From Akkermansia sp. (GTDB taxonomy: Bacteria > Verrucomicrobiota > Verrucomicrobiia > Verrucomicrobiales > Akkermansiaceae): a stretch of DNA of 64,000 bases. Every line of letters starts with the position of its first letter. Positions within the stretch are counted from its first letter, which is position 1. Of the stretch, positions 1 to 64,000 are shown one piece after another. The position numbers and the translations under genes are program-made. The DNA lies in assembly GCA_045641125.1 (NCBI GenBank), contig JAZUGI010000024.1, positions 1,487 to 65,486 on the forward strand. Reading direction: 5' to 3'. The notes beneath the pieces were generated by a model, which saw only the letters and a program-made list of their open reading frames with translations, was not told the origin of the DNA and ran no database searches.

Positions 1-905
1 AACAGGGCCTTGATTTTCTCCGGGCTGTTAAGGTCTACAATGGCATGCAGCTGCTCGTTCTCCTGCTTGAGGGAATCGCGCTCCATGGTAACCTTCTCCA
101 GCTCCAGGCGGGTTTGCTCCAGGGTGGAGTTGAGCTCGGCAACCTTTGTTTCCGCCTCCCGGCGCGCATCGTCCGCCGCGTGGTATTTGGCGGACATTTC
201 GGCGAGCTGGCGGTTGAGGGAATCCACCACCTTGTTGCCGGCGGTGCGCTCTGCCTCAATGCGCTGCTGGAGCTCTGCGTAGCGCTGCTTGTACTGCTTG
301 CTCTCCAGCTCCGCGCCGATGATGCGCTGCTGCAGGGCCCCCGCCTTGTCACTGAGCTCCTTGTAGGCATCCGTAAGGCGGCGAACCTCCTCCTGCGAGC
401 GCGCGAGCTCGGCGCGCAGCCGGCGGTTCTCGGCGCTCTCCCCGTCCGTGCCGCCGGTCGGGCGCGTTTCCGGGGCAACAACGAAGGTGGGGGAGGTGGA
501 AGGATGCTCGCGGTTGGCCCCCGGGTCGCGGCGCGGGGTGGCGGGCTGGTTTTTGGCCTTTTCCTGGTAGTCTGCCAGGTTGCGTGCCAGCGTGGTGCGG
601 CGGTACTGCACAAGGTTGGGCTTCCAGTTCGGGAAATCGCGCACAATGGCGGCCAGCAGGCGCTCGGCGTCGCGTCCCTTGCCCAGGGCACCGCGGTAGT
701 CGCGCTTCTCCGCCAGTTTCTCCGATTCCTGAATGAGCTGGTAGGCTCCCAGATAGTATTCCGCCGGGTCTGCCATGCCGCGGCGTGCGTTGCCCGTGGA
801 GCTGCGCTGGCCGCCGTAGTACAGGCCCTGGGCTGCAAGGGGCTGGCCTGCTGCCAGTGCCAGGCTGCAGATGATGGTGGCCAGTGCGGTGATTCGCGTG
901 CTCAT
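1..905 (-). CDS. secreted coiled-coil protein, N-terminal part (ORF runs off the left edge)
   Basis: ATG at 905-903 gives MSTRITALATIICSLALAAGQPLAAQ, a signal-peptide-like start. It is followed by heptad-like Q/E/R/L-rich sequence that stays open to position 1. It is missing from the ORF track because no stop lies in the window. Confidence 0.55.
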   Translation of the reverse strand, partial: MSTRITALATIICSLALAAGQPLAAQGLYYGGQRSSTGNARRGMADPAEYYLGAYQLIQESEKLAEKRDYRGALGKGRDAERLLAAIVRDFPNWKPNLVQYRRTTLARNLADYQEKAKNQPATPRRDPGANREHPSTSPTFVVAPETRPTGGTDGESAENRRLRAELARSQEEVRRLTDAYKELSDKAGALQQRIIGAELESKQYKQRYAELQQRIEAERTAGNKVVDSLNRQLAEMSAKYHAADDARREAETKVAELNSTLEQTRLELEKVTMERDSLKQENEQLHAIVDLNSPEKIKAL

Positions 906-983
906 TCGTGCGCTCGCGCCTATCTTACAGCAATTGCCGCGCAACGCAAGAAGGAATCGCGTGTGCAGCGGGAGAGTGCACAA

Positions 984-1931
984 TTAGTTGCCGGTAGCCC
1001 CTCCGACGGTATCTCGCCATTTCAACGGAGTCTCCTTGGCGGGCAGCAGGGATTGCACCACGGAGGCCGCCAACACCATCAGCACGCCCAGCCATTGCAG
1101 CACGCTCATCTCGTCGCTGTACACCAGCCAGCCCATGGCCACCGCTACCGTGGGCTCCAAGTATGCGATTGTGCCGTAGCGGATGGCGCTCAGGTGCTTC
1201 ATGGCGTAGGCCGCGCAAATCATCACGACATAGCCTTGGAACACGCCGATGCAAAGGAGATAGGGCCACTGGATGGAGCCATCATGGACCGGGGCGAAGG
1301 GATCCGCCTGCCAGGCGAAAGGCAGGGCCAGCACGAGGAATCCGGCCACAAACTGCCAGAAGGCGCGCTGCATGTTCTTGATATTGGGTGGAATGAGGCG
1401 GTTGAGCAGCAGGTACACGCCGTAGAACACGCCGGAGAGCATGCCGTACAGGTAGTACTTCACCTCCCCGCCGCCGCAGATGCCCGGCGCGCACACCAGC
1501 ACAATGCCGGCCAGTGCGCCCAGCATCAGCAGGCAGTTGCGCAGCGGCGGGCAGCGCCGCGTGATGAGGGCCTCCCCAATGGTGGCGAAGATGGGCCCCG
1601 TGGCCGGCAGCAGTGCCGCTATGCCCACGGATACACCCTGGATGGCCATGAAGTAGAACAGGATGCACAGGCCGATGCCGATGCCGGATATGGCCGCCTG
1701 CGGCGAGAAGCCCTTGTGTTTGGGGCGCAGCAGGTACAGAGGGAGCACCAGGAAGAGGCCAATCCCGAAGCGCAGCAGGGCGCAGGTTTCCGCCGAACAG
1801 TTGGACTCCTTCACAAAGACGCCCAGCACACCCATCAGGGTGCCGGCCACTGCGGCGGATACATATGCTTTGCCGTTCGATTTCACTGCGTTTCCGGGGT
1901 GGATTGTACCACCGCCCGCCGTGTATGACAA
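984..1931 (-). CDS. EamA/DMT-family transporter
   Basis: 315-aa polytopic membrane ORF of about 10 TM segments with a duplicated EamA-like architecture. The long + strand ORF across it is an antisense shadow. Confidence 0.75.
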   Translation of the reverse strand: MSYTAGGGTIHPGNAVKSNGKAYVSAAVAGTLMGVLGVFVKESNCSAETCALLRFGIGLFLVLPLYLLRPKHKGFSPQAAISGIGIGLCILFYFMAIQGVSVGIAALLPATGPIFATIGEALITRRCPPLRNCLLMLGALAGIVLVCAPGICGGGEVKYYLYGMLSGVFYGVYLLLNRLIPPNIKNMQRAFWQFVAGFLVLALPFAWQADPFAPVHDGSIQWPYLLCIGVFQGYVVMICAAYAMKHLSAIRYGTIAYLEPTVAVAMGWLVYSDEMSVLQWLGVLMVLAASVVQSLLPAKETPLKWRDTVGGATGN

Positions 1932-2150
1932 TGCTTTTGTGAACGCTGCGTTTTCCTAAAAAAGCCGCACCCCGCAGGCTCAATGCCGTGCGGGGTGCAA
2001 CCCAACTTACTACCTATGAAACTCAGTCCTCCCTGTCTAGTGGGTCCCGAATGCTCTCTCCTTCATTCGCAACCGGAAGAACCGATGTAGTGAAGACATT
2101 CCCCAGCGGGAAAACGTTCAAAATTTTTTTGCAGGCATTTTCCGCCCGGA

Positions 2151-3554
2151 TTATTTGCCGTCCGCAACGTGCTCCTGCTTCAGGTGTTCTGCGATAACAT
2201 CGGGGTCCACCTCGTCCAGGCGGTTGCCCCACAGGTAGCGGCGCGTCTGGTGGAGCAGCACCGGGGTGAGCACCACTAGGCTGAGGAGATTGGGCAGGGC
2301 CATGAGCGCGTTCGCGCAGTCCGCGAAATTCCACACAATATCGCTCTTGGGGATGATGCTGCCCACAAAGACAGCCACCACCCAAACCATGCGGTACGGC
2401 TTGATCCATTTCACGCCGCCCAGGTACTGCAGGGCGCGTTCTCCGAAATAGGACCACCCCAGCAGCGTGGATACCACGAATGCGGCCAGGCTGATGGTCA
2501 GCAGCCATGAGCCGAGTGCGCCTATGGTGCCGAAGGCGTGGAAGCTCAGCAGCGAACCATCCTCTGCCGCGATTTCCGGATGCGCATAGAGGCAGGTGGT
2601 GATGGTGATGCCGGTGAGCGTGCAGATGACCACCGTGTCCCAGAAGGGGCCGGTGGAGGCCACCAGGGCCTGCTGCACGGCGTTGGGGGTTTGCACGGGG
2701 GCCGCCACAATGGGGGAGGAGCCCATGCCTGCCTCGTTGGAGAAAAGGCCGCGCTGCACGCCTGTGCGCATGGCCAGCATGAGCGTGGAGCCGATAAAGC
2801 CGCCCGTGGCCGCCTGCGGGCTGAACGCGGAATCCACAATCAGGCAGATGGCGGGCCACACCGCATCCGCGTGCGATGCCAGCACCATGACGCAGCCGAT
2901 GACGTAGACGATTGCCATGGTGGGTACGCAGGTTTTGCAGGTGTGAGCCACGCTGCGCAGCCCGCCCAGCAGCACTGCTGCCACCAGCGCGCTCAAGACT
3001 ATGCCGGTGATCCACGGATTCACCTCCAGCGCGGATTCGCGAAGCACGCTGGAAACTGCGTTCGCCTGGGTGAGATTGCCGATGCCGAATGCGGCCACGG
3101 CTGTGAATACCGCAAACACGGTGCCCAGCCACTTGCAGTGCATGCCGTGCTCCAGCACGTACATGGGACCACCCACAATGCGCCCCTGCTCATCGCTGCG
3201 GCGGTAGCAGATGGCCAGCAGGCACTCCGCATAACGGGTGGATATGCCCAGCATGCCCGTGAGCATGCACCAGAACACGGCACCCGGCCCGCCGGTGGAC
3301 ACTGCCACGGCCACGCCGATGATGTTGCCCGTGCCCACGTTCGCCGCCAGGGATACCATCAGCGAGGCAAAGTGGGAGATGTGCCCGTGGCCGGGGCGCT
3401 TGAAATAATAGCTCATGGCACGCAGAAGGTGCCGTTGGGGAAAGCGCAGGATCACCGTCAGGTACAGGTGTGTTCCCAGCAGGCAGAACAGGAGGATATA
3501 CCCCCACAGAAAACTGCTTGATGTACTAAGCGCCTTGTCTACAAAATCCAACAT
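2151..3554 (-). CDS. alanine/glycine:cation symporter (AGCS family)
   Basis: 467 aa. The N-terminus (FLWGYILLFCLLGTHLYLT...RFPQ) and the GTGNIIGVAVAVSTGGPGAVFW motif are typical of sodium:alanine symporters. Confidence 0.85.
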   Translation of the reverse strand: MLDFVDKALSTSSSFLWGYILLFCLLGTHLYLTVILRFPQRHLLRAMSYYFKRPGHGHISHFASLMVSLAANVGTGNIIGVAVAVSTGGPGAVFWCMLTGMLGISTRYAECLLAICYRRSDEQGRIVGGPMYVLEHGMHCKWLGTVFAVFTAVAAFGIGNLTQANAVSSVLRESALEVNPWITGIVLSALVAAVLLGGLRSVAHTCKTCVPTMAIVYVIGCVMVLASHADAVWPAICLIVDSAFSPQAATGGFIGSTLMLAMRTGVQRGLFSNEAGMGSSPIVAAPVQTPNAVQQALVASTGPFWDTVVICTLTGITITTCLYAHPEIAAEDGSLLSFHAFGTIGALGSWLLTISLAAFVVSTLLGWSYFGERALQYLGGVKWIKPYRMVWVVAVFVGSIIPKSDIVWNFADCANALMALPNLLSLVVLTPVLLHQTRRYLWGNRLDEVDPDVIAEHLKQEHVADGK

Positions 3555-3674
3555 GCGCGCGCAGAGTACTCTTCAGCCCCGCCGTTGTCAAGCTCTTTCG
3601 GCACGTTGCGCGCACAAGCATGCGCGCACGCACGCAAGGCGTTGTTCCGGCAAACGGTGCAAAGGCGCCCTGTG

Positions 3675-4292
3675 TCAAATACCGAGCTCCTGGAGGATGA
3701 CTTCGCGGATGCGCTGCTGAACTTCGGGTATGGGGCCGTCCGCCTCGATACGGTGGAGCCAGGGCATCTCCATCTGGGAATAGACGCCGGCCACGGCGGC
3801 CAGGAAATCCTCCCGCTCAAAGGCATCGTGCCCGTTGCCGCGGGCATTCATGCGCTGCAGGGCCGTTTCCACGGGAATGTCCAGCCAGAAGGCGGCATCC
3901 GGAATGGTGGCGAACTCCTCGTTCATCTCGCGCAGGCGCTCCACATTGGCACCGCTGGCGCCCTGGTAGGCCATCATAGACGGGTAGTAGCGGTCCAGCA
4001 GCACCCATTTTCCTGCGGCCAGGGCGGGTTCGATAAAATCACGCACATGTTCGCGGCGGTCCTGCAGCAGGCACTCGATTTCGTCCTCCACGCTCAGGCG
4101 CTCGCCGGAGAGGGCAGCCTCCCGCACCTTCATGCCCCAAGGGCCGCGAGTGGGCTCGAAATCCGTTTCCACTTCCATGCCGCGCGCCCGCAAATAGCGC
4201 GCCAGCAAATCGATTTGAGTGGATTTGCCAGTGCCGTCAATCCCCTCAAAAACAATGAGGGAGCCCCTTAGGTGAGGTGTTTCGGATTCCAT
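3675..4292 (-). CDS. tmk: thymidylate kinase
   Basis: The P-loop LIVFEGIDGTGKST and a DRYYPS(M)MAYQG-type motif. The start is taken at MESETPH; the ORF could extend to 4313. Confidence 0.85.
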   Translation of the reverse strand: MESETPHLRGSLIVFEGIDGTGKSTQIDLLARYLRARGMEVETDFEPTRGPWGMKVREAALSGERLSVEDEIECLLQDRREHVRDFIEPALAAGKWVLLDRYYPSMMAYQGASGANVERLREMNEEFATIPDAAFWLDIPVETALQRMNARGNGHDAFEREDFLAAVAGVYSQMEMPWLHRIEADGPIPEVQQRIREVILQELGI

Positions 4293-4355
4293 AATCAGGG
4301 GGCACCTTACCACATGCGCGCGCGGGCATCAAGCACAATTTCCGGGGCGCGCGGT

Positions 4356-5237
4356 TCAATCTTCCAGGAACATGTCGCGCAGCTGCGCAATATCGTCCTC
4401 GGAAAGGCAGATCTGGTTGAGCAGGTAGTTCTGCATGGAGCCGTATTCATGCTCCACCAGCTGCAGCGCTTTGGCGAAACGCGGGGTGTTCACGCCCACG
4501 AAGGAGAGCAGGGCATCCAGCGCGGCGGCATCGCATCCCTCCTCCCGCAGCTGGGCGGAGAGCTGGTCCAGCAAATCCTTGTAGAAGATGTTGGACATGT
4601 CGAAATCCGCGATAATCAGCTCCGTATCCGCGCCGAGCGCAGCAAGCAGCAGGGCGGAGCCGATACCCGTGCGGTCCTTGCCCTGCGCGCAGTGCCAGAG
4701 CACGGCACCCTCCGTGGTGGAGAGCACGCGGTTGAGGAAGGTGGCGTACTGCAGCTGGGTGAATTCGGAGAACAGGAGCGCCGGGTACATGCCGCGCGCC
4801 ATGGCCTGCCCTTCATGGTGGCGCGCCAGCTCCAGGAAGAGGGCCAGGCTGTCGGGTGCGGCATCCTTGGCGGCGCGCATGCCGCCGCTCTTTTCCGCGG
4901 CACGCGCCAGTGCGCGGCCCACGGTGCCGCTCCACTCGTCCTTGGAGGGGTCCACGGCAGAGAGCAGGATGCTGTCCGTTCCCTCCACGGGGCGGTCCGG
5001 CGAGTGGTCCACTTCTCCCTTGGTGCGGAAATCCACAATATGGCGCAGGTTGTACACATCCCTCAAGCGCGCCAAATCTGCATCCGTGGCCTGGAAGAGG
5101 TTGCCGCTGCGCAGCAGCACGCCGTGGCGTATGCGGCGGCCGTCCGCCATCACATAACCGCCAAGCTCGCGCGCATTGGCCACGCCCTGGAGGCCGATGC
5201 TCTGCTGTTCAAAGGTGATTTTCTGCGGTTCTCCCAT
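4356..5237 (-). CDS. protein-tyrosine phosphatase-like protein (Y_phosphatase3-type)
   Basis: 293 aa with the CX5R active-site loop HCAQGKDRTG. It is a paralogue of the 8512..9405 gene. Confidence 0.7.
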   Translation of the reverse strand: MGEPQKITFEQQSIGLQGVANARELGGYVMADGRRIRHGVLLRSGNLFQATDADLARLRDVYNLRHIVDFRTKGEVDHSPDRPVEGTDSILLSAVDPSKDEWSGTVGRALARAAEKSGGMRAAKDAAPDSLALFLELARHHEGQAMARGMYPALLFSEFTQLQYATFLNRVLSTTEGAVLWHCAQGKDRTGIGSALLLAALGADTELIIADFDMSNIFYKDLLDQLSAQLREEGCDAAALDALLSFVGVNTPRFAKALQLVEHEYGSMQNYLLNQICLSEDDIAQLRDMFLED

Positions 5238-5385
5238 GCGGTGCGGAACGGGTGCGCCCCAGCATACGCCCGCGTGGGCGGAAAGTCAAGGGGAGTCTTC
5301 ATGCGAACGCACATTGCCGCATGAAGCAAGATGAGCTTGACTTCATGTGCGTGGTGGCATAGTATGGTTAAGTTGAGATTGAACT

Positions 5386-5688
5386 ATGAACGTAACCATT
5401 AAACATAACGGAAATGCGTACGACGTGGAGCTTGAAGGGCGTTTGGACACTACCACCGCGCCCAAGTTCCAAGAGGATATCGCTCCTCTCATGCAGGCGG
5501 AGCAAGCCGCTATCACCATGGATTGTGCCAAGCTGGAGTACACCTCCAGCCAGGGGTTGCGCCTCTTCCTCATGCTGCAGAAGAGCGTGATGAAGAACGG
5601 CGGCACCCTTGTGATGAAGAACATGTCCCCCTCCGTGAAGGAGGTGTTCGACATCACCGGCTTCTCCAATATCATCAACATTCAGTAA
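5386..5688 (+). CDS. STAS-domain anti-sigma-factor antagonist (SpoIIAA-like)
   Basis: 100 aa. The EGRLDTTTAP...LEYTSSQGLRLFL pattern carries the conserved phosphorylatable Ser context. Confidence 0.8.
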   Translation: MNVTIKHNGNAYDVELEGRLDTTTAPKFQEDIAPLMQAEQAAITMDCAKLEYTSSQGLRLFLMLQKSVMKNGGTLVMKNMSPSVKEVFDITGFSNIINIQ

Positions 5689-5705
5689 CCGGGAAAACGC
5701 TCGCT

Positions 5706-6827
5706 ATGGAGCTCTCCGATTCCCACGGCCTGGACCTGCATTGCCAGCTCATCCTTGAGGAATATCAAGAGATGCAGCCGGTCTTTGCCCAGATGAAGGA
5801 AATTGTGCTCGCCGAGCTGCACAAGTGTCTCGGCCGCTTCAATATCCTCGTCACCGCCGTGGAGGCCCGTATCAAGGCAGAGGACAGCCTCATCGGCAAG
5901 CTCCAGCTCAAGGGGCACAAGTACCGGACGCTCGACGACATCACCGATATCCTGGGTGCGCGCGTCATTACGTTCTACAGCGACGAGGTGGACAAAATCG
6001 CCGCGCTTGTGGAAGACCTCTTCGAGGTGGACCGCGAGAACTCCGTGGACAAGCGCAAGATGCATGAGCTCAACAGCTTCGGCTATATGTCGCTCCACTA
6101 CATCTGCCGCATTCCGGAGAAACTCCACCACGACCCCGCGCACCCGGAGATCAACCAATACCGTTTTGAGCTGCAAATGCGCACCGCACTGCAGCACGTG
6201 TGGGCCAACATCAACCACGACACCGGCTACAAATCCGGTGTGGAGGTGCCCGTGGAGCACCTGCGCAACCTCACCCGCCTGGCCGGCATGCTGGAGCTGG
6301 CGGACGACGAGTTCAGCCGCATCCGCCGCCAGATTACCGATTACCGCCGCAAGGTGCAAACCCTGGTGAGCAGCGGCAACTTTGACGAGGTGGGGCTCAA
6401 CGGCGACACCTTCCGCAGCTACCTGGCCATCCACCCCTTCGAGCGGCTCACCAACCGCATTGCCGCCATCAATCAGGCGGAGGTGATGCAGGACGCGCCC
6501 ATGCGCTACCTGAACGTGCTGCAGGGGATGGGATTCAAGACGCTGGGAGACGTGGAAAAGATGAAGCACGAATACTCGGAGGCGGCGTACCAGCTTGCGC
6601 TGCACCAGCTGGGCGGCACGGATTTGGATATCATATCCTCCTCCCTGGCCCTGCAAAACCTCTGCATCGCCCATCTCATCCACAAGGGCTACCGCGAGCG
6701 CGCCCTGGAGGATTTCTTCGCGGAGCTCAACGGCCCCGGCCCGTACAACCAAGCGCGCGCCACCCGCATCATGGAGCTGGCGCAGGAGCTCCAATGGATT
6801 CAAAACACTTCCGCCAATGTCCAATAA
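5706..6827 (+). CDS. RelA/SpoT-domain nucleotidyltransferase (small-alarmone-synthetase-like)
   Basis: ATG at 5706. The motifs ARIKAEDSLIGKL...DILGARVITFY...GYMSLHY...FELQMRTALQHVWA match the (p)ppGpp synthetase catalytic core. Confidence 0.75.
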   Translation: MELSDSHGLDLHCQLILEEYQEMQPVFAQMKEIVLAELHKCLGRFNILVTAVEARIKAEDSLIGKLQLKGHKYRTLDDITDILGARVITFYSDEVDKIAALVEDLFEVDRENSVDKRKMHELNSFGYMSLHYICRIPEKLHHDPAHPEINQYRFELQMRTALQHVWANINHDTGYKSGVEVPVEHLRNLTRLAGMLELADDEFSRIRRQITDYRRKVQTLVSSGNFDEVGLNGDTFRSYLAIHPFERLTNRIAAINQAEVMQDAPMRYLNVLQGMGFKTLGDVEKMKHEYSEAAYQLALHQLGGTDLDIISSSLALQNLCIAHLIHKGYRERALEDFFAELNGPGPYNQARATRIMELAQELQWIQNTSANVQ

Positions 6828-8505
6828 ATATACCGATACTTCACTGTTCGACAAGGCGATGATTTTCGCCATCAACGCGCACGCCAACACGGAGCGGCGC
6901 GGCAAGGGTTTCCCCTACATCATCCACTGCATGGAAGCCGTGGAGATTGTGGCCACCATGACCTCCGACCGCGAGATGCTGGCCGCCGCCGCGCTGCACG
7001 ACGTGGTGGAGGACACGCCCACCACGGTGGAGGATATCCGCCGCGAGTTCGGCGACCGCGTGGCGAACCTGGTGGAGGCAGAGAGCGAAAAGCGCGTGGA
7101 AGGCTCCAGCCCGGAGGACACCTGGCACGCCCGCAAGGAGGCCGCCATGCGCCACCTGGCAAACGCCCCGCTGGAGGTCAAGATTGTGGCCATGGGCGAC
7201 AAGCTTTCCAACCTGCGCGGCATTGCGCGCGATTTCTCCAAGGAGGGCAACCACGCCTGGGACAAGTTCCACTGCAAGGACCCGCACGAGCACGCCTGGC
7301 GCTGGCGCGGCCTGCTGAAAGCCTTTTCCGGCCTGGAGAACACCACCGCGTATGTGGAGTTTTCCAAGCTGGTGAACTACGTGTTCAGCCGCATCTCCTC
7401 CGGCTTCTCCTTTGAGGAACAGCCCGGCAATCTCATCATGGTGGAGGGCGTGCTGGATGCAGACGGTGCCCGCCAGCTGCTGGGTGTCATGTCCAAGAAC
7501 CGCGTGTACACCTTGAACTTTGCGCAGGTGCCCAGCGTGAAATTCGCCGCGCTGCGCGCCCTGCTCCATGCGCGCAGGGAGGGCTTCGTCTTCCATATCG
7601 TGGATGCCACCCGCGATGTGCTGCAGCGCTTCGAGACCACCGGCGTGGCCAACACCATCAGCATCCTGGGCGTCTCCCGCCGCATCGACATGTCTGACTA
7701 CAAGGAATCCGGCGACGGCTACACCGCCATCTCCTATTTCAAGAACGATGGGGATTCCATGATGAAGCTGTACTACGATTTCATGTCCTCTTCGGTGGTG
7801 GAGCGAGAGAAGCGCATAGCGCGCTCCGCCTTTGTCATGGGCATCCCCACGCCCATGAGCGGCGACATTGTGCATGACGGACGCCGCCACGGTCTCACCT
7901 TCGAGCGCGTGGCGGACAAGCGGTCCTTCGCCCGCATCATGAGCGAGGAGCCGGAGCGCCTGGAGGAGCTTGCCACCACCTTTGCCGCCATGACCAAAAA
8001 GCTGCACGAAACCCCGTGCGACACCTCCGTATTCCCCAACGTGGCGGAACTGTACCACAAATTCGTGGACGACTGCGACATGCTGGAGGTGGAGGAAAAG
8101 GTGAAGGTGCACTCCTTCATCAACAACATTCCCGCATCCCAAACCTGCGTGCACGGAGACCTGCACATGGGCAACGTCATCACCAACGGCAAGGAGAACC
8201 TCTTTATCGACATGAGCGACTTCGGCTGGGGCAGCCCCTGGTTCGATATCGGCATGCTCTACATCATCACCATGCTCAGCGAGGAGGAGCTCACGAAGAA
8301 ATACTACCACGTGGACAGCAAGCCCATGGCCGAATTCTGGAAGGTTTTCCTGCGCGAATACTTCGGGGCCACCACCCCGGAGCAGGTGGCGGAAATCGAG
8401 GAGAAGGCATCCGCCTTCGCCGCCCTCAAGATGGTGTACTTCACCACCCTGGGCACCTACCACCCCCAAACCAGGCAATTCATAGACAAGTACCTGCTCA
8501 GCTGA
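6817..8505 (+). CDS. three-domain protein: HD (p)ppGpp-hydrolase-like, STAS-like, aminoglycoside-phosphotransferase-like kinase
   Basis: The ATG at 6817 overlaps the upstream stop. The N-terminal part (HCMEAVEIV...LHDVVEDT) is an HD hydrolase motif. The middle has an alpha/beta STAS-like stretch. The C-terminus (VHGDLHMGNVI...IDMSDFGWG) is an APH/choline-kinase catalytic loop. Confidence 0.65.
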   Translation: MSNKYTDTSLFDKAMIFAINAHANTERRGKGFPYIIHCMEAVEIVATMTSDREMLAAAALHDVVEDTPTTVEDIRREFGDRVANLVEAESEKRVEGSSPEDTWHARKEAAMRHLANAPLEVKIVAMGDKLSNLRGIARDFSKEGNHAWDKFHCKDPHEHAWRWRGLLKAFSGLENTTAYVEFSKLVNYVFSRISSGFSFEEQPGNLIMVEGVLDADGARQLLGVMSKNRVYTLNFAQVPSVKFAALRALLHARREGFVFHIVDATRDVLQRFETTGVANTISILGVSRRIDMSDYKESGDGYTAISYFKNDGDSMMKLYYDFMSSSVVEREKRIARSAFVMGIPTPMSGDIVHDGRRHGLTFERVADKRSFARIMSEEPERLEELATTFAAMTKKLHETPCDTSVFPNVAELYHKFVDDCDMLEVEEKVKVHSFINNIPASQTCVHGDLHMGNVITNGKENLFIDMSDFGWGSPWFDIGMLYIITMLSEEELTKKYYHVDSKPMAEFWKVFLREYFGATTPEQVAEIEEKASAFAALKMVYFTTLGTYHPQTRQFIDKYLLS

Positions 8506-8511
8506 CACGCC

Positions 8512-9405
8512 ATGAAACGCACCCTCTCCATCCTTCCGCTCCTGCTTGCCTCCTTGCTTTGCTGCTCCTGCGGCACGGCGCGGCATGAGGTGCCCGCAGA
8601 CTCGCCGCAGCGCGCCGTTGCGCTGCAAGGCGTCATGAACGCGCGCACCCTGGATGGCCTGCGCATGGAGGACGGGCGCACCATCCGCAGCGGCAAGCTT
8701 CTGCGCAGCGGCAACCTTTCCAAGGCTACGGCTGCGGATTTCCGGCAGCTCGGCAAGCTGGCCGCCGTGGTGGATTTCCGCTCCGATGCCGAGCGTGCCA
8801 TGATCCCGGATCTCCTGCCGGCCGGCACGCAGTACCTGCCGCTCCCCTGCGCCGTGCGCCGTATGGACACCATGAAGGAGTTCTTCCTCCTGGTCAACGG
8901 TCCCCAGCCCCCCACCGGGGAGCAGCTCATCCGCTTTGCACGCAAGCCCGCCACCAAGGCCGCAGCGCGTGAAATCGTGTCCGAATTCGCCACCACGCCC
9001 GCCAACCAGGTCGTGTATTCCCGTTTCCTGCACACCCTGCTGGAACCGCATGACGGTGCCGTGCTCTGGCACTGCACCTTCGGCAAGGACCGCACAGGAT
9101 TCGGCTCTGCCCTGGTGCTCGCCGCGCTCGGGGCGGACCGCGCCACCATTGCGGCCGACCACGCGTACAGCCGGCGTGCCCTCCAGGCGCGCCTGGATGG
9201 CCTGCTGCCCAAGATGAGAGCCGCCGGAGCCACGCAGGAGGACCTGGACACCGTCACCGCCATGGTGGGCATCCATCCCTCCAGCCTGCAGCACGCGCTG
9301 GATATCATCGATACCCGCTACGGCGGCATGCAAAACTATCTGCACAACCAATTGCACCTTTCCGAGCAGGAGATTCAAAACCTGCGAAACCTTTATCTTG
9401 AATAA
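8512..9405 (+). CDS. lipoprotein protein-tyrosine phosphatase-like protein
   Basis: Lipobox LLASLLCCSCG and the CX5R loop HCTFGKDRTG. It is a paralogue of 4356..5237. Confidence 0.7.
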   Translation: MKRTLSILPLLLASLLCCSCGTARHEVPADSPQRAVALQGVMNARTLDGLRMEDGRTIRSGKLLRSGNLSKATAADFRQLGKLAAVVDFRSDAERAMIPDLLPAGTQYLPLPCAVRRMDTMKEFFLLVNGPQPPTGEQLIRFARKPATKAAAREIVSEFATTPANQVVYSRFLHTLLEPHDGAVLWHCTFGKDRTGFGSALVLAALGADRATIAADHAYSRRALQARLDGLLPKMRAAGATQEDLDTVTAMVGIHPSSLQHALDIIDTRYGGMQNYLHNQLHLSEQEIQNLRNLYLE

Positions 9406-9408
9406 ATC

Positions 9409-9813
9409 ATGTACAAGAGATTCGATCCAATCGACGGACTTACCGCCAACATCATCGAGGCCGTGATGAGTTCAGAAGACATGCCCAAGGATGAGGGGCT
9501 GCTCTTCAAGCTCCGGCTTGCCGTGGAGGAAGCCGTGGAGAACATCGTCAACTACGCCTATTCCGACGGAGCGGGATACCTGGAGGCGGAAACCTCCGTG
9601 AAGGACGGCGTGCTCAGCATTGTGCTCCAGGATGCCGGCGTGCCTTTCAACCCCCTGGAGAAGGAAGACCCGGATATCACACTCTCCGCGGAGGACCGCC
9701 CCATCGGCGGGCTCGGCATCTTCCTCTGCAAGCAGCTCATGGATTCCGTGGAGTACGAATTCTCCAACGGCTGCAACAAGCTCACCATCCGCAAGCGCAT
9801 TGCGCAGCCCTGA
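9409..9813 (+). CDS. anti-sigma regulatory factor / Ser-protein kinase (RsbW/SpoIIAB-like HATPase)
   Basis: 134 aa. The motifs EEAVENIVNYAY...DAGVPFNP...GGLGIFL are the N, G1 and G2 boxes of GHKL partner-switching kinases. Confidence 0.7.
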   Translation: MYKRFDPIDGLTANIIEAVMSSEDMPKDEGLLFKLRLAVEEAVENIVNYAYSDGAGYLEAETSVKDGVLSIVLQDAGVPFNPLEKEDPDITLSAEDRPIGGLGIFLCKQLMDSVEYEFSNGCNKLTIRKRIAQP

Positions 9814-9917
9814 ATTACGGGGGCTTTCTGCCCCCGCACCCGCCCCGCACACCGCTTTTTTTGCAGCGAAAACAAATATAGGCTTGCAAATTAGGCGGTG
9901 GCGTTATAGTCTGAGCC

Positions 9918-11372
9918 ATGGAAGAAATTCAACTTGGTCTCACATTTGATGATGTGCTCCTCCTGCCTTGCCTGAGCACAATCCTTCCCGGCGAAGCCGA
10001 TCCGTCCTCCCAGCTTTGCCCCGGATTCTCCCTCCGCCTGCCTATCCTTTCCGCCCCCATGGACACCGTGACGGAGGTGGATATGGCCATCGCCATGGCC
10101 CGTGAAGGCGGCCTCGGCGTGATTCACCGCAACAACCGGATTGAGGACCAGGCCGCCATGGTGGCCAAGGTCAAGCGTTTCGAGAACGCCGTCATCACCA
10201 AGCCCATCACCGTGACGCGCGACATGACGCTGCGCCAGGTGAAGCGCATCATGGATGAGCACGGCTTCTCCGGCTTCCCCGTGGTGGATGCGGACAACAA
10301 GCTGGAGGGCATCATCACCGGGCGCGACATGCGCCTCTTCGAGGGCCAGAAACTCAGCAAGATGACCGTGGCGGACGTGATGACACCGCGCGAGCGTCTC
10401 ATCACCGGCACCCCCGGCACCACGCAGGAGGAAGCCCGCAAGATTCTCTACTCCAACCGCATTGAAAAGCTCCCGCTCGTGGACGAGAACGGCTGCCTGG
10501 CCGGACTTATCACGGAAACGGACATCCAGAAGCGCGATGCCTTCCAGGAATCCACCAAGGATGATCTGGGCCGCCTGCGCTGCGGCGCCGCCGTGGGCCC
10601 GGGCCCGGAGTTCTGGGACCGCGCACAGGCCGTGCTGGAAGCCGGTGCGGATGCACTCTTCATTGATGCCGCCACCGGCCACACCAGCCGCGTGCTGGAG
10701 GTGGTTTCCAAGCTCCGCGAGCTCGGCAAGCCCGTGGTGGCCGGAAACGTGGTCACCCAGGACGGCGCGCGCGACCTCGTGGCCGCCGGCGCCAGCGCCA
10801 TCAAGGTGGGCGTGGGCCCCGGCTCCATCTGCACCACCCGCATCATCTCCGGCGTGGGCATGCCCCAGTTCACCGCCATTCAGGAGGTGGCCAAGATTAC
10901 CCGCCCCGCCGGCGTGACCCTGATTGCAGATGGCGGCATCCGCTACTCCGGTGATGCCGTGAAGGCTCTCGCCGCCGGTGCAGACCTCATCATGCTCGGC
11001 GGCATGCTTGCCGGGTGCGAGGAAAGCCCCGGTGCCGTGGTGCACTACCAGGGCAGGAACTTCAAGACCTACCGCGGCATGGGCTCCCTGGGCGCCATGC
11101 GCGCCGGCTCCAGCGACCGCTACGGCCAGAACGCCAGCGGCAAGATGGTGGCAGAGGGCGTGGAGGCCCGCGTGCCCTACAAGGGCATGCTCGGTGATGT
11201 CATCTACCAGCTGGTGGGCGGCATCCGCTCCGGCATGGGCTACCTGGGCGCCAAGGACCTGGCCGCCCTGCGCGACCACGCCCGCTTTGTGCGCATCACC
11301 TCCGGCGGCCTGCAGGAGAGCCACCCGCACGATGTCACCATCACGGAAGATCCCGGCAACTACACCAGGTAA
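9918..11372 (+). CDS. guaB: IMP dehydrogenase
   Basis: 484 aa. It has [10 protein letters not shown], tandem CBS domains, the catalytic GSICTT loop and GGIRYSGD. Confidence 0.95.
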
Positions 11373-11398
11373 TCATCCCTGAAAAACTTTGCAAATGC

Positions 11399-11428
11399 AT
11401 GGCGCACCGGCAGCGGTGCGCCATTTTG
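11399..11428. terminator. hairpin between the convergent genes guaB and the DUF456 gene
   Basis: ATGGCGCACC-ggcagc-GGTGCGCCAT is a 10-bp perfect stem followed by TTTT. Confidence 0.5.
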
Positions 11429-11475
11429 CATGGTTGCGGTGCGAGCGCCTTATGCGCGAAGCCTGCCGCTCCGGC

Positions 11476-11979
11476 TCACCACATGAAGATGAAGAAGAAG
11501 AGCAGCATGACAATGGCCACGGCGGAGCGGGAGAGCACGCCGGCCAGGTAGCCCAGGGTGGCGCCCACGCCGGAGACGGTGGACTTGCCCAGCTCCCTGC
11601 GCATAATGACCACCTCTGCCAGGAAGGCTCCGAGGAACGGCCCCACAAACAGGCCGATGGGGGCGAAAAACGCACCGATGATCACGCCCGGTATCACGCC
11701 CCACATGGCAGCCTTGGAGCCGCCGAACTTCTTGGCTCCAGCCATGGAGCAGAGCGTGTCCACAATCATTCCCAGCGCCATGAGCACCACCAGGATGCCC
11801 CACATCCACCAGGACGGGTAGGGTTCGCCGTGCGCCATGCCGGCACAGATGCACGCCCCCAGCACAAAGAGGTGCCCCGGGAACGGCAGCACGCAGCCCA
11901 CCAGTCCCACCGCGCACAGGATGACCGCCGCCGCATACAGCAGGCCGTCTGTTCCGTAACTGACGATGGTGTCCCACAT
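11476..11979 (-). CDS. DUF456-like small membrane protein
   Basis: 167 aa with 4 TM segments and glycine-rich helices. The family assignment is tentative. Confidence 0.55.
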   Translation of the reverse strand: MWDTIVSYGTDGLLYAAAVILCAVGLVGCVLPFPGHLFVLGACICAGMAHGEPYPSWWMWGILVVLMALGMIVDTLCSMAGAKKFGGSKAAMWGVIPGVIIGAFFAPIGLFVGPFLGAFLAEVVIMRRELGKSTVSGVGATLGYLAGVLSRSAVAIVMLLFFFIFMW

Positions 11980-12003
11980 GGCGGGTCGGGCGGTTCGGGT
12001 GTC

Positions 12004-13854
12004 TTAGCCGAGCTTCTGCTCCGCGTACCCGGCGCGCTTGCGCGCGGTGGCATCCAGGATACGCTTGCGCATGCGGATGAAGTGGGGGGTGGCCTCCACG
12101 AGCTCGTCCGGCTCAATGTACTCGATGGCGCGCTCCAGGGAGAAGACGCGCGGCGGGGTGAGCTGGATGGAGACGTTCTTGTTGGCGGAACGGTGGTTGG
12201 TGAGGTGCTTCTCGCGCGTGGGGTTCACCGGGATATCGATGGGCTTGGGGTTCTCACCCACAATCATGCCCTCGTACACCTCGTCGCCGGGGCCGATGAA
12301 GAGCGGGCCGCGCTCCTCCATGGCCTGCAGGGAGTAGGGGCTGGCAATGCCGCTCTCCATGGAGACGAGCGTGCTGCTCTGGCGGGTGGTGATTTCCCCG
12401 GCGTAGGGGGCGTACTCCTTGAAGAGGTGGGAGAAGATGCCGTGGCCGCTGGTGAGGTTCACCAGCTCGAACTCGAAACCGATGATGCCGCGCGTGGGCA
12501 TGGTGGCCTGAATGAAGGTGCGGCCGCTGCCGTTGGCCTCCATGTGCTCCAGTATGCCGCGGCGGTTGCCCAGAATGCGCACGGCGCCGTTCACGCAGTC
12601 GTCCGGCACCTCGATGAACACCGTCTCGAAGGGCTCCTCCTTCACGCCGTCCACATCCCGCAGAATCACCTTGGGGCGGGAGACGAGCACCTCGTAGTTC
12701 TCTCGGCGCATCTGCTCCACCAGAATGGCAATCTGCATGGTGCCGCGGGCGGATACCATGAACACGCCCGCCAAATCCGTATCCTCCACCTTGATGGAGA
12801 TGTTGGTGCGCATCTCACGCATCAGGCGCTCGCGTATAACGCGGCTGGTGACGTTCTTGCCGTCCTTGCCGCCGAGCGGGCCGTCGTTGATGCTGAATTC
12901 CATCTGCACGGTGGGCGGCTCAATGTCCACGAAGGGCAGGGGCTCGCCCTCGGGGTCCGCCACCAGCGTCTCGCCGATGTCCACATCCTCGAATCCGGAA
13001 AGGCCGATGATGTTGCCGGCCTCGCCCACGGTGGATTCCGTGTTCTGCAGCCCGCTGTATTCGAAAAGCTTGGTCACCTTGCCCTGCACGCGGGAACCGT
13101 CCGGGCGCAGCAGGTAGAGCGTGTCTCCCTTTTGCACGCGGCCGCTGCTGATGCGGCCCACCGCCACGCGGCCCACGTAGTCGTCCCAGTCGATGTTGGA
13201 GATGAGCATGCGGAACGGCTTTTCCGGGTCCGCATCCTTGGGCGCGGGAATGTGCTGCACAATCTGGTGCAGCAGGGGAGTGCAGTCCACGGGCGGCTCT
13301 CCCTCCATGCTGTTCATGAAATAGCCGTCCCTTGCAGAGCCGTACACAAAGGGCGCCTCAAACTGCTCCTCCGTGGCATCCAGCTCCAGCAGCAGCTCCA
13401 GCACCTGGTCGTGCACCTTCGCGGGGTCCGCGTGCGGGCGGTCGATCTTGTTGACCACCACAATCGGCAGCAGTCCCTCCTGCAGCGCCTTGCGCAGCAC
13501 AAAGCGCGTCTGCGCCTGCGGGCCCTCGTACGCGTCCACCACCAGGATCACGCCGTCCACCATCTTCATCACGCGCTCCACCTCTGCGCCGAAATCGGCG
13601 TGCCCGGGGGTGTCCACAATGTTGATGGTGTAGCCGTTCCAGTGGATGGAGGTGTTCTTGGCCTTGATGGTGATACCCTTCTCGCGCTCCAGGTCCATGG
13701 AGTCCATGGCGCGTTCCTGCACCTCCTGGTTCTCGCGGTAGGTGCCGCCGGCTTTCAACAGCTGGTCCACCAGCGTGGTTTTTCCGTGGTCCACATGGGC
13801 GATAATGGCGAGATTGCGGTACTTTGTGGTGTCACTCATAGTCGTGCGCGGCAT
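12004..13854 (-). CDS. typA: translational GTPase TypA/BipA
   Basis: AIIAHVDHGKTTL, DTPGHADFG and NKID G-motifs with EF-G-like domains. The likely true start is MSDTT at 13839. Confidence 0.95.
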   Translation of the reverse strand: MPRTTMSDTTKYRNLAIIAHVDHGKTTLVDQLLKAGGTYRENQEVQERAMDSMDLEREKGITIKAKNTSIHWNGYTINIVDTPGHADFGAEVERVMKMVDGVILVVDAYEGPQAQTRFVLRKALQEGLLPIVVVNKIDRPHADPAKVHDQVLELLLELDATEEQFEAPFVYGSARDGYFMNSMEGEPPVDCTPLLHQIVQHIPAPKDADPEKPFRMLISNIDWDDYVGRVAVGRISSGRVQKGDTLYLLRPDGSRVQGKVTKLFEYSGLQNTESTVGEAGNIIGLSGFEDVDIGETLVADPEGEPLPFVDIEPPTVQMEFSINDGPLGGKDGKNVTSRVIRERLMREMRTNISIKVEDTDLAGVFMVSARGTMQIAILVEQMRRENYEVLVSRPKVILRDVDGVKEEPFETVFIEVPDDCVNGAVRILGNRRGILEHMEANGSGRTFIQATMPTRGIIGFEFELVNLTSGHGIFSHLFKEYAPYAGEITTRQSSTLVSMESGIASPYSLQAMEERGPLFIGPGDEVYEGMIVGENPKPIDIPVNPTREKHLTNHRSANKNVSIQLTPPRVFSLERAIEYIEPDELVEATPHFIRMRKRILDATARKRAGYAEQKLG

Positions 13855-13934
13855 TCTACCACGCTTTCCCCCGGATGGAAAGTCTTTTGCAAGCTCAAAT
13901 CAATTGACTCCGCCCGCCTGTTGGGTTATCCTGT

Positions 13935-15125
13935 GTGCGTATGGCAGGCTTGATTATAGCGCCGAAGGCGCGCATCTTTCATGGGCACGATTGGGTGTAC
14001 GGCACGGAGGTCCGTGCGGTGTTCGGCAACCCGCAACCGGGTGACGTGGTGCTGCTCAAGGACCAGCGGGACCGCTACCTGGGTTCCGCCATGTACAACC
14101 CCCACTCCCAGATTGTGGCCCGCCGCTTCTCCCGCCGCAAGCAGGATCTGGACCGCGATTTCTTTGCGCGCCGCATCGGCATGGCCGCCGCCCTGCGCGA
14201 GCGCCTGCTCCCCGGTGAGAAACTGACCCGCCTGGTGTGGAGCGAGAGCGACGGCCTGCCCGGGCTCATCATTGACCGCTACGGGGATGTGCTGGTGGTG
14301 CAGACGCTCACCATGGCCATGTACCTGCGTCTGGGGCTCATACGCGATATCCTGGGCGACCTCTTCAACCCGCGCAGCATCATTGTGCGCAATGATTCGC
14401 CCATGCTGGCGGCGGAAGGCATTGAGCCGGAAACCTACGTGGCACGCGGCGAACAGCCGGAGCCTTTCGAGGCGGAGGGCCGCGGCATCAAGTTCATGGT
14501 AGACCTTGCCACCGGGCAGAAGACCGGGCTTTACCTGGACCAGCTGCAGAACTACGGGGAGGTGGCCAAGTTTGCCCGCGGCCGCCGCGTGCTGGACTGC
14601 TTCTGCAACCAGGGCGGCTTTGCCCTGGCCTGCGCCAAGGCGGGCGCCGCCTCCGTTACCGCTGTGGATATTTCCGAGGATGCCATCGCTTCCGTGCGCA
14701 AGAACGCGCAGCTCAACGGCGTGAAGGTGGATGCCGTGGCAGAGAACGCCTTCGATTTCCTGAAGCGGGAGAGCGAGGCCGTGCGCAACGGCGCGGAACC
14801 CAAGTGGGACCTCGTTATCCTGGATCCTCCCAGCTTCACCCGCAACAAGAAGAGCCTGGGCGGCGCCATGCGCGGCTACAAGGAAATCCACCTGCGTGCC
14901 ATGCAGATGCTCCCCGTGGGCGGCGTGCTTTCCACCTTCTGCTGCTCCCACCACGCCAGCGCGGAAATCTTCAAGCAAACCATTGCAGATGCCGCCGTGG
15001 ACGGCCACTGCACCCTGCGCCTCGTCAAATCACACGGCCAGAGCCCGGACCACCCCGTCCTCCTCAACATCCCGGAAACCGAATACCTCAAGGGCTACAC
15101 CTTTGAAATGGTGCCGGGCAGGTGA
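13935..15125 (+). CDS. rlmI: SAM-dependent 23S rRNA m5C methyltransferase, RlmI-like (PUA plus MTase)
   Basis: An N-terminal PUA-like region, then the DGLPGLIIDRYGD and VLDCFCNQGGFAL SAM motifs and DPPSF. Confidence 0.8.
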   Translation: MRMAGLIIAPKARIFHGHDWVYGTEVRAVFGNPQPGDVVLLKDQRDRYLGSAMYNPHSQIVARRFSRRKQDLDRDFFARRIGMAAALRERLLPGEKLTRLVWSESDGLPGLIIDRYGDVLVVQTLTMAMYLRLGLIRDILGDLFNPRSIIVRNDSPMLAAEGIEPETYVARGEQPEPFEAEGRGIKFMVDLATGQKTGLYLDQLQNYGEVAKFARGRRVLDCFCNQGGFALACAKAGAASVTAVDISEDAIASVRKNAQLNGVKVDAVAENAFDFLKRESEAVRNGAEPKWDLVILDPPSFTRNKKSLGGAMRGYKEIHLRAMQMLPVGGVLSTFCCSHHASAEIFKQTIADAAVDGHCTLRLVKSHGQSPDHPVLLNIPETEYLKGYTFEMVPGR

Positions 15126-15583
15126 TGCGGGAAAGCGTGGGGCACTCGGCGGCTTCCCTTTTTGGGGGTGCGGCACATGTTTCATCCGGGGCTTCCGTAT
15201 AGTTTGAGAGCGGGAGGCCCCGGTGCGTGCCTTGCGTTCACCGCTCGGCGCAAAAAAACGGCTCAAAGTGAATTTTTTTGAAAAAAAACGACATTTTGCC
15301 CTCCAGCCTGCTTATATAGGGTAGAGATTGCCATCGGCCGCGGGGGCGGCTGGAAGTGGCGAACTCACCCAAAATACATACAAAACCAAAAATTATGTCC
15401 GACATTGAATTCCACATCGAAAACAGCGTTGTGCCCAGCACCCGGCCCGCAGCGCACATCGTTTCCATCGCCCCGGTATGCCATCCTGGGGGCGCAACGT
15501 TGAACCATAGGCTTGAAAATGCGGCCCGGAACTGATAGACTCCCTATAACCTCAACCTCATCCCTCTATGGGACGCTAATGCA

Positions 15584-16195
15584 ATGAAAATGAACACCAA
15601 AACACAAATCACCGCATGGTGCCTGTGCGCGCTCATGCTTTGCGGCTGCTCAAAGGAAGCAGCCGGCATCGAAGACCGGATTTCCGACACCATGGAAATC
15701 TTAGGGGACCACCAGGGCAACATCAATCAGGAAATGCTCAAGGCCACCTTGGCCGGCGCGGAAAAGGGCGACCCCGAATCCGAATGGAAACTGGGTGGGC
15801 TGATGCTCATGATTTTCACCTACGCCGGTGGCGACGATGATGTGCTGGAGCTGGAGAACTTCTGGTTCCAGAAGGCTGCGGAGGACGGCTGTCCCTATGC
15901 CATGCTCGATTTGGCCATGCAGCTCAACGGCGTCAAGGAGCTGCCGGCAGAGAAACGGGCCGAGCTGGCCCGCAAGGGCGTGCAGCTCATCGAGGAGAAG
16001 GCCGAGAAAAACGAGCAGGACGCCCGCTACCTCAGCTCATGCTATGCAAACGGCCACGGCGTGGAGAAAGACCTCGAAACCGCATACAAGTGGTATGTTC
16101 AGTTCATCGAGAAGGCAGAACCATCCCCGGAGCGCAGAAAGGCCTCCATCGAGCGCTGGCGCGCCTCCTACAACATGCCCCCACTGGCAGAATAG
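15584..16195 (+). CDS. Sel1/TPR-repeat lipoprotein
   Basis: Lipobox ALMLCGCS and Sel1-like repeats (e.g. YLSSCYANGHGVEKDLETAYKWY). It ends in a genuine TAG stop. Confidence 0.65.
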   Translation: MKMNTKTQITAWCLCALMLCGCSKEAAGIEDRISDTMEILGDHQGNINQEMLKATLAGAEKGDPESEWKLGGLMLMIFTYAGGDDDVLELENFWFQKAAEDGCPYAMLDLAMQLNGVKELPAEKRAELARKGVQLIEEKAEKNEQDARYLSSCYANGHGVEKDLETAYKWYVQFIEKAEPSPERRKASIERWRASYNMPPLAE

Positions 16196-16247
16196 AACTC
16201 GGCTGCCTTAACTTTCACTTGAAACCACTTTACCATATACTCATATC

Positions 16248-16703
16248 ATGAAAATACAACACATCATCACCATTGCCGCAATGGTTGCGCTGCCCCTGAG
16301 CGCGCAAACCCCCGCCCCCGCCGCTCCCGCCACCGCCCCGGTTGAGCAGGCCGCCAACTTCGCCACGCCCGAGCAAGCCGTGGAAGCACTCAAGGCTGCC
16401 CTGACCCGCCTGTGCGACACCTTGGACGCATGCACCCCGGAGAACGCAGAGCAGAGCGCGGCCACCGTTCGCGAAAGTATTGACACCATCGTCAAGGTCC
16501 GAACGGCAGCCCAATCCGGTGTCTTCAACATGGATGATCTGCAGAAGGCCGTTGTCGCAAACGAAGCGGAGATGGGCAAGCTGTCAATCCGCATGGATAA
16601 GAGCGTGGAGGCTTTCATGGAACGCGCCGGCAAGGATACGACCGGGCGCATGAAGACGGTCATTTCTCCCGAAGAGCTCGACAAGGCTTTTAGCATGGAT
16701 TAG
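16248..16703 (+). CDS. secreted hypothetical protein
   Basis: Signal peptide MKIQHIITIAAMVALPLSAQ, then a Pro/Ala linker and a helical body. It ends in TAG. Confidence 0.5.
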   Translation: MKIQHIITIAAMVALPLSAQTPAPAAPATAPVEQAANFATPEQAVEALKAALTRLCDTLDACTPENAEQSAATVRESIDTIVKVRTAAQSGVFNMDDLQKAVVANEAEMGKLSIRMDKSVEAFMERAGKDTTGRMKTVISPEELDKAFSMD

Positions 16704-16864
16704 AAAAAGAAGGCATTTCTCTACGAGATGCCATGAATCCTCCATCAAATACGCGGATCCGGGTGTTTACTCATGCAAACTGGCACCCATGTACGCAGAT
16801 GGCCTGAATTGCGCTTCATTTAAAGCCAAGATAGACAGGACCATCAGGGAAAAGCCATCGCATT

Positions 16865-17527
16865 TCAACGTGTCGGCTGGTAGGGAGCGGCGTGGTCGTG
16901 GGTGAACTGCCAGCCGGGTTGGAGATAGCGCCAGAATTCAATGTGCGGGGAATCTTGTTCCTGCTGCATGCGCCGGGGAGTCATCTCGAAGGGGTAGATT
17001 TGCACGGGGATGCACGGCTGGCCGGCCTTGAGGGCTTGGTCCACCATGGTGTAGACCTCCTCAATGGCGGGATCCGTGATGGCGAAGCACCCCACGGAGC
17101 TGTCGCCGCCGTGCACCATGATGTAGCTGCCGGTACGGCCGAGCGAGCGGTCGTATCCGTTGGGGTACCCCACGTTGAAGGCGAGCCAGTGGTTGCTGAG
17201 CGGGTTGAGGGCGTTCGGGTAGACCTCGTAAAACCCCTCTGGGGCCTGGTAGTCGCCCTCCGCCTGCTTGGGCCCCAGCTCCCCGCTCATACCGGCAATG
17301 GGGTAGGTTTTGAGCAGGTGCCAGGCGTCACCCTCTTTCACATGCAGCTCCAGCTCCCGCTTCTCCTTGATGATGCGGATGAACACGGGCTTGCCGAAAT
17401 GCATTCCAAAAGCGGGTTTCACATGGCGGAACGCAATGGCCACACGGTCTGTTTCATCCGGGGTGCAGGAGGTGGGGAGCATGGCGAGAAGGGCGGCGGT
17501 GAGAAGCGCGGGGAGAGCTTTCATCAC
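16865..17527 (-). CDS. L,D-transpeptidase family protein (YkuD/YafK-like)
   Basis: Signal/lipobox (LPTSC), GDYQAPEGFY and the catalytic HGG...VGCFA motif. Confidence 0.75.
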   Translation of the reverse strand: MMKALPALLTAALLAMLPTSCTPDETDRVAIAFRHVKPAFGMHFGKPVFIRIIKEKRELELHVKEGDAWHLLKTYPIAGMSGELGPKQAEGDYQAPEGFYEVYPNALNPLSNHWLAFNVGYPNGYDRSLGRTGSYIMVHGGDSSVGCFAITDPAIEEVYTMVDQALKAGQPCIPVQIYPFEMTPRRMQQEQDSPHIEFWRYLQPGWQFTHDHAAPYQPTR

Positions 17528-18420
17528 GGTTTTGGCTGGGAATCTGGTTCTTGGGAAGGCGCGGGAACGGGAGTGTCCTCCACCACTTCCGCATCCACCA
17601 CGGTAGGTTCCGGCAGCGCGGCGGCGGGTTTGGCGGGAGGCTCGATTTCAGCGGGGGTGATATCCTGTTCCGCTTCCGCTTGCGGTTCGGGCTCGGGTGC
17701 AGGTTCGGGCTCCGGCAGGGAATCCGGTGCCTTGGCGGGCCGCTTCCTGTTCGTAAAGGCTTGGAGTATGCACATGGCCAGTGCAAACACGCCGAAGAAG
17801 ATGCCCGGCAGCAGCGCGCATATCCAAGGGTGGAACTTCACGGGCTGCGCCACATCGTACAGCAGGGAATCCGGCGAGACATCGCCCGCCAGCCACCACC
17901 ACAGCATATCGCTGAGCACAAACCACAGCGCCAGGCTGACCAGCACCGTGACCAGCACCCGCACGCGCGTGGCCGCGCACAGCAAGGCCAGGATGCACGC
18001 GCAAAGGGCCAGGGATACCATCGCGCCGTCCGTGTCCGGCATCTGCATGAAAGCCACGGCCTCCCTGCAGGAATCCAGCGGTGCGGGCAGCAGCAGGTGC
18101 GGGCCGAACACCATGCAGGTGAGCCAGCCCAGTGAAAGCGGGAAGGCGATGCCCAGCACGGCGTTCCACAGCGCACCGAGCGCGTGCGGCACAAAGGCCA
18201 GCCCCAGCAGCACGGCAAAGAAAAGGGTTTTCCAGCTCAGCACGCTCACGGGGAAAATCCCGCCACTGGTGGCCGCGTATTCACGCAGCAAATCCAGCAG
18301 GCTGGCATGCGGCGGCAGGGTGAGGCAGCATGCCGCCAGGAGCATCAGCACCAGCGCAAGCCACAGCCGCACCGCCGTGCAGAGGTGCCGCATGTTCGCC
18401 GCTATGAATTCACCAATCAT
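17524..18420 (-). CDS. polytopic membrane protein with Pro/Glu-rich C-terminal tail
   Basis: 298 aa with multiple TM helices and a C-terminal PEPEPAPEPEPQAEAE low-complexity tail. Confidence 0.5.
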   Translation of the reverse strand: MIGEFIAANMRHLCTAVRLWLALVLMLLAACCLTLPPHASLLDLLREYAATSGGIFPVSVLSWKTLFFAVLLGLAFVPHALGALWNAVLGIAFPLSLGWLTCMVFGPHLLLPAPLDSCREAVAFMQMPDTDGAMVSLALCACILALLCAATRVRVLVTVLVSLALWFVLSDMLWWWLAGDVSPDSLLYDVAQPVKFHPWICALLPGIFFGVFALAMCILQAFTNRKRPAKAPDSLPEPEPAPEPEPQAEAEQDITPAEIEPPAKPAAALPEPTVVDAEVVEDTPVPAPSQEPDSQPKP

Positions 18421-18423
18421 GGA

Positions 18424-19110
18424 TTACAGGCCCAACAGGCAGCGGCAGGCGAAGGACAGGGTGGCGCAATCCTCCCCGCTGTGCGTCTCCAGCACTTCCG
18501 CCGCCGGGTATTTGGCTCGCAGGGAGGAAGAGGGGTTCACCAGCACGGTGCGGTCGCAGATGCCCATGAGCGCCTCGTCTGCCGCGCTGTCCGTGTAGAG
18601 CACATCCGCATGGGTGATGGCCAGGCTCCGCAGGCGGATGAGCTTGTTTTCTCCCTTGTTGTTGCCGGGGGCGGCAAGCTGCGGCAGCAGGGGCACGCGC
18701 TCCCCGGTGGCAACGGGGGTGCCGATGGTGTAGTCGAACTTGAGCTCGCGGCCCAGCAGGCGGGTCCACCAGCCGGGGGAGGCGGAGCAGAGCACGGTGC
18801 GGTCACCCGCGCGGTGGTGGTGGTCCAGGCGTTCGCGCAGGGCGGGGTAGACGGCGGGCAGCAGCTCCTCCTGCACCATGGCGGCGCATTCCGCCTCCAG
18901 CACCTCCCTGGGCATGCGCCACACCAGGGAGAGGAAGGCGCGTTTCATGAAAGATGTGCCCACCAGGCGCAGCCCGCGCAGAATGCCCACGGGCAGCACC
19001 AGCAGCAGGTACAGGCGCCGCGCGCCGTGGCGTTTCAGGATGCGCCGCGCAAAGCGCAGCTGGGAGTCTCCCGGGAACAGGGTCCCGTCCATGTCGAAGA
19101 TAGCAGTCAT
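18424..19110 (-). CDS. HAD-IB family hydrolase
   Basis: The start MTAIFDMDGTLF (DxDGT motif I) and a C-terminal YTDSAADEAL (motif IV). It has a 4-nt overlap with the upstream rhomboid gene. Confidence 0.7.
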   Translation of the reverse strand: MTAIFDMDGTLFPGDSQLRFARRILKRHGARRLYLLLVLPVGILRGLRLVGTSFMKRAFLSLVWRMPREVLEAECAAMVQEELLPAVYPALRERLDHHHRAGDRTVLCSASPGWWTRLLGRELKFDYTIGTPVATGERVPLLPQLAAPGNNKGENKLIRLRSLAITHADVLYTDSAADEALMGICDRTVLVNPSSSLRAKYPAAEVLETHSGEDCATLSFACRCLLGL

Positions 19111-19883
19111 TGTTTGTTGTTGGTGATGATGCGCCATTTCCATACGAGCATAACGATGGCGCCGAGGATGATGCCGCCGAGGTGTCCGGCCTCACCGCCG
19201 GCGTTGCCGAAGTTGAAGACGATCACGACGGTGGCGATGCCGATGACCGCCCACGCGAAGGTGCGCAGCTGCAGCGTGATGGGCGGGAAGAGCAGGCGCA
19301 GCTGCGCATCCGGGAACATGAACGCGGCAGCCACCATCACGCCGTAGATGGAGGCGGAGGCCCCCACCATGGGCATCAGCTCCCACGGGGTCGCCGGGGT
19401 GCTGTAGCCCGCATAGGCCACCAGGCGGTTGCAGAAGTCTGCGAAATCCGGGGTGTCCGGAATGGAGCTGTACACGCCGTAGTACGCCAGCAGGGAGGAG
19501 AAGAGCGCGCCCGCCACGCCGCAGGCCAGGTAGTACGCCACATAGCGGCGGGAGCCCATGATTTGCTCCACCACGGGGCCGAAGAAGTACAGGGCCCACA
19601 TGTTGAACACCAGGTGCCCCAGATTGGCGTGCACAAACTGGTAGGTAATCAGGCGCCAGAGTTGCCCGTTGCTGAATGTGAGGTACCAGGAGTGCGCGCC
19701 CAGGAGCTCGAAGATGGAGACGGGGCCACCCTCCGGTACGGCAATGCACATGAATGCTTGGCGCTGCACCATCAGCCCCACCACGAAGATGAGGATGTTC
19801 AGGAAGAGCAGGGATTGTGTGACGGTGAGGCGGTACTGGTTCATCTTGGCAAGTGTGACACGGCTGCGTGCCTGTTTGTTCAA
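19107..19883 (-). CDS. rhomboid-family intramembrane serine protease
   Basis: WRLITYQFVHANLGHLVFNM and the catalytic GASASIYG with a downstream His-containing helix. Confidence 0.8.
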   Translation of the reverse strand: MNKQARSRVTLAKMNQYRLTVTQSLLFLNILIFVVGLMVQRQAFMCIAVPEGGPVSIFELLGAHSWYLTFSNGQLWRLITYQFVHANLGHLVFNMWALYFFGPVVEQIMGSRRYVAYYLACGVAGALFSSLLAYYGVYSSIPDTPDFADFCNRLVAYAGYSTPATPWELMPMVGASASIYGVMVAAAFMFPDAQLRLLFPPITLQLRTFAWAVIGIATVVIVFNFGNAGGEAGHLGGIILGAIVMLVWKWRIITNNKQ

Positions 19884-19889
19884 CCCGCG

Positions 19890-20276
19890 TTAGGGGAGCC
19901 GCCCGGCAATGCCGGCAATCTCCTCCTCTGTGAGGATGTGTTCCATCTGGCAGGCGGCTTCCTCCGCGCGGGATTCGGAGAGCCCTGCACATTCCCGCAT
20001 GAAGCGGCACAGCGTGCGGTGCGCGGCCATCACCCGCTCCGCGTAGGCGCGCCCCTTGGCCGTGAGCTGCACGGGCGCATACGGAGCGTAGGTGATAAGC
20101 CCCTCCGCCGCGAGCTTGCGCAGGGCGGCGGTGACGCTGGGCATGCGCACGCCCAGCAGCTCTGCAATGCCGCTGGCCTGGGCCTGCCCCTGCTGCTTGC
20201 AAAGGGTGCCTATGGCCTCCAGGTAGTCCTCCGCGCTGCGGCCCAGACGCTCGATGTCTGTGGCATCCGCGGTCAT
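19890..20276 (-). CDS. DtxR/MntR-family metal-dependent transcriptional regulator
   Basis: EDYLEAI...IAELLGVRMPSVTAALRKLAAEGLI is a winged-HTH, followed by a metal-binding helix. The start is taken at MTADATD. Confidence 0.75.
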   Translation of the reverse strand: MTADATDIERLGRSAEDYLEAIGTLCKQQGQAQASGIAELLGVRMPSVTAALRKLAAEGLITYAPYAPVQLTAKGRAYAERVMAAHRTLCRFMRECAGLSESRAEEAACQMEHILTEEEIAGIAGRLP

Positions 20277-21496
20277 GGCTTCTTGCGGAGCACGGCCACG
20301 CACTCAAGGTGTTTGGTTTGCGGGAAGAGGTCGAACGGCTGCACCTCCTCCACCTCGTAGCCGGCCTTGTCGAACTCCACCAGGTCGCGTATCTGCGTGG
20401 CGGGGTTGCAGGAGACGTACACCACGCGCGCGGGGCCGAAGGCGAAGAGCTGGTCCAGGAAAACCTTGTCGCAGCCCTTGCGCGGGGGATCGATGACCAC
20501 GGCGGTCTCGTTTGCGGGGAAGTCCACCTGTTCGAAGATGGCCTCTGCACTGGCGGCCAGGAAGGAAGCGTGGGTGATTCCGTTGCTGCGGGCATTGGCG
20601 CGCGCCCAGTCCGCGCTGGTTTCGCTCACCTCCACGCCCAGCACCTTCTCGAAGCTCGGGGCGAGCGTGAGCGCAAACAACCCGCTGCCGCAGTAGGCAT
20701 CCACCAGGTAGCGCGTGCCGCCCTGGCATGCCTTTTCCGCCACGTAGCCCGTGAACAGCGGCAGGATGAACGGGTTGTTCTGGAAGAAATCACCCGCCAG
20801 GAAATTGAAGGTGAGCTCGCCCACGTGCTCGGTGCACACGGCGTTGTTGTTGGTAATGACGCTGCCCTCGCTCACGCGCATGAGCAGGGTGGCCCCGCGC
20901 TTGTACTGCGCGGCGGCCTGCTGCACGGATTTGCGCAGGGCGGGAAGCGCGGCGTTGATGGGGGCCATGGCGATGGGGCACTGCTTTACATCGCACACTT
21001 CGGAGCGGGAGCCCGCGCGCAGGAAACCGATGTTGCCCATCTTGGCCTCCTTCGGCTTGTGGAAGTGCGGGGTGATCTTGGAGCGGTAGGCGTATTCCTG
21101 CGGGGAGGCAATGGCGGGTTTCACCGCAGGCTCCAGCCCGGTTTGCAGGCGCAGCAGGTCCGCCACCTGGGCGGTCTTGTACTCCAGCTGGCGCGCGTAT
21201 TCCAAGTGCTGGTACTGGCAGCCGCCGCAGTAGCCGTACACCGGGCATACCGGCGCAATGCGGTGCGGGGAGGGCTCCAGCACCTCCACCAAGTCCGCGT
21301 GGGAGCAGTTTTTCTCATTGCGGTAAATACGCGCCTTCACGCGCTCTCCCGGCAGCGTGAACGGCACGAATACCACCCAGTTGTCAATGCGTCCCACGCC
21401 TTCTCCCTGGTTGGTGAGGTTGTCAATGACAAGCTCCACCTCCTGATGATAGGCAAAGGGCTCGGCCACAAATTTGCGGGGAGGGGTGTCTGTCAT
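20273..21496 (-). CDS. 23S rRNA (uracil-5)-methyltransferase, RlmD/RumA family
   Basis: An N-terminal TRAM domain, an Fe-S Cys cluster (CPVYGYCGGCQYQH), VDAYCGSGLF and the catalytic YVSCNP. Confidence 0.85.
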   Translation of the reverse strand: MTDTPPRKFVAEPFAYHQEVELVIDNLTNQGEGVGRIDNWVVFVPFTLPGERVKARIYRNEKNCSHADLVEVLEPSPHRIAPVCPVYGYCGGCQYQHLEYARQLEYKTAQVADLLRLQTGLEPAVKPAIASPQEYAYRSKITPHFHKPKEAKMGNIGFLRAGSRSEVCDVKQCPIAMAPINAALPALRKSVQQAAAQYKRGATLLMRVSEGSVITNNNAVCTEHVGELTFNFLAGDFFQNNPFILPLFTGYVAEKACQGGTRYLVDAYCGSGLFALTLAPSFEKVLGVEVSETSADWARANARSNGITHASFLAASAEAIFEQVDFPANETAVVIDPPRKGCDKVFLDQLFAFGPARVVYVSCNPATQIRDLVEFDKAGYEVEEVQPFDLFPQTKHLECVAVLRKKP

Positions 21497-22179
21497 CTCT
21501 TGTCTGTGGTGAGTTTTCCGTTAATGTCCATGGGAAGGGTCTCCGGCAGGGAAATGGAGCGCAGCCCCTTCATTTCCGCGGAATTGGGCTTGGGCGCATC
21601 CGGCTTGGCATCTGTGCTCAGGGCCTCTTCCGGCGGGGCGAGGTTGCGGATGCGCAGCCCCGGTGCCGCCGGCAGCGAGCTGCCGTTGCCCAGGGTGGAT
21701 GTACCCATGCCTGCCGAAAGCTCTGGCCCGAACTGCGGCAGCCCCATGGTGAGCGGCCCGTTTTGCGCGCCTTGCACGGATATTTCCTGCTTGGCCGGTT
21801 CGGGGATGGCGGCATCCGCCCCCTGTTCCGCCAGCAGCTTGAGCGCGGCCTCCTGCTGTTCAGGGGAAGGCATCACTCCGTCAGCACCTGCCGTCTGGGA
21901 GTCGGTTCCCGCAATGCCCTCCGCGGGGCCGTCCTGGGAGCCGGAGCCGAAAAGGCGGGAGAAGAAGCGGCCGATGAGGGTGGAGTTTTTCATTCCTTCC
22001 TCCAGCTCGGCCTGCTTGGCGGCGGCTGCAGCCTCTGCCTCCGCCGTGGTGGCGGGAGCAGCCACCTGCGCGGGGTCCGGTTGGGGCGCAGCCTTGCCTG
22101 CGCGTGTGGACGTACACGCGCACAGGGAGAGCACCGCCGCCAGTGCGGCTGCCTTCGTCAAAGCCTTCATCACGCGCAT
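21493..22179 (-). CDS. lipoprotein, Ala/Pro/Gln-rich, function unknown
   Basis: MRVMKALTKAAALAAVLSLCAC lipobox followed by a low-complexity secreted region. Confidence 0.5.
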   Translation of the reverse strand: MRVMKALTKAAALAAVLSLCACTSTRAGKAAPQPDPAQVAAPATTAEAEAAAAAKQAELEEGMKNSTLIGRFFSRLFGSGSQDGPAEGIAGTDSQTAGADGVMPSPEQQEAALKLLAEQGADAAIPEPAKQEISVQGAQNGPLTMGLPQFGPELSAGMGTSTLGNGSSLPAAPGLRIRNLAPPEEALSTDAKPDAPKPNSAEMKGLRSISLPETLPMDINGKLTTDKR

Positions 22180-22332
22180 GCTACCATTTATTTTGCGCGC
22201 TGGCAAGCATTTGTCGGGTATGCCCCTGCGTCATCATGACTCATTTTTTCGGCAATTCTTGCCAATTCGCTTGACAATCGGTCTGAATTGTGTAAACTCT
22301 CGCTCACCAAACGAAAACCATTTATCACCATT

Positions 22333-22596
22333 ATGGCTCATACACTCTCCGCTAAGAAGCGCATCCGCCAGACCGCAACCCGCACTGCGGCCAATCGTTC
22401 CGCCATGTCCCGCGTCCGCACCCTCCGCAAGAAGGTGGACGCCGCCGTTGCCGGCAAGGACAAGGAGGCAGCCGCCACCGCCTACAACAACTTCGCCTCT
22501 GCCATCGACAAGGCTGCGAAGCGCGGCACCGTGCCGGCCAACCGTGCAGCCAACTACAAGAGCAAGGCTGCCAAGGCTATCGCCTCCATCGCCTAA
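22333..22596 (+). CDS. rpsT: 30S ribosomal protein S20
   Basis: MAHTLSAKKRIRQTATRTAANRS... is a canonical S20 N-terminus. Start is ATG at 22333. Confidence 0.9.
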   Translation: MAHTLSAKKRIRQTATRTAANRSAMSRVRTLRKKVDAAVAGKDKEAAATAYNNFASAIDKAAKRGTVPANRAANYKSKAAKAIASIA

Positions 22597-22618
22597 GTTC
22601 CCTTTCGGTTTTTGTTTG

Positions 22619-22668
22619 GGGCGGGGCATCGGCAGCAATCCGGTGCCCCGCCTTCCTTTTTTTCTTTT
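22619..22668 (+). terminator. rho-independent terminator after rpsT
   Basis: GGCGGGGCA...TGCCCCGCC is a 9-bp GC stem followed by a long T-rich run. Confidence 0.6.
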
Positions 22669-22681
22669 CCCCGCCCACACT

Positions 22682-22903
22682 ATGCAGCCGGATTTCAAGG
22701 AGATTGCCACCACCGTGGCCAACGATCCCGCCAGCTACAAAATCTGCACCGTCTGCGGCGCCGTGGTGGACCGCGATGCCGTGTGCTGCCCGGACTGCAC
22801 CGCCTACCGCTTTGATACCGACCCCGAGCACGTTCTCAACCGTGCCCTGGATCTCGGCTCCAAGCCCCGCAGCAGCGTCACCCACCTGGATATGGTGGAA
22901 TAG
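22682..22903 (+). CDS. small zinc-ribbon protein
   Basis: 73 aa with CTVCG...CCPDC (two CxxC pairs). It ends in TAG. Reading through that TAG would run far into antisense of the next gene, so TAG is a real stop here. Confidence 0.45.
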   Translation: MQPDFKEIATTVANDPASYKICTVCGAVVDRDAVCCPDCTAYRFDTDPEHVLNRALDLGSKPRSSVTHLDMVE

Positions 22904-22957
22904 GCACGCAGTTTCTGCCCTGTTTGCATTTTTTGCGTTTTTACGCAAAAGCGGCGC

Positions 22958-24256
22958 TCATTTGTCCGGGTAGAGGAGGCGCAGATCCTTTTGGAAATCC
23001 GCGAAAGGCCGTTTGGGGCTGCCCCAGGCGCGTTCCGAAAGGGCGGCGGCACGCGGGAAAGCCATGTGGAAAAGGCGTTGCGGGGTGGTGATGTGCTCTG
23101 TCCAGAGATTGGCCTGAATGCCGTGGATGTTGCCTTGCGGCACGGTGTATTCAAAGACCTTTTGCAGGGTGATGACCGCCGGTACGGAACCGGGGTCGTC
23201 CTCCGTGGGGCGGTAGTCGAAATAGAAGTGGGAACAGGGGCAGAGGATGAGCGGCGCGCCGGAATGAAAAAGTGTTTCCGTGCCGGAAGCGTGCCACACC
23301 ATGGTGGTTTGGCGCTGCACGCCGTTGGTGGCGGCCTCATCCCATACAATGGCCTCGCGCCCGTGCTCGCGGCAGAAATCCACGAGCCTCTGCATCCAGT
23401 CCCGCTGCTGTTCCCGCGTGGCGAACTGCGGCAGCACCTCGTCCCCGCCCAGGTGCAGGGGCGTGTCCGCCGGGAAAAGCTGCATGAGCTCGGTGAGTAC
23501 ATCCTTGGCGAACTCCAGGGAGCGCGGGTTGGCCACATCCAGCACATCTCCGCCGCGCAGGCCCATTTGCGGAAAATCCGCGCGGCCAATTTCCGGGTAG
23601 GCGGCAATGGCGGCGTAGGAGTGGCCGGGCATGTCGATTTCAGGCACAATCATGATACCGCGCCCGCGGGCGTACTGCACCAGTTCGCGCATCTGGTCCT
23701 GCGTGTAGAAACCGCCCTCCACCTTGGGATGGTTGGGGCCTATCTTGATGGAGGGCCACTCCCAGTCCTCCACGCCCAAATCCTTGCGCCAGGCGGCAAA
23801 TTCCGTGAGCCGCGGGTATTTCTTGATTTCAATGCGCCAGCCCGGGCCATCCGTGAGATGCAGGTGCAGGCGGTTGAGCTTGAGCTCCGCCATGCGGTCG
23901 ATGTATTCCCGCACCACCTCCGGCGGGAAGAAGTGGCGGGAAACATCCAGGTGCAGCCCGCGCCAGGCGTGGCGCGGGTAGTCGCACACGGCCACGTAGG
24001 GCGGCGGGGTGCCGCCGTTCTCGCGCACCAGCGCGGCTGCGGTGAGCAGGGCGTAGCGCCGCCCGGCGGCATCGCGCGCGTTCACCTCCCATTCGCCTTT
24101 CTGCGCGCTGTAGCGCAGGGTGTACGCGCCCTCCACCTGTGGCAGAGCAGGCGAAGGTTCTGCCGGGTTGCCGCTGATATGCTGCGGCGCGGGGATGACG
24201 CCCTGCGCCGCGGTGGTGAGCATTCCTGCAAGCGACAGCAAGGGGAGCAGTCTCAT
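22958..24256 (-). CDS. beta-N-acetylhexosaminidase (GH20)
   Basis: Start MRLLPLLSLAG (signal peptide) at 24256. It has HLHLTDGPGWRIEIKKYPRLTE, MPGH and HLGGDEV catalytic motifs. Confidence 0.85.
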   Translation of the reverse strand: MRLLPLLSLAGMLTTAAQGVIPAPQHISGNPAEPSPALPQVEGAYTLRYSAQKGEWEVNARDAAGRRYALLTAAALVRENGGTPPPYVAVCDYPRHAWRGLHLDVSRHFFPPEVVREYIDRMAELKLNRLHLHLTDGPGWRIEIKKYPRLTEFAAWRKDLGVEDWEWPSIKIGPNHPKVEGGFYTQDQMRELVQYARGRGIMIVPEIDMPGHSYAAIAAYPEIGRADFPQMGLRGGDVLDVANPRSLEFAKDVLTELMQLFPADTPLHLGGDEVLPQFATREQQRDWMQRLVDFCREHGREAIVWDEAATNGVQRQTTMVWHASGTETLFHSGAPLILCPCSHFYFDYRPTEDDPGSVPAVITLQKVFEYTVPQGNIHGIQANLWTEHITTPQRLFHMAFPRAAALSERAWGSPKRPFADFQKDLRLLYPDK

Positions 24257-26343
24257 GACAGCACTTTGAGCAGGCGTTTCACCGGCAGCCCCACCACGTT
24301 GTCCACATCGCCCTCCACCTTTTCCACAATCAGCTCGCTCTTCTCCTGCATGGCGTAGGCGCCGGCCTTGTCCAGCACATACACCTTGCGTATGTATTCG
24401 CGGATGTCCTGCTCGCTCATCTTGCGGAAGGTCACATAGCTCTTTTCCGTGAAGTCGCGGCGCTCGCCACCGGGCATGATGACGGCCACGGCGGTGCACA
24501 CGCAGTGGGTGCGGCCCTGCAGCTCGGTGAGCATGCGTACAGCGTCCGCCTCATCGGCCGGCTTGCCGTAGGATTTGCCGTCCAAGAACACCATGGTGTC
24601 CGCGCCCACGATGGTATCCTGCGGGAAATCGTGGGCCACGGCCTCTGCCTTGAGCGCGGCGTTGCGGGCGCAGAGCTTTTCCGGGGAAAGGGTGGAATCG
24701 TTGATTTCCTGGACCTGGCGCACCACCACCAGGAAATCCACGCCCTCCCGCTGCAGCAGGCTGTGGCGGCGCGGGGAGGCGGAGGCGAGGATGAGGCGCT
24801 CGGAGTCCCGCAACACGTGGTGCCCGCCCACCTGCAGCTCGCGGATGCCCTGAATGGTGGTGCCGAGCAGGCCCTGCACGGCATCCATGAACGTGTGGTG
24901 GTAGCCCTCGCTGTGGAAATCCAAGCCTACGAGGGCGCGGCCCACGGACTCGCCGGAGTAGCGGTAGTCGAAATAGCAGAGGGAGGCGAATTTATTCACG
25001 TGGCTGATGAATTCGTTGAACGCGCCCGGGCGTTCCGGGAACTCCACGGCGTAGATGGCCGGGTGTTTCATGCTCGCACGGTCATAGCTGATCATGCGGA
25101 AGCGCACACCCACGTCCTGCGAGGCATCGATGGGATGGAATCCCTTTTCCTCCAGCCGGTTGTAGATTTCCGCAAATTCGGCGTCCGTGGTGAGCAGGCC
25201 GAACACGGGGTACTGGGTATCACCGTTGATGCGCCCGAACTGCAAATCCGTGATGAGCACCTTGGCCGGAATATCGTCGCGGTAGTGGCGGATGTCCCAG
25301 CTCTCCGTGGCCACGGCCAGGCGCAGGTAGCGTTCCTTGCGGTTGAAGTCCTGCACGCCGGCCAGGCGCGAGACGGCGCCCAGTTGGGAGAAATCCATGT
25401 TGCCGCCGGAAATGACCACCAGGCAGCGATCGTCTTCGGAGATGCGCCCGGCCTCCCAATCCTGCATGAGCGCGGCAAGGCCCATGGCACCGGAGGGTTC
25501 TGGTATCACGCGCAGGGAGTTCCACAGCGCGCGCATGGCGCGGCACACCTCATCGTTGGTCACGGTCAGGAACCCGTCCATCAGCTCCTTGCAGAGCGGG
25601 TAGGTGTACTCGCCGGCCTGGCGCACCGCCGTGCCGTCGCAGAATACATCGATATCATGCAGCACCACGCGCTCTCCGGTTTCCACGGCTTTCTTCATGG
25701 ATGCCTGGGTGGTGCCCTCCACGCCTATGCACTTGCATTCCGGCCAGTACTTCTTGAACCAGCACGCGCATGCCGATGCCAGTCCACCGCCGCCTATCTG
25801 CAGGTACACGCGGGAAAAACGCCCTTGCCCGCTCATCACCACCTCGTCCGCCAGCGTGCCTTGCCCGCCCATTGTCGCAGGGTCGTCGTACGCATGCACG
25901 AAGGTGAGCCCCTTTTCATCGGCAAACTCGTGGGCGGCTGCGGCTGCGGCATCATAGGAATCGCCGGTGAGCACAATCTTCACGTGCTCACCGCCGTGGC
26001 GGCGCACGGCATCCTGCTTCACGGTGGGGGTGGAGCGGGGCATGTAGACATAGGCGTTGCAGCCGAGCTTGGAGGCGGCGAGCGCCACGCCCTGCCCGTG
26101 GTTGCCAGCGCTGGCGGCCACCACGCCCTTGGCGCGCTGCTCCGGGGAGAGCTTGCACATGCAGTTGTACGCGCCGCGCCACTTGTAGGCGTTGATGGGA
26201 CCCAAGTCCTCTCGCTTGGCGAAAATGGTCACGGGAATGTGCGGCAGCTCCACCCGCTGCAAGGGTGTGGGGCTTCCCACCGCATACACGCGCTGCCGCG
26301 CCTCCAGTATCTCATCGAACAATCTGTCTCGGAGCTCGCTCAT
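24253..26343 (-). CDS. ilvA: threonine ammonia-lyase (IlvA-like, with regulatory domains) fused to a C-terminal Maf-like nucleotide pyrophosphatase
   Basis: The N-terminal PLP fold (FAKREDLGPINAYKWRG, ASAGNHGQGVA) is followed by ACT-like repeats. The C-terminal ~190 aa (LILASASPRRHSLL...GADTMVFLDG...DKAGAYAMQ) are Maf motifs. Confidence 0.8.
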   Translation of the reverse strand: MSELRDRLFDEILEARQRVYAVGSPTPLQRVELPHIPVTIFAKREDLGPINAYKWRGAYNCMCKLSPEQRAKGVVAASAGNHGQGVALAASKLGCNAYVYMPRSTPTVKQDAVRRHGGEHVKIVLTGDSYDAAAAAAHEFADEKGLTFVHAYDDPATMGGQGTLADEVVMSGQGRFSRVYLQIGGGGLASACACWFKKYWPECKCIGVEGTTQASMKKAVETGERVVLHDIDVFCDGTAVRQAGEYTYPLCKELMDGFLTVTNDEVCRAMRALWNSLRVIPEPSGAMGLAALMQDWEAGRISEDDRCLVVISGGNMDFSQLGAVSRLAGVQDFNRKERYLRLAVATESWDIRHYRDDIPAKVLITDLQFGRINGDTQYPVFGLLTTDAEFAEIYNRLEEKGFHPIDASQDVGVRFRMISYDRASMKHPAIYAVEFPERPGAFNEFISHVNKFASLCYFDYRYSGESVGRALVGLDFHSEGYHHTFMDAVQGLLGTTIQGIRELQVGGHHVLRDSERLILASASPRRHSLLQREGVDFLVVVRQVQEINDSTLSPEKLCARNAALKAEAVAHDFPQDTIVGADTMVFLDGKSYGKPADEADAVRMLTELQGRTHCVCTAVAVIMPGGERRDFTEKSYVTFRKMSEQDIREYIRKVYVLDKAGAYAMQEKSELIVEKVEGDVDNVVGLPVKRLLKVLS

Positions 26344-26451
26344 GGTATCTGGCGGATATTATACACACCCGCGCGTTTTTTTCAAGGGAACATACCGCAC
26401 GGCACCGCTTTGCACTTGAACATTCCGGTGGGCGGGTGTATAAGGGCGCGC

Positions 26452-27807
26452 ATGAATACATCCGTCCGCACGCGCTTTGCCCCATCCCCCACCGGATACC
26501 TCCACATCGGCGGTGCCCGCACCGCCCTGTTCAACTACCTGTTTGCCCGCAAGATGGGCGGCACCTTTGTGCTGCGTATCGAGGACACGGACCAGGAGCG
26601 CCACGTGGAGGACGCCATGAAGGCCATCTTCACCGGCATGAGCTGGCTCGGCCTGGATTGGGACGAGGGCGAGGGCAAGGGCGGCCCCTACGAGCCGTAT
26701 TTCCAGAGCCAGCGCGGCGATATCTACGACCGCTACTTCCAGAAGCTGGTGGACATGGGCCGTGTGTACGAGTGCCCCGCCCCCAACAAGCGCGACAAGA
26801 ACGGCGACGAAATCCCCGGCACCAGCGAGGGCACGGTCTGGCGCTTCCGTTTCAAGCGCGAGGGCGTGATGACCCTGCACGACTTGGTGTGCGGCGATAT
26901 CTCCGTGGACTATACCAACGAGGAGAACACGCCGGACATGGTGGTGAAGCGCACGGACGGCTCCTACATTTTCCACTTGGTGAACGTGGTGGACGACATC
27001 GAGATGAAAATCACCCACGTCATCCGCGGCGAGGACCATGTGATGAACACCTTCAAGCACCTGCAGCTCTTCGAGGCCTTCGGCGTGGAGCCGCCGGTGT
27101 ACGCGCACATTCCCCTCATCCAGAACCCGGACGGCTCCAAGATGAGCAAGCGCGATGTGGGCGCGCAGCTCGGCAACTACCCGGACGAGGGCTTTCTGCC
27201 GGATGCCGTCATCAACTTCATTGCCCTGCTGGGCTGGAGCCCCAAGACGGAGGATGAGGTCTTCTCCAAGGAGCAGCTGATAGAGGCATTCTCCATGGAG
27301 AACGTCAACCGCCATGCCGCCAAGTTTGACATCACCAAGTGCCGCTGGATGAACCAGCAGCACATCATGCGCCTGGACCCCGCCAAGTTCACCGAGCTGG
27401 CCGTGCCCTTCTGCGTGAAGGCCGGCCTGCAGGACACCCCGCAGCTGCGGGAGGCCATTCCCAGCGTGCAGACCAAGGTGCAGCTGCTCAGCGAGGTCCC
27501 CGCCTGGGTGAAGTGGGTGCAGGTGCTGGAGTATGAGGAGGAGCCCATGCAGAAGCTCCAGGAGAACGCGCGGGAGATGCTGAACCTCTTTGCAGAGGCC
27601 GCCGCCGCGCTGCCGGAGTGGAACGGCGAGGCCGCCATGCAGCTGGTGAAGCCCATGACCAAGGAGCGCGGGGTCAAGGTGGGAGCCATGATGTTCCCGC
27701 TGCGCATCGCCCTTACCGGCACGCACGCCGGACCCGGCATTGATGCCATTATGCAGGTGCTCGGGAGGGAAGAGGTGCTGCGCCGCATCAGCGTCTTCCC
27801 CTGCTGA
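26452..27807 (+). CDS. gltX: glutamate--tRNA ligase
   Basis: VRTRFAPSPTGYLHIGGARTALFN (HIGH) and KMSKRD (KMSKS). Only the part from ATG 26452 of the 1100-aa track ORF is real. Confidence 0.9.
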   Translation: MNTSVRTRFAPSPTGYLHIGGARTALFNYLFARKMGGTFVLRIEDTDQERHVEDAMKAIFTGMSWLGLDWDEGEGKGGPYEPYFQSQRGDIYDRYFQKLVDMGRVYECPAPNKRDKNGDEIPGTSEGTVWRFRFKREGVMTLHDLVCGDISVDYTNEENTPDMVVKRTDGSYIFHLVNVVDDIEMKITHVIRGEDHVMNTFKHLQLFEAFGVEPPVYAHIPLIQNPDGSKMSKRDVGAQLGNYPDEGFLPDAVINFIALLGWSPKTEDEVFSKEQLIEAFSMENVNRHAAKFDITKCRWMNQQHIMRLDPAKFTELAVPFCVKAGLQDTPQLREAIPSVQTKVQLLSEVPAWVKWVQVLEYEEEPMQKLQENAREMLNLFAEAAAALPEWNGEAAMQLVKPMTKERGVKVGAMMFPLRIALTGTHAGPGIDAIMQVLGREEVLRRISVFPC

Positions 27808-27836
27808 GAAAGTTTTTCCCCATTCCATCCCGCACC

Positions 27837-28811
27837 ATGCGCACCATCGATTTCGATTACCCGCTGCCGGAGGAGCTGATTGCATCACGCCCCCTGCCGG
27901 ACCGCTCCGCGTCCCGCATGATTGTGGTGCACCGTGATACCGGGCTCATCGAGCACCGCCACTTCGCGGATATTTTGGAGTATGTGCAGCCGGGCGACCA
28001 CTTCGTGATGAACGACACGCGCGTGGTGCCGGCCCGCTATTTCAGCAACGACGGCAAGATTGAGCTGGTGCGCGCCGGTATCTCCGATGAGCTGGTGTGG
28101 AAATGCCTGGTGCGCCCCGGCAAGAAGATGCGCCTGGGTGCCACCGTGCAGGTGGGAGATGCCACCGGCCGTGTGGAGCTCATCGATGAGGAGGGGTACC
28201 GCTACATCCACTGGGACAAGCAGGTGGGAGACGAGTACGGACGCCTGGCGCTCCCCCACTACATGAACCGCGAGAGCGACCCCGACGACCGCGAGCGCTA
28301 CCAGACCGTGTACGCCGCGCACGAGGGCGCCATTGCCGCCCCCACCGCCGGGCTCCACTTCACCCCGGAAATCCTGGCCGCCGTGCCGCACAGCTTCGTT
28401 ACCCTGCATGTGGGCGTGGGCACCTTCCGCCCCGTGAAGGTGGACAACGTGGAGGACCACCACATGCACACGGAGGTTTTCTACATGCCGCAGGAAACTG
28501 CGGATGCCATTGAGGCCGCCAAGCGCGTGGTGGCCGTGGGCACCACCAGCGTGCGCGTGATAGAGACCCTGGCCGCGCGCCACGGCCGCCCGCTGCCCGC
28601 CGGCCCGGGGGAAACCAACATCTTCATCTACCCCGGTTTCGAGTACAAGGTGACGGATGCCCTGCTCACCAATTTCCACCTGCCGCAGAGCACGCTCATC
28701 ATGCTGGTGTGTGCCTTTGCCGGCAAGGACCTCATCATGGAGGCCTACCGCCAGGCCGTGGAAATGCGCTACCGCTTCTTCTCCTACGGGGATTGCATGC
28801 TCATCTTGTAA
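27837..28811 (+). CDS. queA: S-adenosylmethionine:tRNA ribosyltransferase-isomerase
   Basis: FDYPLPEELIASRP, APTAGLHFT, VTLHVGVGTF and VGTTSVR motifs. Confidence 0.9.
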   Translation: MRTIDFDYPLPEELIASRPLPDRSASRMIVVHRDTGLIEHRHFADILEYVQPGDHFVMNDTRVVPARYFSNDGKIELVRAGISDELVWKCLVRPGKKMRLGATVQVGDATGRVELIDEEGYRYIHWDKQVGDEYGRLALPHYMNRESDPDDRERYQTVYAAHEGAIAAPTAGLHFTPEILAAVPHSFVTLHVGVGTFRPVKVDNVEDHHMHTEVFYMPQETADAIEAAKRVVAVGTTSVRVIETLAARHGRPLPAGPGETNIFIYPGFEYKVTDALLTNFHLPQSTLIMLVCAFAGKDLIMEAYRQAVEMRYRFFSYGDCMLIL

Positions 28812-28876
28812 GTGTTGCGCGGTGCCGTTAGTTTTTTGTCTTGCGGGGCGGCGGCAGCGGGAGTAGAATCCACGGG

Positions 28877-29257
28877 ATGAAGCGAATCCCCTCCCTTGTT
28901 GCCGCAGCGGCGTTTTTGGCATCCTGCCAGAACATGCCGCCCAAGGATTTCACGGTACACACCCAGCCGGAGGGCGCGCACATCACCATCAACGGGCAGG
29001 AGGTGGGAACCAGCCCCGTCACCACACAGGTGGAGCAGACCAAGGACCTGGGCATCATTGCCCAAAAGCCCGGCTACGAGCTGGCTGCAACCACCGTGTA
29101 CACCAAAAGCGGCCCCGTGCGCTCCTTCCTGTGGAGCAAGTGGTCCAGCAAGTCCCAGTACATTGAGGAGAACGAGGTGAATTTGCCGCTGCGCAAGCTT
29201 GCGGAGCCGCAGGATTTCAAGCCCACGCAGCTGCCGCCCTTTGAGATGCCGCAGTAG
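28877..29257 (+). CDS. PEGA-domain-like lipoprotein
   Basis: MKRIPSLVAAAAFLASC lipobox and PEGAHITINGQEVGTSP. It ends in TAG. Confidence 0.6.
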   Translation: MKRIPSLVAAAAFLASCQNMPPKDFTVHTQPEGAHITINGQEVGTSPVTTQVEQTKDLGIIAQKPGYELAATTVYTKSGPVRSFLWSKWSSKSQYIEENEVNLPLRKLAEPQDFKPTQLPPFEMPQ

Positions 29258-29501
29258 CATTTCCCCGCGCCGGATTTGTTGGCCCGCGCAGCGCCGTGCC
29301 GCCCCCGGGTAGGTGTAGCGCGGCATGCGGGCATGGTGGCGCGCCGGCCTGTTTTGTGTTTTGCTCTCATGCGGCAAGAGCTCACGGCCCCATGAGAATT
29401 CTTCTGAACCACGGTGCCGCAGCCATGCGGCCGGACCCCGCCCGTGCGGGTAATCACCATGCCGATTTGCTGCAACCCAAACAACAACACATACATATTC
29501 T

Positions 29502-29762
29502 ATGGCTGATATCGAAAACAACTATCAAATCAAGTACAGTGAGAAGTGGGGCTCCTTCCTGCAGCAGGAGGCTTCCCGTCTCGACAAATACGTCACCGTG
29601 GAAACCGGGCTCTCCGGCAAGATGGTGGCCATGGACCAGTACGGCCTGCTCTCCTTCACGGAAAAGCAGAGCCGCATGCAGTCCACCCAGGTGGCGGAGG
29701 CGCCCACCGTGCGCCGCGTCATGTATCCCCATATCTACACCAAGGCGGTGGGGTTTAGTTAA
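29502..29762 (+). pseudogene. 5' fragment (84 native codons) of a host ORF split by prophage insertion
   Basis: It has GC-rich, host-like composition. The reading frame ...YTKAVG(F) enters the att core at 29745-29752 and then stops in phage DNA (..FS*). It continues in the same frame at 60959. A possible phage-capsid-like family is only a weak impression. Confidence 0.7.
29738..29756. repeat. attL (imperfect direct repeat, core GCGGTGGG)
   Basis: CACCAAGGCGGTGGGGTTT here versus CACTAATGCGGTGGGCTTC at 60952-60970. Identity is 15/19 with an identical 8-bp core. An abrupt composition change occurs right after it. Confidence 0.7.
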
Positions 29763-29836
29763 TATGACGGTAACGCACTGATATAGCGTAGTCTTTAAAG
29801 GCGTGAAATGCCGTGTTGCAATTTTTCTTGCAAAAT

Positions 29837-30367
29837 TCAGTCGCAATTTGCAGCCGCTTTAGCCGCTCTGCTCCTTTTTACCGCCTCACCAATCTTGCGG
29901 CGCGTTTCCTCCGAGCGTGTGTAAAGACCTTTCGTTCCCTTGTTCCAAGGCGTGCAACCTTGTTTCGCCTTACTCATCTTTTGACGAGTCTCCTTTGATT
30001 TCGGTCGCTTGATTCCTTTATTTGACTCACTGATTTTTTTCTTCGTTTCCTAGGAGCGGTGTTGTCCAAGGATTGTAACACCACCCCTCGCGCCGAGTGC
30101 AAGGTTCACGCAAAGTTTGCCATATCGATTTTTCGCGTCCTCGATAAATTCCTTTTCCAGCTTGTCTATCACTTCTTGATTGTGCGCTACCGCAAGAATT
30201 GACTTCTCACACTCATCGGGGTGTTGTTTGTAGATACGCTTCCATATTTTGCCCGAGCCTGTGTATTTCGTGTCGAGGCAAGGGCAAAGACACTTACTCG
30301 GCAACTTATGCTGACCGATATACACCCTGCCAGTCGGCACGTGAGTCATTTTGTAGATATAGAACAC
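29837..30367 (-). CDS. GIY-YIG homing-endonuclease-like protein with NUMOD3 repeats (1 in-frame TAG)
   Basis: N-terminal FYIYKMTHVPTGRVYIGQH (GIY-YIG). The track ORF stops at TAG 30050-30052. Read-through adds 70 aa with NUMOD3-type repeats (ETKKKISESNKG, SKETRQKMSKAKQG, SEETRRKIGEA) and ends at TGA 29837. Confidence 0.8.
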
Positions 30368-30474
30368 ACCGATATTTATCCACCTTTTCTCTGCATGTCA
30401 CAAAAAAGTCTTGCAATCTCCCGCGAGATGGTTCAAAAAAAGCAGCGGTTACTATCCACCCCCAATAATACGCT

Positions 30475-30762
30475 ATGGAATTACACATTGAAATCATTGC
30501 CCCGAACGGTGTACAAGTCAAGCAGATTTTCTCCAGCATTGACGTCACCGAAGATGAAGACGGTGAGCTTGAAAAGCTGACAAAGCAAGTTCAGGCTGGC
30601 GGAATCATTACGCTCTACACGCAAGATGGAGCACTAATGCTGAACACGTCCAAGCTCGTCTCTCTCGACGCTTTGAAAACACTCGAAGCCACCTTTAATG
30701 AAGATGGCGAAGAGGACGGAACGGAAGAAGTCTACACCGTGGACATTGTGATGAGCGTGTAG
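30475..30762 (+). CDS. hypothetical acidic protein (TAG-free, terminates at TAG)
   Basis: A 95-aa ORF. Reading through its TAG would run into antisense of the next gene, so TAG is probably a real stop here. Confidence 0.5.
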   Translation: MELHIEIIAPNGVQVKQIFSSIDVTEDEDGELEKLTKQVQAGGIITLYTQDGALMLNTSKLVSLDALKTLEATFNEDGEEDGTEEVYTVDIVMSV

Positions 30763-30774
30763 AGACACGGCTCG

Positions 30775-32418
30775 TCACTTCACTAGAAAGACAAGCTCGG
30801 CAAAGCTCACCGACTGCAAGATTGGAGCGCGGTCGATTTTGCTTTGTGCGGGTGCGTGGTCTTGCCAAAACACTTCGGCAAGTTCTTCCACCGTGTGTGT
30901 GGCGTGCGGCTCCTCATCGGCGTTCACGCATGCTGCATTGTCGTCTTGCGTCTGTGCTATCCAGTCTTGCCTGTAGCTCTGCGCGCATTGCTCGATGATG
31001 GTGGCAAGGTCTGCAACTTCCTTGTCGGTGTAGAAACTGTCGTAGCATTGAGCCACCCTGTAACCACGCCGCAAGAGTTCTTGCCTCACCGCCCGATAAA
31101 TGCAGCTCTCATGCAGAAAAATCTCGGACGAGCACGTCTTGCCTATCACGTCACGCATGCGGGTGAATATCTGCTCGATGATTGGTTCAGCCCTGCTGAT
31201 GAGCTCTGTCAGTTGTTCTCCGTCTAAGTCACCGAACTGTAGCTTGCTCTTTATGTGACCCTTTACTTCACCAGCCGTGCGGGCAAAATAGAAGCGCATT
31301 GCAAAGCGTTTGAAAAGTTGCCGCTGCTCGTTGTCCTAAAACTTCTCTGGACACATGAGCTGATACAAGTCTATGCTGTCATCTAACCACACGCCGTGAT
31401 TGAGGAAGTACTGAACACGGTAGATGGATGACTTGACGTCGTAGTGCGCGGGTGCTTCTCCCCATGCCGCCGTGAGCAGGCTCTCGCGTTCCTCCACGCG
31501 CATGCAGGCGAAGTGACTTGTCTCGCGTATGGACGTCTTGCTCACGTTCCCCTTCTATGACCGCTTCACCTTTACTCGGAACTTATATCCGTCATCCTCT
31601 GCAACGTACTTCTTCCACAGTTTGCCGTAGTGTTGAACAACGCGCTCGATGACGTCCTCATTGCTCAGATTTCCCACTTGTTGCGAGACGTATTGTGTGA
31701 TTGGAATGGAGCTGGGAACGCGCTTCCCACTAGGTCCATTTGAATACTGCTACATATGGGGGGGGTAGGGTAGAGAAAGAGAGAGAGACGAGGGTTGAGG
31801 GCTGACGCCCTCTTGATGGCTGACGCCATCTTGACACACACATGGAGCACAATGCGTGGACGCATAGGGAACGCTCGGCGCGAGTTCATTCGCGCTCACG
31901 ATTTTGCACTCCCTGGCAATGCTTGAAAGGTTGTCCATGACGTAGGGATTAACCCAGTACATTCTTGCATAGCCGCATTGTCCGTCATCGTGGAAGCAGT
32001 ACGACTCATCAGCAACCGCAAGCAAGCCCACCGATACGCCCTTTGCAATCAGATCCACAAGTGCGCGCTGCTTCATTAGCAAGGCGGCTTGCAGGGCAGT
32101 CTCGTTGGAGCTAAGCTGAAACGGTGGGAAATCGAAGGGGTCGTACAGGGTGTAGTCAAGTTCTACGGCGCGCACCTTGTTCAGGCAATGTTGGCCAAGC
32201 TGCAACAGGTTCGTCAGGTTGACCCTCCATTTGCGTCCAAATAGGCTCTACAGCGTTTGCAGGGTCACGGGGGTAGTTCTACCGTCAAATGAAAACAACG
32301 CGCTCCTGCCGAGTCCTACGCGCCTCAAACGGGCGTTTTCCTTGGAGTCTGCCATGTGCTGCTCCAATTCCAGCAGCGTCTCAAATAATCCAGTTTTGGG
32401 ATGGGGGTTCTTTATCAT
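30775..32418 (-). CDS. large hypothetical protein, 547 codons, 4 in-frame TAGs (possibly replication-associated; function not recognised)
   Basis: The track fragments 32205-31750, 31545-31336 and 31299-30775, plus an N-terminal extension from ATG 32418, are all in one frame. They are separated only by TAG at 32248, 31750, 31555 and 31336. There is no TAA or TGA for 548 codons in roughly mid-40s % GC DNA. Confidence 0.65.
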
Positions 32419-32675
32419 TGCAAAATCTATTTACACGATTTTTCCTCGCAGGGTGGGAAAAGGGAAAAATTTGAAAAAAACTCGCCATCGGCACCCCCAC
32501 GCGCGGTGAGATGGATAAATAGCTAGTGATGGAGAGAGTCCATCATCCTCGATTATCATTGCAACCTTGGCGGGGTGCTCATTCTGTGAGTGCTCCGTCA
32601 TTGTTTGTGCGAGTCTGTAGAACTTCGTTACAATCTCTCATGCACGGCATGGGAAAATTGGATAAATAGCAGAGT

Positions 32676-32993
32676 ATGGAAAAAGAGGATTGCACAATCA
32701 GATTGGACGTTGAAAAGATTTTTGGAAGCGTGTTCACCGACAAGCAGTACAAACAGTTCAGAAAAGCAAATGACTATTGGGAAGTCATCGGTGAGTTGAG
32801 CAATCTGCCATGCAAGAGATTTTTGAAAAACGACTTCAACCTTGCGGGTGAGTGTGGCATGTATACCTACAAGCGCGCAAAGAATGAGACAAAGGCGAAG
32901 CAGCTTGACAAAGCACTTGAACGACTGCACGCATTGAACGAGAGCGGTGCAATCAGCAAAGAGTGCGAAGATGAATTTTTGTATTACGTCTAG
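32676..32993 (+). CDS. hypothetical protein (possible read-through to TGA at 33056)
   Basis: A 105-aa Lys/Glu-rich ORF preceded by the GGATAAATAGC motif. It stops at TAG 32991, and read-through would add 20 aa. Confidence 0.5.
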   Translation: MEKEDCTIRLDVEKIFGSVFTDKQYKQFRKANDYWEVIGELSNLPCKRFLKNDFNLAGECGMYTYKRAKNETKAKQLDKALERLHALNESGAISKECEDEFLYYV

Positions 32994-33375
32994 TGGACGG
33001 AGATAGTCACGGGCAACCGCATGGAAGATGAGTTTGAGGGCATGGAGATAGACTGATGAAAAAGCCTCACTCATCGTGTAAATATCTTGTGGATAAATCC
33101 GTGGGAAGCGGTATTCCCACCCCACCGCAAAGGGCATGTTCCCTGGCGGTGTAGAACTTCATTAAAATCTCCCTTAGTAGTATCATAGTTGAGTCAGCAG
33201 GACTATAACTGCTTTTTTCATATCAAGAGCGGGCGGTCAACGAAAGTTGCCGCTCGTTTCTTGTTCTACACGCGCCGCACGAAAAAAAAGTTCACTTTTT
33301 TTCAAGTTTTTTGCGAAAAGGGTAATTTGGGAAAAGTGAAGCGATGAAAATTGTATAAATATCTTTATAACAATT

Positions 33376-33843
33376 ATGAACACTACTACAACTATTAAAC
33401 AAATCAAGGGCGCGTCTAACTACGGCGTGGATGAATAGGGCAACGTGTGGAACACGAAGAGAAACAGAATGCTGAAAGCATGTTCAAATGGATGGGCGGG
33501 TTACAGGCAAGTGAAAATCGTGTTCGATGACGGAAGAACTAAGTGCATGACAGTTCACAAAATTGTGTGGACCACTTTCATGGGAGACGTGCCAGCAGGG
33601 TTGGAGATTAGCCACAAAGACGATGACAAGACAAACAACGCGCTCGACAATTTGGAAGTCATCACGCATGCGTAGAACGTAGCGAGACCAGGACGCCGCA
33701 AGGCGATTGCATTGGCAAAAAAGAAGGGCGTAGGCTTGCGCCGTGGTTATGTGAACAAGAAGGGTCACATGAGCGAGAAGAACAAGGAAATGCACCGCAC
33801 AATTTCAAAGAACTATTGGAACGAGAAGAAGGGAAGCCACTAA
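33376..33843 (+). CDS. HNH homing-endonuclease-like protein (NUMOD4 plus HNH_3 type), 2 in-frame TAGs
   Basis: SNYGVDE*GNVWN is NUMOD4-like. GYRQVKI...VHKIVWTTF...ISHKDDDKTNNALDNLEVITHA*N is the HNH_3 core. TAGs are at 33436 and 33673 and the stop is TAA 33841. Confidence 0.8.
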
Positions 33844-33877
33844 AAGACGGCGAGCGGCGTGTTATTTTCTGCTAGGT

Positions 33878-34219
33878 ATGAAGTCCATCGAGAAATTAAA
33901 CGGCGAGGAACTACTTGCCTCATCAATTCCATTTTTTGCCACACCCGATGAGGACGCATTACAGTTCGCTGATGAGCTGCAATGCGAGTATGAGGATGAA
34001 CAACTTGTCGAGATAAATCAGCTCGTGCGTGACTACGCTTGCATGTCCATCATCAGGTTTATGGAGTTTTTGAGCAAGGCAGAAACGGACAAGCAGCTCG
34101 TGGCACGTTTTATCTGCCTGAAAAAACTTTTTGACAACCGTCACGGAAACTGGATAAAGCTGTGTGAAGGGCATAACGTCACGGTGAAGACGGTACGCAC
34201 AGAGCGCGACAAAATCTAG
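33878..34219 (+). CDS. hypothetical protein
   Basis: A 113-aa ORF that ends at TAG. Read-through would add only 8 aa. Confidence 0.45.
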   Translation: MKSIEKLNGEELLASSIPFFATPDEDALQFADELQCEYEDEQLVEINQLVRDYACMSIIRFMEFLSKAETDKQLVARFICLKKLFDNRHGNWIKLCEGHNVTVKTVRTERDKI

Positions 34220-34248
34220 AGCGAGACGGGACTGCACATTCAATAAAT

Positions 34249-34467
34249 ATGAAATATATATACAAAACGAAATTTCCATCACTCAATATAGGTGATTATT
34301 ATGACGAGGAACTAATGACGAACGTCAACGATGGTTGGGAGGTTTGTCATGTGGAAAAAGGCATGATAATCTTCCGCAAGGAGGTGAGTGAGGAAGAGTA
34401 CAAAGAATATAGTACAGCTATAAGCGAGAAGGTGAACAGAATGAACAACAGTCCGTATTTGGATTAA
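34249..34467 (+). CDS. small DUF4177-like protein
   Basis: MKYIYKTKF...NDGWEVCHVEKGMIIFRK pattern, 72 aa, TAA stop. Confidence 0.45.
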   Translation: MKYIYKTKFPSLNIGDYYDEELMTNVNDGWEVCHVEKGMIIFRKEVSEEEYKEYSTAISEKVNRMNNSPYLD

Positions 34468-34470
34468 ATT

Positions 34471-35148
34471 ATGGTCAATATCATTATCACAGATACGAAG
34501 GAATCTACACGCTTCCCAGGCAAGAATGACTTGCTCCTTTCCTATACGCTGTCATGGCTTGACGGAGAGTTGCGAACGCTGGATGGTGTAGATTGTCATG
34601 TGTGGTACGTCACGCGCAGAAACAGCCCTTTGAAGCCGATAGTCGTGCCGTTTGCAACACTTCACTGCATACAGTCACCTGATGATGAGACAAGCGACAC
34701 TCACAAGGCATTGTTTGCATGGTTATAGAATCATGTGATAACAAGCCCTGATGAAACGTGGGTTCAGGTGCAGCTCACTCAACCAGTCAGACGCTTTGGG
34801 TTGCTCAATGACGTACTCGCCGCAATAAATGATAGGAACTTAGTGCTCACCTTTGCGCGCTGGGATGACCTGTAGTGGCGTGAAGTAGCCGACAAGGGTA
34901 GTTTGCCATGGGAGTATCGCCAAGCGCAGGAAAAGCCCTCCAAACGCTATTACGACGGCGCGGTGGCAGCATGGCGTGGAGACGTGAGCAAGTTGTTCCG
35001 GCTCTACGATGAGGAAGTGCCTAAAACGTGGGTCGAGAACTACGCTGGACCAGTATGCGACATTGACAGTCCGTGGCAGTATTGCCCTGACTATATCGCC
35101 GGACTTGCAACGCTGGCAAAGAAGAACGAGCAAGAGGAGATTTTATGA
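34471..35148 (+). CDS. cytidylyltransferase-like protein (NeuA/KdsB CTP_transf_3 type), 2 in-frame TAGs
   Basis: Fragments 34471-34728 and 34903-35148 are joined in frame through TAGs at 34726 and 34873. The motifs IIITDTKESTRFPGKN, VQLTQPVRR and YRQAQEKPSKRYYDGAVAAW resemble the PARxGSKxxxxKN, QxTSPxR and RxQ..P..Y..NGA signatures. Confidence 0.6.
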
Positions 35149-35747
35149 CGATAGCGACAATTAAGACAGATGAAAAAATCATGCGTGTATGGCGGCGTGA
35201 GATAAAGCGCGCACTACCGCACGCAAAGATTGAAGTGATGGAGAGTGAGCCGCAAGACGTTTTGCAACTGCTCAAAGAATTGGAAGCCATGAACGATGAC
35301 GTACTCTACACCCTGCCAGTTCACGTCATTCACAGCGGAGACTTTTTGCAGCAGTTGGAGGAGCGAGATTTTATCGCGTTCAAAGAAACTGGCAAGCCCA
35401 ACATGACAACGAACTTCTTTGCGGTCACCAATGCGGGGTTGAAGAAAATCATCGAATTTGGAAACAGCCGCTATGAGTACGACTCCAAGATTGACGTAGA
35501 CATGAACTTGAGCAATCTCGTACTCAATGCACTTGGTGAACGTGTAGAGTTTAAGGTTGACAACAACGCATTCATCCACACGCTTGACGAGACGTGCAAA
35601 GGTCGCGGCATGATTGCCACCATGTGCGGAAGTGCCGTGATAATGCAGATTGTGAACTCTGCGAAATTGGACATGTACGACATTATTCCGCAGCTCATGG
35701 AGACAAAGGCACAGGCGCAGAGAAAAGTTGAATACAGAGACAAGTGA
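35145..35747 (+). CDS. hypothetical protein (TAG-free)
   Basis: A 200-aa ORF with ATGA overlap with the upstream gene. Confidence 0.5.
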   Translation: MTIATIKTDEKIMRVWRREIKRALPHAKIEVMESEPQDVLQLLKELEAMNDDVLYTLPVHVIHSGDFLQQLEERDFIAFKETGKPNMTTNFFAVTNAGLKKIIEFGNSRYEYDSKIDVDMNLSNLVLNALGERVEFKVDNNAFIHTLDETCKGRGMIATMCGSAVIMQIVNSAKLDMYDIIPQLMETKAQAQRKVEYRDK

Positions 35748-35752
35748 AGATT

Positions 35753-36337
35753 ATGAACAACGACCAAACAGGAAGAAAGTATAGAGGACAGTACCGCGAC
35801 AAGACAATCCTCATTGTTGGCAGCGGTAGTGATTTGGATGGTAGAGGCATGCAAGAGATTATCGACTCTGACCGATACGATATTGTCGCGCGTGTCAACA
35901 AAATGTACGGCGCACCGCAAGACGTGGGAACACGCGCTGACGTGTTGTTCACCCGATGGAACTAGTGGCTCGATAATGAAGACTGGTATAGTGAAGAAGT
36001 GTAGAAGAACGCGCAGGAGATTGTCATACTCAACCAGCATGTGGGATATTCTGCAAGTGAATATCAGTGGCTCTGTGCAAGAGTAGGACATGAGCAAGTG
36101 TCGGCGGGCGCACAGGCTGTGGACTTCTTCTTAAACAGAGGAGCAAAGCAAGTGGACATTATCGGCTTCGGCTGCAAGGATGGCGCGTTCCTTAAGGACA
36201 AAATCTACACAAAGGGAAGTGACAAAACAACGCCTCAACACCTAACCACAAAAGAAGGCAAAGATGAAAATCCCACCTACGATTGGCACAAAGAAAGAGA
36301 ATGGGAGATAAATCAGGCAAACGTGCATTTCCTTTAA
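35753..36337 (+). CDS. Rossmann-type glycosyl/sialyltransferase-like protein (GT42 / MAF-like), 2 in-frame TAGs
   Basis: Fragments are joined through TAGs at 35963 and 36002. TILIVGSGSDLD...YDIVARVNKMY...GTRADVLF...SAGAQAVDFFLNRGAKQVDIIGFG parallels the Cst-type VIIAGNGPSLK...FDVFRCNQFY...TSG...IYLSGIDF layout. Confidence 0.4.
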
Positions 36338-36353
36338 TCGACAATTATAAGCA

Positions 36354-36665
36354 ATGGACAAGTCAAGTATAATATACAAAGTAATTCATCCCTCCATGTT
36401 ATGCAAGACAATGGAGAAGTCAATTAATGATATGGCAGTACAGGGGTGGACGCTCTTTCAAGTGGTAGACGCAGACACGTTCATCATGCAAATGAGTGAA
36501 AATAGAGTGAAAAACACCGAAAAATCGCCCAAAACTGGCATGGTGAGCAAAAATGGTAGTGTTGAGCAACCTGAAACAACCGTGAGGAAACCGATAGGAG
36601 GCCGAAGGAGAGCGTCGCAGGCATCCGATGGGTCATTGGGCAAAAAATCGGCGGTAGGGGGGTAA
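36354..36665 (+). CDS. hypothetical DUF4177-like protein with basic tail
   Basis: 103 aa with INDMAVQGWTLFQVV...FIMQ. It is TAG-free with a TAA stop. Confidence 0.4.
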   Translation: MDKSSIIYKVIHPSMLCKTMEKSINDMAVQGWTLFQVVDADTFIMQMSENRVKNTEKSPKTGMVSKNGSVEQPETTVRKPIGGRRRASQASDGSLGKKSAVGG

Positions 36666-36801
36666 GGCATCTCTTTGGGTGGCAAGGCCGAGCGCCGATG
36701 GGAAGGCCCCGACAACGATTTCACGGATTTTTCAATTAAAGTGTGAAACTTAAAAAACGGGAAACTTCCAACATATAATTACAAAAAACAAAACAATCAA
36801 A

Positions 36802-37404
36802 ATGCAAGATAGTGAGATAGATTTAGACGAGATAGTTGCATAGGCTAATGCTCTAACGAGTGAGACTCCATCTGATTTACCGAGTCGTTATAAAGCGGTG
36901 GAGGACACGTTCTACAACTAGGCTAGGAGCATGCAGTAGTTGCTGACTGACACCATCGGCACAGACCATATACGAGACGTCCGCATGATGGCGGCTGCGT
37001 GCAAGGATATAATGAACAACTACAACGAGACATGTCGCCTGCGAAAGCTGGCCGAGATTGAGTGCGGGCGTGTTGTTCCAATGCGCGTGTTAGAACAGTA
37101 TCAGCGCGATATTCTGCCAGCCATCGCCAACGGTATTGACAACCTACGCATGGAAGTCACGAACATTCTACAGCCGCAAGAGCGCGCTTCATTTCAAACC
37201 GCGTGGAACGCTGCATATCCCAAGTTCGTCAGCATGCTGGGTGAGGCTGCTTCTAAGCTGCAAGGGTACATTGAAGAAGCCAAGCGAGAGGCAACAGGCA
37301 ACGCGCCGACAAAGAAAGAGCGCGCAAAAAACACCGCAATCTCCAAGGAGAAAAAAGCACAGTCCGCGAAGTTGCGATACAACCGTGAGAGAAACATGCG
37401 CTGA
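36802..37404 (+). CDS. putative small terminase subunit (by position), 3 in-frame TAGs
   Basis: ATG at 36802, TAGs at 36841, 36919 and 36937, and TGA at 37402 overlapping the terminase large-subunit ATG. The C-terminus is basic. Confidence 0.4.
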
Positions 37405-39137
37405 TGACTATGGACGTTGTTGATGACTTTGTGAGCCTACTGCAAAGAGACGTTTGTGATGACCCGATATAGTGGCTAGAGGACAACGTATACCTCGACT
37501 CCATCGTGTCTCCAAACGCGCCTGGTCCTTTATCTCTCGCAAATCAGCCGTGGGCATACCAAATCATCAAAGACTTTGTAGACCCCGCCATCCAACACGT
37601 GACACTATGCACAGGCGCGCAAACAGGAAAGTCGCTGCTTATGCAACTTGCTTATTTGCTCCTTTGCAAGTTTAATCCACAGCCGAGCATTATCGCTTTC
37701 CCCGATGACTCACTTGCAGAGCGGTTTATCAAGACCCGCCTTAAACCGATTATTCAATGCAATCCTGAATTTGCTGCAAAGCTACCCCCACCGCAAGTCA
37801 TCGGTCAGAAGAACATGCTTTTCGTAGAGGGTATGCCCACCTTCTACACAGGTTGTCGCTCACCCTAGAAGCTCTGCTCCATGCCCGCTGCTTATATCTT
37901 CTTGGATGAGGCTGCAAAGCTCGTTAAAACGAAGTCTACGGAAGCTCACCCATACAAGCTCCTTAGCGAACGAAACAAATCTTTCGCCCTGCATAAAATC
38001 ATCGAAGCGTCTACACCCGCAAGCGAGTCAGATCCATTTTGGGAGTCTCTGACAAACAGCTCATGGAGCAAGTTCAAAATGCCCTGTCCGTGGTGCGGTG
38101 AGCTGATGGAGTTTACCTTCGACAAAGAACACCTGAAATGGGAAGGCAACACGCAAGAGGAAGTGATGAAGTCAACCCGCATTGTCTGCACGAACTGCTG
38201 CTGCGAGATTGACGACAACATGCGCCGCGAGATGATGAAGCATGGCAAGTGGTACGACTCCAACACAGACCATGAGACAGGTCACACAGGGTATCACATC
38301 AACAGCCTTTATAGCTGCTGGACCACCATCGGTGAAGTGGCTTGGGAGTTCGTCAAAGCTAATCACTCCGTCCTGCGTGTAGAGGCTCTTCACAACTTTT
38401 TCAACTCTTGGCTTGCTATGCCGTGGACAGAGTACAAGACAAACGTCACAGAGGAAGATGTGAAGGCTCTGATTGACCTGAACGCCTACAAGAAACAACT
38501 GCCCGCCGATATGGTTTACCTTGCCATGGGATGTGACCCTGGACAGGCTCAAACTCACTACGTCGTTGCCGCCGTGTGTCAGGGTGGAGTCATCAAAGTG
38601 GTAGACTGGGGATAGCTTGCCAGCGTGTCATCAGCAAAGGGCAAGCAGGGCGTGGCATGGTTCCTTGAAAATCAGACGTACGAGTTCAACGGCAAGCCGT
38701 ACAAGGTCGATATTTGCTACTGTGACAGCGGCTATATGACTGGCACGGTCTACGATGAAGCGCGTTCTACCTACCCCGGACTGATTAACCCCACAAAGGG
38801 CAGCGGCGCAAGCGGAACATACGGTCGTTCGGCGGTAAAGACCAACGATTTGGACTTGTTCATCTACTCCGATTTTTCGCTCAAAGTGGAGCTCTACCAA
38901 AACATGTTCAACAACAAGGAAATCGTTTTGCCAAGAGACACAGACGCTGAACTCATTGCTGGACTAAGCGGGCAAATGATGGTTGTTGACCCCAACGGAA
39001 AACGTCATTGGCGCAAGGTAGACGGCGACCACTATGGAGACTGCTTGAAGCTCTGCGTGTTGTCATCGTGGGTTGCATGCGAAAACGATGACGTGCGAGA
39101 CAGGTTGCGCCCTGCAATAGAGTTCGCGTCAACCTAA
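37404..39137 (+). CDS. terminase large subunit, lambda GpA family, 3 in-frame TAGs
   Basis: Three track ORFs (37506-37868, 37881-38615, 38625-39137) and an N-terminal extension share one frame and are joined by TAGs at 37470, 37866 and 38613. It has Walker A CTGAQTGKS, GCRSP*KLCSMPAAYIFLDEA (Walker B region), the zinc motif CPWCG...CTNCCCE and a nuclease-domain D/E pattern. Confidence 0.85.
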
Positions 39138-39166
39138 TTTCCTTTTTGAGTTTAATTTTAGACAAA

Positions 39167-39445
39167 ATGACAATCACGAAAGATTTAATCAAGAGCGTCG
39201 CGGAAATGTACACAGTAGACAATCTGCGAGAAAAAATCACAGGTCTGATTTAGGACTTGGAGAACAACGGCTCGACCATCACATCAGCGTCCACAGGCGC
39301 GGGCGCAAGCTACACGCGAAGAATTGAAGCGTCACGCGAAGATTTGTTGTCACTCTACAGCGCGGCGTTGAACTACAAGCTCGGCATACCCGCGCAGACT
39401 GGCGAAGTCAATCGTGTAGTGTTCCATTCCTATTTCAACCGATAA
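39167..39445 (+). CDS. gpW-like head-tail joining protein, 1 in-frame TAG
   Basis: It sits between terminase and portal, as in lambda. It is 92 codons, with TAG at 39251. Confidence 0.5.
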
Positions 39446-39451
39446 AAAATT

Positions 39452-40951
39452 ATGCCAAGACAAAAGACAGAGCAAACACCCGTGAAAAAGAGAGTCAAGG
39501 GAAGTGGCACGGCAACGAAGGTGACGAACTCATACGGCTTGGACGCTGGTGCATACAGCCCCAATCGCTCGTTCAATACTTTCCCAGTAGTACAGCGGCG
39601 CGATATAACCGCCTATCGCCGTCACCGCATTATCTCACGCGCGCGGTCGTTGTTCTACAACTCACCCGAAGTGCGTTCGGCGGTTAAAACGCTCGGCATG
39701 CTTGTCGGCAACTTGAAGCCGCTGGCAAACTCCAAAGATGAAGAGTGGAACAAACTCGCACAAGAAGCCTTTACTCGCCGCACAAACAACGCAAACACGT
39801 TCGAGCTGACAGGCTCCATGAACTTCAACCAGTTTTAGAGCTACATAGAGGAACAGGCGGTAGTCGATGGGGATTGCCTTGTAGTGCTCACTACGAGCCG
39901 TGATGGCGGTGGGGTGGCAGTATACCCCGCTGACATGATTGGCACGTCCTAGGGCAACGAGGACGTCATTGATGGCGTGGAATTGGACCAGTACGGGAAG
40001 CCGCTTTACTATCACATCGTGTCCAAAGATACCGAAAAGCGGATTAAGGCGTCCAGCGCGGTGCTTTATCGCCACTCGCCTGACCCTACAGACCAGCGCG
40101 GCTTGACCGATTTGATTGCAGCTATAACCACCGCGCAAGACCTGTACGAGCTTAACTCCTACAACAAACAGAGCGTCAAATTGAGCGCGTCTTTTGGAAT
40201 TGTGGAGACGGTGGACAACAACGTGAAGCGCACAGACGTGAGTGATCTGAACATGCTTAGAAACGGCGGCACGATGGGCGGTCAAGCACCATGCGGGTGT
40301 GAGATGGCTCCACAGTCTCCCCTAACGGTGAACGGTGTTAGCGCGCTGACGCTTTCACCAGGACATGACCTAAAGACCATCACCGACAACAGACCATCCA
40401 ACGAAGTGCGTAACTTTGCGCGTGACCTTGTGGACAGCATTGCACACTCGGTTGGATTAGACCCTGAAATCCTTTACAGAGTCAAGGAGATGGGTAGCGC
40501 AAGCGTTCGTTTCTGCATAGCCAAATGCAAAGACTGGACACGCCCTCGCATCTACGACAAGGAAGCACTTTGCAACCGCATTTGGAAGCACATTATCAGC
40601 TGCGAGATAGCCGCTGGACGCTTGCGCCCCTGCAAAGACCTAGACTCCATGTTTGACGTCAGATGGGTGTAGAACAGCAAATGGAGCATAGACCTTGGAC
40701 GTGATGCGAACTCTGCAATCTCCCTTATACGAGAAGGGTTGATGAGCCGTGATGAATTCTGCTTGGAGAACTACGGCAAGACCTACGAAGAAGTGATGCA
40801 AGCAAACGTTCAGAGCTTGTCTCGTGCGCTTGCCATGTGCCAAGAGCTAGGCGTCGATATAAATGCCGTGATACCAGGACAAGCGGGGTCAACGCCGATG
40901 CAAGTTCAATCTACAGACAACACCAACGAAGAAGAAAATGAACGGAATTAA
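39452..40951 (+). CDS. portal protein, lambda family (Phage_portal_2-like), 3 in-frame TAGs
   Basis: The pieces 39452-39838, 39839-39952, 39977-40672 and 40739-40951 are in one frame. TAGs are at 39836, 39950 and 40670. It has RHRIISRARSLFYNSPEVRSAVKTL near the N-terminus and the W....IDLGRDANSAISLIREGLMSRDE C-terminal signature. Confidence 0.75.
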
Positions 40952-41159
40952 GGAAATCATCATAGCTTTGCGGGATAATCCATCAGCCGCTATTTTGGCT
41001 CTATGCTTTGTCGGCCTTGGATATATGTACACAGATTTTAGAGACTATATTACGACTCAAAATCAGGCGCAGGCTGTATTGAACGAGCGTTTTATCGCCG
41101 CACTTGAAAAAATCAACGACCGCCTAAACGTGATAGAGACAAAAATCAAAAATCAATAA
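40938..41159 (+). CDS. small membrane protein
   Basis: 73 aa with one TM helix (AAILALCFVGLGYMY) and a coiled tail. Confidence 0.4.
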   Translation: MNGIKEIIIALRDNPSAAILALCFVGLGYMYTDFRDYITTQNQAQAVLNERFIAALEKINDRLNVIETKIKNQ

Positions 41160-41219
41160 AATATGACTGACGCAGTTTAGGTGACAGTTCAATTTCCCTT
41201 TTCAAACACAAATAGAAAA

Positions 41220-42296
41220 ATGATAGAATTCAAAAATCAAGTTATAGCTTCAGGTGAAGAAGCAGCCAAAATCTTCGTCACGGGAGATATAACCGAGGAA
41301 ACGGTTGTAGAACTCACAAAAGATTTGGAGCTCTGCAAAAATTCAGGCGTTAAAAAAATCACCTTCTGCGTGAACTCTCCTGGTGGTTCGGTGAGTGATG
41401 GCATGGCACTATACGACCTTGTTGTTTCTCTCGCGGATATAGAGACGGAAGCAGAAATATAGGGATTGTGCGCTAGTGCTGCGACTTACTTGCCACTTGC
41501 ATGCGACACCATACGCATTCACAAAAACGCCGACATGATGCTTCACGAGCCCGAAGGCGGCTTCTATGGCACGCTTGACACCGCGTCTGCTGACTTAGAC
41601 TATTTCAGCACCCTGCGTGACCGTATCATTGCCCTTTATGCTTCACGCACAGGTCTATCACCCGCCGAAGTAGTGGACATTCTCAAAGCAGCTCAATTTC
41701 TCAATGCCACTCGCTGCAAAGAGCTTAATCTTGTTGATGAGATTATCGGTGGAGAGGACGAGACAGAGACACAGACAGAGGAACAGGAAGAAGTCAGCAA
41801 CGAGGATGAGACTAAGGCTGATGAAGGTTCATCTGACGCTGGTTCATCGGAAGATGAGCAAGAGGAAACGGAGGACAAGTGCAAGAATGAAAAGGTATTC
41901 TCACTCAAAAATCTTGTGAAAATCTTAAAGGCGAACAACATCAGTTTCCTTAAAGCAGAGAACGATGAGTTTGCAGAGCAAGCCGAAGTTGTGAACACTC
42001 TCACCACTAGAGTCAAGGACTTGGAGACAGAGCTAGAAGCAAAGCAAAAGTCCTACAACGAGCTTCTGAACAGGCTTGAAGAAACGACAAAGGACATGGA
42101 GAAGAAAATTCAACTTGCGGTTGCAAACAAGATTGCACAGTTCGGTTATTCTGACACCTTGCCCGCACCATCCAAAGCACAAAACAAGCGCATGGATGAA
42201 GCAGAGTTCCGCAACGCCGTGAAAGAGATTTACGCGACCAAGGGATATGCAGCCGCCGCTGATTTTGTCAACAAGTACAATTCAGGGCAGCTCTAA
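41220..42296 (+). CDS. ClpP-like (S14) head maturation protease fused to an acidic/coiled scaffold domain, 1 in-frame TAG
   Basis: VNSPGGSVSDGMALYD...*GLCASAATYL...MMLHEP contains the Ser and His catalytic motifs. TAG is at 41460. The C-terminal E/D-rich and coiled-coil region is typical of scaffolds. Confidence 0.8.
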
Positions 42297-42372
42297 TTTC
42301 CTTTTTCAATTTTAACGTAGAGGGGCAACTCCTCAAAAATCAAAGTTCAATTACACAAACAATTTTTTCATT

Positions 42373-43293
42373 ATGTACAACAAATTATTTCAGAACAAAG
42401 TGACCGTCACCAACGATGTGACTGGTGAACAGAACGTAGACGAGAACGCCTTGCAAGGTACTACTACTCCCAAGGACACCCTTTGGAGCGTGGTGCTTGA
42501 GAAGGCTATCGACGCCACCAAAAAGACGCTTGTTCCGTTGAAGACTACGACCTACGACGTGCAAGAAGCGTTTAACTATATCCCACCGTCTGCTGGACAG
42601 GCTAAGCCCAATATTCAGGTGATGGTGGTGACTGACGCTGGTTCCGTTGACCATGATGGCACGCACGACCACAAGTCTGCAATGCAGTCAAAAATCGTTT
42701 CCGTTCCGTTAACCCGCTACAGCCGCACGTTCGGTATCAGCATGTTTGACGCTTAGAAGGGATTTGAAAAGACCGCTACTCAAACCGCTGCTGTGGTGAA
42801 CAAGATTTTGCAGGAAATCACCAAGGACTTTGCAACCACGGTTGCCACTACGGAGAACTCCGTGACCGTTGCTGAAGTGTCTCCTTCTACCGTTGCCCAC
42901 ACCGTTTCCGCTGCGTTCGGTGATTATGGTGACGTGGAGTCACTTGTTCTTAACCCGCAAAACTACGCCGAGCTCATCCCTGACAATGCTCTGTCATTGA
43001 AGCTGGAGAGCGGTGCGTATGGTATCGGCTCAATCTACAAGTCCTCACTTCCATCTGGCACCGAGGGTATTCTCTACAACGCGGACGCCGTGGCTTGCGC
43101 CTTTGCTCGTCCTGCTTGGAGTGAGTTGCCAAATATCGAGGTCGTGGAGTTCGAGGTCGAGGGTATCCCATTCCGCATGAAGATTGAGGCTGACGGTGAC
43201 ACGAACATCATCTATCACACCGTTGACGTGTTGTTCGGTTGTGCCGTGGCTAATGACCGTCACATTGCGAAGCTGGTTGTTTCTGGCAACTGA
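42373..43293 (+). CDS. major capsid protein (by position and size), 1 in-frame TAG
   Basis: 306 codons directly after the protease/scaffold gene. TAG at 42754 joins 42373-42756 with 42793-43293. A strong hairpin follows. Confidence 0.65.
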
Positions 43294-43302
43294 TTTTGAT
43301 GA

Positions 43303-43332
43303 GCGGTGGGAGTCAGGCTTGACTCCCACCGC
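43303..43332 (+). other. perfect 13-bp stem-loop after the capsid gene
   Basis: GCGGTGGGAGTCA-ggct-TGACTCCCACCGC with no T-run. It may be a transcript-stabilising or attenuating hairpin. Confidence 0.5.
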
Positions 43333-43371
43333 ATAAGGCAAGTTCAATCTTTCTTAAACTAAAAAATCTTT

Positions 43372-43821
43372 ATGGCAAAATCAATCAAACGCTGGGGAAA
43401 GACCCCTGTATGGGGATTGCAACACCCCGAACTCACCGATACTGGTTCGGGTGATGAGGAGCAAGTTCTCTTTGCTACAAACATCACTTGGAGTTCATCT
43501 ATTAAGGATTATGAGTAGGTGAATCACGTCGGTCAGGTCATGGGTTATGCTATCTATGACGCTCAAATGGACTGGTCGATGACTGCTAACGTAGACTACG
43601 AATTTGAAGACACTTTCCAGAACTACTACGCAACGGCTCAAGAGCTGGTGTTGAGTAATGACATTGGAAAGCACATTCTCGAATCGCCTACTGGTCTAGA
43701 CTATGACCCAGATGACGCGGTGTCCATCCTAAAGACTGTGAACATCACGCAGACTAATGATGGCGCGGCTGAACTCTCTTTGGATGGTACAGTCTACTAC
43801 TTCGGTGGTGAGGGTGAATAA
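43372..43821 (+). CDS. hypothetical virion protein, 1 in-frame TAG
   Basis: ATG at 43372. TAG at 43516 joins it to the track ORF 43519-43821. TAA stop. Confidence 0.55.
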
Positions 43822-43851
43822 TCACTTTCTTCGCATCATCAGAAATTATCA

Positions 43852-43877
43852 GGGAGCCTTACTTGGCTCCCTTTTTT
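43852..43877 (+). terminator. rho-independent terminator
   Basis: GGGAGCC-ttactt-GGCTCCC followed by TTTTTT. Confidence 0.6.
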
Positions 43878-44440
43878 CTTGCGTAGTACGCTTTTCTTGC
43901 TTCGCTGATTTTCAATCTCGTTTCTTCTGACAACTTCTATCCCGTTTTGCTTTTGTTGCCTTTGTGTGCAAGTTTCATTTTGGAGATTTGCTCGTTTGAA
44001 TAAACTCCAATTTTACCCTTGTTCCAAGGGATATTCCCTTTAAGTGTTTCGCTGATTTTCTTTCTTTGTGACTTGGGAATGATTTTCCCTTTTTGCGCTT
44101 CGCCTATTTTTCGTTTATGCTCTTCGGAATGAGGAATACCCTTTAACGCACCACCTACACCCTCACCACCGTCTGCAAGGTTGACACAATACTCACCCAT
44201 GACTGCTCGATAATGAGCAATGTACCTTTTTTCCAATTCGTCTATCGTCTCTTTAGTGTTGGCATAAGCGATAATCACCTTGACGCACTCATCAGGGTGT
44301 TTCTTGTATATCCTTCTCCAAATCTTACCTGAGCCATGATACCCATCATTATCCGCAGTTTGCCCCTATGGAAGTTTGTGCTGTCCAACGTACACGCGCC
44401 CGCTTGGAAGATGAATCATCTTGTAGACGTAAAAGGTCAT
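43859..44440 (-). CDS. second GIY-YIG/NUMOD3 homing-endonuclease-like protein, 2 in-frame TAGs
   Basis: MTFYVYKMIHLPSGRVYVGQHKLP*G... has a TAG at 44366. The track ORF stops at TAG 43937, but read-through gives KLSEETRLKISEARKAYYARKKGAK, another NUMOD3 repeat, and ends at TAA 43859. It is a paralogue of 29837..30367. Confidence 0.8.
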
Positions 44441-44503
44441 TCTGTTCTTTAATTAGTGCAATAATAATCGAGTTCTACTTCCTTTTTTTATCCAAGGGTA
44501 GAA

Positions 44504-44839
44504 ATGAATGAACTTCAAAAATTCATGGCATAGGCGGTTGCGGATTAGGTACGCACAGCGGGCGAGGACGTGGTTATAACGCGCCCGAAGGAGCAATGCG
44601 TCTAGATATACTGCAAGGCGGTCATAACGAGCCGTGATGGCTCATTTCAGGCTGCTATCGGTGGGGCAGAATACTCGGTCACGGGTCACGCCCTGATACA
44701 ACACACTTCGCTGAACGGTGGCTATCCCAAAGCAGGAGACAATCTGCAACAGGCAAGCGGTGAGCGGTGGATAATCACCAACACCATCATGTCGAACAAT
44801 GACGCCGCTATATCTTGTGACCTCGTAAGGATGGCATAA
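44504..44839 (+). CDS. putative head-tail adaptor/closure protein, 3 in-frame TAGs
   Basis: 111 codons, invisible in the track because the fragments are under 60 aa. TAGs are at 44531, 44546 and 44603. The C-terminal ..GERWIITNTIMSNND..ISCDLV resembles head-tail joining proteins. Confidence 0.45.
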
Positions 44840-44841
44840 TC

Positions 44842-45729
44842 ATGGAGAATGTAACACTACCAGGAGGAAAGCTGCTACAGGTGTACTCATGCGTCAAGGT
44901 GCATGAGAAGCAGATTGCCGACACTATCCGCGGCATAGTGTAGAACGGCTTGAAGCACGTCATGCAGACCGTGACGAACAAGATTGTGTCACGCACTCTG
45001 CCGAACACTCCCCAAAATACTGGCAGCGTATCGAAGAAGAACGTGACCGCGCTACGCAAGCGCATTCGCAAGAACTTCCTCAACGATGGAGATTTTTTGC
45101 AGACCTATCCCAACCACTACGGCAAACCGATCTTCGATGATGACGTTGCAAGCGGCTCAACCGCTCTTCCCGTGGTGGTTGTCAGACCCTACAGAGGACG
45201 CCCGAAGAAGGGTCGCAAAGTTAATCAGCCTGACAGGATATACGAGCCGCATGCGCTGCTTTCCTACCTTGACCGCTACACAGAGTTCCGCAAGAAGAAA
45301 AAAGCGGTGATGCGATACAAGAAACAGGGCGCGCACTTAGTGTGGACAACGAAGCAAAATCTGCAAGAGGCTTCACGCATTATGGAAGCGCGTGCGGGTA
45401 ACAACATTTTCGGCTGGAACAGTCTTGCTTCACAGGTGGGCAGCGCGGCAATGAGCAAGTCGCTAAACGTGGGCAAAGGACGCTTTGACAGTCCTGGTGG
45501 AAGTGCGCGCATTACCCCTGCAACATTCAGCTCGGTTGACTCCATGCGTATACAGGCGTTGAACACAAACGCACCGCAAGAGACAACAGGCTATCAGCAG
45601 CGCGTGATTGACGTCAATATACCGAAGTGGATGCAAAACGCATTTGCGCGCGACTTGAAGTTTATGACTCCTAGGAAGCTGCTCAAAGGCGTTAAACTAC
45701 CGCCTGATATTACAGTCACTTGGGATTGA
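44842..45729 (+). CDS. hypothetical neck/tail protein, 1 in-frame TAG
   Basis: ATG at 44842 and TAG at 44941 joining to the track ORF 44950-45729. The middle is basic. Confidence 0.55.
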
Positions 45730-45755
45730 ATTTCCTTTTTCAAATCATTTATAGC

Positions 45756-46175
45756 ATGGAGAGTATACAGTCATTCACCGCAAAACTTGCAGCCGCGTTT
45801 TCATAGCAACAACCAAACAACGCCGCGCTCACTTGGGACTTTCGCGGTGAAGTTGCAGACATGGTGGAGTACGAGAACACACTCATCGGCATTGTCAGTT
45901 TTAGCACGTCCACCGAAGAACTGTATGGCAACCGCACGCAAAGACTGGAGGGTAGCTTAACAGGTCAAATCAGAATAGAGCAGATGACAAACGCGCAGAT
46001 ATTGTCATGCCTGAACTAGCTACAGACCATCCTTTACGACTATATCGGTGGACTTCGCTACACAGAGATTGGTGACGCCGTAGTGTTGCAGGGTACTTGC
46101 GACTCCATACTCACGCAGTAGAACGGCACTTATTTTCAGTTCGTTCTTCCCATCAATCTCGTTGTTCAATTTTAA
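45756..46175 (+). CDS. hypothetical virion protein, 3 in-frame TAGs
   Basis: 139 codons, not in the track. TAGs are at 45804, 46017 and 46119. No TAA or TGA in frame. TAA stop at 46173. Confidence 0.5.
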
Positions 46176-46189
46176 CGTCAATTTTCAAC

Positions 46190-47707
46190 ATGAATACAAA
46201 GGTACAGAACTTTTCACTCGTAGAGGGAAGCCGAAGCAGAATTGTCATCAAGCTGCCTGACGGTGCTGACCCCTATAGCTACACAGTCACGGCGGGCAAC
46301 GACAGGTGTCAACAGCGTCATTTGCAGTACGAGGTTGACTCCATATCAGACCACACAATCACCATGCTATCTGAACCCGCGCCAAGTTGCATGACGATAC
46401 CCTACCAGTTGTTCATCACCGACAACAACTCACACGTCGAGTGGTTCGTAATTAGTGGGTACGTCACAGTCATCAGGCGTCTTGTAGGCGGTGCAAACAC
46501 GGAGTCGCAGGAGATTGAGCCACCCTTGTCTGAACAGGTGCTAGAGTTAAACGTCACGTTGGAGTATAGCAAGGCTGATTTGGATGAAGCGGTGGCACTA
46601 GCACTAGGAGCCGCAAGCAATGCACAGCAGTCAGCCGTTGACGCTGGAAGCTCTGCGGGATTGGCGTGGGATTATGCACAATGCGCCCATCGTGCCGTGA
46701 GTGATATAGGGTCAAGTGTAGAGTCTGCTTGGAGTGCAGCGGGTAAATCACAAGAATGGAGCGAGCTTGCAAGACAGTACAAGGAACAATCTTGTTGTTA
46801 CAAGAAACTAGCGTTTAATTACGCGAGCTCGTCGGAAATGTTCGCGACTACGACAACATTTAATGCAAACAGAGCGGAGAAGGCAGAGCAATTATCATGC
46901 CAAGGTGCGACAGTATCTAAAAACTTCGCCCTTTGTGCGAGAAAGTGGTCAATGTGTGCAGCAGCGTACAAGAATGGAGCCCAATTATCAGCCAGCAGCG
47001 CAGAAACGTATAAAAATCAGGCTTTGAGCTACATGAACCAGTCATGCTCATACGCATCAACCGCAAGTCAAGCAGCCAATCAAGCATCTCAATACTCCTC
47101 AGCCGCTTGTGCCGCACGGGATGAAGCATGCTCATATGCAACCAGCGCATGCAACGCTGCAACGGAAGCGCAATAGAAATCATCACAGGCTGGTTCATAC
47201 GCAGATTGTTCGGCAACGTGGGCTCACAGCGCGTGCCATCACTCACAGCAAGCTCAATCATATGCGTTTTGTGCGTGCAGTTACGCCGCATCAGCACAAT
47301 CCGCCGCTGCATCAGCACAATGCGCCGCTGACGCTGCGAGACAATACGTGAGTCAGTTTATCCAAGGTCCAACTTGGAGAGACGTGCAACCATGCACAGT
47401 CATCACCATGCGAAATAACGAGGTCGGTATAATTGTTGCTCCTTGTGACGCCTAGCATGCCGCTCATTATCCAATACAGTTAAATCCCAACACCACGACC
47501 GAGCTTTACTTGGATTATGGAGCTGATTTTGAAGGTCAAGAGGTCAGTTTCCCTGCATGTTGGAAGTGGATTAACGACTCACTCCCCGAAAACTTTGAAG
47601 CGGGTAACATTTATCGCATAGCCGTGCGTGATGACAGTCCATTTGACTCATGTGGACTACACACACCTCGAATCATAGCCAATGTGGCTTACGAATATCA
47701 AAAGTAA
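46190..47707 (+). CDS. tail-fibre-like protein with Ala/Ser/Cys-rich repeat region, 2 in-frame TAGs
   Basis: It has long A-x-x-S-A/Q-type repeats like phage fibre shafts. TAGs at 47174 and 47453 join it to the track ORF 47510-47707. Confidence 0.55.
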
Positions 47708-47720
47708 CTTTTAAACGAAC

Positions 47721-48266
47721 ATGAAAAAGATTTACGCTAAAATTATAGACGGACGTCTTCAATACATGGGGCGTGTTCCTAACGTGGTGAACGCCACCGA
47801 AGAGACGCGCGAACATTACGCACGCGAAAACGGCTTCAAAGAGTATCTACACACTACACAGCCGAGCCGCTTTTACGTCCAGAGCTACACAGAGAGCGAC
47901 ACGCTCATCACGGATGAGTGGACGCCCTGTGACCTAGAACAAGCAAAGCAGAGCGCATTGGAAGAAGTGTAGAACAATCTCACCCACGAGCTAAGAGAAA
48001 GAAGAAGCATTGAATGTGATGGCTTCGCCAATCTCATCATCTACGACCAGGACGCATTGACTAACGCTACAGGCTTGACCGCTGGCGACATGTTCATTGA
48101 CGCTGCGGATGAAGTTCACCAGCTCACCGCTGATGACGTATCGCGCATTCAAGCGGCTTTGAAAAACTACCGCCTGACGCTCTATGCAGCCGCTACAACG
48201 CGCCGCGCTTCCATTTCCGCTGCAACTACCGTGGACGAGGTGGAACGCGCCTTAAACGGCAACTGA
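47721..48266 (+). CDS. DUF4376-like fibre-associated/assembly protein, 1 in-frame TAG
   Basis: TAG at 47970 joins 47721-47972 with 48057-48266. The C-terminal pattern (..IIYDQDALTNATGL..FIDAADEVHQLTADDVSRIQAAL) is DUF4376-like. Confidence 0.45.
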
Positions 48267-48290
48267 CGCCCCTACACAGGCAAGGTTCAG

Positions 48291-48316
48291 GCACACTCTG
48301 GCGAGTGTGCTTTTTC
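48291..48316 (+). terminator. rho-independent terminator
   Basis: GCACACTC-tggc-GAGTGTGC followed by TTTTT. Confidence 0.6.
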
Positions 48317-48345
48317 CTTTTTCGTTCCCATGGTAAGGTCAATTT

Positions 48346-48843
48346 ATGAATTTGCAGATACCGTAGGACACGAGAAGAATAATCCTCGTCAGCAACGTAG
48401 AACAGCCGCCCGCCTTTACTTTCAAGGATGGTGATTTGGTAGTGGAGATGAACAAGGCGGTACACCACGACAAGCTCATTGCCGTTTTGGGTGCGGCTCC
48501 AATAAAAAAGTTTTTATTCATCAGGCACAACAAAAAGGGGCATTTTTTCCCCTAGAACTTCACGGAAAAGTCCAGCACTTGGGACAACATTGTGATGAGC
48601 AGCGAACTCTACGGCTTCGCGTCAGAACGCTGGTTCGCAGACTACAGCCGCGCAACAGATGGCAAGACTCCCACCACGGGATATGGACTCTACAAGATTT
48701 TCAGATCACGCCGCCCGAACATGCCTATCATTGGGCTGGGATTTAACCCTGACGACCACACCACGCCGCATTCACCTATGCACGCATGGGAGTACGAGTG
48801 GGAGCAGTACAGGCACGACAAACATTTTCAACTACACGCATGA
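48346..48843 (+). CDS. hypothetical protein, 2 in-frame TAGs
   Basis: ATG at 48346, with TAGs at 48364 and 48553 joining to the track ORF 48592-48843. This is preferred over the two minus-strand track ORFs here. Confidence 0.5.
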
Positions 48844-49604
48844 ACAAGGAAGATTTTACACAGATAGGAACAAGCATTGAGTCGGTCGATTTGGCGGCAT
48901 TGTTGATTGCATTGGAATTTCCCCTCCTCTCCTGCAACACGGTAGAAGGCGTGAACCTCGATGGTGGAGCGACACCGCGCAAGACCATCACGTGGAAGTT
49001 CGGCAAGGTAAGTGAGAACGGCAAACACAGACTGGATGAAGTACGGCGCAAGTGGATATTGCCAAAAGAATTCACCTTGGACGATTACCAGTTGTCACGC
49101 CTTCTTGCCTAGAACTTGGGTATATTGAAGAACTTGTCCAAGCACCCTGCTTCCATCTTGTGGAACGACTTTGACGGTATCGGTCAGCTATCGAGCAGGG
49201 AGTGTTCCAAGAAGTGCAAAGAGCTACCAATATCGGCAAGGGGCTTCGGCGGCATTTGTGACACGTCTACAATCGCCCTAGCAATCACGCTTGGAGTCAT
49301 CCCTAGTGCCATGTATATGGACAATGGAAGATTGCATGTGAGCTTCACACGCACGGCAAACAGCGTAAACTTGGACGATGTGATACGCATGCTGAAAGAC
49401 CCCAACATGAGAAGGCGCGACAACACGAACGCGGTTGCAACTCTCATTTGCCAGTTGGACAACCGTGCAGAGATTTTAGCAAACATTGACGCCATGCGGA
49501 AAAAAATTCGCCTCATCGGTGATGGTGGAGAAACACAGGTCATGTTCGAGCAGGGCAAACTCAAAGAGAAAGACAAGGCAAAAATCAAAGACCTGTTCAG
49601 CTAA
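48840..49604 (+). CDS. hypothetical protein, 1 in-frame TAG
   Basis: The start has ATGA overlap with the upstream stop. TAG at 49110 joins 48840-49112 with 49116-49604. Confidence 0.55.
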
Positions 49605-49638
49605 GCATTTTCCTTTTTGAACGTATTGTAGAACAACC

Positions 49639-51678
49639 ATGAGCAAAGGCACAATCCAAGTTGACGTACAGGCAAACACGCAAAAGGCGACACAGTAGGT
49701 GAAGAAGCTGCAAAGCGACTTGCAGTCAAGCTCATCTTCGGGCAAGTTCGATTTTGGTGGACTGGATGGGATATAGAGCAAGTTCGCAGAGATTAAGAAC
49801 GGACTGACCAGCATAGGTGAGACGTCCTCAATCAAAACAGTAGCACAGGGGTTGAAAGGTCTTGGCAAGGGTGCAGTCGGTGCGGGTGCTGCGATAGGCG
49901 GTCTAGCGGTGGTTGTGAAGACCGTGGACGCGCAGATTGACCGCATGATTCAGACTGGCATGGAAGCAGAAAAACAGTTCCAGCGCACAAACGTCACGCT
50001 CACCAATCTTGACCGCAATCTTGGCGGCGCGGGCAGGAGCTTCGATGGCTTCACAAAAGAGCTGCAACTCATGGCGGCGAACGGTGTCAATTCCGTGGAC
50101 GAGCTTAATTCAGCAGCGCAGTAGTTGATGACCGCATTCGATGGCAACTCTACAAAGGCGCGCAAACTTCTATCCACCTTCGATGACCTTGCGGCTGGCA
50201 CGGGTGTTCAGGTGAGCGATTGGGCAAGCATGGCGTCAGAGGTGAGCCTGACAGGTGTTTCCATTAAGGACTTGACGCGCCTTTCAAATAAGGGCATACC
50301 CATCTATCAGGCACTCGGTGACGCCATGAACGTCACAGCAGAGCAAGCCGAGAGCGTGGCAAAGGCTGGACAGGTGGGGATGGAGGATTGGTTCGACGCT
50401 ATCGAGAAATTGAGCCAACGATACAAGGGATTATCCCAGCAGCTAAGCTCCTAGACGCTGGAAGGGGCGCAAAGCACGTTCGAGCAGTCTAAGGGGTTGA
50501 AGTACCAGGGAGCCGCCGAAGGGTACGCGGAAGAGCGTGTGAGAGGCTTAAACGAGATGAGCGACAAAATGCAAGAGTTCGCTCAAAATCCCGTGTGGCA
50601 AGAGACAATCTCCGTCCTTGGCGGTGTTAAGGCTGCATTTGAGAATGACGTTATTGACCCCCTGAAACAACTGCCCGCAAAGCTGGGTGATGGACTGGCA
50701 ATCACACTCGTTGGCATGGTGTCAGATCTGAAAGGAGCAGTCGAGGCGGGAGTACAGGCTAAGCAGTCTCAGAAACTGGCAGACGTGACACGCGCCGCCG
50801 CCGAGGGTATAGCTGGCAAGCTCACAGCAGGGCAGATGGAGGACGTCCTTGCTCAAATGAAGAGCGGCAAAATCAACCACGATAGCCTTCCACAAGAGCA
50901 TTGGGATAGGATGATTGCCTAGCTGGAGAACGCCCTCAAGCAGCGCAAAGAACAAGACGCACAGGACAAGGAGAAAGAGGATGCCAAAATAAAGGCCGAG
51001 AACATGCGGCAAGCGTAGCTCAAATATGGAACGCTGTAGGACAAATTAAAGGCGGTGAGCGGGCGTGATGGTGCAATGTAGATACGGATAGACTCACCGA
51101 AACAGATACAGGCGGCTATTGACAGGCTGAAATAGGACTTGCTCGATGGGAAGATTGTTGACGTCAAGGCTGGTGAGGACACCCTAAAAACGCTGGAGAG
51201 TTTGCAACGAGAATACGAGCAGCAAACACAGGCAGCGGCAAGGGCAGAGGAAGAACTAGCACGCAAGCGCAAAGAGTCAGCGGACGCCGCATTGCAAGCA
51301 AAGACTGCCGAGACGAAGCAGTATATCGAGGGCAAGGCAAGTATCGGCAAGCAAATTACAGACGCACAGAAAGACTACGACACCGTGACCGCAAAGCTGG
51401 AGCGCATGCAACAGGCAAAGCAAGTCATCCAAGACGAAGAAGCGCACGGCATTTTCCGCAAGAAGTGGGGCAACCTAAACGTGAGCGACGTCTCCACAAA
51501 GGAAGCAGAGTTGCTGAACGAGTAGAAGCAAGCAGCGTAGAAGCTGGCAGAGCTTAAACAGAGCTATGACACCTACGACCAGCGGTGGAATCAGGCGCGC
51601 ACGCAAATTCAAAACTTCTTCACGTCTGTAGTCGCCGGCAACATTGTTCCGGTCAAGGGCGTTCCCGTCACAGGTTAA
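49639..51678 (+). CDS. tail tape-measure protein, 11 in-frame TAGs
   Basis: 680 codons in one frame spanning the track ORFs 49852-50124, 50125-50454, 50497-50922 and 51139-51525. The TMP core is recognisable (GVNSVDELNSAAQ*LMTAF...LAAGTGVQVSDWASMASEVSLTGVSIKDLTRLSNKGIPIYQALGDAMNV) and the C-terminus is coiled-coil. TAGs are at 49696, 49774, 50122, 50452, 50920, 51016, 51037, 51079, 51133, 51523 and 51538. Confidence 0.75.
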
Positions 51679-51698
51679 AAAACAATTTTAGGTCAATT

Positions 51699-52106
51699 AT
51701 GAATCGCAGTATTATCGAAAATGAAATGTGTCTCCCACACGGCGAGACGGAAACGCAAATGCGTCCAATAACCATCGGCACGCTTGCAATCTTGGAGAGA
51801 CTAGGCAACCCGCTTGTCGGCACGCTCATTGGTGTAGGCAACGCGCAGTTCACAGACTCGGTGGAGAACTTGCTTGAACTGTTTTACATTCACAGCGTGG
51901 ATGACTCGCAGCTCTACAGCATTGTTGACGCACTCTACACCGACCCTGACAGCGTAAAGAAGGACGCCGTATTGTGGGGCAAAGACATGAGCGTTGACGA
52001 GATTGCAGACAACTTGAACAAGCTGCTTCATCAGCAAGGACTAATTCAAGGCTCGATGGTGGAGACGGTGAAGAACAAGGCGCGCAAGTCACCAAAAAAA
52101 GTTTGA
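51699..52106 (+). CDS. hypothetical protein (TAG-free)
   Basis: 135 aa from ATG 51699 within track ORF 51585-52106. Confidence 0.5.
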   Translation: MNRSIIENEMCLPHGETETQMRPITIGTLAILERLGNPLVGTLIGVGNAQFTDSVENLLELFYIHSVDDSQLYSIVDALYTDPDSVKKDAVLWGKDMSVDEIADNLNKLLHQQGLIQGSMVETVKNKARKSPKKV

Positions 52107-52303
52107 GTCAGTCGTTCTTAGTGTGGCTCATGTCACTAATCGCGTGCGAGACAGGATGGCACTTGGACTATATCCGCTCGTTGCCGTTCTATCAGGTCTT
52201 GCAAGTTCTAGCTTTCAAGCTGCAATGGGAGGGCAATGAGCTTCGCTGGAAGAAGCGCGCATGTGACAACGAGCGGCTGAACAAGTTTATTGAGTCACTT
52301 TAA
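52103..52303 (+). CDS. hypothetical small protein
   Basis: A 66-aa ORF with an uncertain start (TTG 52103, GTG 52121 or ATG 52130). Confidence 0.35.
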   Translation: MSQSFLVWLMSLIACETGWHLDYIRSLPFYQVLQVLAFKLQWEGNELRWKKRACDNERLNKFIESL

Positions 52304-52329
52304 TTTTCCTTTTCAACTTAAAGATAGAA

Positions 52330-52674
52330 ATGTCACAGAAACAGATAAAGACGTGGGGAAAGATTGGCGGCTTTGAGTCGTTGGCCAAATCTTGGAGTGA
52401 CCCGCCTACTGGATGGGCGTTTTGGCCGCTTTATCTCAAATGCGCCGACTATGCAGAAACGATTATCCACGGTGATGATTGCAGCGTCATGCATGACGCC
52501 TCATGCTTTAATGCAGACTTAGGAACGGAAGGTCACGGCGAACGCATTACTTTCTACGACTTCACGTTCTAGACAGGGCAACCGCAAGCAACGATGACCG
52601 TTCGGCGTGGCACGGCAAAGAAGAAGCCCGAAGAAACGTGTTGCCGATACCTAGATTGGAGGATTTTTAAATGA
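52330..52674 (+). CDS. hypothetical protein, 1 in-frame TAG
   Basis: Read-through of TAG 52570 adds 33 aa. The ORF then ends at a TGA that overlaps the next ATG (ATGA at 52671-52674). Confidence 0.55.
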
Positions 52675-53708
52675 GTACGATAATTGACCCCCTTGGCGAG
52701 ATAGGTGCAGATTATTTGAAGCCTATAAAGAAGTTCGGCAAGCTGCAATCTGACAGCGGAAGCGGTGTTGTCGGGCATTGGCAGAAACCGAGCGCGTCCT
52801 ACTTGGAAGAAAAAGGATGGGAACTTGGCGGTGACGCCGTGACCTACAACTACAAAGGCGGCGAAAGTGTGGTGAACGACATTCTCTCACGCTTCCCAGC
52901 CGAGCCCACACAGGCGGGCGGAAACGGCGTGCAAGTCACCTTGTCGCAGGATGGTGAACCGCTGGGGAATATCAGCGTCACGGTTTTGCAGGTGAAGATG
53001 AAGCCGCGCGGTGAGACACCGAAAGAAGAAGCAGACTTCGGCTCTGATGGTGAGGGCAACACCGACTATGATTTGTGGAGCATGAAGAAAGACAAGCAGC
53101 TCACCAATGACAAGTGGAAAATCGAGTGGGAGGACACGAAAAACTGGTTGCCCTTCTCGTACTACGGCAAACAACTCATCGACCCTTGGACAATATCTGC
53201 ATACAAGCTCCTTGTCGATGGTGACCACTTCCTTGGAGACGTCATCACCATGTCTGACGGTACTGGAGAAAAGACGCAAGAGCTACGAAAGTTTGAGCAG
53301 ACTAGCACTCACAGCGATATTCAAGGATGGGATATATCTCACATCAACCCCATCAGCAGAAACTCCTTGGCATACAACAGGCTTATGCAAGAAAGAGTCC
53401 TAGTCCTCACGCACAGTTGGAGTGAGTAGTGGGTAGTATCGGCAAAGAAGTTTGAGAAAATGCAAGACGAAGAGGACGAGCTGACTGGTACTCAAATGCA
53501 GAAATATGGGAACGAGATTGCAAAGGGAACAATCGTCATTTCAACGACTGGCAGGGGCAATGCAGATGGACCAGTCAAAGACGGAGAGCGCACGAGCAAG
53601 ACGTACACCATCACGCGCACCTTTACTCACAAAGAAGAATTCACATCACCGTCACAACTGCCAGTAGGACTGAAACTCAAAGTCCCTGACAAAGAGCCTA
53701 ATCCATAA
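52671..53708 (+). CDS. hypothetical tail protein, 1 in-frame TAG
   Basis: TAG at 53427 joins 52671-53429 with 53460-53708 in frame. Confidence 0.55.
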
Positions 53709-53737
53709 TTTCCCTTTCAACTCCTTTAGTAAGAAAA

Positions 53738-54748
53738 ATGTATACTTGGACACCTAACGAAACAATCACGGCTGCGAAGTTGAACGCCATGCAAAATCGT
53801 CCAAATATGGAGGACGTGGGCAAAGGTGGTATCAGCTTCGGTGGCATAGAGTCAAGCGCATTGTCACCGAGCGAAATCTGTGTTGCTACGTCTCCGATTT
53901 TCAATGGACCTGTCAAGCTTAGCATTACTGAACACGAAGTAGGCAATCTGAAGTTTGAGTACGACTAGGGAAGTGAGGCGTGGAAAGTGCGTTCAGGTCA
54001 TTCAGGTGTCACAGGACGTGGCACGTTCGGTGCCGAGGGTTACAGGTGGCTATGCACGTCTCAATTTCCAACGGATGGCAAAAAATACGTTTGGGATAGA
54101 ATAGACGTTGACTCATACGGTACGCCGACACGCATACGCACTTGTATCACCACACAGGGTGTCATGCCGACTTGTTTGTGGTAGCCGTACTGCGGAAAAT
54201 CCGGCGTGATTTGGCGTAGGCTGGCAACCGTTGAAGTGGACAATCAGCTTGCATGCGGTTCTTCATGTCCGCCCGCTTGGGCTTATAAAATCACCAACGA
54301 AAACAACGCTTTCGCACTACCTATCGCACGAAGCTGGGGATGGCACAATACCGACACCATACGCATTGACGAAGGCTTATTGAGTGACAGGGGCAGTTCA
54401 TCACATTGGTCACGCACCGTGGCAGGTGACTAGGGATTGTCAACGATGGTGCAAAATATCGGAGAGTTAGGCGGCACGTTCGTCTACGACACTTTCCAAT
54501 GCTCGTATGGTGATTGCAACCGCGTTGGAATAGGCATTGCCAGCGGTGTTGAGTTCTACGATGAAGAAACGTACCGCGCATGCTACAACCGCACCGAAAC
54601 ACGTCCTAAAGCTCGTACTGCAAAGGTGGATATAGGATGTGGAAAGTACCTGTTCATTCAGCCAATCAACCAGCTCCACCCGTGGCAATTCCTCGTTTAT
54701 GCCTCTTGTCACGCGCAGTCAGCATTCATCAATGGACCATCCCGCTGA
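53738..54748 (+). CDS. Cys/Trp-rich hypothetical tail or receptor-binding protein, 3 in-frame TAGs
   Basis: Four track ORFs (53738, 53987, 54206, 54437) share one frame and are joined by TAGs at 53966, 54182 and 54431. Confidence 0.6.
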
Positions 54749-54775
54749 CGGTGATTTTGGGATAAATAGCAGGGT

Positions 54776-55489
54776 ATGAAAAAACTTTTTTAGATATGGG
54801 AGGGCAGTATACCCGACAACGTGCAGAAAGAGATTGACGACCTACGAGACAAGGCAACGGCGGCGGGATATGAGTACCACCTGTACGACCTGTCAATGCT
54901 GCTGGCAGAGATACAGGACGAGAACTTGAAAGAGTCCTTGCGCCGCGCTAAGCGGTATCTCCCCAAATCAATGTTCGGCAGCATGCTTAGTGACTTCTTC
55001 CGCTATTGGTGCTTACAGGATGGTGGAGTCTATATGGACACAGACGTTCTCATCACCACCGACACGTTCCCCGCATTGCCTGACGCTGATGGTGTGTTCA
55101 CTTGCTCGGAGCAGACCGCAAGAAACAACCTGAACACATGCGTCACGGTCTGCAACGGTGACAAGGGGCGCATATACGCGCGATTTTTCACAGAGCTGGC
55201 AACAGACAGACTCAAAAAGACGTGGCTGGACTCTTTCGAGCAATGCAGGGCGAACGCTGGATGGCTTATTGAGCACAAGTGGTCGTTGATTTCGTACCTA
55301 GGTCCTGCGTTCGTGCGGCATTATCTGCCACACTTGTTCGGCGCAACTGGAGTGACCGTCCAGCGCATGCCCTACGAGCTATGCAGCTCACACGACCCGC
55401 GCTCTGCAATTTTCCATGCGGGTGACGGAACGTGGGTGAACGGCGGCAAGGGAAACCCCACGGCACAGCGCAAAATCTCGACTTTATGA
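54776..55489 (+). CDS. DXD-motif glycosyltransferase (Gly_transf_sug-like), 1 in-frame TAG
   Basis: MKKLF*IWEGS...GYEYHLYD...LSDFFRYWCLQDGGVYMDTDVLI. TAG at 54791 lies where the adjacent paralogue has Gln (VHQIWIGG). Confidence 0.75.
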
Positions 55490-56100
55490 AGCACCCTACA
55501 ACAGTTCATCAGATTTGGATCGGAGGCTCGGAAATGCCGCCCTTGGAAAAAACGTGCGTGGATAGCCTTAAAACGGCTTGCGAGCGTTTGGGGGTAGGGT
55601 ATACCCTTTGGAGCGAACAAACGCTTAGGAGGGCATATCCAGACGAAGGATTGTGGCTTCTCGCAGACAAGTTAGCCCCCACCGTGCGGAGAAGCGTGCT
55701 TTTGAGCGACTATTTCCGCATGATTGTGCTTAATCCTGGTGAGTGCTACCTAGATACCGATATGCTCTGCCACCACACACCCGCCATCAATTTCAAAGGC
55801 TCGTCATTGCTCTGTATGGGTGAATTCTGGGACAGGCACAAAGAGGGAACAGGCTTCATCGGCGTGCAAGACAAGTTCACAAAGTTGGACGCTTTGAAAC
55901 AGGCATGGCGTGAGCAGACGCAAAACTTGGACGAGTCGTGCGTTGACAATTTGCTTGCAGCCTATGGACCGGAGTTTTTGAGAAGCACGTTGCAGCGGCT
56001 TGGGATAAAGTCGAACATTCTACACCGCGACCAAATCACGCACGTTCAATGGAAGAACAAGGGCGCACTCATTCACATGGGAGCTGGTTCGTGGGTGTGA
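55486..56100 (+). CDS. DXD-motif glycosyltransferase paralogue (TAG-free)
   Basis: MKHPTTVHQIWIGG...GYTLWSE...LLSDYFRMIVLNPGECYLDTDMLC, with ATGA overlap with the upstream gene. Confidence 0.7.
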   Translation: MKHPTTVHQIWIGGSEMPPLEKTCVDSLKTACERLGVGYTLWSEQTLRRAYPDEGLWLLADKLAPTVRRSVLLSDYFRMIVLNPGECYLDTDMLCHHTPAINFKGSSLLCMGEFWDRHKEGTGFIGVQDKFTKLDALKQAWREQTQNLDESCVDNLLAAYGPEFLRSTLQRLGIKSNILHRDQITHVQWKNKGALIHMGAGSWV

Positions 56101-56128
56101 TTATTTTTCCCTTTTTGTCCATGGGTAT

Positions 56129-56326
56129 ATGACAAAGAAGAACAACTAGGAAATTTTGAAGAAGTACGAGAACGAGCGCAACGAGTGTCTGATTTTCACA
56201 AGGGTCATGGGATATTACAGACCTGTGACGAGCTTCAATATCGGTAAAGCGCAAGAGTTCAAGGAGCGCGTGTGGTTCAACACGCAAAAGTTCAAAGACG
56301 CGCATGCCGATAAAAACGCACGATGA
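56129..56326 (+). CDS. stand-alone NrdD C-terminal glycyl-radical-domain mini-protein, 1 in-frame TAG
   Basis: 65 codons. TRVMGYYRPVTSFNIGKAQEFKERVWF matches the class III RNR C-terminal signature RVCGYLg....FN.GK..E.K.RV. TAG is at 56147. An alternative TTG start lies at 56156. Confidence 0.6.
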
Positions 56327-56349
56327 CGATTTTGGATAAATATCTGTGT

Positions 56350-56442
56350 ATGGAAACATTTGCATTTTTGACAATCGCTGGACTCATCATCAGTAACATT
56401 ATCACAACCGCGCTGCTCTACAACACAACGAAGAAACACTAA
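56350..56442 (+). CDS. 30-aa single-TM peptide
   Basis: METFAFLTIAGLIISNIITTALLYNTTKKH, preceded by the GGATAAATA motif at fixed spacing. Confidence 0.35.
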   Translation: METFAFLTIAGLIISNIITTALLYNTTKKH

Positions 56443-56446
56443 GGAC

Positions 56447-56764
56447 ATGACAAGGGAAAAATTGAAACAGGCGTGCGACAGCATGCGAGAGACTTTGCAA
56501 AACTGCTCACTTGAAGTGACAGAGTAGGAGATTGACGAGGTTCTGACCTATGCAGCGGAGCACAATGCGCGCAGGATTGGTGAAACGTACACGACAAGCT
56601 ATCCACCCTTGCTCACAGAGCTGCAAAACAGGTTAAGGAAGTTGGACGAGAGCGACTGCCCACCGCAAGTTGAAGAAGGTCTGCTCACTCATATCACGCT
56701 TGACACGTTAGAAGGTTATTTGCCGCTGGAGAATATCATCGGGTTTAGCTACAAAAGACCGTGA
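56447..56764 (+). CDS. hypothetical protein, 1 in-frame TAG
   Basis: 105 codons, with TAG at 56525 and a TGA stop. Confidence 0.45.
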
Positions 56765-56766
56765 GC

Positions 56767-57051
56767 ATGGACGAGTTTGAAACAGAGTGGGAAGAAATGG
56801 ACGCAAAGATACTCGCGTCTGACTTGTTCGATGAGGCAGAGAAACAAGCCCTGATTGAGTACCTAGACAAGCTCAACGTGAACACCTATGCAGACCTGAA
56901 AAAACTTGCCCCAACGTGCAAGGGCAAATTGTGGACAGATGAGCAGCGAGATTTTTTCACGTTGTTCTTCTCTAACTCTGAACTCGGTATCAGAAAGAAA
57001 TACGAGAGGAAAAGCAAGACCACAAACGAAGAAAAAAAAGAGGAGTCCTGA
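56767..57051 (+). CDS. hypothetical acidic protein (TAG-free)
   Basis: A 94-aa ORF, the last gene of the rightward block. Confidence 0.45.
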   Translation: MDEFETEWEEMDAKILASDLFDEAEKQALIEYLDKLNVNTYADLKKLAPTCKGKLWTDEQRDFFTLFFSNSELGIRKKYERKSKTTNEEKKEES

Positions 57052-57060
57052 TGGACTCCT
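57041..57060. terminator. bidirectional terminator hairpin between convergent blocks
   Basis: AGGAGTCC-tgat-GGACTCCT with an A-run upstream, which is a T-run on the minus strand. Confidence 0.55.
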
Positions 57061-57083
57061 CCCTGCGTTTCTATATGGTGGCA

Positions 57084-57512
57084 CTAGTAGTCAGACGGTC
57101 GCATGATGGTGGTATGCTCACGCTTGCCCTCATCGTTCTCTGCGTCTGTAATAATCCACACGCGCTCACCGCCTATCTCCCACTCTGACAGAATACGCTC
57201 ACCGCTTTTAAGGGCGCGGAAGTTTGCCCACCAGTCAGACCCCTTTGTCAATCCCCAGTTGCAAAAGCGGTGTTCCTCAAGGGCGTGTGCAATGTCGTAG
57301 CGGTATTCTTCCATGCGCTCTGCCAGCTCTGCCGTGATAACCACCTGTCCCAGCGGGAAATCAACGTAGGTGAAATGCAAGCCATGCGTGGGCTCACGGT
57401 GGAAGAACTTGGCAATCTCACGGCGCAGATTAGGCATTTTCTCATCGTCTATGGGGAAGAGCCTAGACTTGCCATCCCCATAGGGATTTTTCAGTAGTAG
57501 CACGGTCATCAT
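57084..57512 (-). CDS. hypothetical early protein (TAG-free, terminates at TAG)
   Basis: 142 aa from MMTVLLLKNPYG. Stop codon is TAG at 57084-57086. Confidence 0.5.
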   Translation of the reverse strand: MMTVLLLKNPYGDGKSRLFPIDDEKMPNLRREIAKFFHREPTHGLHFTYVDFPLGQVVITAELAERMEEYRYDIAHALEEHRFCNWGLTKGSDWWANFRALKSGERILSEWEIGGERVWIITDAENDEGKREHTTIMRPSDY

Positions 57513-57516
57513 GGCT

Positions 57517-57792
57517 TTACTTGGCAAAGAGCGTTTTGACGTACTTGATGGACTCACGCCCGACCAGCATAGCAAGCGGTGAAGTGCGGTGTATACGCGC
57601 ACGGCGCAAGACGTTCTTGATGAACTGCTCGTTCTCTGCAACGAGCTTGAACCTATCTTCCGCAGGTGCTTTGAACAGCTCCGCGAGTGAGATTGTGTCT
57701 TGTATGGCAGCGTCAGTCACGCGCTCTACAATCTGTGACAGCGTGGCGACTTCAACCGTGTTGTTCTTTGTGTTGTTCTTCTTAGTTCTCAT
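57517..57792 (-). CDS. hypothetical early protein
   Basis: 91 aa from MRTKKNNTK, with a TAA stop. Confidence 0.45.
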   Translation of the reverse strand: MRTKKNNTKNNTVEVATLSQIVERVTDAAIQDTISLAELFKAPAEDRFKLVAENEQFIKNVLRRARIHRTSPLAMLVGRESIKYVKTLFAK

Positions 57793-57808
57793 ATTTGGGA
57801 TTTCCTTT

Positions 57809-57958
57809 CTATTTTTGTTTCTTTTTGCAGGGCGCGAGTGCAAGTTGTTTGTACTCTGTGAACGCCCTGATGAATGAGCCTAGTTGCAGGTGATATGCAT
57901 CTTTCCAAGTAATACCAGCTTCGCCACATGTTTTAGAGTGCGTCCACCCGTTGACCAT
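57809..57958 (-). CDS. small HTH-like protein (Cro/excisionase-like guess)
   Basis: 49 aa: MVNGWTHSKTCGEAGITWKDAYHLQLGSF.. It stops at TAG. An upstream ATG at 58006 would require reading a TAG. Confidence 0.3.
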   Translation of the reverse strand: MVNGWTHSKTCGEAGITWKDAYHLQLGSFIRAFTEYKQLALAPCKKKQK

Positions 57959-58042
57959 GCTGTTCTTCCAAAGTGCAAGCTATCTTCTGTACCCTTGCTC
58001 ACCCATCAGGGCGCGCACGCATTAACGCACGCGCTCACCCGT

Positions 58043-58285
58043 TCAACCACGTGGGAACTCCAACTCATACTGTCTACCACTTGGCTCACGCTGTACAAGA
58101 ATGAGCTTGTCTGGCAGTATGGTCATGTCAACCACTTCATCTGGATAAATGTCAATGCAGCAATATGCACCACCACCAGCATCAAGTGTGACGTATGGCA
58201 ATCCGTCCATAGTCTCGCTGTAGTCAATGCCACACACGTCGAACAGGTCTTTAATGAATTTGATAATTTCTTGTTCCTCTTGCAT
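58043..58285 (-). CDS. hypothetical early protein
   Basis: 80 aa from MQEEQEIIKF. It is the first gene of the leftward early operon. Confidence 0.45.
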   Translation of the reverse strand: MQEEQEIIKFIKDLFDVCGIDYSETMDGLPYVTLDAGGGAYCCIDIYPDEVVDMTILPDKLILVQREPSGRQYELEFPRG

Positions 58286-58508
58286 AGTCTTTTCTGTTTT
58301 GTTGTTGAAGCAGGGCAACACGTCTTTCGCCCTATGATGATACTTTACCTGGAATTATTCCAGTATGCAAGTCTTTTTTTCGTCGAAAGTCACTTTTTTT
58401 CAAGGAGTAACGACTGCCGAGACTGGGAAGCCGCATGGAATCGGCGTTTTATTTTTTATACGAAAAATAGGAAATTTCCAAATTTTGCTATTTCGGAGCA
58501 TTTTTTGC

Positions 58509-58537
58509 TTTACAAATTGGGTCGGGTGTGGTACAAT
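58509..58537 (+). promoter_or_regulatory. sigma70-type promoter for the 58547 gene
   Basis: TTTACA, a 17-nt spacer, then TACAAT preceded by TGg (extended -10). It lies 10 nt upstream of ATG 58547. Confidence 0.55.
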
Positions 58538-58546
58538 ATCGACCTT

Positions 58547-59074
58547 ATGAACGAAATCGAACACGACGCCGCGAGCGTCACTGAAAACGGGGTTGACCTG
58601 AACGCAGGGCAGCCGGAAGCAAAGCAAGTAACTAACAAGAAAAATAATTGGTACGCCGAATGGATAGACGATGAGTCCTGTAGGGATATCGACTGTATCT
58701 ACAACGCAATTAGGTACATTGAGGAAATTAACGAGATGGCCGCGCGAGGTGTTGATACAGAGGATGAAGAAATACGGGATGCGTTATATATGGCGATTAT
58801 GGATTACACCAAAGGAGCAAAAGACTGGAATCACGAAATATTGAAGGAAAAGTTGGGACTTGGGTTTATGAGTGTACACACTGACGGAGATTGGAAGTTC
58901 CAAGTCAGTGAGGTCAACCCAAAATACATAAGGTACGTCTACGACAAATTATGTGAGCAAGGACGTGCAAAGAATGCGCCTAGTGTATATACTAGAGAAG
59001 AGAACAGTGAGAGTTACACAGATGACGATGGCTATATCATTATCAAATACGAAGTAATAAAGTCGCTCAAATGA
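58547..59074 (+). CDS. hypothetical protein next to the integrase (TAG-free)
   Basis: 175 aa from MNEIEHDAAS within track ORF 57884-59074. The upstream part of that ORF is a shadow. Confidence 0.5.
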   Translation: MNEIEHDAASVTENGVDLNAGQPEAKQVTNKKNNWYAEWIDDESCRDIDCIYNAIRYIEEINEMAARGVDTEDEEIRDALYMAIMDYTKGAKDWNHEILKEKLGLGFMSVHTDGDWKFQVSEVNPKYIRYVYDKLCEQGRAKNAPSVYTREENSESYTDDDGYIIIKYEVIKSLK

Positions 59075-59103
59075 ATCATGGGGGCAAGGCAAAGCACAAT
59101 CAA

Positions 59104-59138
59104 GGGGAGCAGCCGCAAGGTGAACTCCCCTTTTTTTT
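59104..59138 (+). terminator. rho-independent terminator
   Basis: GGGGAG...CTCCCC stem followed by TTTTTTTT. Confidence 0.5.
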
Positions 59139-59155
59139 GCACCTGTGCGGCGCGT

Positions 59156-60760
59156 CTACTCTATCAAATCTTGCTTGCCTGTGAGCTGCTTTGCATTGCC
59201 ATCTTCCCCAGCCGCCGACACGTTTTCCAGCACCTGTGAGAAGAAGTCGGACATGATTGTGTTCACCCTTTGCTTGTCTTTCATCACTTCCTGTGCAAGC
59301 CGCAACGCCTCATCATTTGCGCCCGTGTCAACGGTGCTGCTCACGTCACTCTTAAAGCTGTCCACCGAACTATATCCCATGCTCTCCAAGGTCTTTTTAA
59401 TCACCAGCTCCCTGGCTATCCTCTCGGCTTCTCGCTGTGTCTTGCTCTGCGTCTCTTTGTTCAGCCGTGCAAGGTAGTCTCGCCGCTGATTTTCTTCGTG
59501 TAGATACCGCGCGCCGATATACTGCTCCATATACTCAAGCATGCCCGCCGTGGACTTTTGGGGGTCAAGGTCAAACTTTAGGTAGTGCCGCTCCTCTACG
59601 GTGCGCGGCGAGTGTCCAACGAGATAATTAATCATCGACTCGTTAAAGCCACCTTGCGTGAGAACTGTGATGGCGGTGGCTCGGAGAGAGTGTGGGCTAT
59701 ACGCAAAGAAGCGGCGATTGAACTTTGTGTCGATAGCCGCAAACAATCCCAAGTGCTTTATGCAAGACAGGAGGAAATTTCGCACATTCTGCATAGCCGA
59801 CTTGTTCAGGTTTTGAGGCTTCACTCCACAGCGGCGCAAAGGGAACAGGAGCGGTGAGTCTCCATCTTTTGGCTGGCATAGAGTCTTCACTTCTGTCAGC
59901 AGCTCATGCATTTTGTCCGTGATATAAAGGCGCGCGTGTATCTGCTTCTTAGCAGTCTTTTTGAAAATCTTGGTGATTACCCGCCGCTCCATATCCACTT
60001 CTTCCCAGCGCAAGCCTACCACGTCTCCGATTCGCCACCCTGTAACCATCATCAGGTAAACGATGGCATAACGCTGGAAAATGCGTTCGGGTGTCATTGT
60101 GTACCCGCGCCCGTTGACGTCTTTCTTGTCCTTAGCCTTGGCAAGAATGAACTGGAGATCTGACTGGGAGAAGATACTGCGGCGATTGCCATGCTGCTCC
60201 TCTCGCAGCTCCTTAAATCTAACGCCGCTGAACGGATTGTAGTATTTCAGCGCAGAGCCTCTGAACTCCTTTAGCGCGCCGCGCAGTACCACGTCCACGC
60301 GGTTGAGAATGTCGCAGAACGTGTTGTACGAGTACGGCTCCAATGACGCTGCAAAATCTTCCACAAGCTTGTCGTCTAGCTCGTGCAGCTTCATCCCCTT
60401 GCGGTGTTCTTTCAGGTAGTCAACAAAGAGCTGGAAGCGGCGTGTCTCCTGCTTTATAACGTCCTCATTCTTGCTGATACAGATGGCAGATTGAGGCAAC
60501 GACTCTAGGTATCGCACGGCGTCCTTGGCTTCGTTGATTGCACCATGCAACACTTCAATCTCATCGGTGGCAAGCTCGATTTTGGCGTACTCTTTTTTCA
60601 GCTCCTTTATCCGCGCCGCTTGCTCTCGTTTGGTGGGCTTCGGTGTCTCACTCTTCACTTGCTTGCGACCGTAGGGGTACTTCATGCCCTGCTTCACCTT
60701 GGAGTAGTCCTTGTAGATGATGACGTAGGCATTCTTTTCGGCATTGTAGGTGATTTTCAT
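59156..60760 (-). CDS. int: tyrosine recombinase / phage integrase (TAG-free, terminates at TAG)
   Basis: 534 aa from MKITYNAEKNAY. The catalytic-domain motifs are TGWRIGDVVGLRWEEV (Arg I), HSLRATAIT (H-x-x-R) and LVGHSPRTVEERHY (His...Tyr). The upstream 221 aa of the 755-aa track ORF cross attR and are not real. Confidence 0.9.
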   Translation of the reverse strand: MKITYNAEKNAYVIIYKDYSKVKQGMKYPYGRKQVKSETPKPTKREQAARIKELKKEYAKIELATDEIEVLHGAINEAKDAVRYLESLPQSAICISKNEDVIKQETRRFQLFVDYLKEHRKGMKLHELDDKLVEDFAASLEPYSYNTFCDILNRVDVVLRGALKEFRGSALKYYNPFSGVRFKELREEQHGNRRSIFSQSDLQFILAKAKDKKDVNGRGYTMTPERIFQRYAIVYLMMVTGWRIGDVVGLRWEEVDMERRVITKIFKKTAKKQIHARLYITDKMHELLTEVKTLCQPKDGDSPLLFPLRRCGVKPQNLNKSAMQNVRNFLLSCIKHLGLFAAIDTKFNRRFFAYSPHSLRATAITVLTQGGFNESMINYLVGHSPRTVEERHYLKFDLDPQKSTAGMLEYMEQYIGARYLHEENQRRDYLARLNKETQSKTQREAERIARELVIKKTLESMGYSSVDSFKSDVSSTVDTGANDEALRLAQEVMKDKQRVNTIMSDFFSQVLENVSAAGEDGNAKQLTGKQDLIE

Positions 60761-60951
60761 GGCTGGTTGTTTTGGGGGTTGTGACCAGCGTAGCACGGCA
60801 CTCGGCGGCGTGCAAGCCTTCGTTGCAAAAAAGTTGCAATTTTTTGTCGGGAAATGGGTCATTTTTTGCAATTTTGGCTCATACGCCCTCCTGCTCATAT
60901 CTCCACAACACATAGAAAAACAAGGCATTACGAGGCTATAAAAAACAAATG

Positions 60952-60970
60952 CACTAATGCGGTGGGCTTC
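60952..60970. repeat. attR (imperfect direct repeat, core GCGGTGGG)
   Basis: CACTAATGCGGTGGGCTTC. Composition returns to GC-rich immediately to the right. Confidence 0.7.
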
Positions 60971-61627
60971 GACGAGTACGACTCCAAGAAGCTCGCCAAC
61001 ATTGATGTGCCGGTGAGCAAGACCATTGAGGGCCTGCGCGCCGCCGCCGGGCGCACCATGGACTCCGTGATGATTTCCGAGTTCCTGGGAACCGCACACA
61101 CCGGGGAGACAGGTGCCACCACCGTCACCTTCCCGGATGAGCAGACCATTGAGGAGGACTACGTGGAGAGCGGCACCCCGGCGGACAGCAACCTGACGCT
61201 CGGCAAGCTGCGCAAGGCGCTCAACATGCTCATGAAGGCGGAAGCCTGGAACGAGGAGCGCCGCGCCTACGGCGATGAGCTGGTGCTCGCCTGCACCAGC
61301 AGCCAGATCAACGCCCTGCTGCAGCAGCCGGAAGTCTCCAGCTACGAGTACAACACCGTGCGTGCCCTGGCAGAGGGCAAGCTGGATTCCTTTATGGGAT
61401 TCCGCATCATCCGCACGGAGCAACTCCCGATTGACGACGATGACATCCGCTCCTGCCTTGCCTGGGTCAAGAGCCGCGCAGCCTTCGGCATTTGGGATGA
61501 TTTCAAGGTGCGTATCTCCGTGAGAGACGACCTGGACGAAACCCTGCAGGTGCGCGCCAAGTTCGCATGCGGCGCCACGCGTCTGCAGGAGGCCGGCTTT
61601 GTGAAGATTCTCTGCGCAGAGTCCTGA
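60959..61627 (+). pseudogene. 3' fragment (about 220 codons) of the host ORF split by the prophage
   Basis: From the core (A V G F D E Y D S K K L...) the frame is the same as in the 5' fragment. It is GC-rich and ends ...GFVKILCAES. Confidence 0.7.
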
Positions 61628-61726
61628 GCCCCCGCATCACAGGCATGAACAGGCCGCCCCGCAGATTTCCTGCGGGGCGGTTCTGTTTCATTGTACAATG
61701 GCAATTCAACACTCCGCGCCCAAGGC

Positions 61727-62284
61727 TCACCTGACCACGCTGCCCGGTTGGGTGGCGGAGCAGGGGGGGAGTACACGCCCCGGCAGGATGGTGCAGTTGC
61801 AGCCGATGCGCGAGTGGGCGCCGATGACGCAGCCGAGCTTGTTTCGCCCGCTGTCCGTGAGCACGCCGCCGTGCGGCATGCGTATGTTTCCTGCATCATG
61901 CCGGAAATTGGAGCAGATGCACCCGCCGCCCAGGTTCACGTCCTCCTCCAGAATGGAGTCTCCCACGTAGGAAAGGTGCGCCACGCAGGTTCCCCTGCGG
62001 ATGATGCTGCTTTTCACCTCCACCGCATGGCCGATGCGGCAGTTGTCCTCTATCACCGTGCAGCCGCGGATATAGGCGTGCGGGCCCACCGTGCAGTTGC
62101 GGCCAATGCGCACATGGCCCTCGATGACCGTTCCGGGGAGGATGCATGAGCCTTCCCCGAGCTGCAGCACACCTGCCACGGTGGCCTGCGGGTGCACCGT
62201 GCCGCGTATATCCGCCGGCATGGCGGCAAGCTCCGCCGCCGCGGTATCCAGCAGCTCCCAGGGTGGCGCTTCCTCCGGCATCAC
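61727..62284 (-). CDS. hexapeptide-repeat (left-handed beta-helix) transferase-like protein
   Basis: 185 aa with repeated [LIV]-G-x-x-x-x hexapeptides (IGRNCTVGPHAYIRGCTVIEDNCRIGHAVEV...). Confidence 0.6.
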   Translation of the reverse strand: MMPEEAPPWELLDTAAAELAAMPADIRGTVHPQATVAGVLQLGEGSCILPGTVIEGHVRIGRNCTVGPHAYIRGCTVIEDNCRIGHAVEVKSSIIRRGTCVAHLSYVGDSILEEDVNLGGGCICSNFRHDAGNIRMPHGGVLTDSGRNKLGCVIGAHSRIGCNCTILPGRVLPPCSATQPGSVVR

Positions 62285-62295
62285 AACGGTGGCGT

Positions 62296-62754
62296 TCAGA
62301 GGCTGTTCTGGAAGAGTCGCTTCAAATGCGGGCGCAGCAGTTTGTAGATGTCCTCCTGGGTCTCCTTGTCGAGCTGGAGGTCGTCCAGCATCACACGCTT
62401 GTCAATCACGCGCGCACCGAGACACTGGCCGTTGCTGCCGTAGATGTAGAAAAGCTTGTCGGTGGAATCGGCGCGGTTGCCCTTTTCCGCCGAGCGGTAC
62501 ATGGAATCGGGAATCTCGCGCACCTCGGCGTTCTTGAGCATGCGGCGCAGCAGCGCGCGCTCCGTATCACTGAGGCGGTGCTGTTGGGTGCCGTCCTGCA
62601 GCCACTCCGGCGTGCAGGGCGTGACCATGAGCGTCTTGGCGGCAAGCGTGGCGCGCACGGCGGACTGGCTGAGCGCGCCGTTTCCCTGGGAGCAAGCACC
62701 GAGCGTGAAGGCGGCACCCAGAACGATAGCGGTATGGAGGATGGCGGATTTCAT
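62296..62754 (-). CDS. lipoprotein, function unknown
   Basis: Start MKSAILHTAIVLGAAFTLGAC (lipobox) at 62754. Confidence 0.5.
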   Translation of the reverse strand: MKSAILHTAIVLGAAFTLGACSQGNGALSQSAVRATLAAKTLMVTPCTPEWLQDGTQQHRLSDTERALLRRMLKNAEVREIPDSMYRSAEKGNRADSTDKLFYIYGSNGQCLGARVIDKRVMLDDLQLDKETQEDIYKLLRPHLKRLFQNSL

Positions 62755-62915
62755 GATTTGGGCTTTCTGCGTTATTGTAGCGCATTGCCCGCGCTTTTCA
62801 AGCAAAATCAAGACATGCAGGGCGCGGAGCAGGGCGCGGGGGGGCTGCGCACACATATCTGCCGCGGTTTCGCCTTTCATGTTTCCGCCATTTGTGGTAC
62901 AAGGGGGTGGATTCC

Positions 62916-64000
62916 ATGTTCGGCTCCGGGGTACAGTTTTGCTCGCATGAGATGCGGCGGTTGCTTGCAGCATCCACCTTCCAGCGGTTGGCGGACATTG
63001 TGATGGTGCTGGCCGGCATGGTGATAGCCGGCCAGTTCTTCGACGAGGACGGCGTGTCCGTGCTCAACCTCACCATTCCGGTTCTGGCGCTCGGCATGCT
63101 GGTGAGTATGCTCAACGCCACGGGGGCGTGCTACCGGTACTCGTACGAGATGGGGCGCGAGGACCATGCCGAGGCGCAGCGCCAGTTCGGCCAGGCGGTG
63201 ATTTTTGCGGTGGCATCCGGAGCGGTGCTGGCTCTGCTGGCTTATTTCGGGCGTGATGCCTATTACGGGTTCATGGGGACATCTGAGAGGCTCCACCCGC
63301 TTTTCTGCGAATACTGGCGGTACCTGGTGCTGCTTCTGGCGGTGGACCCGCTGCTCTCGCTGTTGACCTCGATGGTGTACAACGACGGCGATGCGCGTGT
63401 GTGCAGCGTGGCGGTGGGCGTGCAGCTGGCCGGCAACATCATTTTCCCCTGCTGCCTGGGCTCGGTGATGGGTATCGGCGGCATCAGCCTGGGTTTGGCG
63501 TGCAGCAGTGCGCTTGCCTGCACAGTGTGCCTGGTGCATTTCCTGCGCGGTTGCAACTCCATGCGCTTCCGCTGGCATTTCAAGTGGAGGGATTTCATCT
63601 ACAACGCCAAATACAGCCTGGACGACGCTTTCCCCCTGTTCTACTCCGGCCTGTTCGCGCTGGTGCTTACCAAGTACGTCATTGGTCTGGACGGGGCGGG
63701 GGAGGCCTACCTGCCCGTGCTCACCGTGGTAATCAGCCTGGTGGATGCGTGCGTGATCACGGATGCCATAGGCCAGGCGGTGCAGCCGCTGGTGGGCGTG
63801 TGCAGGGGTGAGGAAAACCGCATCGGCATTCGCAAGGCCATGCGCCTGGCCACCAAATGGGCGGTGATGGAGGGTGTTTTCCTGTCCGCCCTCCTGTATT
63901 TCGGGGCAGAATGGCTGCCGGATGTGTTCAACATAGACGCCCCCGTTCAGGAGGCGGAGGTGAAGTTCGCCGCGAGCCTGCTCACACCCATCCCGCTGGC
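62916..64000 (+). CDS. MATE-family efflux transporter-like membrane protein (3' end beyond window)
   Basis: An ORF from ATG 62916 that stays open to the window end. It has many TM helices, and the pattern (..LNLTIPV...; ..AVQPLVGVCRGEEN..) is MATE-like. It is absent from the track because no stop lies in the window. Confidence 0.55.
   Translation, partial: MFGSGVQFCSHEMRRLLAASTFQRLADIVMVLAGMVIAGQFFDEDGVSVLNLTIPVLALGMLVSMLNATGACYRYSYEMGREDHAEAQRQFGQAVIFAVASGAVLALLAYFGRDAYYGFMGTSERLHPLFCEYWRYLVLLLAVDPLLSLLTSMVYNDGDARVCSVAVGVQLAGNIIFPCCLGSVMGIGGISLGLACSSALACTVCLVHFLRGCNSMRFRWHFKWRDFIYNAKYSLDDAFPLFYSGLFALVLTKYVIGLDGAGEAYLPVLTVVISLVDACVITDAIGQAVQPLVGVCRGEENRIGIRKAMRLATKWAVMEGVFLSALLYFGAEWLPDVFNIDAPVQEAEVKFAASLLTPIPL

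Follow-up and report, generated by a model that had tools for sequence, protein, structure and literature searches.

Phages that switch the genetic code are already known, but not from the host group considered here. Closest are the small TAG-recoded prophages with TAG-free integrases that Borges et al. (bioRxiv 10.1101/2021.08.26.457843) described from standard-code hosts, among them the Garnet and Topaz clades, found in Prevotella and Oscillospiraceae; a suppressor tRNA was detected in only 40% of their TAG-recoded genomes, and neither Akkermansia nor Verrucomicrobiota is named in that preprint. The same source notes that crAss-like and Lak phages often encode suppressor tRNAs, release factors or aaRS genes.

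Carried within a 64,000-nucleotide stretch of Akkermansia sp. DNA (the window, meaning the whole stretch that was analysed) is a prophage that resembles Garnet and Topaz in many respects. Like them it is a small temperate phage integrated in a standard-code bacterium, most of its genes appear to read TAG as Gln, its code 11 gene calls fragment, its integrase gene contains no in-frame TAG and can have TAG as a genuine stop, the prophage is bordered by a rise in GC, and a detectable suppressor tRNA is absent, as in many members of those groups. Their hosts are Bacteroidetes and Firmicutes, whereas here the host is an uncultured gut Akkermansia (Verrucomicrobiota), and their integration adjoins a tRNA gene, whereas here it lies inside a protein-coding gene. 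The Borges et al. model starts from low GC; this genome has 31 kb at 49% GC in a 63% GC host. This prophage joins the known TAG-recoded prophages and extends them to another host phylum, to higher GC and to a completely bounded genome that lacks tRNA genes. The published version of the Borges et al. study is reportedly in Nat Microbiol (2022).

With crAss-like and Lak phages the element shares a reassigned stop codon, a standard-code host and recoded structural genes. Those phages have recoded late genes (TAG or TGA), measure about 100–550 kb and are mostly virulent, whereas this one is 31 kb and temperate, has early genes recoded too and encodes no recognised factor of the kinds that they often carry. 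Akkermansia phage Moulinsart (ON453896), an induced A. muciniphila prophage, is the closest genome in a search of the GenBank phage collection (INPHARED) and a distant relative, with identities of 38% over 93% of the query for TerL and 37% for the portal. Moulinsart has the same size (31.3 kb), packaging, head and tail gene order, terminal integrase and host genus; it differs in its standard code, with genes annotated uninterrupted and TAG as the stop of about 3 of 17 ORFs in the structural region, in its 56% GC, and in being without the glycosylation-like cassette.

The integrated element and its genes

The element is marked by a drop in GC from about 0.63 to 0.49, spanning approximately 29.75 to 60.96 kb. 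Bounded by att cores and a split host gene, the prophage body comprises 31,202 bp with 49.2% GC, compared with 62.8% in the flanks. The features of the region, on the forward (+) or reverse (−) strand, are as follows.

29502–29756, +: split host gene, 5' part (Phage_capsid_2 family; integration target), from rejoining with 60971–61627
29745–29756: attL core GCGGTGGGGTTT, from attL/attR against attB of five empty-site contigs
29757–60958: prophage body, from GC contrast, att cores and split host gene
29816–29836, +: two TTGCAA(W)3 repeats adjoining attL (motif scan)
29837–30367, −: GIY-YIG/NUMOD3 homing-endonuclease-like gene, one in-frame TAG (30052); NUMOD3 at residues 121–159, past the TAG at residue 106
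30775–32418, −: 547-aa early gene, four in-frame TAGs; alignment to relative L002 crosses three TAG positions
33376–33843, +: HNH endonuclease gene, two in-frame TAGs; HNH_3 (residues 60–102) crosses the TAG at residue 100
34471–36337, +: glycosylation-like cassette of three genes (RFPGKN motif; predicted GT-A fold; Glyco_transf_29)
36802–37404, +: putative small terminase, three in-frame TAGs (position only)
37404–39137, +: large terminase (GpA type), 577 aa, TAGs at 37470, 37866 and 38613 (Pfam)
39452–40951, +: portal (lambda family), 499 aa, TAGs at 39836, 39950 and 40670; Phage_portal_2 (PF05136)
41163–42296, +: ClpP-like prohead protease, 377 aa, TAGs at 41460 and 41178; CLP_protease (PF00574)
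42373–43293, +: probable major capsid protein, one TAG (42754), from position and identity to syntenic genes
43859–44440, −: second GIY-YIG/NUMOD3 gene, two in-frame TAGs; GIY-YIG (residues 3–81) crosses the TAG at residue 25; NUMOD3 repeats
44504–49604, +: seven head-completion and tail genes, 13 in-frame TAGs in total; TAGs crossed by alignments to homologues in L003, L006 and L007
49639–51678, +: tape measure, 679 aa, 11 in-frame TAGs; TMP_3 (residues 122–281) crosses TAG sites
52330–54748, +: three distal tail genes with no assigned function, five in-frame TAGs; L104–L106 are 89–97% identical, TAGs kept
54776–56100, +: two DXD glycosyltransferase-like paralogues, one TAG in the first and none in the second; Gly_transf_sug E 6e-6 and 0.02
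57084–57512, −: 142-aa lysogeny-module gene, ends in TAG, no in-frame TAG (L104–L106 orthologues)
57517–57792, −: lysogeny-module gene, TAG-free; gene call agrees with L104–L106
58043–58321, −: lysogeny-module gene, TAG-free; gene call agrees with L104–L106
58547–59074, +: lysogeny-module gene, TAG-free; gene call agrees with L104–L106
59156–60760, −: tyrosine integrase, 534 aa, ends in TAG (59158–59156); Phage_integrase E 1.4e-14
60823–60874: TTGCAA(W)3 repeats adjoining attR, between integrase start and core (motif scan)
60959–60970: attR core GCGGTGGGCTTC, from attL/attR against attB of five empty-site contigs
60971–61627, +: split host Phage_capsid_2 gene, 3' part, from rejoining with 29502–29756

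Rejoined, the two flanking parts give an intact 303-aa protein (PF19821 match 1–293/293, E 4e-73), the uninterrupted target gene is present in empty sites from other metagenomes (L018–L022), and this phage–host junction recurs in L104. Because the joined flanks rebuild a capsid-family gene and empty sites exist, the integration is real, and with att repeats, integrase, rebuildable target and empty sites all present the element is truly an integrated temperate phage. The sequence-only reading was right that att sites flank the element, but called them clear; the core is just 12 bp and imperfect between its two copies, and the body runs from 29757 to 60958. Between 29 and 62 kb TTGCAA(W)3 occurs seven times, six of them no more than about 110 bp from an att core, and the repeats beside the cores are probably arm-type sites of the integrase.

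The element is a 31.2-kb temperate tailed phage whose genes include a GpA terminase, a portal of lambda type, a ClpP-like protease and a tape measure. Its lambda-like head, proposed earlier, is borne out by Pfam matches in the expected order of GpA-type TerL, lambda-family portal and ClpP/S49-type protease. Most phage proteins lack a family match, including the product of 30775–32418 (no match in Pfam, PHROG or NCBIfam) and the putative capsid protein (no match in Pfam); the latter is 92% to 27% identical to the syntenic gene of relatives and Moulinsart, which together with its position makes it the probable major capsid protein. The putative small terminase, g36802, is conserved in eight relatives.

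The cassette has two TAGs in its first gene, which carries the RFPGKN motif, none in the middle gene and two in the third, which is GT29-like (Glyco_transf_29 E 2.6e-4). The middle gene (35145–35747) is predicted to encode a GT-A fold, its AF2 model (residues 1–140, pLDDT ~85) matching GT-A glycosyltransferases that include the PBCV-1 capsid glycosyltransferase 2p72 (TM 0.52). No endolysin was recognised in the prophage, so this copy could be lysis-defective; between portal and protease, where relatives have an Amidase_3 gene, there is only a 212-bp gap.

In-frame TAG codons and their probable meaning

When TAG is read as sense, 28 of the 33 early, head and tail genes contain 61–62 in-frame TAGs in about 8,160–8,320 codons, depending on start choice, and the 33 genes contain no in-frame TAA, no in-frame TGA and no frameshift. 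The sequence-only reading had given about 58 TAGs in about 27 genes, and its statement that every interruption is TAG holds throughout. All 33 genes end in TAA (16) or TGA (17) and none in TAG, also as claimed. Re-calling with TAG as sense yields fewer and longer ORFs (61 to 42; median 108 to 178 aa), and forward-strand ORFs then tile 32.5–57 kb. The other two frames of these genes have 67–304 each of TAA and TGA; because these alternate frames are full of both codons and Pfam domains are unbroken across TAGs, the restriction to TAG is not due to chance.

The TAGs quoted earlier for TerL, portal, protease and tape measure are all real, and the protease has a second at 41178, which may fall before the real start of the gene. 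In TerL, GpA_ATPase (PF05876, residues 39–283) and GpA_nuclease (PF20454, residues 294–546) each cross TAGs; the Phage_portal_2 match (residues 54–341) crosses two, and the CLP_protease match (residues 33–196) crosses the one at residue 100. Both GIY-YIG genes gain NUMOD3 repeats past a TAG, as had been noticed. Alignments to Moulinsart and closer relatives likewise run across TAG positions and do not end there. Domains, alignments and stop usage together show TAG recoding in this prophage, as read from its genes and their homologues.

Accumulated nonsense mutations in a decaying, defective prophage would also interrupt genes, and the unrecognised endolysin and suppressor tRNA and the missing family matches of most proteins would suit such an origin. 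It is effectively refuted: 61 of 61 interruptions are TAG with no TAA, TGA or frameshift, TAG ends none of the 33 recoded genes, and in genomes 89–97% identical, assembled independently from other samples, identical TAGs are kept at 12 of 16 and 13 of 18 sites. Substitutions are biased to third positions, differences from a 96.6% identical relative (139/45/23) being concentrated there and L105 differing by 125 synonymous and 53 non-synonymous codon changes, and relatives L003 and L107 are independently recoded.

The same recurrence bears on an artefact, a worry raised at the outset, in which CAG would have been miscalled systematically as TAG (C to T) on modified phage DNA, or phage and Akkermansia sequence joined in a chimeric contig. 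TAG and CAG are separated by a single transition, several phage glycosyltransferase-like proteins could in principle modify DNA, and C is enriched directly 5' of TAG. This is nevertheless very improbable, as megahit, SPAdes and Logan assemblies of separate samples contain these TAGs too, TAG makes up just 14% of Gln-type codons with no motif common to its contexts, and miscalls leave unexplained both the absence of TAG stops from recoded genes and the TAG-free lysogeny module; the intact gene rebuilt from the flanks and the empty sites count against a chimeric join.

Glutamine is the best-supported meaning of TAG here, though not proven to be exclusive. Of 76 TAG sites aligned to TAG-free relatives, 27 carry Q there, compared with a background of 3.5% (p = 2e-20). 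In the 89–97% identical genomes from other samples TAG is mostly kept or swapped with CAG or CAA, and these two codons are also its main exchange partners in L003, L104 and L105. Aligned to TAG are Q in the 15 closest homologues at TerL residue 155, in nine of nine TAG-free or standard-code relatives at portal residue 129 (TAG in L003), in eight of eight relatives at residue 40 of g36802, and invariantly in relatives at residue 49 of g43372. Several sites are non-Q in relatives, for example capsid residue 128, a conserved M. The 61 sites amount to about 14% of phage Gln-type codons, and C is over-represented immediately before TAG.

TAG as a stop in the lysogeny module and the host

The five genes of the lysogeny module contain no TAG in 1,034 codons (P ~4e-4 to 3e-3), and two of the five, the integrase and the 142-aa gene, have true TAG stops. 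None of the 534 integrase codons is TAG, in the window or in L104–L106, and the TAG stop is kept in all three relatives; reading through it adds 68 residues that resemble translated non-coding DNA. The 142-aa gene stops at TAG where its L104–L106 orthologues end in ...PSDY-TAA at the same position, and its stop is followed by a terminator with a 12-bp stem (57064–57037). Gene ends and alignments show two uses of TAG within one element, apparently Gln in most genes and stop in the lysogeny module. The sequence-only reading had not extended to Gln as the meaning, to TAG stops in this module or to the lack of a suppressor tRNA in the element.

Host stops were counted in 26 confident flanking genes (8,445 codons) as 14 TGA, nine TAA and three TAG. 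In-frame TAG is absent, with about 63 expected at the phage rate, a zero that arises by construction from calling ORFs with the standard code. The four host TAG stops listed earlier (16193, 16701, 22901 and 29255) are present, and three or four host genes end at TAG, two with only 8–10 codons to the next stop. Host proteins cluster at ≥90% identity with proteins named Akkermansia sp., and 30 kb of flank together with this genus assignment supports a standard-code host.

If the host, or a whole community member, itself read TAG as sense, there would be no code mismatch between phage and host. The evidence on the host comes from the flanks within the window, but such a host is highly unlikely given the lack of in-frame TAG in 8,445 host codons against an expectation of about 63, the host genes that stop at TAG, two of them with short extensions beyond, and the use of TAG as a stop by the phage's own lysogeny genes. 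With domains crossing TAGs, TAGs recurring and flanks behaving as standard, the earlier proposal that the prophage code differs from that of its host is upheld.

We therefore favour, with a probability of about 0.9, a temperate phage inserted by its integrase in a Phage_capsid_2-family gene of a standard-code Akkermansia, in which TAG would be read as Gln outside the lysogeny module.

Candidate decoders and a proposed lytic switch

Neither ARAGORN at default settings, which found no tRNA in the prophage, nor relaxed ARAGORN, which gave no candidate with a CUA anticodon inside it, identified a decoder. Rfam returned nothing on the element at E ≤ 1, a scan of the element for CUA anticodon hairpins returned nothing tRNA-like, and the reconstructed attP junction holds no tRNA. 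No translation-related domain or translation-factor gene was found in the prophage by Pfam, PHROGs or NCBIfam, and the portions sampled from the contigs of nine relatives (L002, L003, L006–L008, L104–L107) contain no tRNA(CUA). The element thus encodes no tRNA or translation factor that could be recognised as the TAG decoder.

In our judgement the foremost candidate is a tRNA-Gln(CUA) that the host or a co-resident element provides in trans, followed by a phage-encoded non-canonical suppressor tRNA missed by the searches and then by RF1 antagonism with near-cognate reading by host tRNA-Gln(CUG). In E. coli supE (glnV44), a tRNA-Gln carrying the anticodon CUA inserts Gln at UAG, and RF1-deficient E. 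coli shows near-cognate Gln insertion at UAG. Those are laboratory host mutations, whereas here the need for suppression would be built into a natural phage genome.

The near-cognate precedent favours TAG read-through without clean Gln reassignment, either through RF1 antagonism and near-cognate tRNAs (mostly Gln, plus some Tyr, Lys or Trp) or through leaky attenuators giving a mixture of truncated and full-length products. A fully bounded element and sampled relatives lacking tRNA(CUA), recoded genes that stop only at the RF2-readable TAA and TGA, the scarcity of TAG stops in TAG-free relatives (0/21 in L002, 0/26 in L006, 0/13 in L109 and 1/7 in L108) and some TAG sites aligned to conserved non-Gln residues all speak for it. 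We consider it unlikely: the 11 TAGs of the tape measure require high efficiency at each site, no candidate RF1 antagonist was found, and Q enrichment and TAG/CAG/CAA exchange fit a dedicated Gln decoder equally well.

On the favoured reading, Gln reassignment in a standard-code host, the ordinary translation state would yield full-length products only from the lysogeny module and a small number of other genes without TAG, and early and structural products would be truncated, so that lytic growth would need a switch from TAG termination to Gln insertion. A regulatory role for this switch may be inferred along the lines of the Borges et al. model. Since early genes are recoded too, any such switch would have to precede almost every lytic gene, a feature that simple early/late timing leaves unexplained.

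In-frame TAG codons of the prophage

The prophage (29757–60958) has a GC content of 49.2%, and its flanks (1–29744 and 60971–64000) one of 62.8%. Read with TAG as a sense codon, it resolves into a close-packed series of plus-strand open reading frames (ORFs) between 32.5 and 57 kb, with a few further genes on the minus strand. Greedy non-overlapping ORF sets drawn from the prophage contain 61 ORFs under code 11, the standard code (median 108 aa, three of at least 300 aa), and 42 with TAG as sense (median 178 aa, ten of at least 300 aa); the gene re-call proposed in a sequence-only reading of this DNA thus gave fewer and longer frames. Freeing TGA or TAA instead of TAG brought a smaller gain in ORF length, and strand coherence was lost.

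The recoded region comprises 33 genes, 28 of which carry in-frame TAGs, 61 in all (62 with starts chosen to give the longest frames). Every TAG coordinate named in the sequence-only reading proved correct (terminase 37470, 37866 and 38613; portal 39836, 39950 and 40670; protease 41460), as did its count of eleven in the tape measure gene and its claim that both GIY-YIG genes gain NUMOD3 repeats past a TAG. The 33 genes end in TAA (16) or TGA (17) and in no other stop. As TAA and TGA number 67–304 each in the other two frames of the same genes, chance does not explain interruptions by TAG only. In-frame TAA or TGA in comparable numbers, which the earlier reading had set against its own claim, is absent from the recoded genes; a decaying prophage, in which TAA, TGA and frameshifts are expected, was rejected since none of these is present. 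Recoding extends to the early region, including a minus-strand gene of 547 aa with four TAGs, and in this the element differs from a simple model of late-gene recoding.

Matches to Pfam families cross the TAGs without a break:

Pfam matches spanning in-frame TAGs
Terminase large subunit (TerL), residues 39–283: GpA_ATPase, over TAGs
TerL, residues 294–546: GpA_nuclease, over TAGs
Portal, residues 54–341: Phage_portal_2, over TAGs
Protease, residues 33–196: CLP_protease, over a TAG
HNH endonuclease, residues 60–102: HNH_3, over a TAG
Tape measure, residues 122–281: TMP_3, over TAGs

Alignments with homologues, both from the more distant Akkermansia phage Moulinsart (ON453896) and from metagenome terminases of 55–86% identity and their neighbours, likewise span the TAGs and do not end there. 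Compared with L105, a genome of 96.6% identity assembled from a different sample, differences at codon positions 3, 1 and 2 number 139, 45 and 23, and codon changes comprise 125 synonymous and 53 non-synonymous ones (TAG counted as Gln); this excess of third-position and synonymous changes argues that the TAG-containing frames are under purifying selection. Window TAGs are kept at 13 of 18 sites in the close genome L104 and at 12 of 16 in L105. These genomes come from other samples (ERZ27247234 and ERZ1767599, respectively) and other assemblers, and a third, L106 (SRR6425796), aligns like L105; an assembly artefact, the concern raised at the outset, is all but excluded by this recurrence. An artefact of sequence motif was rejected as well, the surroundings of the TAGs having no motif in common.

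Three relatives lack in-frame TAG (metagenome contigs L002, L006 and L007); opposite the window's TAGs they have glutamine at 27 of 76 aligned sites, against a background of 3.5% (binomial p 2e-20). Glutamine occupies portal residue 129 in every relative, Moulinsart included, residue 40 of the gene at 36802 and residue 49 of the gene at 43372 in every relative, and TerL residue 155 in the 15 closest homologues. Among close genomes TAG is mostly kept, and changes are chiefly exchanges of TAG with CAG or CAA, in both directions; seven window TAGs are shared with L003, a relative of 84% identity. Enrichment and exchanges together indicate that TAG means glutamine, as in code 15. Outside the lysogeny module TAG accounts for ~14% of the Gln-type codons. 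This is the best supported assignment and possibly not an exclusive one, since relatives have a different conserved residue opposite a few TAGs, such as methionine at capsid residue 128. The base 5' of the TAG is C in 17 of the 61 in-frame codons and in 34 of 365 CAG/CAA codons (chi-square p = 4e-4), so that CTAG is enriched over the full set of recoded sites; the base 3' differs weakly (p = 0.05).

Host code, integration site and lysogeny module

The proteins QueA, TypA and the IlvA–Maf fusion of the window fall in clusters of at least 90% identity whose named members are Akkermansia sp. MAG proteins; the window is part of an NCBI contig of 74,125 bp. The earlier claim that the host uses the standard code is borne out by 26 confident genes in the flanks, which end in TGA (14), TAA (9) or TAG (3) and contain no in-frame TAG in 8,445 codons, versus ~63 expected at the phage rate. 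A fourth, small host gene ends in TAG at 22901–22903. On the minus strand at 24253–26343, a single 696-aa ORF fuses a threonine dehydratase (PALP and Thr_dehydrat_C) to a Maf nucleotide pyrophosphatase domain; related Akkermansia contigs keep this fusion as one gene.

Joining 29502–29756 to 60971–61627 restores an intact protein of 303 aa that matches Phage_capsid_2 (PF19821) from end to end (E 4e-73). Empty sites occur in five metagenome contigs (L018–L022), which carry an identical QueA, the uninterrupted capsid-family gene and then the same hexapeptide-transferase gene. Because the flanks rebuild an intact gene and empty sites exist, the integration is judged from sequence to be real.

The Phage_capsid_2 target gene in other contigs
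3666–4577 in L018–L022: intact gene
9134–9907 in L104: fragment abutting the phage

Comparison of attB, attL and attR gives an imperfect 12-bp core, GCGGTGGG(G/C)TT(T/C), at 29745–29756 and 60959–60970, bounding a prophage body of 31,202 bp. TTGCAA(W)3 repeats, which we infer to be arm sites of the integrase, cluster within ~110 bp of both cores. The target gene stands alone among the host genes gltX, queA, a PEGA lipoprotein gene and the hexapeptide transferase gene, with no phage genes nearby; its homology to the phage's own capsid gene was considered and rejected, as the two have no similarity. In L104 the phage adjoins that gene's fragment too, but the host genes beyond it differ (DUF3089, YkuD and FolD), so the target is present in more than one genomic context. 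Two genes acting on tRNA, gltX (Glu-tRNA synthetase type) and queA (queuosine synthesis), lie at 26453–28811, and the prophage follows ~1 kb downstream; since the site is fixed by the att core within the capsid-family gene, their proximity is probably a coincidence.

Lysogeny module
57084–60760 (right arm): tyrosine integrase of 534 aa (Phage_integrase, E 1.4e-14) and four small genes

This module has no in-frame TAG in 1,034 codons (P ~4e-4 by the rate per codon and 3e-3 by the share of TAG among Gln-type codons). Its integrase stops at TAG, a stop kept in L104, L105 and L106; beyond it, read-through would append 68 residues resembling translated non-coding sequence. The 142-aa gene at 57512..57084 ends in PSDY followed by TAG, where orthologues have PSDY followed by TAA at the same position, and a terminator with a 12-bp stem follows. 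TAG therefore serves as a stop in the lysogeny module and as a glutamine codon elsewhere, two uses within one element. The integrase copies P0107 (596 aa) and P0111 (587 aa) are ~55–60 residues longer than the 534-aa form, and are probably gene calls made with TAG as sense that read through the genuine stop; they illustrate that no single code annotates the element correctly.

Relatives and the decoding of TAG

The window phage shares its recoding with L104–L106, and metagenome relatives differ in code status:

Code status of relatives, by TerL identity
L108, 86%: no in-frame TAG; TAG stops 1/7
L003, 84%: recoded, 17 TAGs in 11 genes
L002, 82%: no in-frame TAG; TAG stops 0/21
L007, 77%: no in-frame TAG; ~1 TAG-ending ORF (our gene calls)
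L107, 74%: recoded, 26 TAGs in 19 genes
L006, 73%: no in-frame TAG; TAG stops 0/26
L109, 63%: no in-frame TAG; TAG stops 0/13

Code status alternates with decreasing terminase identity, being TAG-free at 86%, recoded at 84%, TAG-free at 82%, recoded at 74% and TAG-free at 73%. This interleaving agrees with the published scheme in which stop codons are first depleted and then reassigned (Borges et al., bioRxiv 10.1101/2021.08.26.457843), with frequent changes between close lineages. Moulinsart and L011, more distant Akkermansia phages (both 56% GC), use the standard code, TAG stops included. IMG/VR holds no close relative, its best TerL match being 45% identical. Some relatives are binned in MAGs labelled Bacteroidales or Rikenellaceae, labels that are unreliable because the contigs are phage-sized.

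TAG-recoded prophages of ~24 kb with TAG-free integrases have been described in standard-code Prevotella and Oscillospiraceae, and a suppressor tRNA is detectable in 40% of TAG-recoded genomes (Borges et al., bioRxiv 10.1101/2021.08.26.457843). The phenomenon is thus established, and in its sequence the element has every hallmark of that class bar the optional tRNA; the Garnet and Topaz prophages of that study have the same two uses of TAG. It differs in host phylum, here Verrucomicrobiota (Akkermansia), in its higher GC content, in having a protein-coding gene as integration target, and in being a complete, bounded element without a tRNA. Full-text literature searches returned no paper linking Akkermansia or Verrucomicrobia to recoded phages. 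Stop-codon-recoded temperate phages are thereby extended to a gut genus of medical interest, and recoding to a moderately GC-rich phage in a host of 63% GC, the published evolutionary model starting from low GC. As standard gene callers shatter the prophage, surveys of Akkermansia prophages will under-annotate such elements. The case is solid and useful and would not surprise a specialist; any remaining novelty would lie in the decoder.

With default settings ARAGORN predicted no tRNAs across the window, and at very relaxed thresholds no CUA anticodon among hundreds of false positives inside the prophage, the sole two CUA candidates lying in the host flank. Rfam gave nothing at E <= 1, and our scans for hairpins bearing a CUA anticodon, whether or not a T-arm accompanied them, nothing tRNA-like. 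No tRNA gene is rebuilt across attP upon excision, and none was found in sampled stretches of relatives. Weak low-threshold hits at 22925–23002 and 60754–60830 were dismissed as ordinary hairpins or sequences with no fold, with insignificant z-scores. As the prophage is bounded by att sites and spans only 31 kb, the absence of a suppressor tRNA is unusually well supported. Searches of essentially every ORF against Pfam, PHROGs and NCBIfam found no release factor, aminoacyl-tRNA synthetase or tRNA-modifying enzyme, and twenty proteins have no PHROG match whatever. The gene at 35145–35747, TAG-free here and in the independently recoded L107, was considered as a factor acting before or at the code switch and dropped: its AF2 model has a GT-A glycosyltransferase fold, matches including the PBCV-1 capsid glycosyltransferase 2p72, which places it in a glycosylation-like cassette and not in translation.

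In our judgement, the likeliest decoder is a tRNA-Gln(CUA) that the host or some other element provides in trans; next comes a non-canonical suppressor tRNA encoded by the phage and escaping the searches, and last antagonism of release factor RF1 with reading by a near-cognate tRNA-Gln. That the recoded genes end only in the RF2-readable TAA and TGA fits both the in-trans tRNA and RF1 antagonism. A code switch through a protein disabling RF1, in an element without its own suppressor tRNA, is unlikely, at roughly one chance in eight. In this scheme the product of one of the element's nine TAG-free, functionally unassigned ORFs would inactivate RF1 or sequester it. Reading of UAG would then fall to a near-cognate host tRNA, tRNA-Gln(CUG), with RF2 still terminating at TAA and TGA, and the change would simultaneously switch off or extend those lysogeny genes that stop at TAG. 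If true, such a switch would account for the RF2-readable stop on every recoded gene, for the near-absence of TAG stops in the closest TAG-free relatives, and for the lack of tRNAs in sampled contigs of the close TerL clade (55–86% identity: L002, L003, L006–L008 and L104–L109). The element offers a compact case for asking how recoded phages lacking a tRNA decode TAG and whether the code difference gates the lysis–lysogeny decision.

Accessory genes

Five glycosylation-like genes, three at 34471–36337 and two at 54776–56100, suggest a capacity for glycosylating the virion, the cell surface or DNA.

Glycosylation-like genes of the prophage
Cassette 34471–36337: gene with an RFPGKN motif like that of cytidylyltransferases
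35145–35747, same cassette: GT-A-fold gene, model resembling 2p72
Cassette 34471–36337: GT29 (sialyltransferase)-like gene
54776–56100: two DXD Gly_transf_sug paralogues

Homologues of the 34471–36337 cassette occur in L002, L006 and L107, in part in L012 and L024, and in neither Moulinsart nor L011. Between portal and protease, the relatives L002, L006, L107, L108 and L109 carry an Amidase_3 endolysin gene and a small gene, at the place of which the window has a 212-bp gap (40952–41162); no Amidase_3 homologue was found anywhere in the window, and no lysis genes were recognised in the prophage.

Three homing-endonuclease-like genes, two GIY-YIG/NUMOD3 and one HNH, contain in-frame TAGs (29837–30367, minus strand; 33376–33843, plus; 43859–44440, minus), so these selfish genes follow the phage's code. 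They vary in number and place among relatives, with an extra HNH_3 gene in L105 and L106.

Follow-up and report, generated by a model that had tools for sequence, protein, structure and literature searches.

A TAG-recoded Akkermansia prophage with no recognisable suppressor tRNA, release factor or tRNA synthetase

The stretch of Akkermansia sp. DNA analysed here (64 kb, hereafter the window) contains an intact temperate siphovirus-like prophage at 29753-60951, in which genetic code 15 (TAG read as glutamine) is predicted from reading frames and alignments to serve nearly all replication, head, tail and accessory genes, and which carries nothing recognisable that would decode TAG. We tentatively favour decoding by a glutamine-accepting suppressor tRNA with the anticodon CUA, supplied from outside the element and competing with release factor 1 (RF1), such that the lytic genes would be gated at translation; we infer this source from the absence of a decoder inside the element and from a sequence signature of tRNA-type suppression.

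The prophage, its insertion site and its code

The prophage body (about 31.2 kb) was delimited by GC profile, ORF coverage and comparison with an empty site. It lies between two copies of a 15-bp imperfect direct repeat, attL (CACCAAGGCGGTGGG, 29738-29752, with the core GCGGTGGG at 29745-29752) and attR (CACTAATGCGGTGGG, 60952-60966), positions that agree with the original prediction. The alignment of the prophage-free strain L015 runs to window position 29752 and restarts at 60952, and the empty site is present at 99% identity in four prophage-free strains (L015-L018). The insertion divides a host orphan capsid-like gene into a 5' part that constitutes attB (29502-29752, plus strand; Pfam Phage_capsid_2, positions 1-80 of 293) and a 3' part (60967-61627, plus strand); the rejoined halves match Phage_capsid_2 over positions 1-293 of 293 (E=7e-72), and the gene is unbroken, at 303 aa, in L015-L018. 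The split capsid gene had raised the idea of a second, outer prophage, which was rejected as the gene stands alone among housekeeping genes in all strains. GC content is about 48% in the prophage (47-53% along the profile) versus 63% (60-66%) in the Akkermansia host. The latter uses the standard code: flanking housekeeping genes, which also occur in the prophage-free strains, are intact under code 11, and 3 of about 28 end in TAG. The element has defined ends in this standard-code chromosome.

That the element is recoded, the premise from which the original prediction started, holds. With TAG taken as sense, ORFs of at least 300 aa reach a coverage of 0.57 instead of 0.13, whereas the host flank already reaches 0.87 under the standard code. 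Counted over 36 curated genes rather than raw ORFs, there are 59 in-frame TAG codons, distributed over 27 genes, and neither TAA nor TGA occurs in frame; TAG makes up 13% of glutamine-type codons in this set, with one to three per gene in most. In alignments to standard-code relatives, TAG sites correspond to Q at 28-56%, versus 44-62% for CAG/CAA codons, and the residue most often found opposite a TAG is Q (22 of about 70, versus a background of 3.4%); the second TAG of the terminase gene aligns to Q in all 15 of the closest homologues. Twelve of 16 TAG codons are kept in a sister prophage (L011), which comes from another sample, occupies the same capsid-like gene and is 81-97% identical, with a crude dN/dS of about 0.25. 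Decay or pseudogenisation was rejected as an explanation, given that TAG is the sole in-frame stop type and that the TAGs are conserved in the sister prophage.

Recoding extends across the gene map. A leftward early operon includes a 547-aa gene (30775-32418, minus strand; four in-frame TAG) that has a homologue in the standard-code relative L003 and no Pfam or PHROG match. Two GIY-YIG/NUMOD3 homing-endonuclease-like genes lie on the minus strand (29837-30367 and 43859-44440; Pfam NUMOD3 and GIY-YIG), and an HNH endonuclease gene with two TAGs on the plus strand (33376-33843; Pfam HNH_3). The head and tail genes, all on the plus strand, comprise a large terminase with GpA ATPase and nuclease (37404-39137; three TAGs), a lambda-family portal protein (39452-40951; three TAGs) and a ClpP-type prohead protease/scaffold fusion (41163-42296; Pfam CLP_protease, two TAGs), an order confirmed by Pfam and characteristic of the lambda-like GpA-terminase siphovirus group to which Akkermansia phage Moulinsart belongs, followed by the major head protein (42373-43293; PHROG 283, one TAG), which is 89% identical to that of the standard-code relative L014, and a 679-aa tape-measure protein (49639-51678; Pfam TMP_3, eleven TAGs), which is 95-96% identical to its counterpart in the sister prophage. 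Two glycosyltransferase genes of the DXD type follow (54776-56100, plus strand; Pfam Gly_transf_sug), the second without any TAG.

The integrase departs from this pattern. This 534-aa tyrosine integrase (59156-60760, minus strand; Pfam Phage_integrase) uses TAG for none of its 25 glutamine-type codons (P=0.03), while 27 of the 36 curated genes contain TAG, and the integrase gene itself terminates at TAG (59156-59158). The integrase of the recoded relative L019 likewise has no TAG among 14 glutamine codons. The TAG stop is conserved in the sister prophage and the read-through frame downstream of it is not. The integrase is readable in the host's standard code, even stopping on TAG. A 142-aa gene of the same integrase-proximal module (57084-57512, minus strand), recognised by six-frame reading and through homologues in L011 and L014, also appears to end at a TAG (57084-57086, next base T), since the frame past it looks like junk and runs across a gene on the plus strand. 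In the lysogen, host RF1 would terminate translation at each TAG, which would silence the lytic programme translationally and leave only the integrase-proximal module to be made.

An Amidase_3 endolysin gene, which lies between portal and protease in the relatives L002-L005, L009 and L014, is missing from the element, and no other lysin was recognised there. Together with the wide GC gap to the host and the lack of a tRNA, this would suit a defective or stranded prophage, one that was recoded in some other cellular context, is never productively translated here and needs no decoder. We consider this improbable. Both att repeats are intact, as are, when read in code 15, the integrase and all structural genes, which contain neither TAA nor TGA in frame; the sister prophage, in the same gene but from another sample, carries conserved TAGs and is under purifying selection; the integrase belongs to a cluster of eight members on different contigs; and the site is polymorphic, as the four empty-site strains attest, a pattern that recent mobility of the element would produce.

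Searches for a decoder in the element and its surroundings

The absence of a suppressor tRNA and of a release-factor gene from the element, as originally predicted from inspection by eye, was borne out by every search. ARAGORN called no tRNA or tmRNA in the entire 64-kb window, and no Rfam family reached its gathering score anywhere in it. A permissive Rfam/Infernal search (relaxed filters, E<=10) over 29400-61200 gave seven chance-level matches, all to unrelated families, and no tRNA or tmRNA match. With ARAGORN thresholds lowered (to -ps60) and the intron option enabled, hundreds of noise calls appeared, none with a CTA anticodon in the island; the sole two 'cta' calls, at 1219-1297 and 22925-23002, are both in host flank. 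A custom scan for anticodon loops (NTCTARN closed by a stem of 4-5 bp) returned matches at 42286 and 40634, which were rejected as tRNAs as both fall within coding genes or at their ends and lack a T-loop. A hairpin at 33196-33213 contains CUA and was likewise rejected, having an 8-nt loop without U33 and a following run of T; we read it as a terminator. It lies in the largest non-coding gap (33057-33375, plus strand), which holds several hairpins and terminator-like stem-loops (folds at z=-2.1 and -2.9), has no Rfam match and is not a tRNA.

Neither a release-factor (PCRF/RF-1) nor an aminoacyl-tRNA synthetase domain was detected by Pfam among ORFs of at least 250 aa and the curated set, translated with TAG as Q. 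The synthetase gene nearest to the element is host gltX, for glutamate--tRNA ligase (26452-27807, plus strand; NCBIfam TIGR00464 equivalog, 440.6 bits versus a cut-off of 290), which lies outside it, occurs in prophage-free strains too and is 100% identical in L015, one of these. No suppressor tRNA was found in the host flank that the window includes (approximately 33 kb), nor in the flanking host DNA of L011 and L015-L018.

The corollary originally drawn, that TAG decoding must come from elsewhere, is thus right insofar as the element contains nothing recognisable for it; for the same reason, decoding must rest on something that is not annotated in it. The main rival of an outside tRNA is a code-switch factor of the element itself that current models fail to recognise, either a protein that neutralises RF1 or reprograms a host tRNA, such as tRNA-Gln(CUG) or tRNA-Trp, or a suppressor RNA that is highly non-canonical, split or permuted. 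Since about two-thirds of the proteins match neither Pfam nor PHROG, the element may encode a factor other than a tRNA, and structured non-coding stretches at 32540-32675 and 33080-33360 (z from -2.1 to -2.9) might accommodate an RNA. A self-contained phage would, moreover, need no luck in each new host. Against this, the Rfam tRNA model is silent even at E<=10, and nowhere is a 7-nt CUA loop set in a plausible cloverleaf. Comparison with relatives also weighs against such a factor: over the regions covered, no gene is common to the recoded relatives yet absent from the standard-code ones, and synteny is alike in both. On balance we regard a factor of the element's own as possible, if rather unlikely.

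Sequence context of TAG and the proposed suppressor

The base 3' of the 59 in-frame TAG codons is A at 25 sites, G at 19, C at 8 and T at 7, as compared with 97, 135, 87 and 76, respectively, after glutamine codons, an excess of A after TAG (Fisher p=0.007). The purine bias was repeated in the recoded relatives L004 plus L006, and in the pooled set a purine follows TAG in 78% versus 59% (p=1e-4), a bias that is statistical, over 59 window and 105 pooled sites, and that codon-pair effects or other causes could also yield. For natural amber suppressors, a purine, above all A, at +4 is the optimum, with a 10-fold effect in the case of supE (PMC6266110). The bias after TAG therefore argues for decoding of the tRNA type in competition with RF1, and simple removal of RF1 by a factor of the phage would leave little reason for it.

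Eleven TAGs in the tape-measure gene imply that efficiency per codon must be high, and productive growth would require amber suppression near the level of a normal sense codon. Near-cognate reading of UAG inserts glutamine. A leak through host tRNA-Gln(CUG), unaided by any dedicated factor and in the presence of fully active RF1, would thus deliver the right amino acid, and TAG accounts for just 13% of glutamine-type codons, mostly at one to three per gene. At a generous 5% read-through per codon, however, the yield of the tape-measure protein would be about 5e-15, and even at 50% it would be 5e-4; terminase and portal have three TAGs each; and conservation of glutamine at TAG sites equals that at normal glutamine codons. 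Near-cognate read-through, one of the candidates put forward in the original prediction, is accordingly implausible, and we give it very little credence.

The suppressing agent would most likely be a glutamine-accepting, supE-type tRNA with the anticodon CUA, competing with RF1; its gene may be part of the host chromosome or be carried by a helper phage or by a different mobile element, whether resident or co-infecting. The likeness to E. coli supE, a tRNA-Gln(CUA) that inserts glutamine at UAG against RF1 with the same dependence on a following purine or A (PMC6266110), is one of sequence signature alone, and no such tRNA was found for the Akkermansia host in the flanking DNA searched. Against an outside tRNA, an amber suppressor that is both constitutive and efficient would burden a host in which about 10% of genes end in TAG, and a phage lineage relying on a factor that it does not carry risks dead-end infections.

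Relatives, known recoded phages and significance

The phage family to which the element belongs mixes standard-code and recoded members, which are interleaved in the terminase tree. Close standard-code relatives have the same GC content as the element and are 82% identical to it in the portal and 89% in the major head protein. No tRNA occurs in the sampled stretches of seven standard-code relatives (L001-L003, L005, L009, L012 and L014) or of seven recoded ones (including L004, L006-L008, L011 and L019), and neither tmRNA, release factor nor synthetase was detected in those stretches. The tRNA-less state is thus a family trait, and its combination with interleaved codes fits a decoding capacity that pre-exists outside the phage. 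L004 and L019 are 95% identical in the one protein that they have in common and, if they represent the same phage, jointly span most of a second recoded genome. A group I intron in L004 (508-729, minus strand) was considered as an intron-split tRNA and rejected, as it interrupts a small NrdD-like gene. Scans of IMG/VR returned no relatives of the element, a metagenome scan returned one distant relative only, and a genome scan returned two phage contigs, both in the standard code and binned with Bacteroidales MAGs, an assignment that we do not take as host evidence.

The original prediction held that recoded phages usually carry a suppressor tRNA and often release-factor or synthetase genes, and hence that the dependency inferred here would be unusual. 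Published surveys indicate otherwise. TAG suppressor tRNAs were detected in just 40% of TAG-recoded genomes by Borges et al., who report eight genomes with RF2, encountered synthetases 'rarely' and suspect undetected non-canonical tRNAs in the remaining 60% (bioRxiv 10.1101/2021.08.26.457843), a suspicion that would also favour an unrecognised factor in our element. Cook et al. report Sup-CTA tRNAs in 375 of 715 (52.4%) table-15 phages (PMC11210395). A phage-borne CUA suppressor tRNA, which the element lacks, is thus a frequent, non-obligatory trait, and because only 40-52% of recoded genomes have one, its absence is common: a tRNA-less code-15 phage is roughly every second case.

The element is a clean example of this acknowledged gap, namely how the tRNA-less half of recoded phages decode. 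The locus leaves the decoding problem unsolved but packages it unusually well, offering a complete prophage whose ends are known exactly, near-isogenic strains with the empty site, a same-site sister prophage, close standard-code relatives of the same GC and a culturable host genus. It extends TAG recoding to a Verrucomicrobiota prophage and a 63%-GC host, which the published low-GC route to recoding does not obviously predict. The purine bias after in-frame TAG offers a cheap and transferable test for reading in competition with RF1. More broadly, and with some doubt, we suggest that in this Akkermansia phage family the code may be switched without a phage tRNA, either by a standing suppressor of the host or its community of mobile elements, or by a phage protein that reprograms tRNA-Gln or RF1. 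Either way, code 15 would belong to the pairing of host and phage and not to the phage genome by itself, which would explain why about half of recoded phages lack a suppressor tRNA; with a standing suppressor, phages would drift into and out of using amber suppression.

Among known systems, the Garnet and Topaz prophages of Prevotella and Oscillospiraceae (bioRxiv 10.1101/2021.08.26.457843) resemble the element in being small (22-34 kb) and temperate in a standard-code chromosome, in that in-frame TAG breaks almost every gene and spares the integrase, in a GC content below that of the host, in having close standard-code relatives, and in the role proposed for the code as a lysis/lysogeny gate. 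Unlike them, the element resides in Akkermansia (Verrucomicrobiota, where the reported hosts are Firmicutes and Bacteroidetes), sits in an orphan capsid-like gene instead of beside a tRNA gene, and has an integrase that also stops on TAG. Because the host phylum differs, membership of either clade is doubtful, the likeness being one of architecture. The crAss-like and Lak code-15 phages share with the element a standard-code host and TAG read as glutamine (in late genes), for which the published account of crAss-like phages describes proteomic proof (PMC9523058); they are, in contrast, large and lytic, with frequent Sup-CTA tRNAs and sometimes RF2 or tRNA-adjacent theta ribozymes, none of which the element has. 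The best match among cultured phages is Akkermansia phage Moulinsart (ON453896), an induced prophage of A. muciniphila that is standard-code, has a GC content of 53.5% and is only distantly related (terminase 37.7%, portal 37% identity). Like the element it carries no tRNA, and the two share the same gene order, from small terminase, GpA-type large terminase, a small gene and lambda-type portal through ClpP protease to head, tail and tape measure.

The insert and the meaning of TAG

Between about 29.7 and 61 kb of the window, GC content drops from 60-66% to 47-53%, within flanks that carry housekeeping genes (IMPDH, TypA/BipA, threonine dehydratase-Maf, GH20, gltX, queA) and whose proteins have cluster mates, exact or at least 90% identical, among named Akkermansia sp. 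MAG proteins. One gene is split between the segments 29502-29752 and 60967-61627, and when rejoined it matches Pfam Phage_capsid_2 over 1-293/293 (E=7e-72). Four prophage-free strains (L015-L018) share the neighbourhood, with the capsid-like gene intact at 303 aa and no insert, and the 99% alignment of L015 over 21836-29752 picks up again at 60952; this delimits the insert as a distinct element of 31.2 kb with an imperfect repeat on either side (CACCAAGGCGGTGGG / CACTAATGCGGTGGG). Relatives that lack the prophage are present in ERZ27247192 and ERZ28564105.

Read in the standard code, 13% of this element is covered by ORFs of at least 300 aa, compared with 87% of the host flank; treating TAG as sense raises the figure for the element to 57%. 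The 36 curated genes contain 59 in-frame TAG, 203 CAG and 194 CAA codons, and no in-frame TAA or TGA; 27 carry at least one TAG. A TAG in the terminase aligns to Q in 15/15 of the closest homologues, and when genes are taken together Q stands opposite TAG in standard-code relatives far more often than any other residue (22 of about 70; background 3.4%). On alignment, TAG sites match Q as often as normal Gln codons do (28-56% and 44-62%, respectively). A sister prophage from another sample (L011), 81-97% identical in nucleotides per gene, retains 12 of the 16 comparable TAGs and differs mostly by synonymous changes (crude dN/dS about 0.25); the genes are thus under selection as code-15 reading frames. 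On these sequence grounds the recoding is real, with TAG meaning Gln.

Two uses of TAG and its downstream context

Nearly every lytic function of the element needs TAG to be read as Gln: there are 11 TAGs in the tape measure gene, three each in those for terminase and portal, and four in a 547-aa early gene, and positions are distributed evenly over gene length (Kolmogorov-Smirnov p=0.20). By contrast, the integrase (59156-60760, minus strand) uses TAG at 0 of 25 Gln-type codons (P=0.03) and takes TAG as its stop codon; the stop is kept in L011, and the frame past it is not. The adjoining minus-strand gene at 57084-57512 apparently also stops on TAG, given the junk-like frame past its stop. 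TAG thus has two meanings in one element, stop in the integrase-proximal module and Gln elsewhere. We infer that in the lysogen RF1 would terminate at TAG, such that the lytic genes stay silent and integrase is made; this is the same scheme as the lysogeny gate proposed for the Garnet and Topaz prophages (Borges et al., bioRxiv 10.1101/2021.08.26.457843). Lytic growth would then require efficient suppression of TAG. As 11 TAGs stand in one essential gene, a leak of a few per cent would be useless, and on this arithmetic near-cognate tRNA-Gln read-through, a candidate in the original prediction, fails; that TAG is read purely by such leak is very improbable.

In-frame TAGs are followed by A 25, G 19, C 8 and T 7 times, compared with A 97, G 135, C 87 and T 76 after Gln codons (Fisher p=0.007 for A, 0.02 for purines). 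Taken together, the recoded relatives L004 and L006 repeat the purine bias (p=0.002), and in pooled data purines follow 78% of TAGs and 59% of Gln codons (p=1e-4). Natural amber suppressors classically work best where UAG is followed by a purine, A in particular, and suppression by supE, a tRNA-Gln(CUA), shows a ten-fold context effect of that base (PMC6266110), a preference which the bias in the element resembles. The bias suggests that TAG decoding competes with active RF1, as a suppressor tRNA would.

The source of TAG decoding

The claim that the element (29738-60970) lacks a suppressor tRNA, release-factor or synthetase gene was upheld by ARAGORN, Rfam, Pfam and a custom scan. ARAGORN detected no tRNA or tmRNA across the whole 64-kb window, and its runs with lowered thresholds or introns returned only noise, with no CTA anticodon in the element. 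No Rfam family matched in the window at gathering score; permissive filters over 29400-61200 (E<=10) yielded no tRNA or tmRNA and seven chance-level matches, all to unrelated families. A custom scan, which looked for NUCUARN loops of 7 nt on stems of 4-5 bp, produced two matches; both lie within coding genes or at their ends, and neither has a T-loop. Pfam identified no release-factor or aminoacyl-tRNA synthetase domain in any large ORF of the element, all of which were translated with TAG as Q. The element carries nothing recognisable for reading TAG as Gln.

No tRNA was found in any examined stretch of the relatives, nor anything relevant by Rfam, and the tRNA-less state is thus a family trait rather than a loss in this copy. 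The nearest cultured phage, Akkermansia phage Moulinsart (terminase identity 37.7%), is syntenic in gene order and uses the standard code. Terminase homologues of 73-86% identity occur in many metagenomes, and samples with the phage family include ERZ27247234, SRR18398383, SRR18398374 and SRR12177866. Standard-code relatives (L002/L010, L003, L005, L009, L014) and recoded ones (L004, L006-L008, L011, L019) are interleaved in the terminase tree. L014 uses the standard code, has a GC content of 48% as in the window phage, and is 82% and 89% identical to it in portal and head protein, respectively. Because tRNAs are lacking from the element and its sampled family, and because code state flips among near relatives, we tentatively favour a CUA suppressor that comes from outside the element, via the host or another mobile element. 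The main rival, an unrecognised phage-encoded factor, whether protein or aberrant RNA, seems unlikely, albeit a serious contender given that about two thirds of the element's proteins have no family match.

The class to which the element belongs was described by Borges et al. (bioRxiv 10.1101/2021.08.26.457843): small temperate phages recoded at TAG, whose hosts and sister lineages use the standard code and whose integrases are spared. In that study suppressor tRNAs were detected in just 40% of the genomes with TAG recoding, and release-factor and synthetase genes were rare; Cook et al. found suppressor tRNAs in 375/715 (52.4%; PMC11210395). The premise that recoded phages usually carry a suppressor tRNA, and often release-factor or synthetase genes, was therefore inaccurate, and the predicted dependency, although real, is typical of the class rather than unusual. 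Where Garnet and Topaz prophage boundaries are marked by host tRNA genes (Borges et al.), this element is inserted in an orphan capsid-like gene. Full-text literature searches found no report of a recoded phage in an Akkermansia/Verrucomicrobiota host or a 63% GC host. The locus is of value as a test case with good controls for a recognised question in the field, together with its +4 context signature. Whether the host uses GlnRS or the GluRS/GatCAB route bears on the Gln charging of any CUA tRNA; in a host without GlnRS, charging of a suppressor would have to go by way of ND-GluRS/GatCAB, and its identity elements would be constrained accordingly. The products of gltX (glutamate--tRNA ligase) and queA (queuosine synthesis) both act on tRNA, and these genes lie 1-3 kb left of the prophage (26452-28811); as both are present and identical in the prophage-free strains, their position is probably coincidental.

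Gene content, relatives and flanks

Recognisable genes encode a GpA-type large terminase, lambda-type portal, ClpP protease-scaffold, major head protein, tape measure, tail proteins, two glycosyltransferases, HNH and GIY-YIG/NUMOD3 endonucleases and the tyrosine integrase; none of the element's genes was recognisable as a lysin or holin. Between a portal-adjacent small gene and the ClpP protease, L002-L005, L009 and L014 encode an Amidase_3 endolysin (L014 2078-2704, L003 13746-14393, L004 8795-9421), which is missing at the equivalent position here (40951-41163), and tblastn detected no copy elsewhere in the window. This absence is the sole hint that the prophage is defective, a reading that is improbable in view of the intact code-15 frames, the existence of a sister prophage and the polymorphic site. 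In L006 the lysin position is taken by an unrelated gene of 165 aa.

A gene of about 65 aa, kept across the phage family (window 56129-56326, plus strand; L004 508-729, minus strand; L011 14829-14999; L003 14386-14556), resembles the C-terminal glycyl-radical region of the anaerobic ribonucleotide reductase NrdD (…RVMGYYRPV…NIGK…EF…). In L004 the homologue is split by a group I intron (Rfam RF00028, 81.7 bits) that recalls the one in T4 nrdD/sunY. A motif of about 25 nt, TAATTTCCTTTTTCAATTTTAA…, recurs at late-gene stop codons or directly after them, including those of terminase and protease (39134-39162, 42293-42321, 45727-45755, 46155-46178, 52300-52328), and may serve in translational coupling, termination or late regulation. 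Another, GGATAAATAGC, stands 8-10 nt 5' of several start codons (32513-32537, 32660-32684, 54760-54784, 56334-56358), and a 22-mer, TGTAGAACTTC(G/A)TTA(C/A)AATCTC, is duplicated in the divergent early control region (32616-32637 and 33150-33171); both are probably promoter or operator elements. The integrase-adjacent segment differs between the sister prophages (window 58380-59102, L011 11658-12794), with a 175-aa TAG-free gene in the former (58547-59074) and a 292-aa gene in the latter, and resembles a cargo ('moron') slot with expression in the lysogen.

One protein that L004 and L019 share is 95% identical between them; if the two are the same phage, they jointly constitute most of a second recoded genome, including a TAG-free integrase. 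The standard-code contigs L002/L010 (GCA_045598885.1) and L009 (CAAGMI010000343.1) are whole-phage-sized, at 31.5 and 29.0 kb, and were binned into Bacteroidales and Rikenellaceae MAGs. For the window phage the host is proven to be Akkermansia. Either the phage family extends over more than one phylum, or phage contigs have contaminated these bins.

The attachment gene (L015 7666-8577, L011 9134-9907) belongs to the Phage_capsid_2 family, has host GC and stands alone: its neighbours are a PEGA-domain gene and a hexapeptide transferase, and the surroundings hold no further phage genes. L011 occupies the same gene, but the DNA past its 3' end differs (DUF3089, YkuD), such that the capsid-like gene occupies at least two genomic contexts. 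Further left, 24253-26343 (minus strand) is a single 696-aa ORF in which a threonine dehydratase (PALP and regulatory domains) is joined to a Maf domain at the C terminus. The gene is called at this length in L015-L018 as well, and is thus either a genuine fusion or an in-frame overlap that is conserved.

Follow-up and report, generated by a model that had tools for sequence, protein, structure and literature searches.

The question raised by this locus is whether a TAG triplet close to the start of a putative glycosyltransferase gene is a stop or is read as an amino acid. The triplet lies in a 64,000-nucleotide stretch of Akkermansia DNA, hereafter the window, in the first of two adjacent genes whose products share a DXD motif. 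An earlier note on this DNA had aligned the two N-termini and suggested, from this single column, that the TAG takes the place of the Gln in an (I/V)HQIW(I/L)G box characteristic of the family, in line with the code-15-like reassignment known from other gut phages. Our analysis indicates that the TAG at 54791 is very probably a sense codon read as Gln, one of 60 carried by a temperate phage whose complete 31.2-kb genome sits in the chromosome of an Akkermansia with the standard code (Table 1).

Table 1. Features of the prophage and of its insertion site (window positions).
Feature	Positions	Strand	Evidence or remark
Host Phage_capsid_2 gene, N-terminal fragment	29502-29762	+	PF19821 positions 1-79, E = 1.6e-14
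attL crossover core GCGGTGGG	29745-29752	+	Three-way comparison attB (L014)/attL/attR
Predicted TAG-recoded prophage body	29753-60958		GC profile, phage genes, att sites, 60 in-frame TAGs
Large terminase, TerL (GpA type)	37404-39137	+	phrog_15 E = 5e-67; 58 full-length homologues; 3 in-frame TAGs
Portal protein	39452-40951	+	phrog_21 E = 4e-36; 3 in-frame TAGs
Head maturation (Clp-like) protease	41163-42296	+	phrog_94 E = 6e-42; 2 in-frame TAGs
Major head protein	42373-43293	+	phrog_283 E = 2.5e-7; 1 in-frame TAG
Tape measure protein, TMP	49639-51678	+	Homologous to PF20155 TMP_3 genes; 11 in-frame TAGs
Glycosyltransferase gene 1	54776-55489	+	237 codons; GT-A/DXD, PF04488; TAG is codon 6
In-frame TAG	54791-54793	+	At the HQIW-box Gln, which is near-invariant, within strand β1
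Glycosyltransferase gene 2	55486-56100	+	204 codons; TAG-free paralogue of gene 1
Integrase-side gene	57084-57641	-	Genuine stop TAG 57084-57086
Tyrosine integrase, 534 aa	59156-60760	-	phrog_1 E = 2e-29; no internal TAG; stop TAG 59156-59158
attR crossover core GCGGTGGG	60959-60966	+	Three-way comparison attB (L014)/attL/attR
Host capsid-family gene, C-terminal fragment	60854-61627	+	phrog_3437 E = 2e-37

The TAG column in the glycosyltransferase pair

From its ATG, gene 1 continues AAA AAA CTT TTT TAG ATA TGG GAG GGC AGT, corresponding to M-K-K-L-F-TAG-I-W-E-G-S, and its stop codon TGA (55487-55489) overlaps the ATG of gene 2 (ATGA), whose product starts with M-K-H-P-T-T-V-H-Q-I-W-I-G-G. The two genes are true paralogues, with 25% identity over approximately the full length in a pairwise BLASTP comparison (E = 9e-9). 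Their alignment begins at the IW that follows the TAG, so that Gln9 of gene 2 falls opposite it; the frame and this alignment thus confirm the position given in the earlier note. The same column holds Gln in all 13 full-length orthologues and CAA or CAG in every standard-code relative locus that aligns there, is kept as TAG in the two relatives of 95% identity (L003 and L004), and belongs to a tandem pair that is kept in all relatives covering the region. The box, which we write as [V/I/L]HQIW[I/L/V]G and which reads VHQIWIGG in gene 2 and LF-TAG-IWEG in gene 1, is indeed typical of the wider family, as a deep search recovered Gln in 46 and Trp in 45 of 47 distant domains. Since Gln recurs in the orthologues and in the distant domains alike, the alignments exclude a chance match at this column.

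Concerning the nature of the proteins, the PF04488 profile matches gene 1 with 27.3 bits and gene 2 with 15.9 bits, respectively above and below the cut-off of 23, and both products have a DXD motif (YMDTDV in gene 1, YLDTDM in gene 2), whose D88 and D90 are invariant in the orthologue alignment. A PHROGs search with both proteins gave no useful match, and a PDB sequence search returned a profile match to SetA (E = 3e-4), whose alignments begin past residue 30 and so do not cover the box. The structural model of the orthologue P0008 (pLDDT 91.4, with β1 formed by residues 3-7) matches SetA, LtpM, YeGT and PaToxG with a Foldseek probability of 1.0, and the gene 1 product is predicted to be a glycosyltransferase of GT-A fold. 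Legionella SetA and LtpM, Yersinia YeGT and Photorhabdus PaToxG, which are retaining enzymes of the PF04488/toxin-effector type, thus resemble the phage proteins in the DXD motif, the GT-A fold and an N-terminal β1 strand with a conserved aromatic residue, although identities amount to 13-18% and TM-scores to 0.4-0.5 only; unlike them, the phage glycosyltransferases are small (204-237 aa), stand-alone and paired in tandem.

These data bear on a first alternative, namely that the TAG is an ordinary stop, the short frame opened by the ATG is non-coding and glycosyltransferase 1 begins at GTG 54821. This is where a standard list of open reading frames places the gene start, and the start annotated for a database protein of 95% identity (P0001) is likewise the equivalent downstream one. 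We nevertheless regard this alternative as highly improbable: the 15 codons that precede the GTG, with TAG taken as Gln, match the N-terminus of the orthologues (MKKLF-Q-FWEGN in P0008), the segment that they encode makes β1 and holds the conserved Trp of the family, and the same pattern is found at 59 further TAGs in conserved genes of homologue length. As the TAG column lies in the first β-strand and adjoins the conserved Trp, a protein started downstream would lose β1. Annotation of such Akkermansia genomes under the standard code will shred the prophage and mis-start genes, P0001 being an example.

A complete prophage in a standard-code host

The element that carries the pair measures 31,214 bp from core to core and has a GC content of ~49%, the surrounding Akkermansia DNA having ~63%. 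At a related locus (L014) the attB site is empty and a 303-aa capsid-family gene is intact; in the window, the two host fragments (homology of the C-terminal one runs from ~60953, NAVGFDEYD...) give 303 aa when fused and then cover PF19821 over positions 1-293 of 293 (E = 4e-73). The prophage has thus inserted in, and split, a conserved host capsid-family gene, and the 31.2-kb element has the make-up of a complete temperate phage in its integrated form. The viral and JGI metagenome collections yielded no evidence of a free or circular copy (attP), as the predicted attP junction (…CACTAATGCGGTGGGGTTTAGTTAATATGAC…) had no exact match in them. We considered whether the flanking high-GC DNA could be a second prophage and rejected this, as it holds housekeeping genes (GuaB, TypA, GltX and QueA, among others) and the capsid-family gene stands alone and is kept across Akkermansia. 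The 28 genes of the host flanks contain no internal TAG and end with TGA (14), TAA (11) or TAG (3), so that the host follows the standard code and seldom terminates its genes with TAG.

Inside the prophage a distinct scenario is observed, with 60 in-frame TAGs over 28 of the 35 genes. When these codons are read through, the prophage tiles into full-length conserved phage genes with lengths as in standard-code homologues: 577 aa for TerL (intact homologues up to 577 aa), 499 aa for the portal protein (482-497 aa) and 679 aa for the tape measure protein (672-709 aa for the intact PF20155 TMP_3 proteins of standard-code relatives). Genes of the early region are also affected, with four TAGs in a rep-like gene and two in an HNH gene, which fits poorly with a simple scheme in which early genes, written in the standard code, would set up the new one.

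Related loci include both recoded members (L003 and L004, and the independent L010) and standard-code members with intact genes (L005-L009, L011, L012 and L001/2), their protein identities ranging from 54% up to 86% (TerL); this mixed family offers a natural series for the origin of the code change. A search of IMG/VR by TerL peptide patterns or by glycosyltransferase profile retrieved no close relative.

With these relatives at hand we can evaluate the possibility that the prophage is decaying and that its TAGs are inactivating nonsense mutations. The failure to find a free or circular form would agree with decay, as would the lack of a TAG-reading tRNA (see below) and of the Amidase_3 endolysin that the relatives have and the prophage is missing. 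However, the genes are interrupted by TAG only and never by TAA or TGA, and in the relatives neither in-frame TAA/TGA codons nor frameshifts are seen at comparable frequency. Gene lengths match those of intact homologues, as noted for TerL and the portal protein; 25 of 30 well-aligned TAG positions are still TAG in the relatives of 95% identity, with coding conservation that runs on downstream; and L010, an independent recoded relative, has 23 in-frame TAGs at positions that differ from those of the window prophage. Furthermore, the integrase avoids TAG and the residues opposite TAGs are specifically Gln-like rather than random, as detailed in the following sections. Decay thus has, in our view, an almost negligible probability.

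The amino acid read at TAG

The residues opposite all TAGs, which the earlier note had proposed to tabulate in search of a Gln enrichment, were collected from six standard-code relative lineages, to which 58 of the 60 sites could be aligned, yielding 186 cells. Gln is the commonest residue (47 cells, 25%), followed by Glu (32), and Tyr is found in none of the 186. The share of Gln opposite TAG compares with 34% opposite real Gln codons and with at most 5.3% opposite any other residue; likewise, one or more lineages have Gln at 45% of the TAGs, 55% of the true Gln codons and at most 12% of the sites of other residues. When each site is given one vote, the log-likelihood is -148.6 for Gln, -171.8 for Glu and -184.0 for Lys, so that the Gln model is ahead of Glu by 23 log units; it exceeds the background by 76 log units and was the best in 2000 of 2000 site bootstraps. 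In agreement, the chi-square of the TAG spectrum is 26 against the Gln profile and 207-460 against those of Glu, Lys, Ser and Thr. The residues opposite TAG therefore follow the substitution profile of Gln and of no other amino acid, and the proposal made from one glycosyltransferase column holds over 58 sites. A reading as pyrrolysine or Lys was rejected, the Lys model being 35 log units below Gln in the per-site comparison.

Individual columns give the same picture. TAG stands at strictly conserved Gln positions in the glycosyltransferase box, at portal position 129 (in three of three lineages), at tape measure position 629 and at site 253 of the gene at 52671, and at TerL TAG-155 the closest homologues examined have Gln, as do 15 of all 55 homologues. 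The TAG positions of L010 correspond in the window prophage to CAG four times, CAA once and GCG once.

It should be considered whether the read-through is not pure Gln, with UAG giving another residue (Glu, Lys, Tyr or pyrrolysine) or a near-cognate mixture while RF1 is disabled, Gln being the main or best tolerated product. Indeed, in E. coli lacking RF1, near-cognate tRNAs insert Gln and Tyr at UAG, as well as Asp and Val (PMC6207430), and such a reading would suit the lack of a dedicated suppressor tRNA, the second rank of Glu opposite TAG and the 3'-purine excess after sense TAGs, which looks as though decoding competed with release factor. Many TAG sites also fall in variable positions, and TAG columns are a bit more variable than average Gln columns (the chi-square of 26 corresponds to p ~0.007, with cells that are non-independent). 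Against this, the likelihoods strongly favour Gln over Glu, Lys, Ser and Thr, Tyr is absent from the TAG columns, TAG occupies the strictly conserved Gln positions listed above, and no pyl genes were seen among the ~30 island proteins searched with Pfam and PHROGs. We thus consider a mixed or different reading improbable, and retain Gln as the preferred one.

TAG as a terminator on the integrase side

A different behaviour is noted at the integrase end of the prophage. The integrase has 25 CAA/CAG codons and no TAG among its Gln-type codons (P = 0.024), and its terminal TAG is identical in L003 and L004, beyond which the sequences diverge and contain an indel. The neighbouring minus-strand gene ends with ...RPSDY-TAG, where standard-code relatives have ...LPSDY-TGA and the recoded L003 and L004 have TAA at the aligned codon. 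These comparisons indicate that, within the prophage, TAG is also a real terminator of these two genes. That one genome shows TAG as a terminator in the integrase-side module (TGA/TAA in relatives) and as a Gln codon elsewhere is a clear addition of this prophage to the known cases.

Such an arrangement can be understood if the meaning of TAG changes with the state of the phage. As long as the phage is integrated, termination at TAG by the host release factor would allow the integrase-side genes to be made and would truncate nearly all others, glycosyltransferase 1 included; in lytic growth, TAG would be decoded as Gln and full proteins would result. This would constitute a genetic-code gate between lysis and lysogeny as proposed by Borges et al. 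(bioRxiv 10.1101/2021.08.26.457843).

Search for the decoding agent

ARAGORN (default and 90% thresholds) and Rfam (E <= 1) detected no tRNA in the prophage, in the 64-kb window or in 12 related loci, and a scan for CUA anticodon arms (5-bp stem, 7-nt loop) gave nothing credible; lowering the ARAGORN threshold to 80% produced 86 calls that are obviously spurious. Also, the Pfam/PHROGs searches of ~30 island proteins revealed no release factor, synthetase or tRNA-modifying enzyme. The intergenic region 33057-33375 is strongly structured (z of -4.9 on either strand); as a hidden decoding RNA it was discarded, being unconserved in relatives and having no Rfam match. A suppressor tRNA with anticodon CUA has been reported in just 35-40% of recoded phages, and is therefore typical and not obligatory; a tRNA-free genome sharpens the question of how TAG is read in the remaining 60-65%.

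Since the prophage has no tRNA, suppression would act in trans or without a dedicated tRNA. In the first case, a tRNA with anticodon CUA from the host or from a co-resident element would be charged by GlnRS; in the second, a weakened RF1 would be combined with near-cognate reading by tRNA-Gln CUG. A specific form of the latter, which we put forward as a rather unlikely conjecture, is that one of the TAG-free hypothetical genes (35145-35747, 36354-36665, 51585-52106 or 56761-57051) antagonises the host RF1 and that tRNA-Gln(CUG) reads UAG through first-position G-U pairing. If this antagonism were true, it would amount to a protein-only genetic-code switch that gates lysis versus lysogeny. More broadly, a TAG-to-Gln genome with no tRNA might mean that TAG had changed meaning by a route undescribed for recoded phages, a reading that we hold to be doubtful.

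Comparison with known recoded phages

That gut phages recode TAG to Gln, and that recoded prophages occur in hosts with the standard code, is already established, and in this respect our central claim is a confirmation. The precedents are the Garnet and Topaz prophages, TAG-recoded elements found in Prevotella and Oscillospiraceae (Borges et al., bioRxiv 10.1101/2021.08.26.457843; Nat Microbiol 2022), and the code-15 crAss-like phages, in which TAG to Gln was proven by mass spectrometry (Peters et al., bioRxiv 10.1101/2022.01.06.475225). Like Garnet and Topaz, the Akkermansia prophage is a small temperate phage in a standard-code host, marked by a GC shift, with genes that code 11 heavily fragments and code 15 makes whole again, an integrase that lacks in-frame TAG but can have TAG as its stop, and close standard-code relatives. 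It differs from them in its size (31.2 kb versus ~24 kb), in its location within a protein-coding capsid-family gene, whereas theirs adjoin a tRNA gene, and in being without any tRNA. The crAss-like phages share the same reassignment, the gut habitat and a standard-code host; however, they are virulent, measure ~100 kb, encode suppressor tRNAs and concentrate the recoding in late genes, whereas in the 31-kb temperate prophage studied here the TAGs extend over early, head, tail and accessory genes, and its Gln is deduced from evolution and not from peptides. What is new is the presence of a recoded prophage in Akkermansia, a gut genus of relevance to health whose phylum, the Verrucomicrobiota, is absent as a recoded-phage host from Borges et al. 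and from the searchable literature, together with a complete recoded genome that has exact att sites and no tRNA.

Among deposited phages the best match is Moulinsart (ON453896.1), an inducible prophage of A. muciniphila YL44 of 31,347 bp (PMC10197239), with 37.7% identity in TerL (E = 4e-113). It is alike in host genus, genome size, temperate lifestyle and a head module of GpA-type terminase, portal and Clp-like protease, and differs in using the standard code, its aligned genes being without in-frame stops, and in lacking the glycosyltransferase pair. As a further standard-code reference it was discarded, being too distant for more than the head genes to be aligned.

Finally, two features of codon context were noted. 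A purine comes after sense TAGs in 46/60 cases and after CAA/CAG codons in 222/374 (p = 0.01), and the true stops of the recoded lineages seem to be shifted from TAA towards the RF2-specific TGA; both would be in line with decoding that competes with release factor.

The TAG codon of the tandem glycosyltransferases

The first glycosyltransferase of the pair (gene 1) starts with ATG (54776) followed by AAA AAA CTT TTT TAG ATA TGG GAG GGC AGT, and its frame remains open beyond the TAG, whereas a standard-code ORF finder places the first start at GTG 54821. The downstream paralogue (gene 2, N-terminus MKHPTTVHQIWIGG…) has no TAG and begins on the stop of gene 1 in an ATGA overlap. The two translations, in which X stands for TAG, can be aligned along their full length (25% identity; pairwise E = 9e-9), which extends the N-terminal similarity that the earlier note had described for these adjacent DXD enzymes; the alignment begins at the IW following the TAG and, as that note had read it, places the TAG at 54791 opposite a Gln of gene 2 (Gln9). 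Both match Pfam family PF04488 (DXD sugar-binding region), gene 1 scoring above the cut-off (27.3 bits vs 23) and gene 2 below it (15.9 bits).

With gene 1 as query (TAG as X), 15 homologues were recovered from 5.8 billion proteins, and in all 13 full-length orthologues (53-67% identical) the TAG column is Gln, within the context [Y/F]-Q-[F/Y]-[W/F/Y]-x-G. The 95% identical homologue P0001 is annotated from a start further downstream, which would follow if the TAG were present in its gene too. A profile search of 1.84 billion representatives gave 63 family members, and the 47 domains covering the N-terminus display the box [V/I/L]-H-Q-I-W-[I/L/V]-G, its Gln being present in 46 of them and its Trp in 45; the (I/V)HQIW(I/L)G box is thus characteristic of the family, as had been proposed. 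By comparison with Trp102 of clostridial toxins, the conserved Trp would contact the UDP moiety. Several distant members (P0115, P0118, P0127, P0165) have database starts directly after the box, at profile position 13; a TAG in frame at this Gln, or close to it, may have shortened their gene calls. The AlphaFold model of the orthologue P0008 (N-terminus MKKLFQFWEGN; pLDDT 91.4, pTM 0.89) has its first β-strand at residues 3-7, and Foldseek relates its fold to the GT-A/DXD UDP-sugar transferases SetA, LtpM, YeGT and PaToxG (probability 1.0, TM 0.4-0.5), SetA being matched also at the sequence level (E = 3e-4). Translation from the downstream GTG would lose both strand β1 and the conserved Trp.

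Residues opposite TAG across the prophage

Related loci were fetched via glycosyltransferase and TerL homologues. Two of them (L003/L004, glycosyltransferase identity 95%) occupy the same insertion site and have fragmented standard-code gene calls, and the aligned regions of L010, likewise recoded, contain 23 in-frame TAGs, while in six lineages (L005-7, L008, L001, L002+L011, L009 and L012) the genes are long and intact when read in the standard code. Using tblastn of all island proteins (TAG as X) against these loci, 58 of the 60 TAG sites were aligned to at least one standard-code lineage, amounting to 186 cells; an ORF with three further TAGs was left out of the counts, since no homologue was found and it may be non-coding.

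The earlier note had proposed that TAG is read as Gln and that tabulating the residues opposite every TAG would be a check on this. Gln is the most frequent residue (47 cells), followed by Glu (32), Lys and Ser (14 each) and Asn and Thr (12 each), with no Tyr, Cys or Val in the 186 cells. As cells of related lineages are not independent, likelihoods were computed with one vote per site and bootstrapped over sites, taking the probability of each relative residue given the window residue from about 27,000 ordinary cells of the same alignments. The log-likelihood is highest for Gln (−148.6, against −171.8 for Glu and −184.0 for Lys), Gln is best in 2000 of 2000 bootstraps, and its model exceeds the background model by 76 log units. 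In agreement, the TAG-column spectrum lies close to that of CAA/CAG codons (chi-square 26) and far from those of Glu, Lys, Ser and Thr (207-460), and the share of sites where one or more lineages have Gln is 45% for TAG, 55% for real Gln codons and at most 12% for codons of any other residue. Conversely, L010 TAGs face the window codons CAG (4), CAA (1) and GCG (1), and one TAG in its amidase lies opposite a Gln of L009. Conserved-Gln positions carrying TAG include the glycosyltransferase box, portal 129, tape measure protein 629 and site 253 of gene 52671; in TerL, the closest homologues examined have Gln at site 155, where many others have Asp, and the residues at sites 23 and 404 are polar but variable. 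These alignments support Gln as the amino acid at TAG.

A recoded prophage in a standard-code host

The GC content is ~63% at 1-29.7 kb and 61-64 kb and ~49% between. The flanks hold housekeeping genes, and their exact QueA and TypA sequences fall into 90% clusters that carry the label Akkermansia sp.; since none of 28 flank genes contains an internal TAG and their stops are TGA (14), TAA (11) or TAG (3), the host follows the standard code and rarely stops at TAG. Once TAG is taken as sense, the low-GC island can be read as a tiling of genes, among them a GpA-type large terminase, a portal, a Clp-like head protease, a major head protein, a tyrosine integrase and a tape measure protein whose homologues in relatives are PF20155 genes.

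The island splits a Phage_capsid_2 gene (PF19821) whose first piece ends …TKAVGFS before a stop and whose second continues …NAVGFDEYD…; fused, they give 303 aa covering Pfam model positions 1-293/293 (E = 4e-73). Intact copies of 301-304 aa are widespread in Akkermansia (215 clusters, 74-94% identity), and the empty site L014 has the order PEGA-lipoprotein, capsid gene (L014:1589-2500), DUF3089, YkuD, FolD. This target gene is solitary in Akkermansia chromosomes, with no other phage genes nearby on contigs of up to 244 kb. Comparison of attB, attL and attR gives the crossover core GCGGTGGG, whose positions define a prophage of 31,214 bp lying entirely within the window; exact-match searches of viral and JGI metagenome collections found no attP junction. 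Relatives L009-L012 have an Amidase_3 endolysin between portal and protease, to which tblastn found no match anywhere in the prophage; only a 73-codon ORF occupies that position, so that the lysis gene may have been lost or gone unrecognised.

The closest deposited phage, the Akkermansia phage Moulinsart (PMC10197239; 31,347 bp), shares 37.7% TerL identity but, unlike this prophage, uses the standard code. A literature search of incomplete coverage found no paper tying stop-codon recoding to an Akkermansia phage, and the closest known phenomenon is that of the Garnet/Topaz recoded prophages.

TAG as a terminator in the integrase-side module

A distinct situation is found in the integrase-side module. 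One reverse-strand gene has a TAG after its final residues …RPSDY; in standard-code relatives its homologues finish in …LPSDY and a TGA stop, and the aligned codon of L003/L004 is TAA. The integrase has 25 CAA/CAG codons but not one TAG (P = 0.024, given a rate of 13.8% over the whole prophage). Its own stop is a TAG; beyond this codon the sequence no longer follows that of L003, and there is an indel. As TAG is a real terminator here and sense elsewhere, one codon has two meanings within one prophage. The TAG-free, TAG-terminated integrase resembles those of the Garnet/Topaz prophages as described by Borges et al., who proposed that the genetic code gates lysogeny versus lysis (bioRxiv 10.1101/2021.08.26.457843). 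On the basis of the sequence comparisons, TAG is very probably a Gln codon in lytic-cycle genes and a terminator in the lysogeny module.

The glycosyltransferase tandem, which lies between the tail-fibre region and this module, is kept in all relatives covering the region. Since gene 1 is not completable under the host code and the TAG-free gene 2 overlaps its stop, both more likely serve the lytic cycle than lysogenic conversion.

Decoding of TAG

Neither the window nor any of 12 related loci yielded a tRNA (ARAGORN at default and 90% thresholds, Rfam at E <= 1, CUA anticodon-arm search), and none of the island proteins scanned (about 30) was recognised as a release factor, a synthetase or a tRNA-modifying enzyme. 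As the whole prophage lies inside the window, the absence of a tRNA applies to a complete recoded genome, and the decoder therefore acts in trans or is tRNA-independent. A trans-acting suppressor tRNA is most likely, and a protein-based RF1 antagonist is a less likely possibility. Suppressor tRNAs occur in only 35-40% of recoded phages (Borges et al.), proteomic proof of TAG to Gln comes from crAss-like phages, which carry them (bioRxiv 10.1101/2022.01.06.475225), and in RF1-less E. coli near-cognate tRNAs read UAG, giving Gln and Tyr among others (PMC6207430).

A purine follows 46 of the 60 sense TAGs (77%), a larger share than for CAA/CAG (222/374, 59%; p = 0.01) or over all codons taken together (64%; p = 0.04). 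A 3′ purine is the context classically tied to efficient amber suppression. In homologous genes, recoded relatives stop at TGA 23 and TAA 10 times, standard-code relatives at TGA 18, TAA 65 and TAG 4 times, a difference (Fisher p = 3e-6) that is suggestive only, with two independent recoded lineages; the window prophage has TGA 17 and TAA 18 (GC-matched comparison with L005+L008, Fisher p 8e-4). The purine bias and TGA preference are weak clues that fit decoding in competition with release factor.

Other prophage elements

Motif TGGATAAATA (<=1 mismatch) has 10 copies against 1.4 expected, all inside the prophage, several lying 4-44 nt upstream of stand-alone cassettes in the same orientation (both GIY-YIG genes, the HNH gene, glycosyltransferase gene 1 and, at 56347, a membrane ORF of 31 codons); it resembles an extended −10 or T4-late-like (TATAAATA) promoter element. 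The intergenic region adjoining the excluded ORF is far more structured than shuffled sequence (z about −4.9 for each strand), folding into several hairpins rich in GC and a long-range stem. It matches no Rfam family and is not conserved in relatives, and could serve as an origin or as a regulatory stretch separating the divergent gene blocks. The similarity of the NrdD-like gene to anaerobic ribonucleotide reductase is confined to the C-terminal glycyl-radical segment (PF13597 530-561/562, 29.6 bits); by analogy with E. coli GrcA, the gene may encode a 'spare part' radical domain. All three homing-endonuclease-like genes contain an in-frame TAG, and one GIY-YIG gene sits in the mid-head module on the opposite strand.

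Features of the prophage and its insertion site (window coordinates)
Feature	Position	Strand	Details
Glycosyltransferase gene 1	54776-55489	+	TAG at codon 6 (54791-54793); stop TGA 55487-55489
Glycosyltransferase gene 2	55486-56100	+	ATG 55486
NrdD-like gene	56129-56326	+	65 codons, TAG at codon 7; conserved in relatives
TAG-terminated gene	57084-57641	-	stop 57084-57086
Integrase	59156-60760	-	534 aa; stop 59156-59158
Homing-endonuclease-like genes	29837-30367, 43859-44440, 33376-33843	-, -, +	two GIY-YIG/NUMOD3, one HNH_3
Excluded ORF	32511-33056		3 TAGs
Structured intergenic region	33057-33375		319 bp
Further structured stretch	52107-52329	+	
Endolysin position of relatives	40938-41162		
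Capsid gene pieces	29502-29762, 60854-61627		
Crossover core copies	29745-29752, 60959-60966		
Motif TGGATAAATA copies	30373, 32512, 32659, 33090, 33352, 33428, 44485, 54759, 56333, 58142

Follow-up and report, generated by a model that had tools for sequence, protein, structure and literature searches.

The 64,000-nucleotide stretch of DNA analysed here (the window) carries a complete integrated prophage (29745..60966, no strand assigned; 31,214 bp core to core), delimited by its composition (GC ~49% vs ~63% in the host), by empty sites and by alignment of the junctions. The empty sites come from eight related Akkermansia contigs in which the target gene is uninterrupted. This target is a lone capsid-like gene of an Akkermansia sp. 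chromosome (Phage_capsid_2), which is split into a 5' part (29502..29752, +) and a 3' part (60959..61627, +; Pfam PF19821, 5e-53, profile positions 74-293). The junction alignment places an 8-bp core, GCGGTGGG, at both prophage ends: attL (29745..29752, +) reads ..ACCAAGGCGGTGGGGTTTAG.. and attR (60959..60966, +) reads ..CACTAATGCGGTGGGCTTCGAC.., to be compared with ..ACCAAGGCCGTGGGCTTCGAC.. at attB. The element is a temperate tailed phage of 31.2 kb, inserted by a tyrosine integrase at this core. Its host, an Akkermansia sp. according to the gene names, is a standard-code bacterium that uses TAG as a stop (3 of 26 host genes).

A rightward arm of the prophage (32511..57051, +) holds 35 genes with 56 in-frame TAGs, among them TerL (37404..39137; phrog_15, 5e-67; GpA-type, PF05876), the portal (39452..40951), the protease (41163..42296), the capsid (42373..43293) and the tape measure (49639..51678; TMP_3). 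The genes of this arm end in TAA (19) or TGA (16) and in no other stop. Across the 38 genes that lie outside the integrase block described below, 61 in-frame TAGs (0.72% of 8,524 codons) are spread over 29 genes, a set that includes a PolA-like DNA polymerase, terminase, portal, protease, capsid, tape measure and three homing endonucleases. The first TAG is found as early as codon 6-57 in the protease, the terminase large and putative small subunits, the tape measure and the polymerase. An initial reading of the sequence alone (the sequence-only reading) had stated that none of 27 TAG-containing genes ends in TAG; the count is 29 here, and the statement is circular by the definition of the ORFs. 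The TAG that the same reading took for the stop of the gene at 33878 is codon 114 of 122, as three homologs (121-123 aa) retain the 8 residues past it.

Comparison with relatives indicates that TAG is read as Gln in roughly three of every four phage genes. Gln is the commonest residue opposite TAG in the homologues (32 of 86 aligned residues) and is invariant there at conserved sites (e.g. RSPQKL and ITTAQDLYE). Against a 96-97% identical copy of the phage (L017), 8 of the 14 sense-TAG differences are exchanges between TAG and CAG/CAA, and these run in both directions. Profile matches span the in-frame TAGs of TerL, the portal, the protease and the homing endonucleases. A purine follows 75% of the sense TAGs vs 51% of the CAGs (P=9e-4), with a similar trend in L006 and L015; a purine 3' of TAG is a context that favours amber suppression. 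It could be argued that the prophage is decaying and that its TAGs are nonsense mutations, since standard-code gene callers fragment its genes. Nevertheless, the frames are interrupted by TAG alone and never by TAA or TGA, the conserved genes, when checked, showed no TAA, TGA or indel that would disrupt the frame, and dN/dS 3' of the first TAGs is 0.15 over 2,654 codons. Together with the Gln aligned opposite TAG and the intact prophage copies in several samples, this makes decay hardly credible.

The integrase block (57084-60760) spans 3.7 kb and is made up of the integrase, a 175-aa gene and an operon of 80-, 91- and 141-aa genes. All of them had been described as free of sense TAG, and this is borne out by a test of the TAG distribution by module: the block has 0 TAG in 1,021 codons vs 7.3 expected (binomial P=6.5e-4, Fisher 0.0015), and normalisation to Gln codons leaves the depletion in place (P=0.004). 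Since TAG is as common out of frame in the block (20/1,021) as elsewhere (158/8,524), the depletion concerns the reading frame specifically. The block statistics depend mainly on the 534-codon integrase gene (0/534, P=0.02); each of the four small genes contributes little and is uninformative when taken singly (P(0 TAG) ~0.3-0.56 each). Chance or short gene length could thus be invoked for each of these small genes, and short length does account for the nine TAG-free genes outside the block (9 observed vs 11.2 expected). As an explanation of the block, it is very unlikely in view of the P values of the whole block and of the integrase, and of the replication by the L015 integrase, which is 58% identical and has 0 TAG in 532 codons in a genome with 0.95% TAG (P=0.006).

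Two genes of the block, the integrase and the 141-aa gene, also have TAG as their genuine stop. TAG stops thereby end 2 of 5 block genes (3 of 6 with p95, the 95-aa gene discussed below) vs none of the 67 genes of three non-recoded relatives (Fisher 0.004 and 3e-4, respectively). Conservation of these stops is not strict: integrase orthologs stop at TAG in L016, L017 and L018 but at TAA, at the same C-terminus, in L015; for the 141-aa gene, the ortholog ends in '..PSDY-TAG' at the same position in L016 and in TAA in L017. On this codon usage, the element is written in two codes, TAG being Gln in most genes and a stop in the integrase block.

The integrase (59156..60760, -) is a tyrosine integrase of 534 aa (Pfam PF00589, Phage_integrase, 1.4e-14; phrog_1, 2.2e-29) in which the catalytic residues R243, H357xxR360, H383 and Y393 are all present. 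The adjacent 175-aa gene (58547..59074, +; TGA stop) encodes an acidic protein for which family searches gave no match. One may wonder whether the block was newly acquired from a standard-code phage, in which case it would be TAG-free by descent and not by selection. Such mosaicism would account for the variable slot of the 175-aa gene, which holds an unrelated 223-235-aa gene in relatives, for the 141-aa gene, where 94 of the 141 codons are different in copies otherwise 96% identical, and for the different, 373-aa integrase of the relative L019. Yet the integrase family was found in no other lineage (3 matches among 5.8 billion proteins), the 58%-identical ortholog is still TAG-free inside the heavily recoded L015, and both the GC content and the out-of-frame TAG frequency of the block match those of the remaining phage. 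A recent acquisition is therefore improbable, and the TAG-free pattern of the block persists in diverged relatives despite the quick exchange of TAG with CAG/CAA elsewhere.

The leftward operon (58285 to 57084) is preceded by a promoter-like motif, TTGCAT-N17-TAAAGT (58342..58370, -), which is conserved in L016 while the sequence farther upstream diverges; it probably acts as a promoter. That the operon genes are real is supported by their being called in L016 and by a dN/dS of 0.08-0.28 vs L017. The first one (58043..58285, -; 80 aa, TGA stop) is 95% identical to its L016 ortholog and has a dN/dS of 0.10 vs L017. It is followed by a conserved, structured non-coding spacer (57793..58042, -; ~96% identity to L016 and L017) with a predicted RNA fold of -83.7 kcal/mol (z=-3.8), whose core of ~75 nt is shared with L015 and shows 4-5 compensatory pairs; it has no match to Rfam families or tRNA. 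A 'small HTH-like ORF' with a TAG stop at 57809 had been proposed here. It is shorter than 50 aa and lies within the spacer, where 2-nt indels and a 24-nt deletion vs L016 rule it out as a gene. The next gene (57517..57792, -; TAA stop) encodes a 91-aa protein, the sole small block gene with an L015 homolog; its single-sequence AF2 model is all-helical, at a pLDDT (64) too low to interpret. The operon ends with the 141-aa gene (57084..57509, -; TAG stop at 57084-57086, as had been claimed). An intrinsic terminator with a 12-bp stem and a T-run (57037..57064, -) begins 20 nt past this stop. The compact boundary that had been placed at 57.05-57.08 kb is indeed a gap of 32 bp (57052-57083) with this strong terminator.

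At the prophage's opposite end, a GIY-YIG/NUMOD3 homing endonuclease (29837..30367, -; phrog_314, 4.5e-29) with a TAG at codon 106, spanned by the profile match, separates attL from the 95-aa gene, and the partition thus falls short of a perfect two-block layout; L016 has no such endonuclease at the corresponding position. The 95-aa gene (30475..30762, +) is TAG-free, and the TAG stop attributed to it by the sequence-only reading is probable because read-through would overlap the convergent polymerase gene. A TAG-free 73-aa homolog of this gene adjoins the L015 integrase. The polymerase (30775..32418, -) is a PolA-like DNA polymerase of 547 aa with an N-terminal wHTH and in-frame TAGs at codons 57, 223, 288 and 361, and its database fragments break exactly at the TAG positions. 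The AF2 model of an ortholog has a pLDDT of 86, and the top Foldseek matches are PDB family-A DNA polymerases and small phage 'DNA polymerase' entries of BFVD (E down to 1e-7). As this polymerase carries four TAGs, 'early' genes are not spared from recoding, contrary to what had been suggested.

The best overall explanation, to which we assign a probability of roughly 0.7, is that of a Gln-recoded temperate phage with a standard-code integrase block, whose lytic growth awaits amber suppression. In an ordinary host cell, ribosomes would complete nothing but the integrase block and a handful of short ORFs, and all replication and virion proteins would be truncated at their first TAG. Since a standard-code cell would finish little else than the block, lysogeny functions would be expressible by default, and lytic development would require an amber-suppressing state. 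The idea that lysogeny genes are readable by the host is upheld inasmuch as the block genes are full-length in the standard code. It goes too far in the function that it gives them, as the integrase is the only one with an assigned lysogeny function and no repressor was identified, which makes the label 'lysogeny module' partly positional. If suppression were turned on, translation would continue past the stops of the TAG-terminated genes. This would lengthen the integrase by up to 69 codons, but the C-terminal extension predicted for the 141-aa protein would not be long, as the terminator lies 20-47 nt downstream and would leave a non-stop transcript end. As was proposed for other prophages, recoding could act as a timing lock between lysis and lysogeny. 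A constraint that involves no switch is possible, although we consider it rather unlikely: the block proteins would be needed without a suppressor, during entry and in the lysogen, and recoding would have drifted in elsewhere under a suppressor. The free swapping of TAG and CAG/CAA in both directions speaks for it, as do the late genes, whose TAG-free status tracks gene length alone, and the non-recoded relatives, which have no TAG altogether and would fit a neutral capture route. On the other hand, it leaves unexplained both the return of TAG as a stop specifically in the block and the very early first TAG of several key lytic genes. It predicts the same sequence pattern as the lock, and so the two are inseparable here.

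The amber-suppressing state also calls for an agent that would switch TAG decoding on, as had been assumed, and none was found. No tRNA was detected in the prophage or the window by ARAGORN (default and down to 85% thresholds) or by Rfam (gathering score and E<=5), and neither a release factor nor an aminoacyl-tRNA synthetase is recognisable in the whole prophage. Suppressor tRNAs are common in TAG-recoded genomes but not universal, as they were detected in 40% of them, leaving ~60% of TAG-recoded phages without a detectable one (Borges et al.; bioRxiv 10.1101/2021.08.26.457843). The switch step is therefore hypothetical, and the agent would have to be a TAG-free phage product, a phage RNA, the host or a co-resident element. 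Since the element is fully delimited, with ~14 TAG-free ORFs and one conserved non-coding element, the list of candidates is short. It is conceivable, if doubtful, that UAG decoding is reprogrammed in a reciprocal two-state toggle, either by a TAG-free phage product or by the conserved structured RNA that the TAG-free operon holds at 57.8-58.0 kb. By one route, the host RF1 would be disabled and a host tRNA-Gln would then read UAG. Read-through would shut off the TAG-terminated lysogeny genes at the same moment, and the 141-aa message would run into the terminator and become a non-stop message.

The partition and the idea of a lysis-lysogeny lock are already published, and our results are confirmatory in this respect. 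The Garnet and Topaz phages are TAG-recoded prophages of standard-code hosts for which a lysis-lysogeny code switch was proposed (Borges et al.; bioRxiv 10.1101/2021.08.26.457843, later Nat Microbiol 2022). The element resembles them in being a small (24-31 kb) prophage of a standard-code gut bacterium, in the fragmentation of nearly all genes by in-frame TAG and in an integrase without sense TAG that is sometimes truly TAG-terminated, a likeness judged on architecture. It differs in its attachment site, which lies inside a protein-coding capsid-like gene and not at a tRNA, in being a completely delimited element without a suppressor tRNA, and in its host: theirs are Prevotella or Oscillospiraceae, and the paper makes no mention of Akkermansia or Verrucomicrobia (bioRxiv 10.1101/2021.08.26.457843). 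A split of the genome into contiguous blocks, of which one keeps the standard code and another reassigns a stop, is also known from late-gene recoding in lytic phages and from the dual-coded crAss-like phages (Mgcod; bioRxiv 10.1101/2022.06.29.495998); in these phages, the standard-code block consists of early and replication genes. Here, by contrast, recoding includes the DNA polymerase, and the standard code is limited to the 3.7-kb integrase block. As in the code 15 (TAG=Gln) phages validated by metaproteomics (Peters et al., Nat Commun 2022; PMC9523058), TAG aligns and exchanges with Gln, although the lineage and host are different and the recoding of our phage is deduced from sequence.

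The novelty lies in the host phylum and in a completely delimited element devoid of suppressor tRNA, release factor and aminoacyl-tRNA synthetase. Amber-recoded temperate phages are thereby extended to Akkermansia (Verrucomicrobiota), in a clean case whose att sites are exact and for which there are empty sites, near-identical copies and relatives of both kinds, recoded and TAG-free. The prophage sharpens the question of how TAG is read without a suppressor tRNA, the answer to which must lie among a short list of TAG-free ORFs, in one conserved non-coding element or in the host.

The limits of the recoded element were defined by aligning one empty site with both junctions in the window. In composition, the insert (49% GC) extends between about 29.8 and 61.0 kb of a window of ~63% GC. 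The empty site (attB) reads ..ACCAAGGCCGTGGGCTTCGAC.., and the two junctions read ..ACCAAGGCGGTGGGGTTTAG.. (attL) and ..CACTAATGCGGTGGGCTTCGAC.. (attR); their alignment yields an 8-bp core, GCGGTGGG, at 29745-29752 and 60959-60966. The presence of this core at both ends delimits an element of 31,214 bp which, given the empty sites, is therefore a site-specifically integrated prophage. All eight related Akkermansia contigs (8/8) have an uninterrupted 303-aa Phage_capsid_2 gene at the position of the insert, in a common neighbourhood made up of a gltX-like gene, queA, a PEGA protein, a hexapeptide transferase and MatE. The target of the prophage is this lone capsid-like host gene, intact in L007-L014 (e.g. 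L009:11667-12578) and split into 29502-29752 and 60959-61627 in the window. The gene appears to be a capsid-like orphan or to have been domesticated, and lysogeny disrupts it. The capsid gene had suggested a second prophage in the GC-rich flank, an option ruled out because its neighbours are housekeeping genes. Nine of the ten flanking ORFs were found in the protein collection by exact-sequence look-up, and in three cases (TypA, QueA and a PLP-dependent enzyme) members of the cluster are named, all of them from Akkermansia sp. MAGs. Of 26 host genes, three end in TAG. The search with the terminase large subunit (TerL) against viral contigs retrieved no related loci, and that with the integrase against genome contigs retrieved only irrelevant matches of 29-38 residues in Bacteroidaceae and Kaistella.

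When TAG is read as a sense codon, the forward strand between 32.5 and 57.05 kb holds 35 back-to-back genes without a single in-frame TAA or TGA. Profile matches run across the in-frame TAGs of the terminase large subunit (phrog_15, 5e-67), the portal, the head protease, the major capsid protein, and one HNH and two GIY-YIG homing endonucleases; the alignment of the tape measure protein with TMP_3 also spans an in-frame TAG. Most tail genes have no match in Pfam, PHROGs or NCBIfam. In relatives, the residue aligned with TAG is most often Gln, by a wide margin (32/86), and conserved sites such as RSPQKL, ITTAQDLYE, FNQLQSY and KDYEQVNHV keep it without exception. L017, another integrated copy that comes from a different sample and occupies the same site, is 96-97% identical to the window prophage, and eight of the 14 sense-TAG differences between them are exchanges of TAG with CAG or CAA, in both directions. 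The dN/dS past the first TAG of each gene is 0.15 (2,654 codons) against 0.22 upstream, and the downstream codons are therefore translated.

The homing endonucleases with in-frame TAGs (two GIY-YIG/NUMOD3 and one HNH) are located at 29837-30367 (reverse strand), 33376-33843 (forward) and 43859-44440 (reverse). Their content varies between near-identical copies, as L017 has two extra ones (L017:6265-6666 and 13737-14159), inserted at the equivalent of ~49.62 kb and ~56.2 kb of the window. The end of the rightward arm carries two paralogous DXD glycosyltransferases on the forward strand (54776-55489 and 55486-56100), one of them TAG-free and the other with a TAG at codon 6 that corresponds to Gln in its paralogue. 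Together with a GT29 (sialyltransferase)-like gene (35744-36337, forward), they could be lysogenic-conversion or modification enzymes. A 65-aa ORF at 56129-56326 (forward), conserved in L005, L015, L016 and L019, matches only the extreme C-terminus of NrdD, its glycyl-radical region (PF13597, 3.7e-7), and may be a "spare-part" glycyl-radical peptide of the anaerobic ribonucleotide reductase.

The integrase block (57084-60760) comprises the 534-aa integrase, a 175-aa gene convergent with it and a leftward operon whose three genes encode 80, 91 and 141 aa. Among 43 curated genes, the 38 outside the block (8,524 codons) contain 61 in-frame TAGs, that is 0.72% of codons and 13.8% of TAG+CAA+CAG. 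TAG is present in 29 of these 38 genes, and the nine TAG-free ones, all of 66-204 aa, compare with 11.2 expected from gene length, so their TAG-free status carries no meaning. Short length does not account for the block, whose five genes, already described as TAG-free by the sequence-only reading, have no TAG in 1,021 codons against 7.3 expected (binomial P=6.5e-4; Fisher 0.0015; Gln-normalised P=0.004). Out-of-frame TAG trinucleotides occur equally often in the block and the rest, at about 1.9 per 100 codons, which makes this a frame-specific depletion and not an effect of composition. Most of the signal comes from the integrase, which on its own gives P=0.02. The integrase of the recoded relative L015, 58% identical, likewise lacks TAG, in a genome where the frequency of this codon is 0.95% (P=0.006), and L016, whose integrase is 83% identical, has the same gene order and TAG-free genes as the window beside a late gene with an in-frame TAG. 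The partition is thus real, supported at about the 1e-3 level and replicated in relatives. The dN/dS of the integrase and of the 80, 91 and 141-aa genes (0.08-0.28) supports their being real genes. Nevertheless, the designation of the block as a lysogeny module goes too far: the integrase is its only gene with an assigned function, and the 80, 91, 141 and 175-aa genes, like the 95-aa gene at 30475, have no match in Pfam, PHROGs or NCBIfam. The single-sequence AF2 model of the 91-aa protein (pLDDT 64) was too poor for a fold search.

TAG had also been proposed as the stop codon of the integrase and of the last gene of the operon, and this is borne out: the C-termini of the integrase and the 141-aa protein coincide with those of their L016 orthologues, where the stop is likewise TAG. 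At the equivalent place, the integrase of L015 has a TAA, and the 141-aa gene of L017 ends in TAA; the matching C-termini indicate that the TAGs of the block are true stops, though not strictly conserved ones. TAG stops occur in two of the five genes of the block (3/6 when the 95-aa gene is included), compared with 0/67 genes in the relatives without in-frame TAG (L004, L005 and L019; Fisher 0.004 and 3e-4, respectively). In L019, TAA makes up 22 of 24 stops at 50.6% GC. In non-recoded members, then, TAG is missing in every role, and recoded members use it for Gln in most genes and to end genes in the integrase block. At 73-86% TerL identity, the two kinds of member are intermixed. The TAG proposed as the stop of gene 33878 does not terminate it: this TAG is codon 114, and the next eight residues are conserved in homologues of 121-123 aa. 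That TAG-containing genes never end in TAG is a circular claim, since their ORFs were delimited with TAG read through.

The boundary of the block is narrow: 57051 is the end of the final rightward gene and 57084 that of the 141-aa gene. Past the TAG of the latter there is no TAA or TGA before 56745, and the terminator of the leftward operon, with a 12-bp stem, lies at 57064->57037 (reverse strand), so read-through would reach the 3' end of the transcript. We infer that decoding of this TAG would produce a non-stop message instead of a long extension. The C-terminal extensions predicted by the sequence-only reading would accordingly apply to the integrase (up to 69 codons) and not to the 141-aa protein. 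Between the convergent 175-aa gene and integrase, a GGGGAG..CTCCCC hairpin followed by a T-run (59095-59125, forward strand) is likely the terminator of the 175-aa gene; it was missed by the automatic scan because of its 15-nt loop.

The avoidance of TAG had been extended to early genes, a generalization contradicted by a 547-aa gene (30775..32418, reverse strand) with TAG at codons 57, 223, 288 and 361. Standard-code fragments of this protein in the protein database end exactly at its TAG positions. The family has 344 homologues (including P0190-P0337) of about 450-700 aa with an N-terminal wHTH and no Pfam or PHROG annotation; PDB sequence and profile searches found no polymerase match, only a weak wHTH one. 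The polymerase assignment rests on the fold search. The AF2 model of an orthologue (pLDDT 86, pTM 0.82) retrieved only family-A DNA polymerases from the PDB with Foldseek, including Taq/Bst Pol I, with weak but uniform matches (probability up to 0.98), and small phage proteins annotated as DNA polymerase from BFVD (E down to 1e-7). By eye, the conserved DxxSSxxR, RxxxKxxxMxxYF and YDGF look similar to motifs A, B and C of PolA, and YDGF is nearer to HDSF, the version in T7-type RNA polymerases, than to the Pol I version, HDE. The model thus points to a strongly diverged PolA-like polymerase fold, and the four TAGs place the replication enzyme on the recoded side.

As for how TAG is decoded, neither in the prophage nor in the whole 64-kb window did ARAGORN detect a tRNA, by default or with thresholds down to 85%, and Rfam returned none at the gathering score or with E<=5 over 29-61.5 kb. 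The "intron" matches of ARAGORN at relaxed thresholds were taken as spurious because of their introns of 318-2,462 nt. The available sequence of partial relatives has no tRNA either, and no family search of the prophage returned a release factor or aminoacyl-tRNA synthetase. The base after sense TAG is a purine in 46 of 61 cases (75%; window 29.8-57 kb) against 51% after CAG (P=9e-4), and in 77% and 68% of cases in L006 and L015. A purine 3' of an amber codon is a suppression-favouring context, and the bias suggests that RF1 is still active and competes for these codons. If the switch is encoded by the phage, it has to be free of TAG, and the candidates are then reduced to about 14 short ORFs and a single conserved non-coding element.

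This element is a 250-bp spacer (57793-58042, reverse strand) between the 80-aa and 91-aa genes, inside the TAG-free operon. It is about 96% identical in L016 and L017, has an RNA fold z=-3.8 and includes a 17-nt inverted repeat (57997-58013 and 57863-57879) whose arms enclose about 120 nt. Some 75 nt of the spacer, carrying the repeats CTTTGGAAG and CTTGGAAAG, form a core kept in the distant L015 with 4-5 compensatory pairs. The "small HTH-like ORF" reported to end at 57809 is not a gene: it is shorter than 50 aa and lies inside this spacer, which differs from that of L016 by two 2-nt indels and one 24-nt deletion. The spacer has no Rfam match. A tRNA with a CUA anticodon was rejected, as there is no cloverleaf and the conserved CUA is in a stem and not in a 7-nt loop. 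The role of the spacer might be that of an ncRNA, a leader or an operator.

Garnet and Topaz prophages, which are recoded at TAG and measure about 24 kb, were described by Borges et al. in standard-code Prevotella and Oscillospiraceae, with integrases that avoid in-frame TAG and may legitimately terminate with it; suppressor tRNAs were detectable in only 40% of the genomes that recode TAG, and their model has TAG first lost as a stop in standard-code relatives (bioRxiv 10.1101/2021.08.26.457843). Block-wise dual coding was reported in crAss-like phages with Mgcod (bioRxiv 10.1101/2022.06.29.495998). The Akkermansia prophage fits both descriptions. It differs from these cases in its host phylum, its attachment site within a protein-coding gene, its polymerase on the recoded side and its being a completely delimited element without tRNA. 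The text of Borges et al. does not mention Akkermansia or Verrucomicrobia, and full-text literature searches found no paper linking Akkermansia to recoded phages. The interpretation of the block as a code partition between lysis and lysogeny seems reasonable, but it is already published as their hypothesis that two codes separate both states (bioRxiv 10.1101/2021.08.26.457843). The main value of this prophage is rather as a compact and well-bounded system in which to study how tRNA-less recoded phages switch code.
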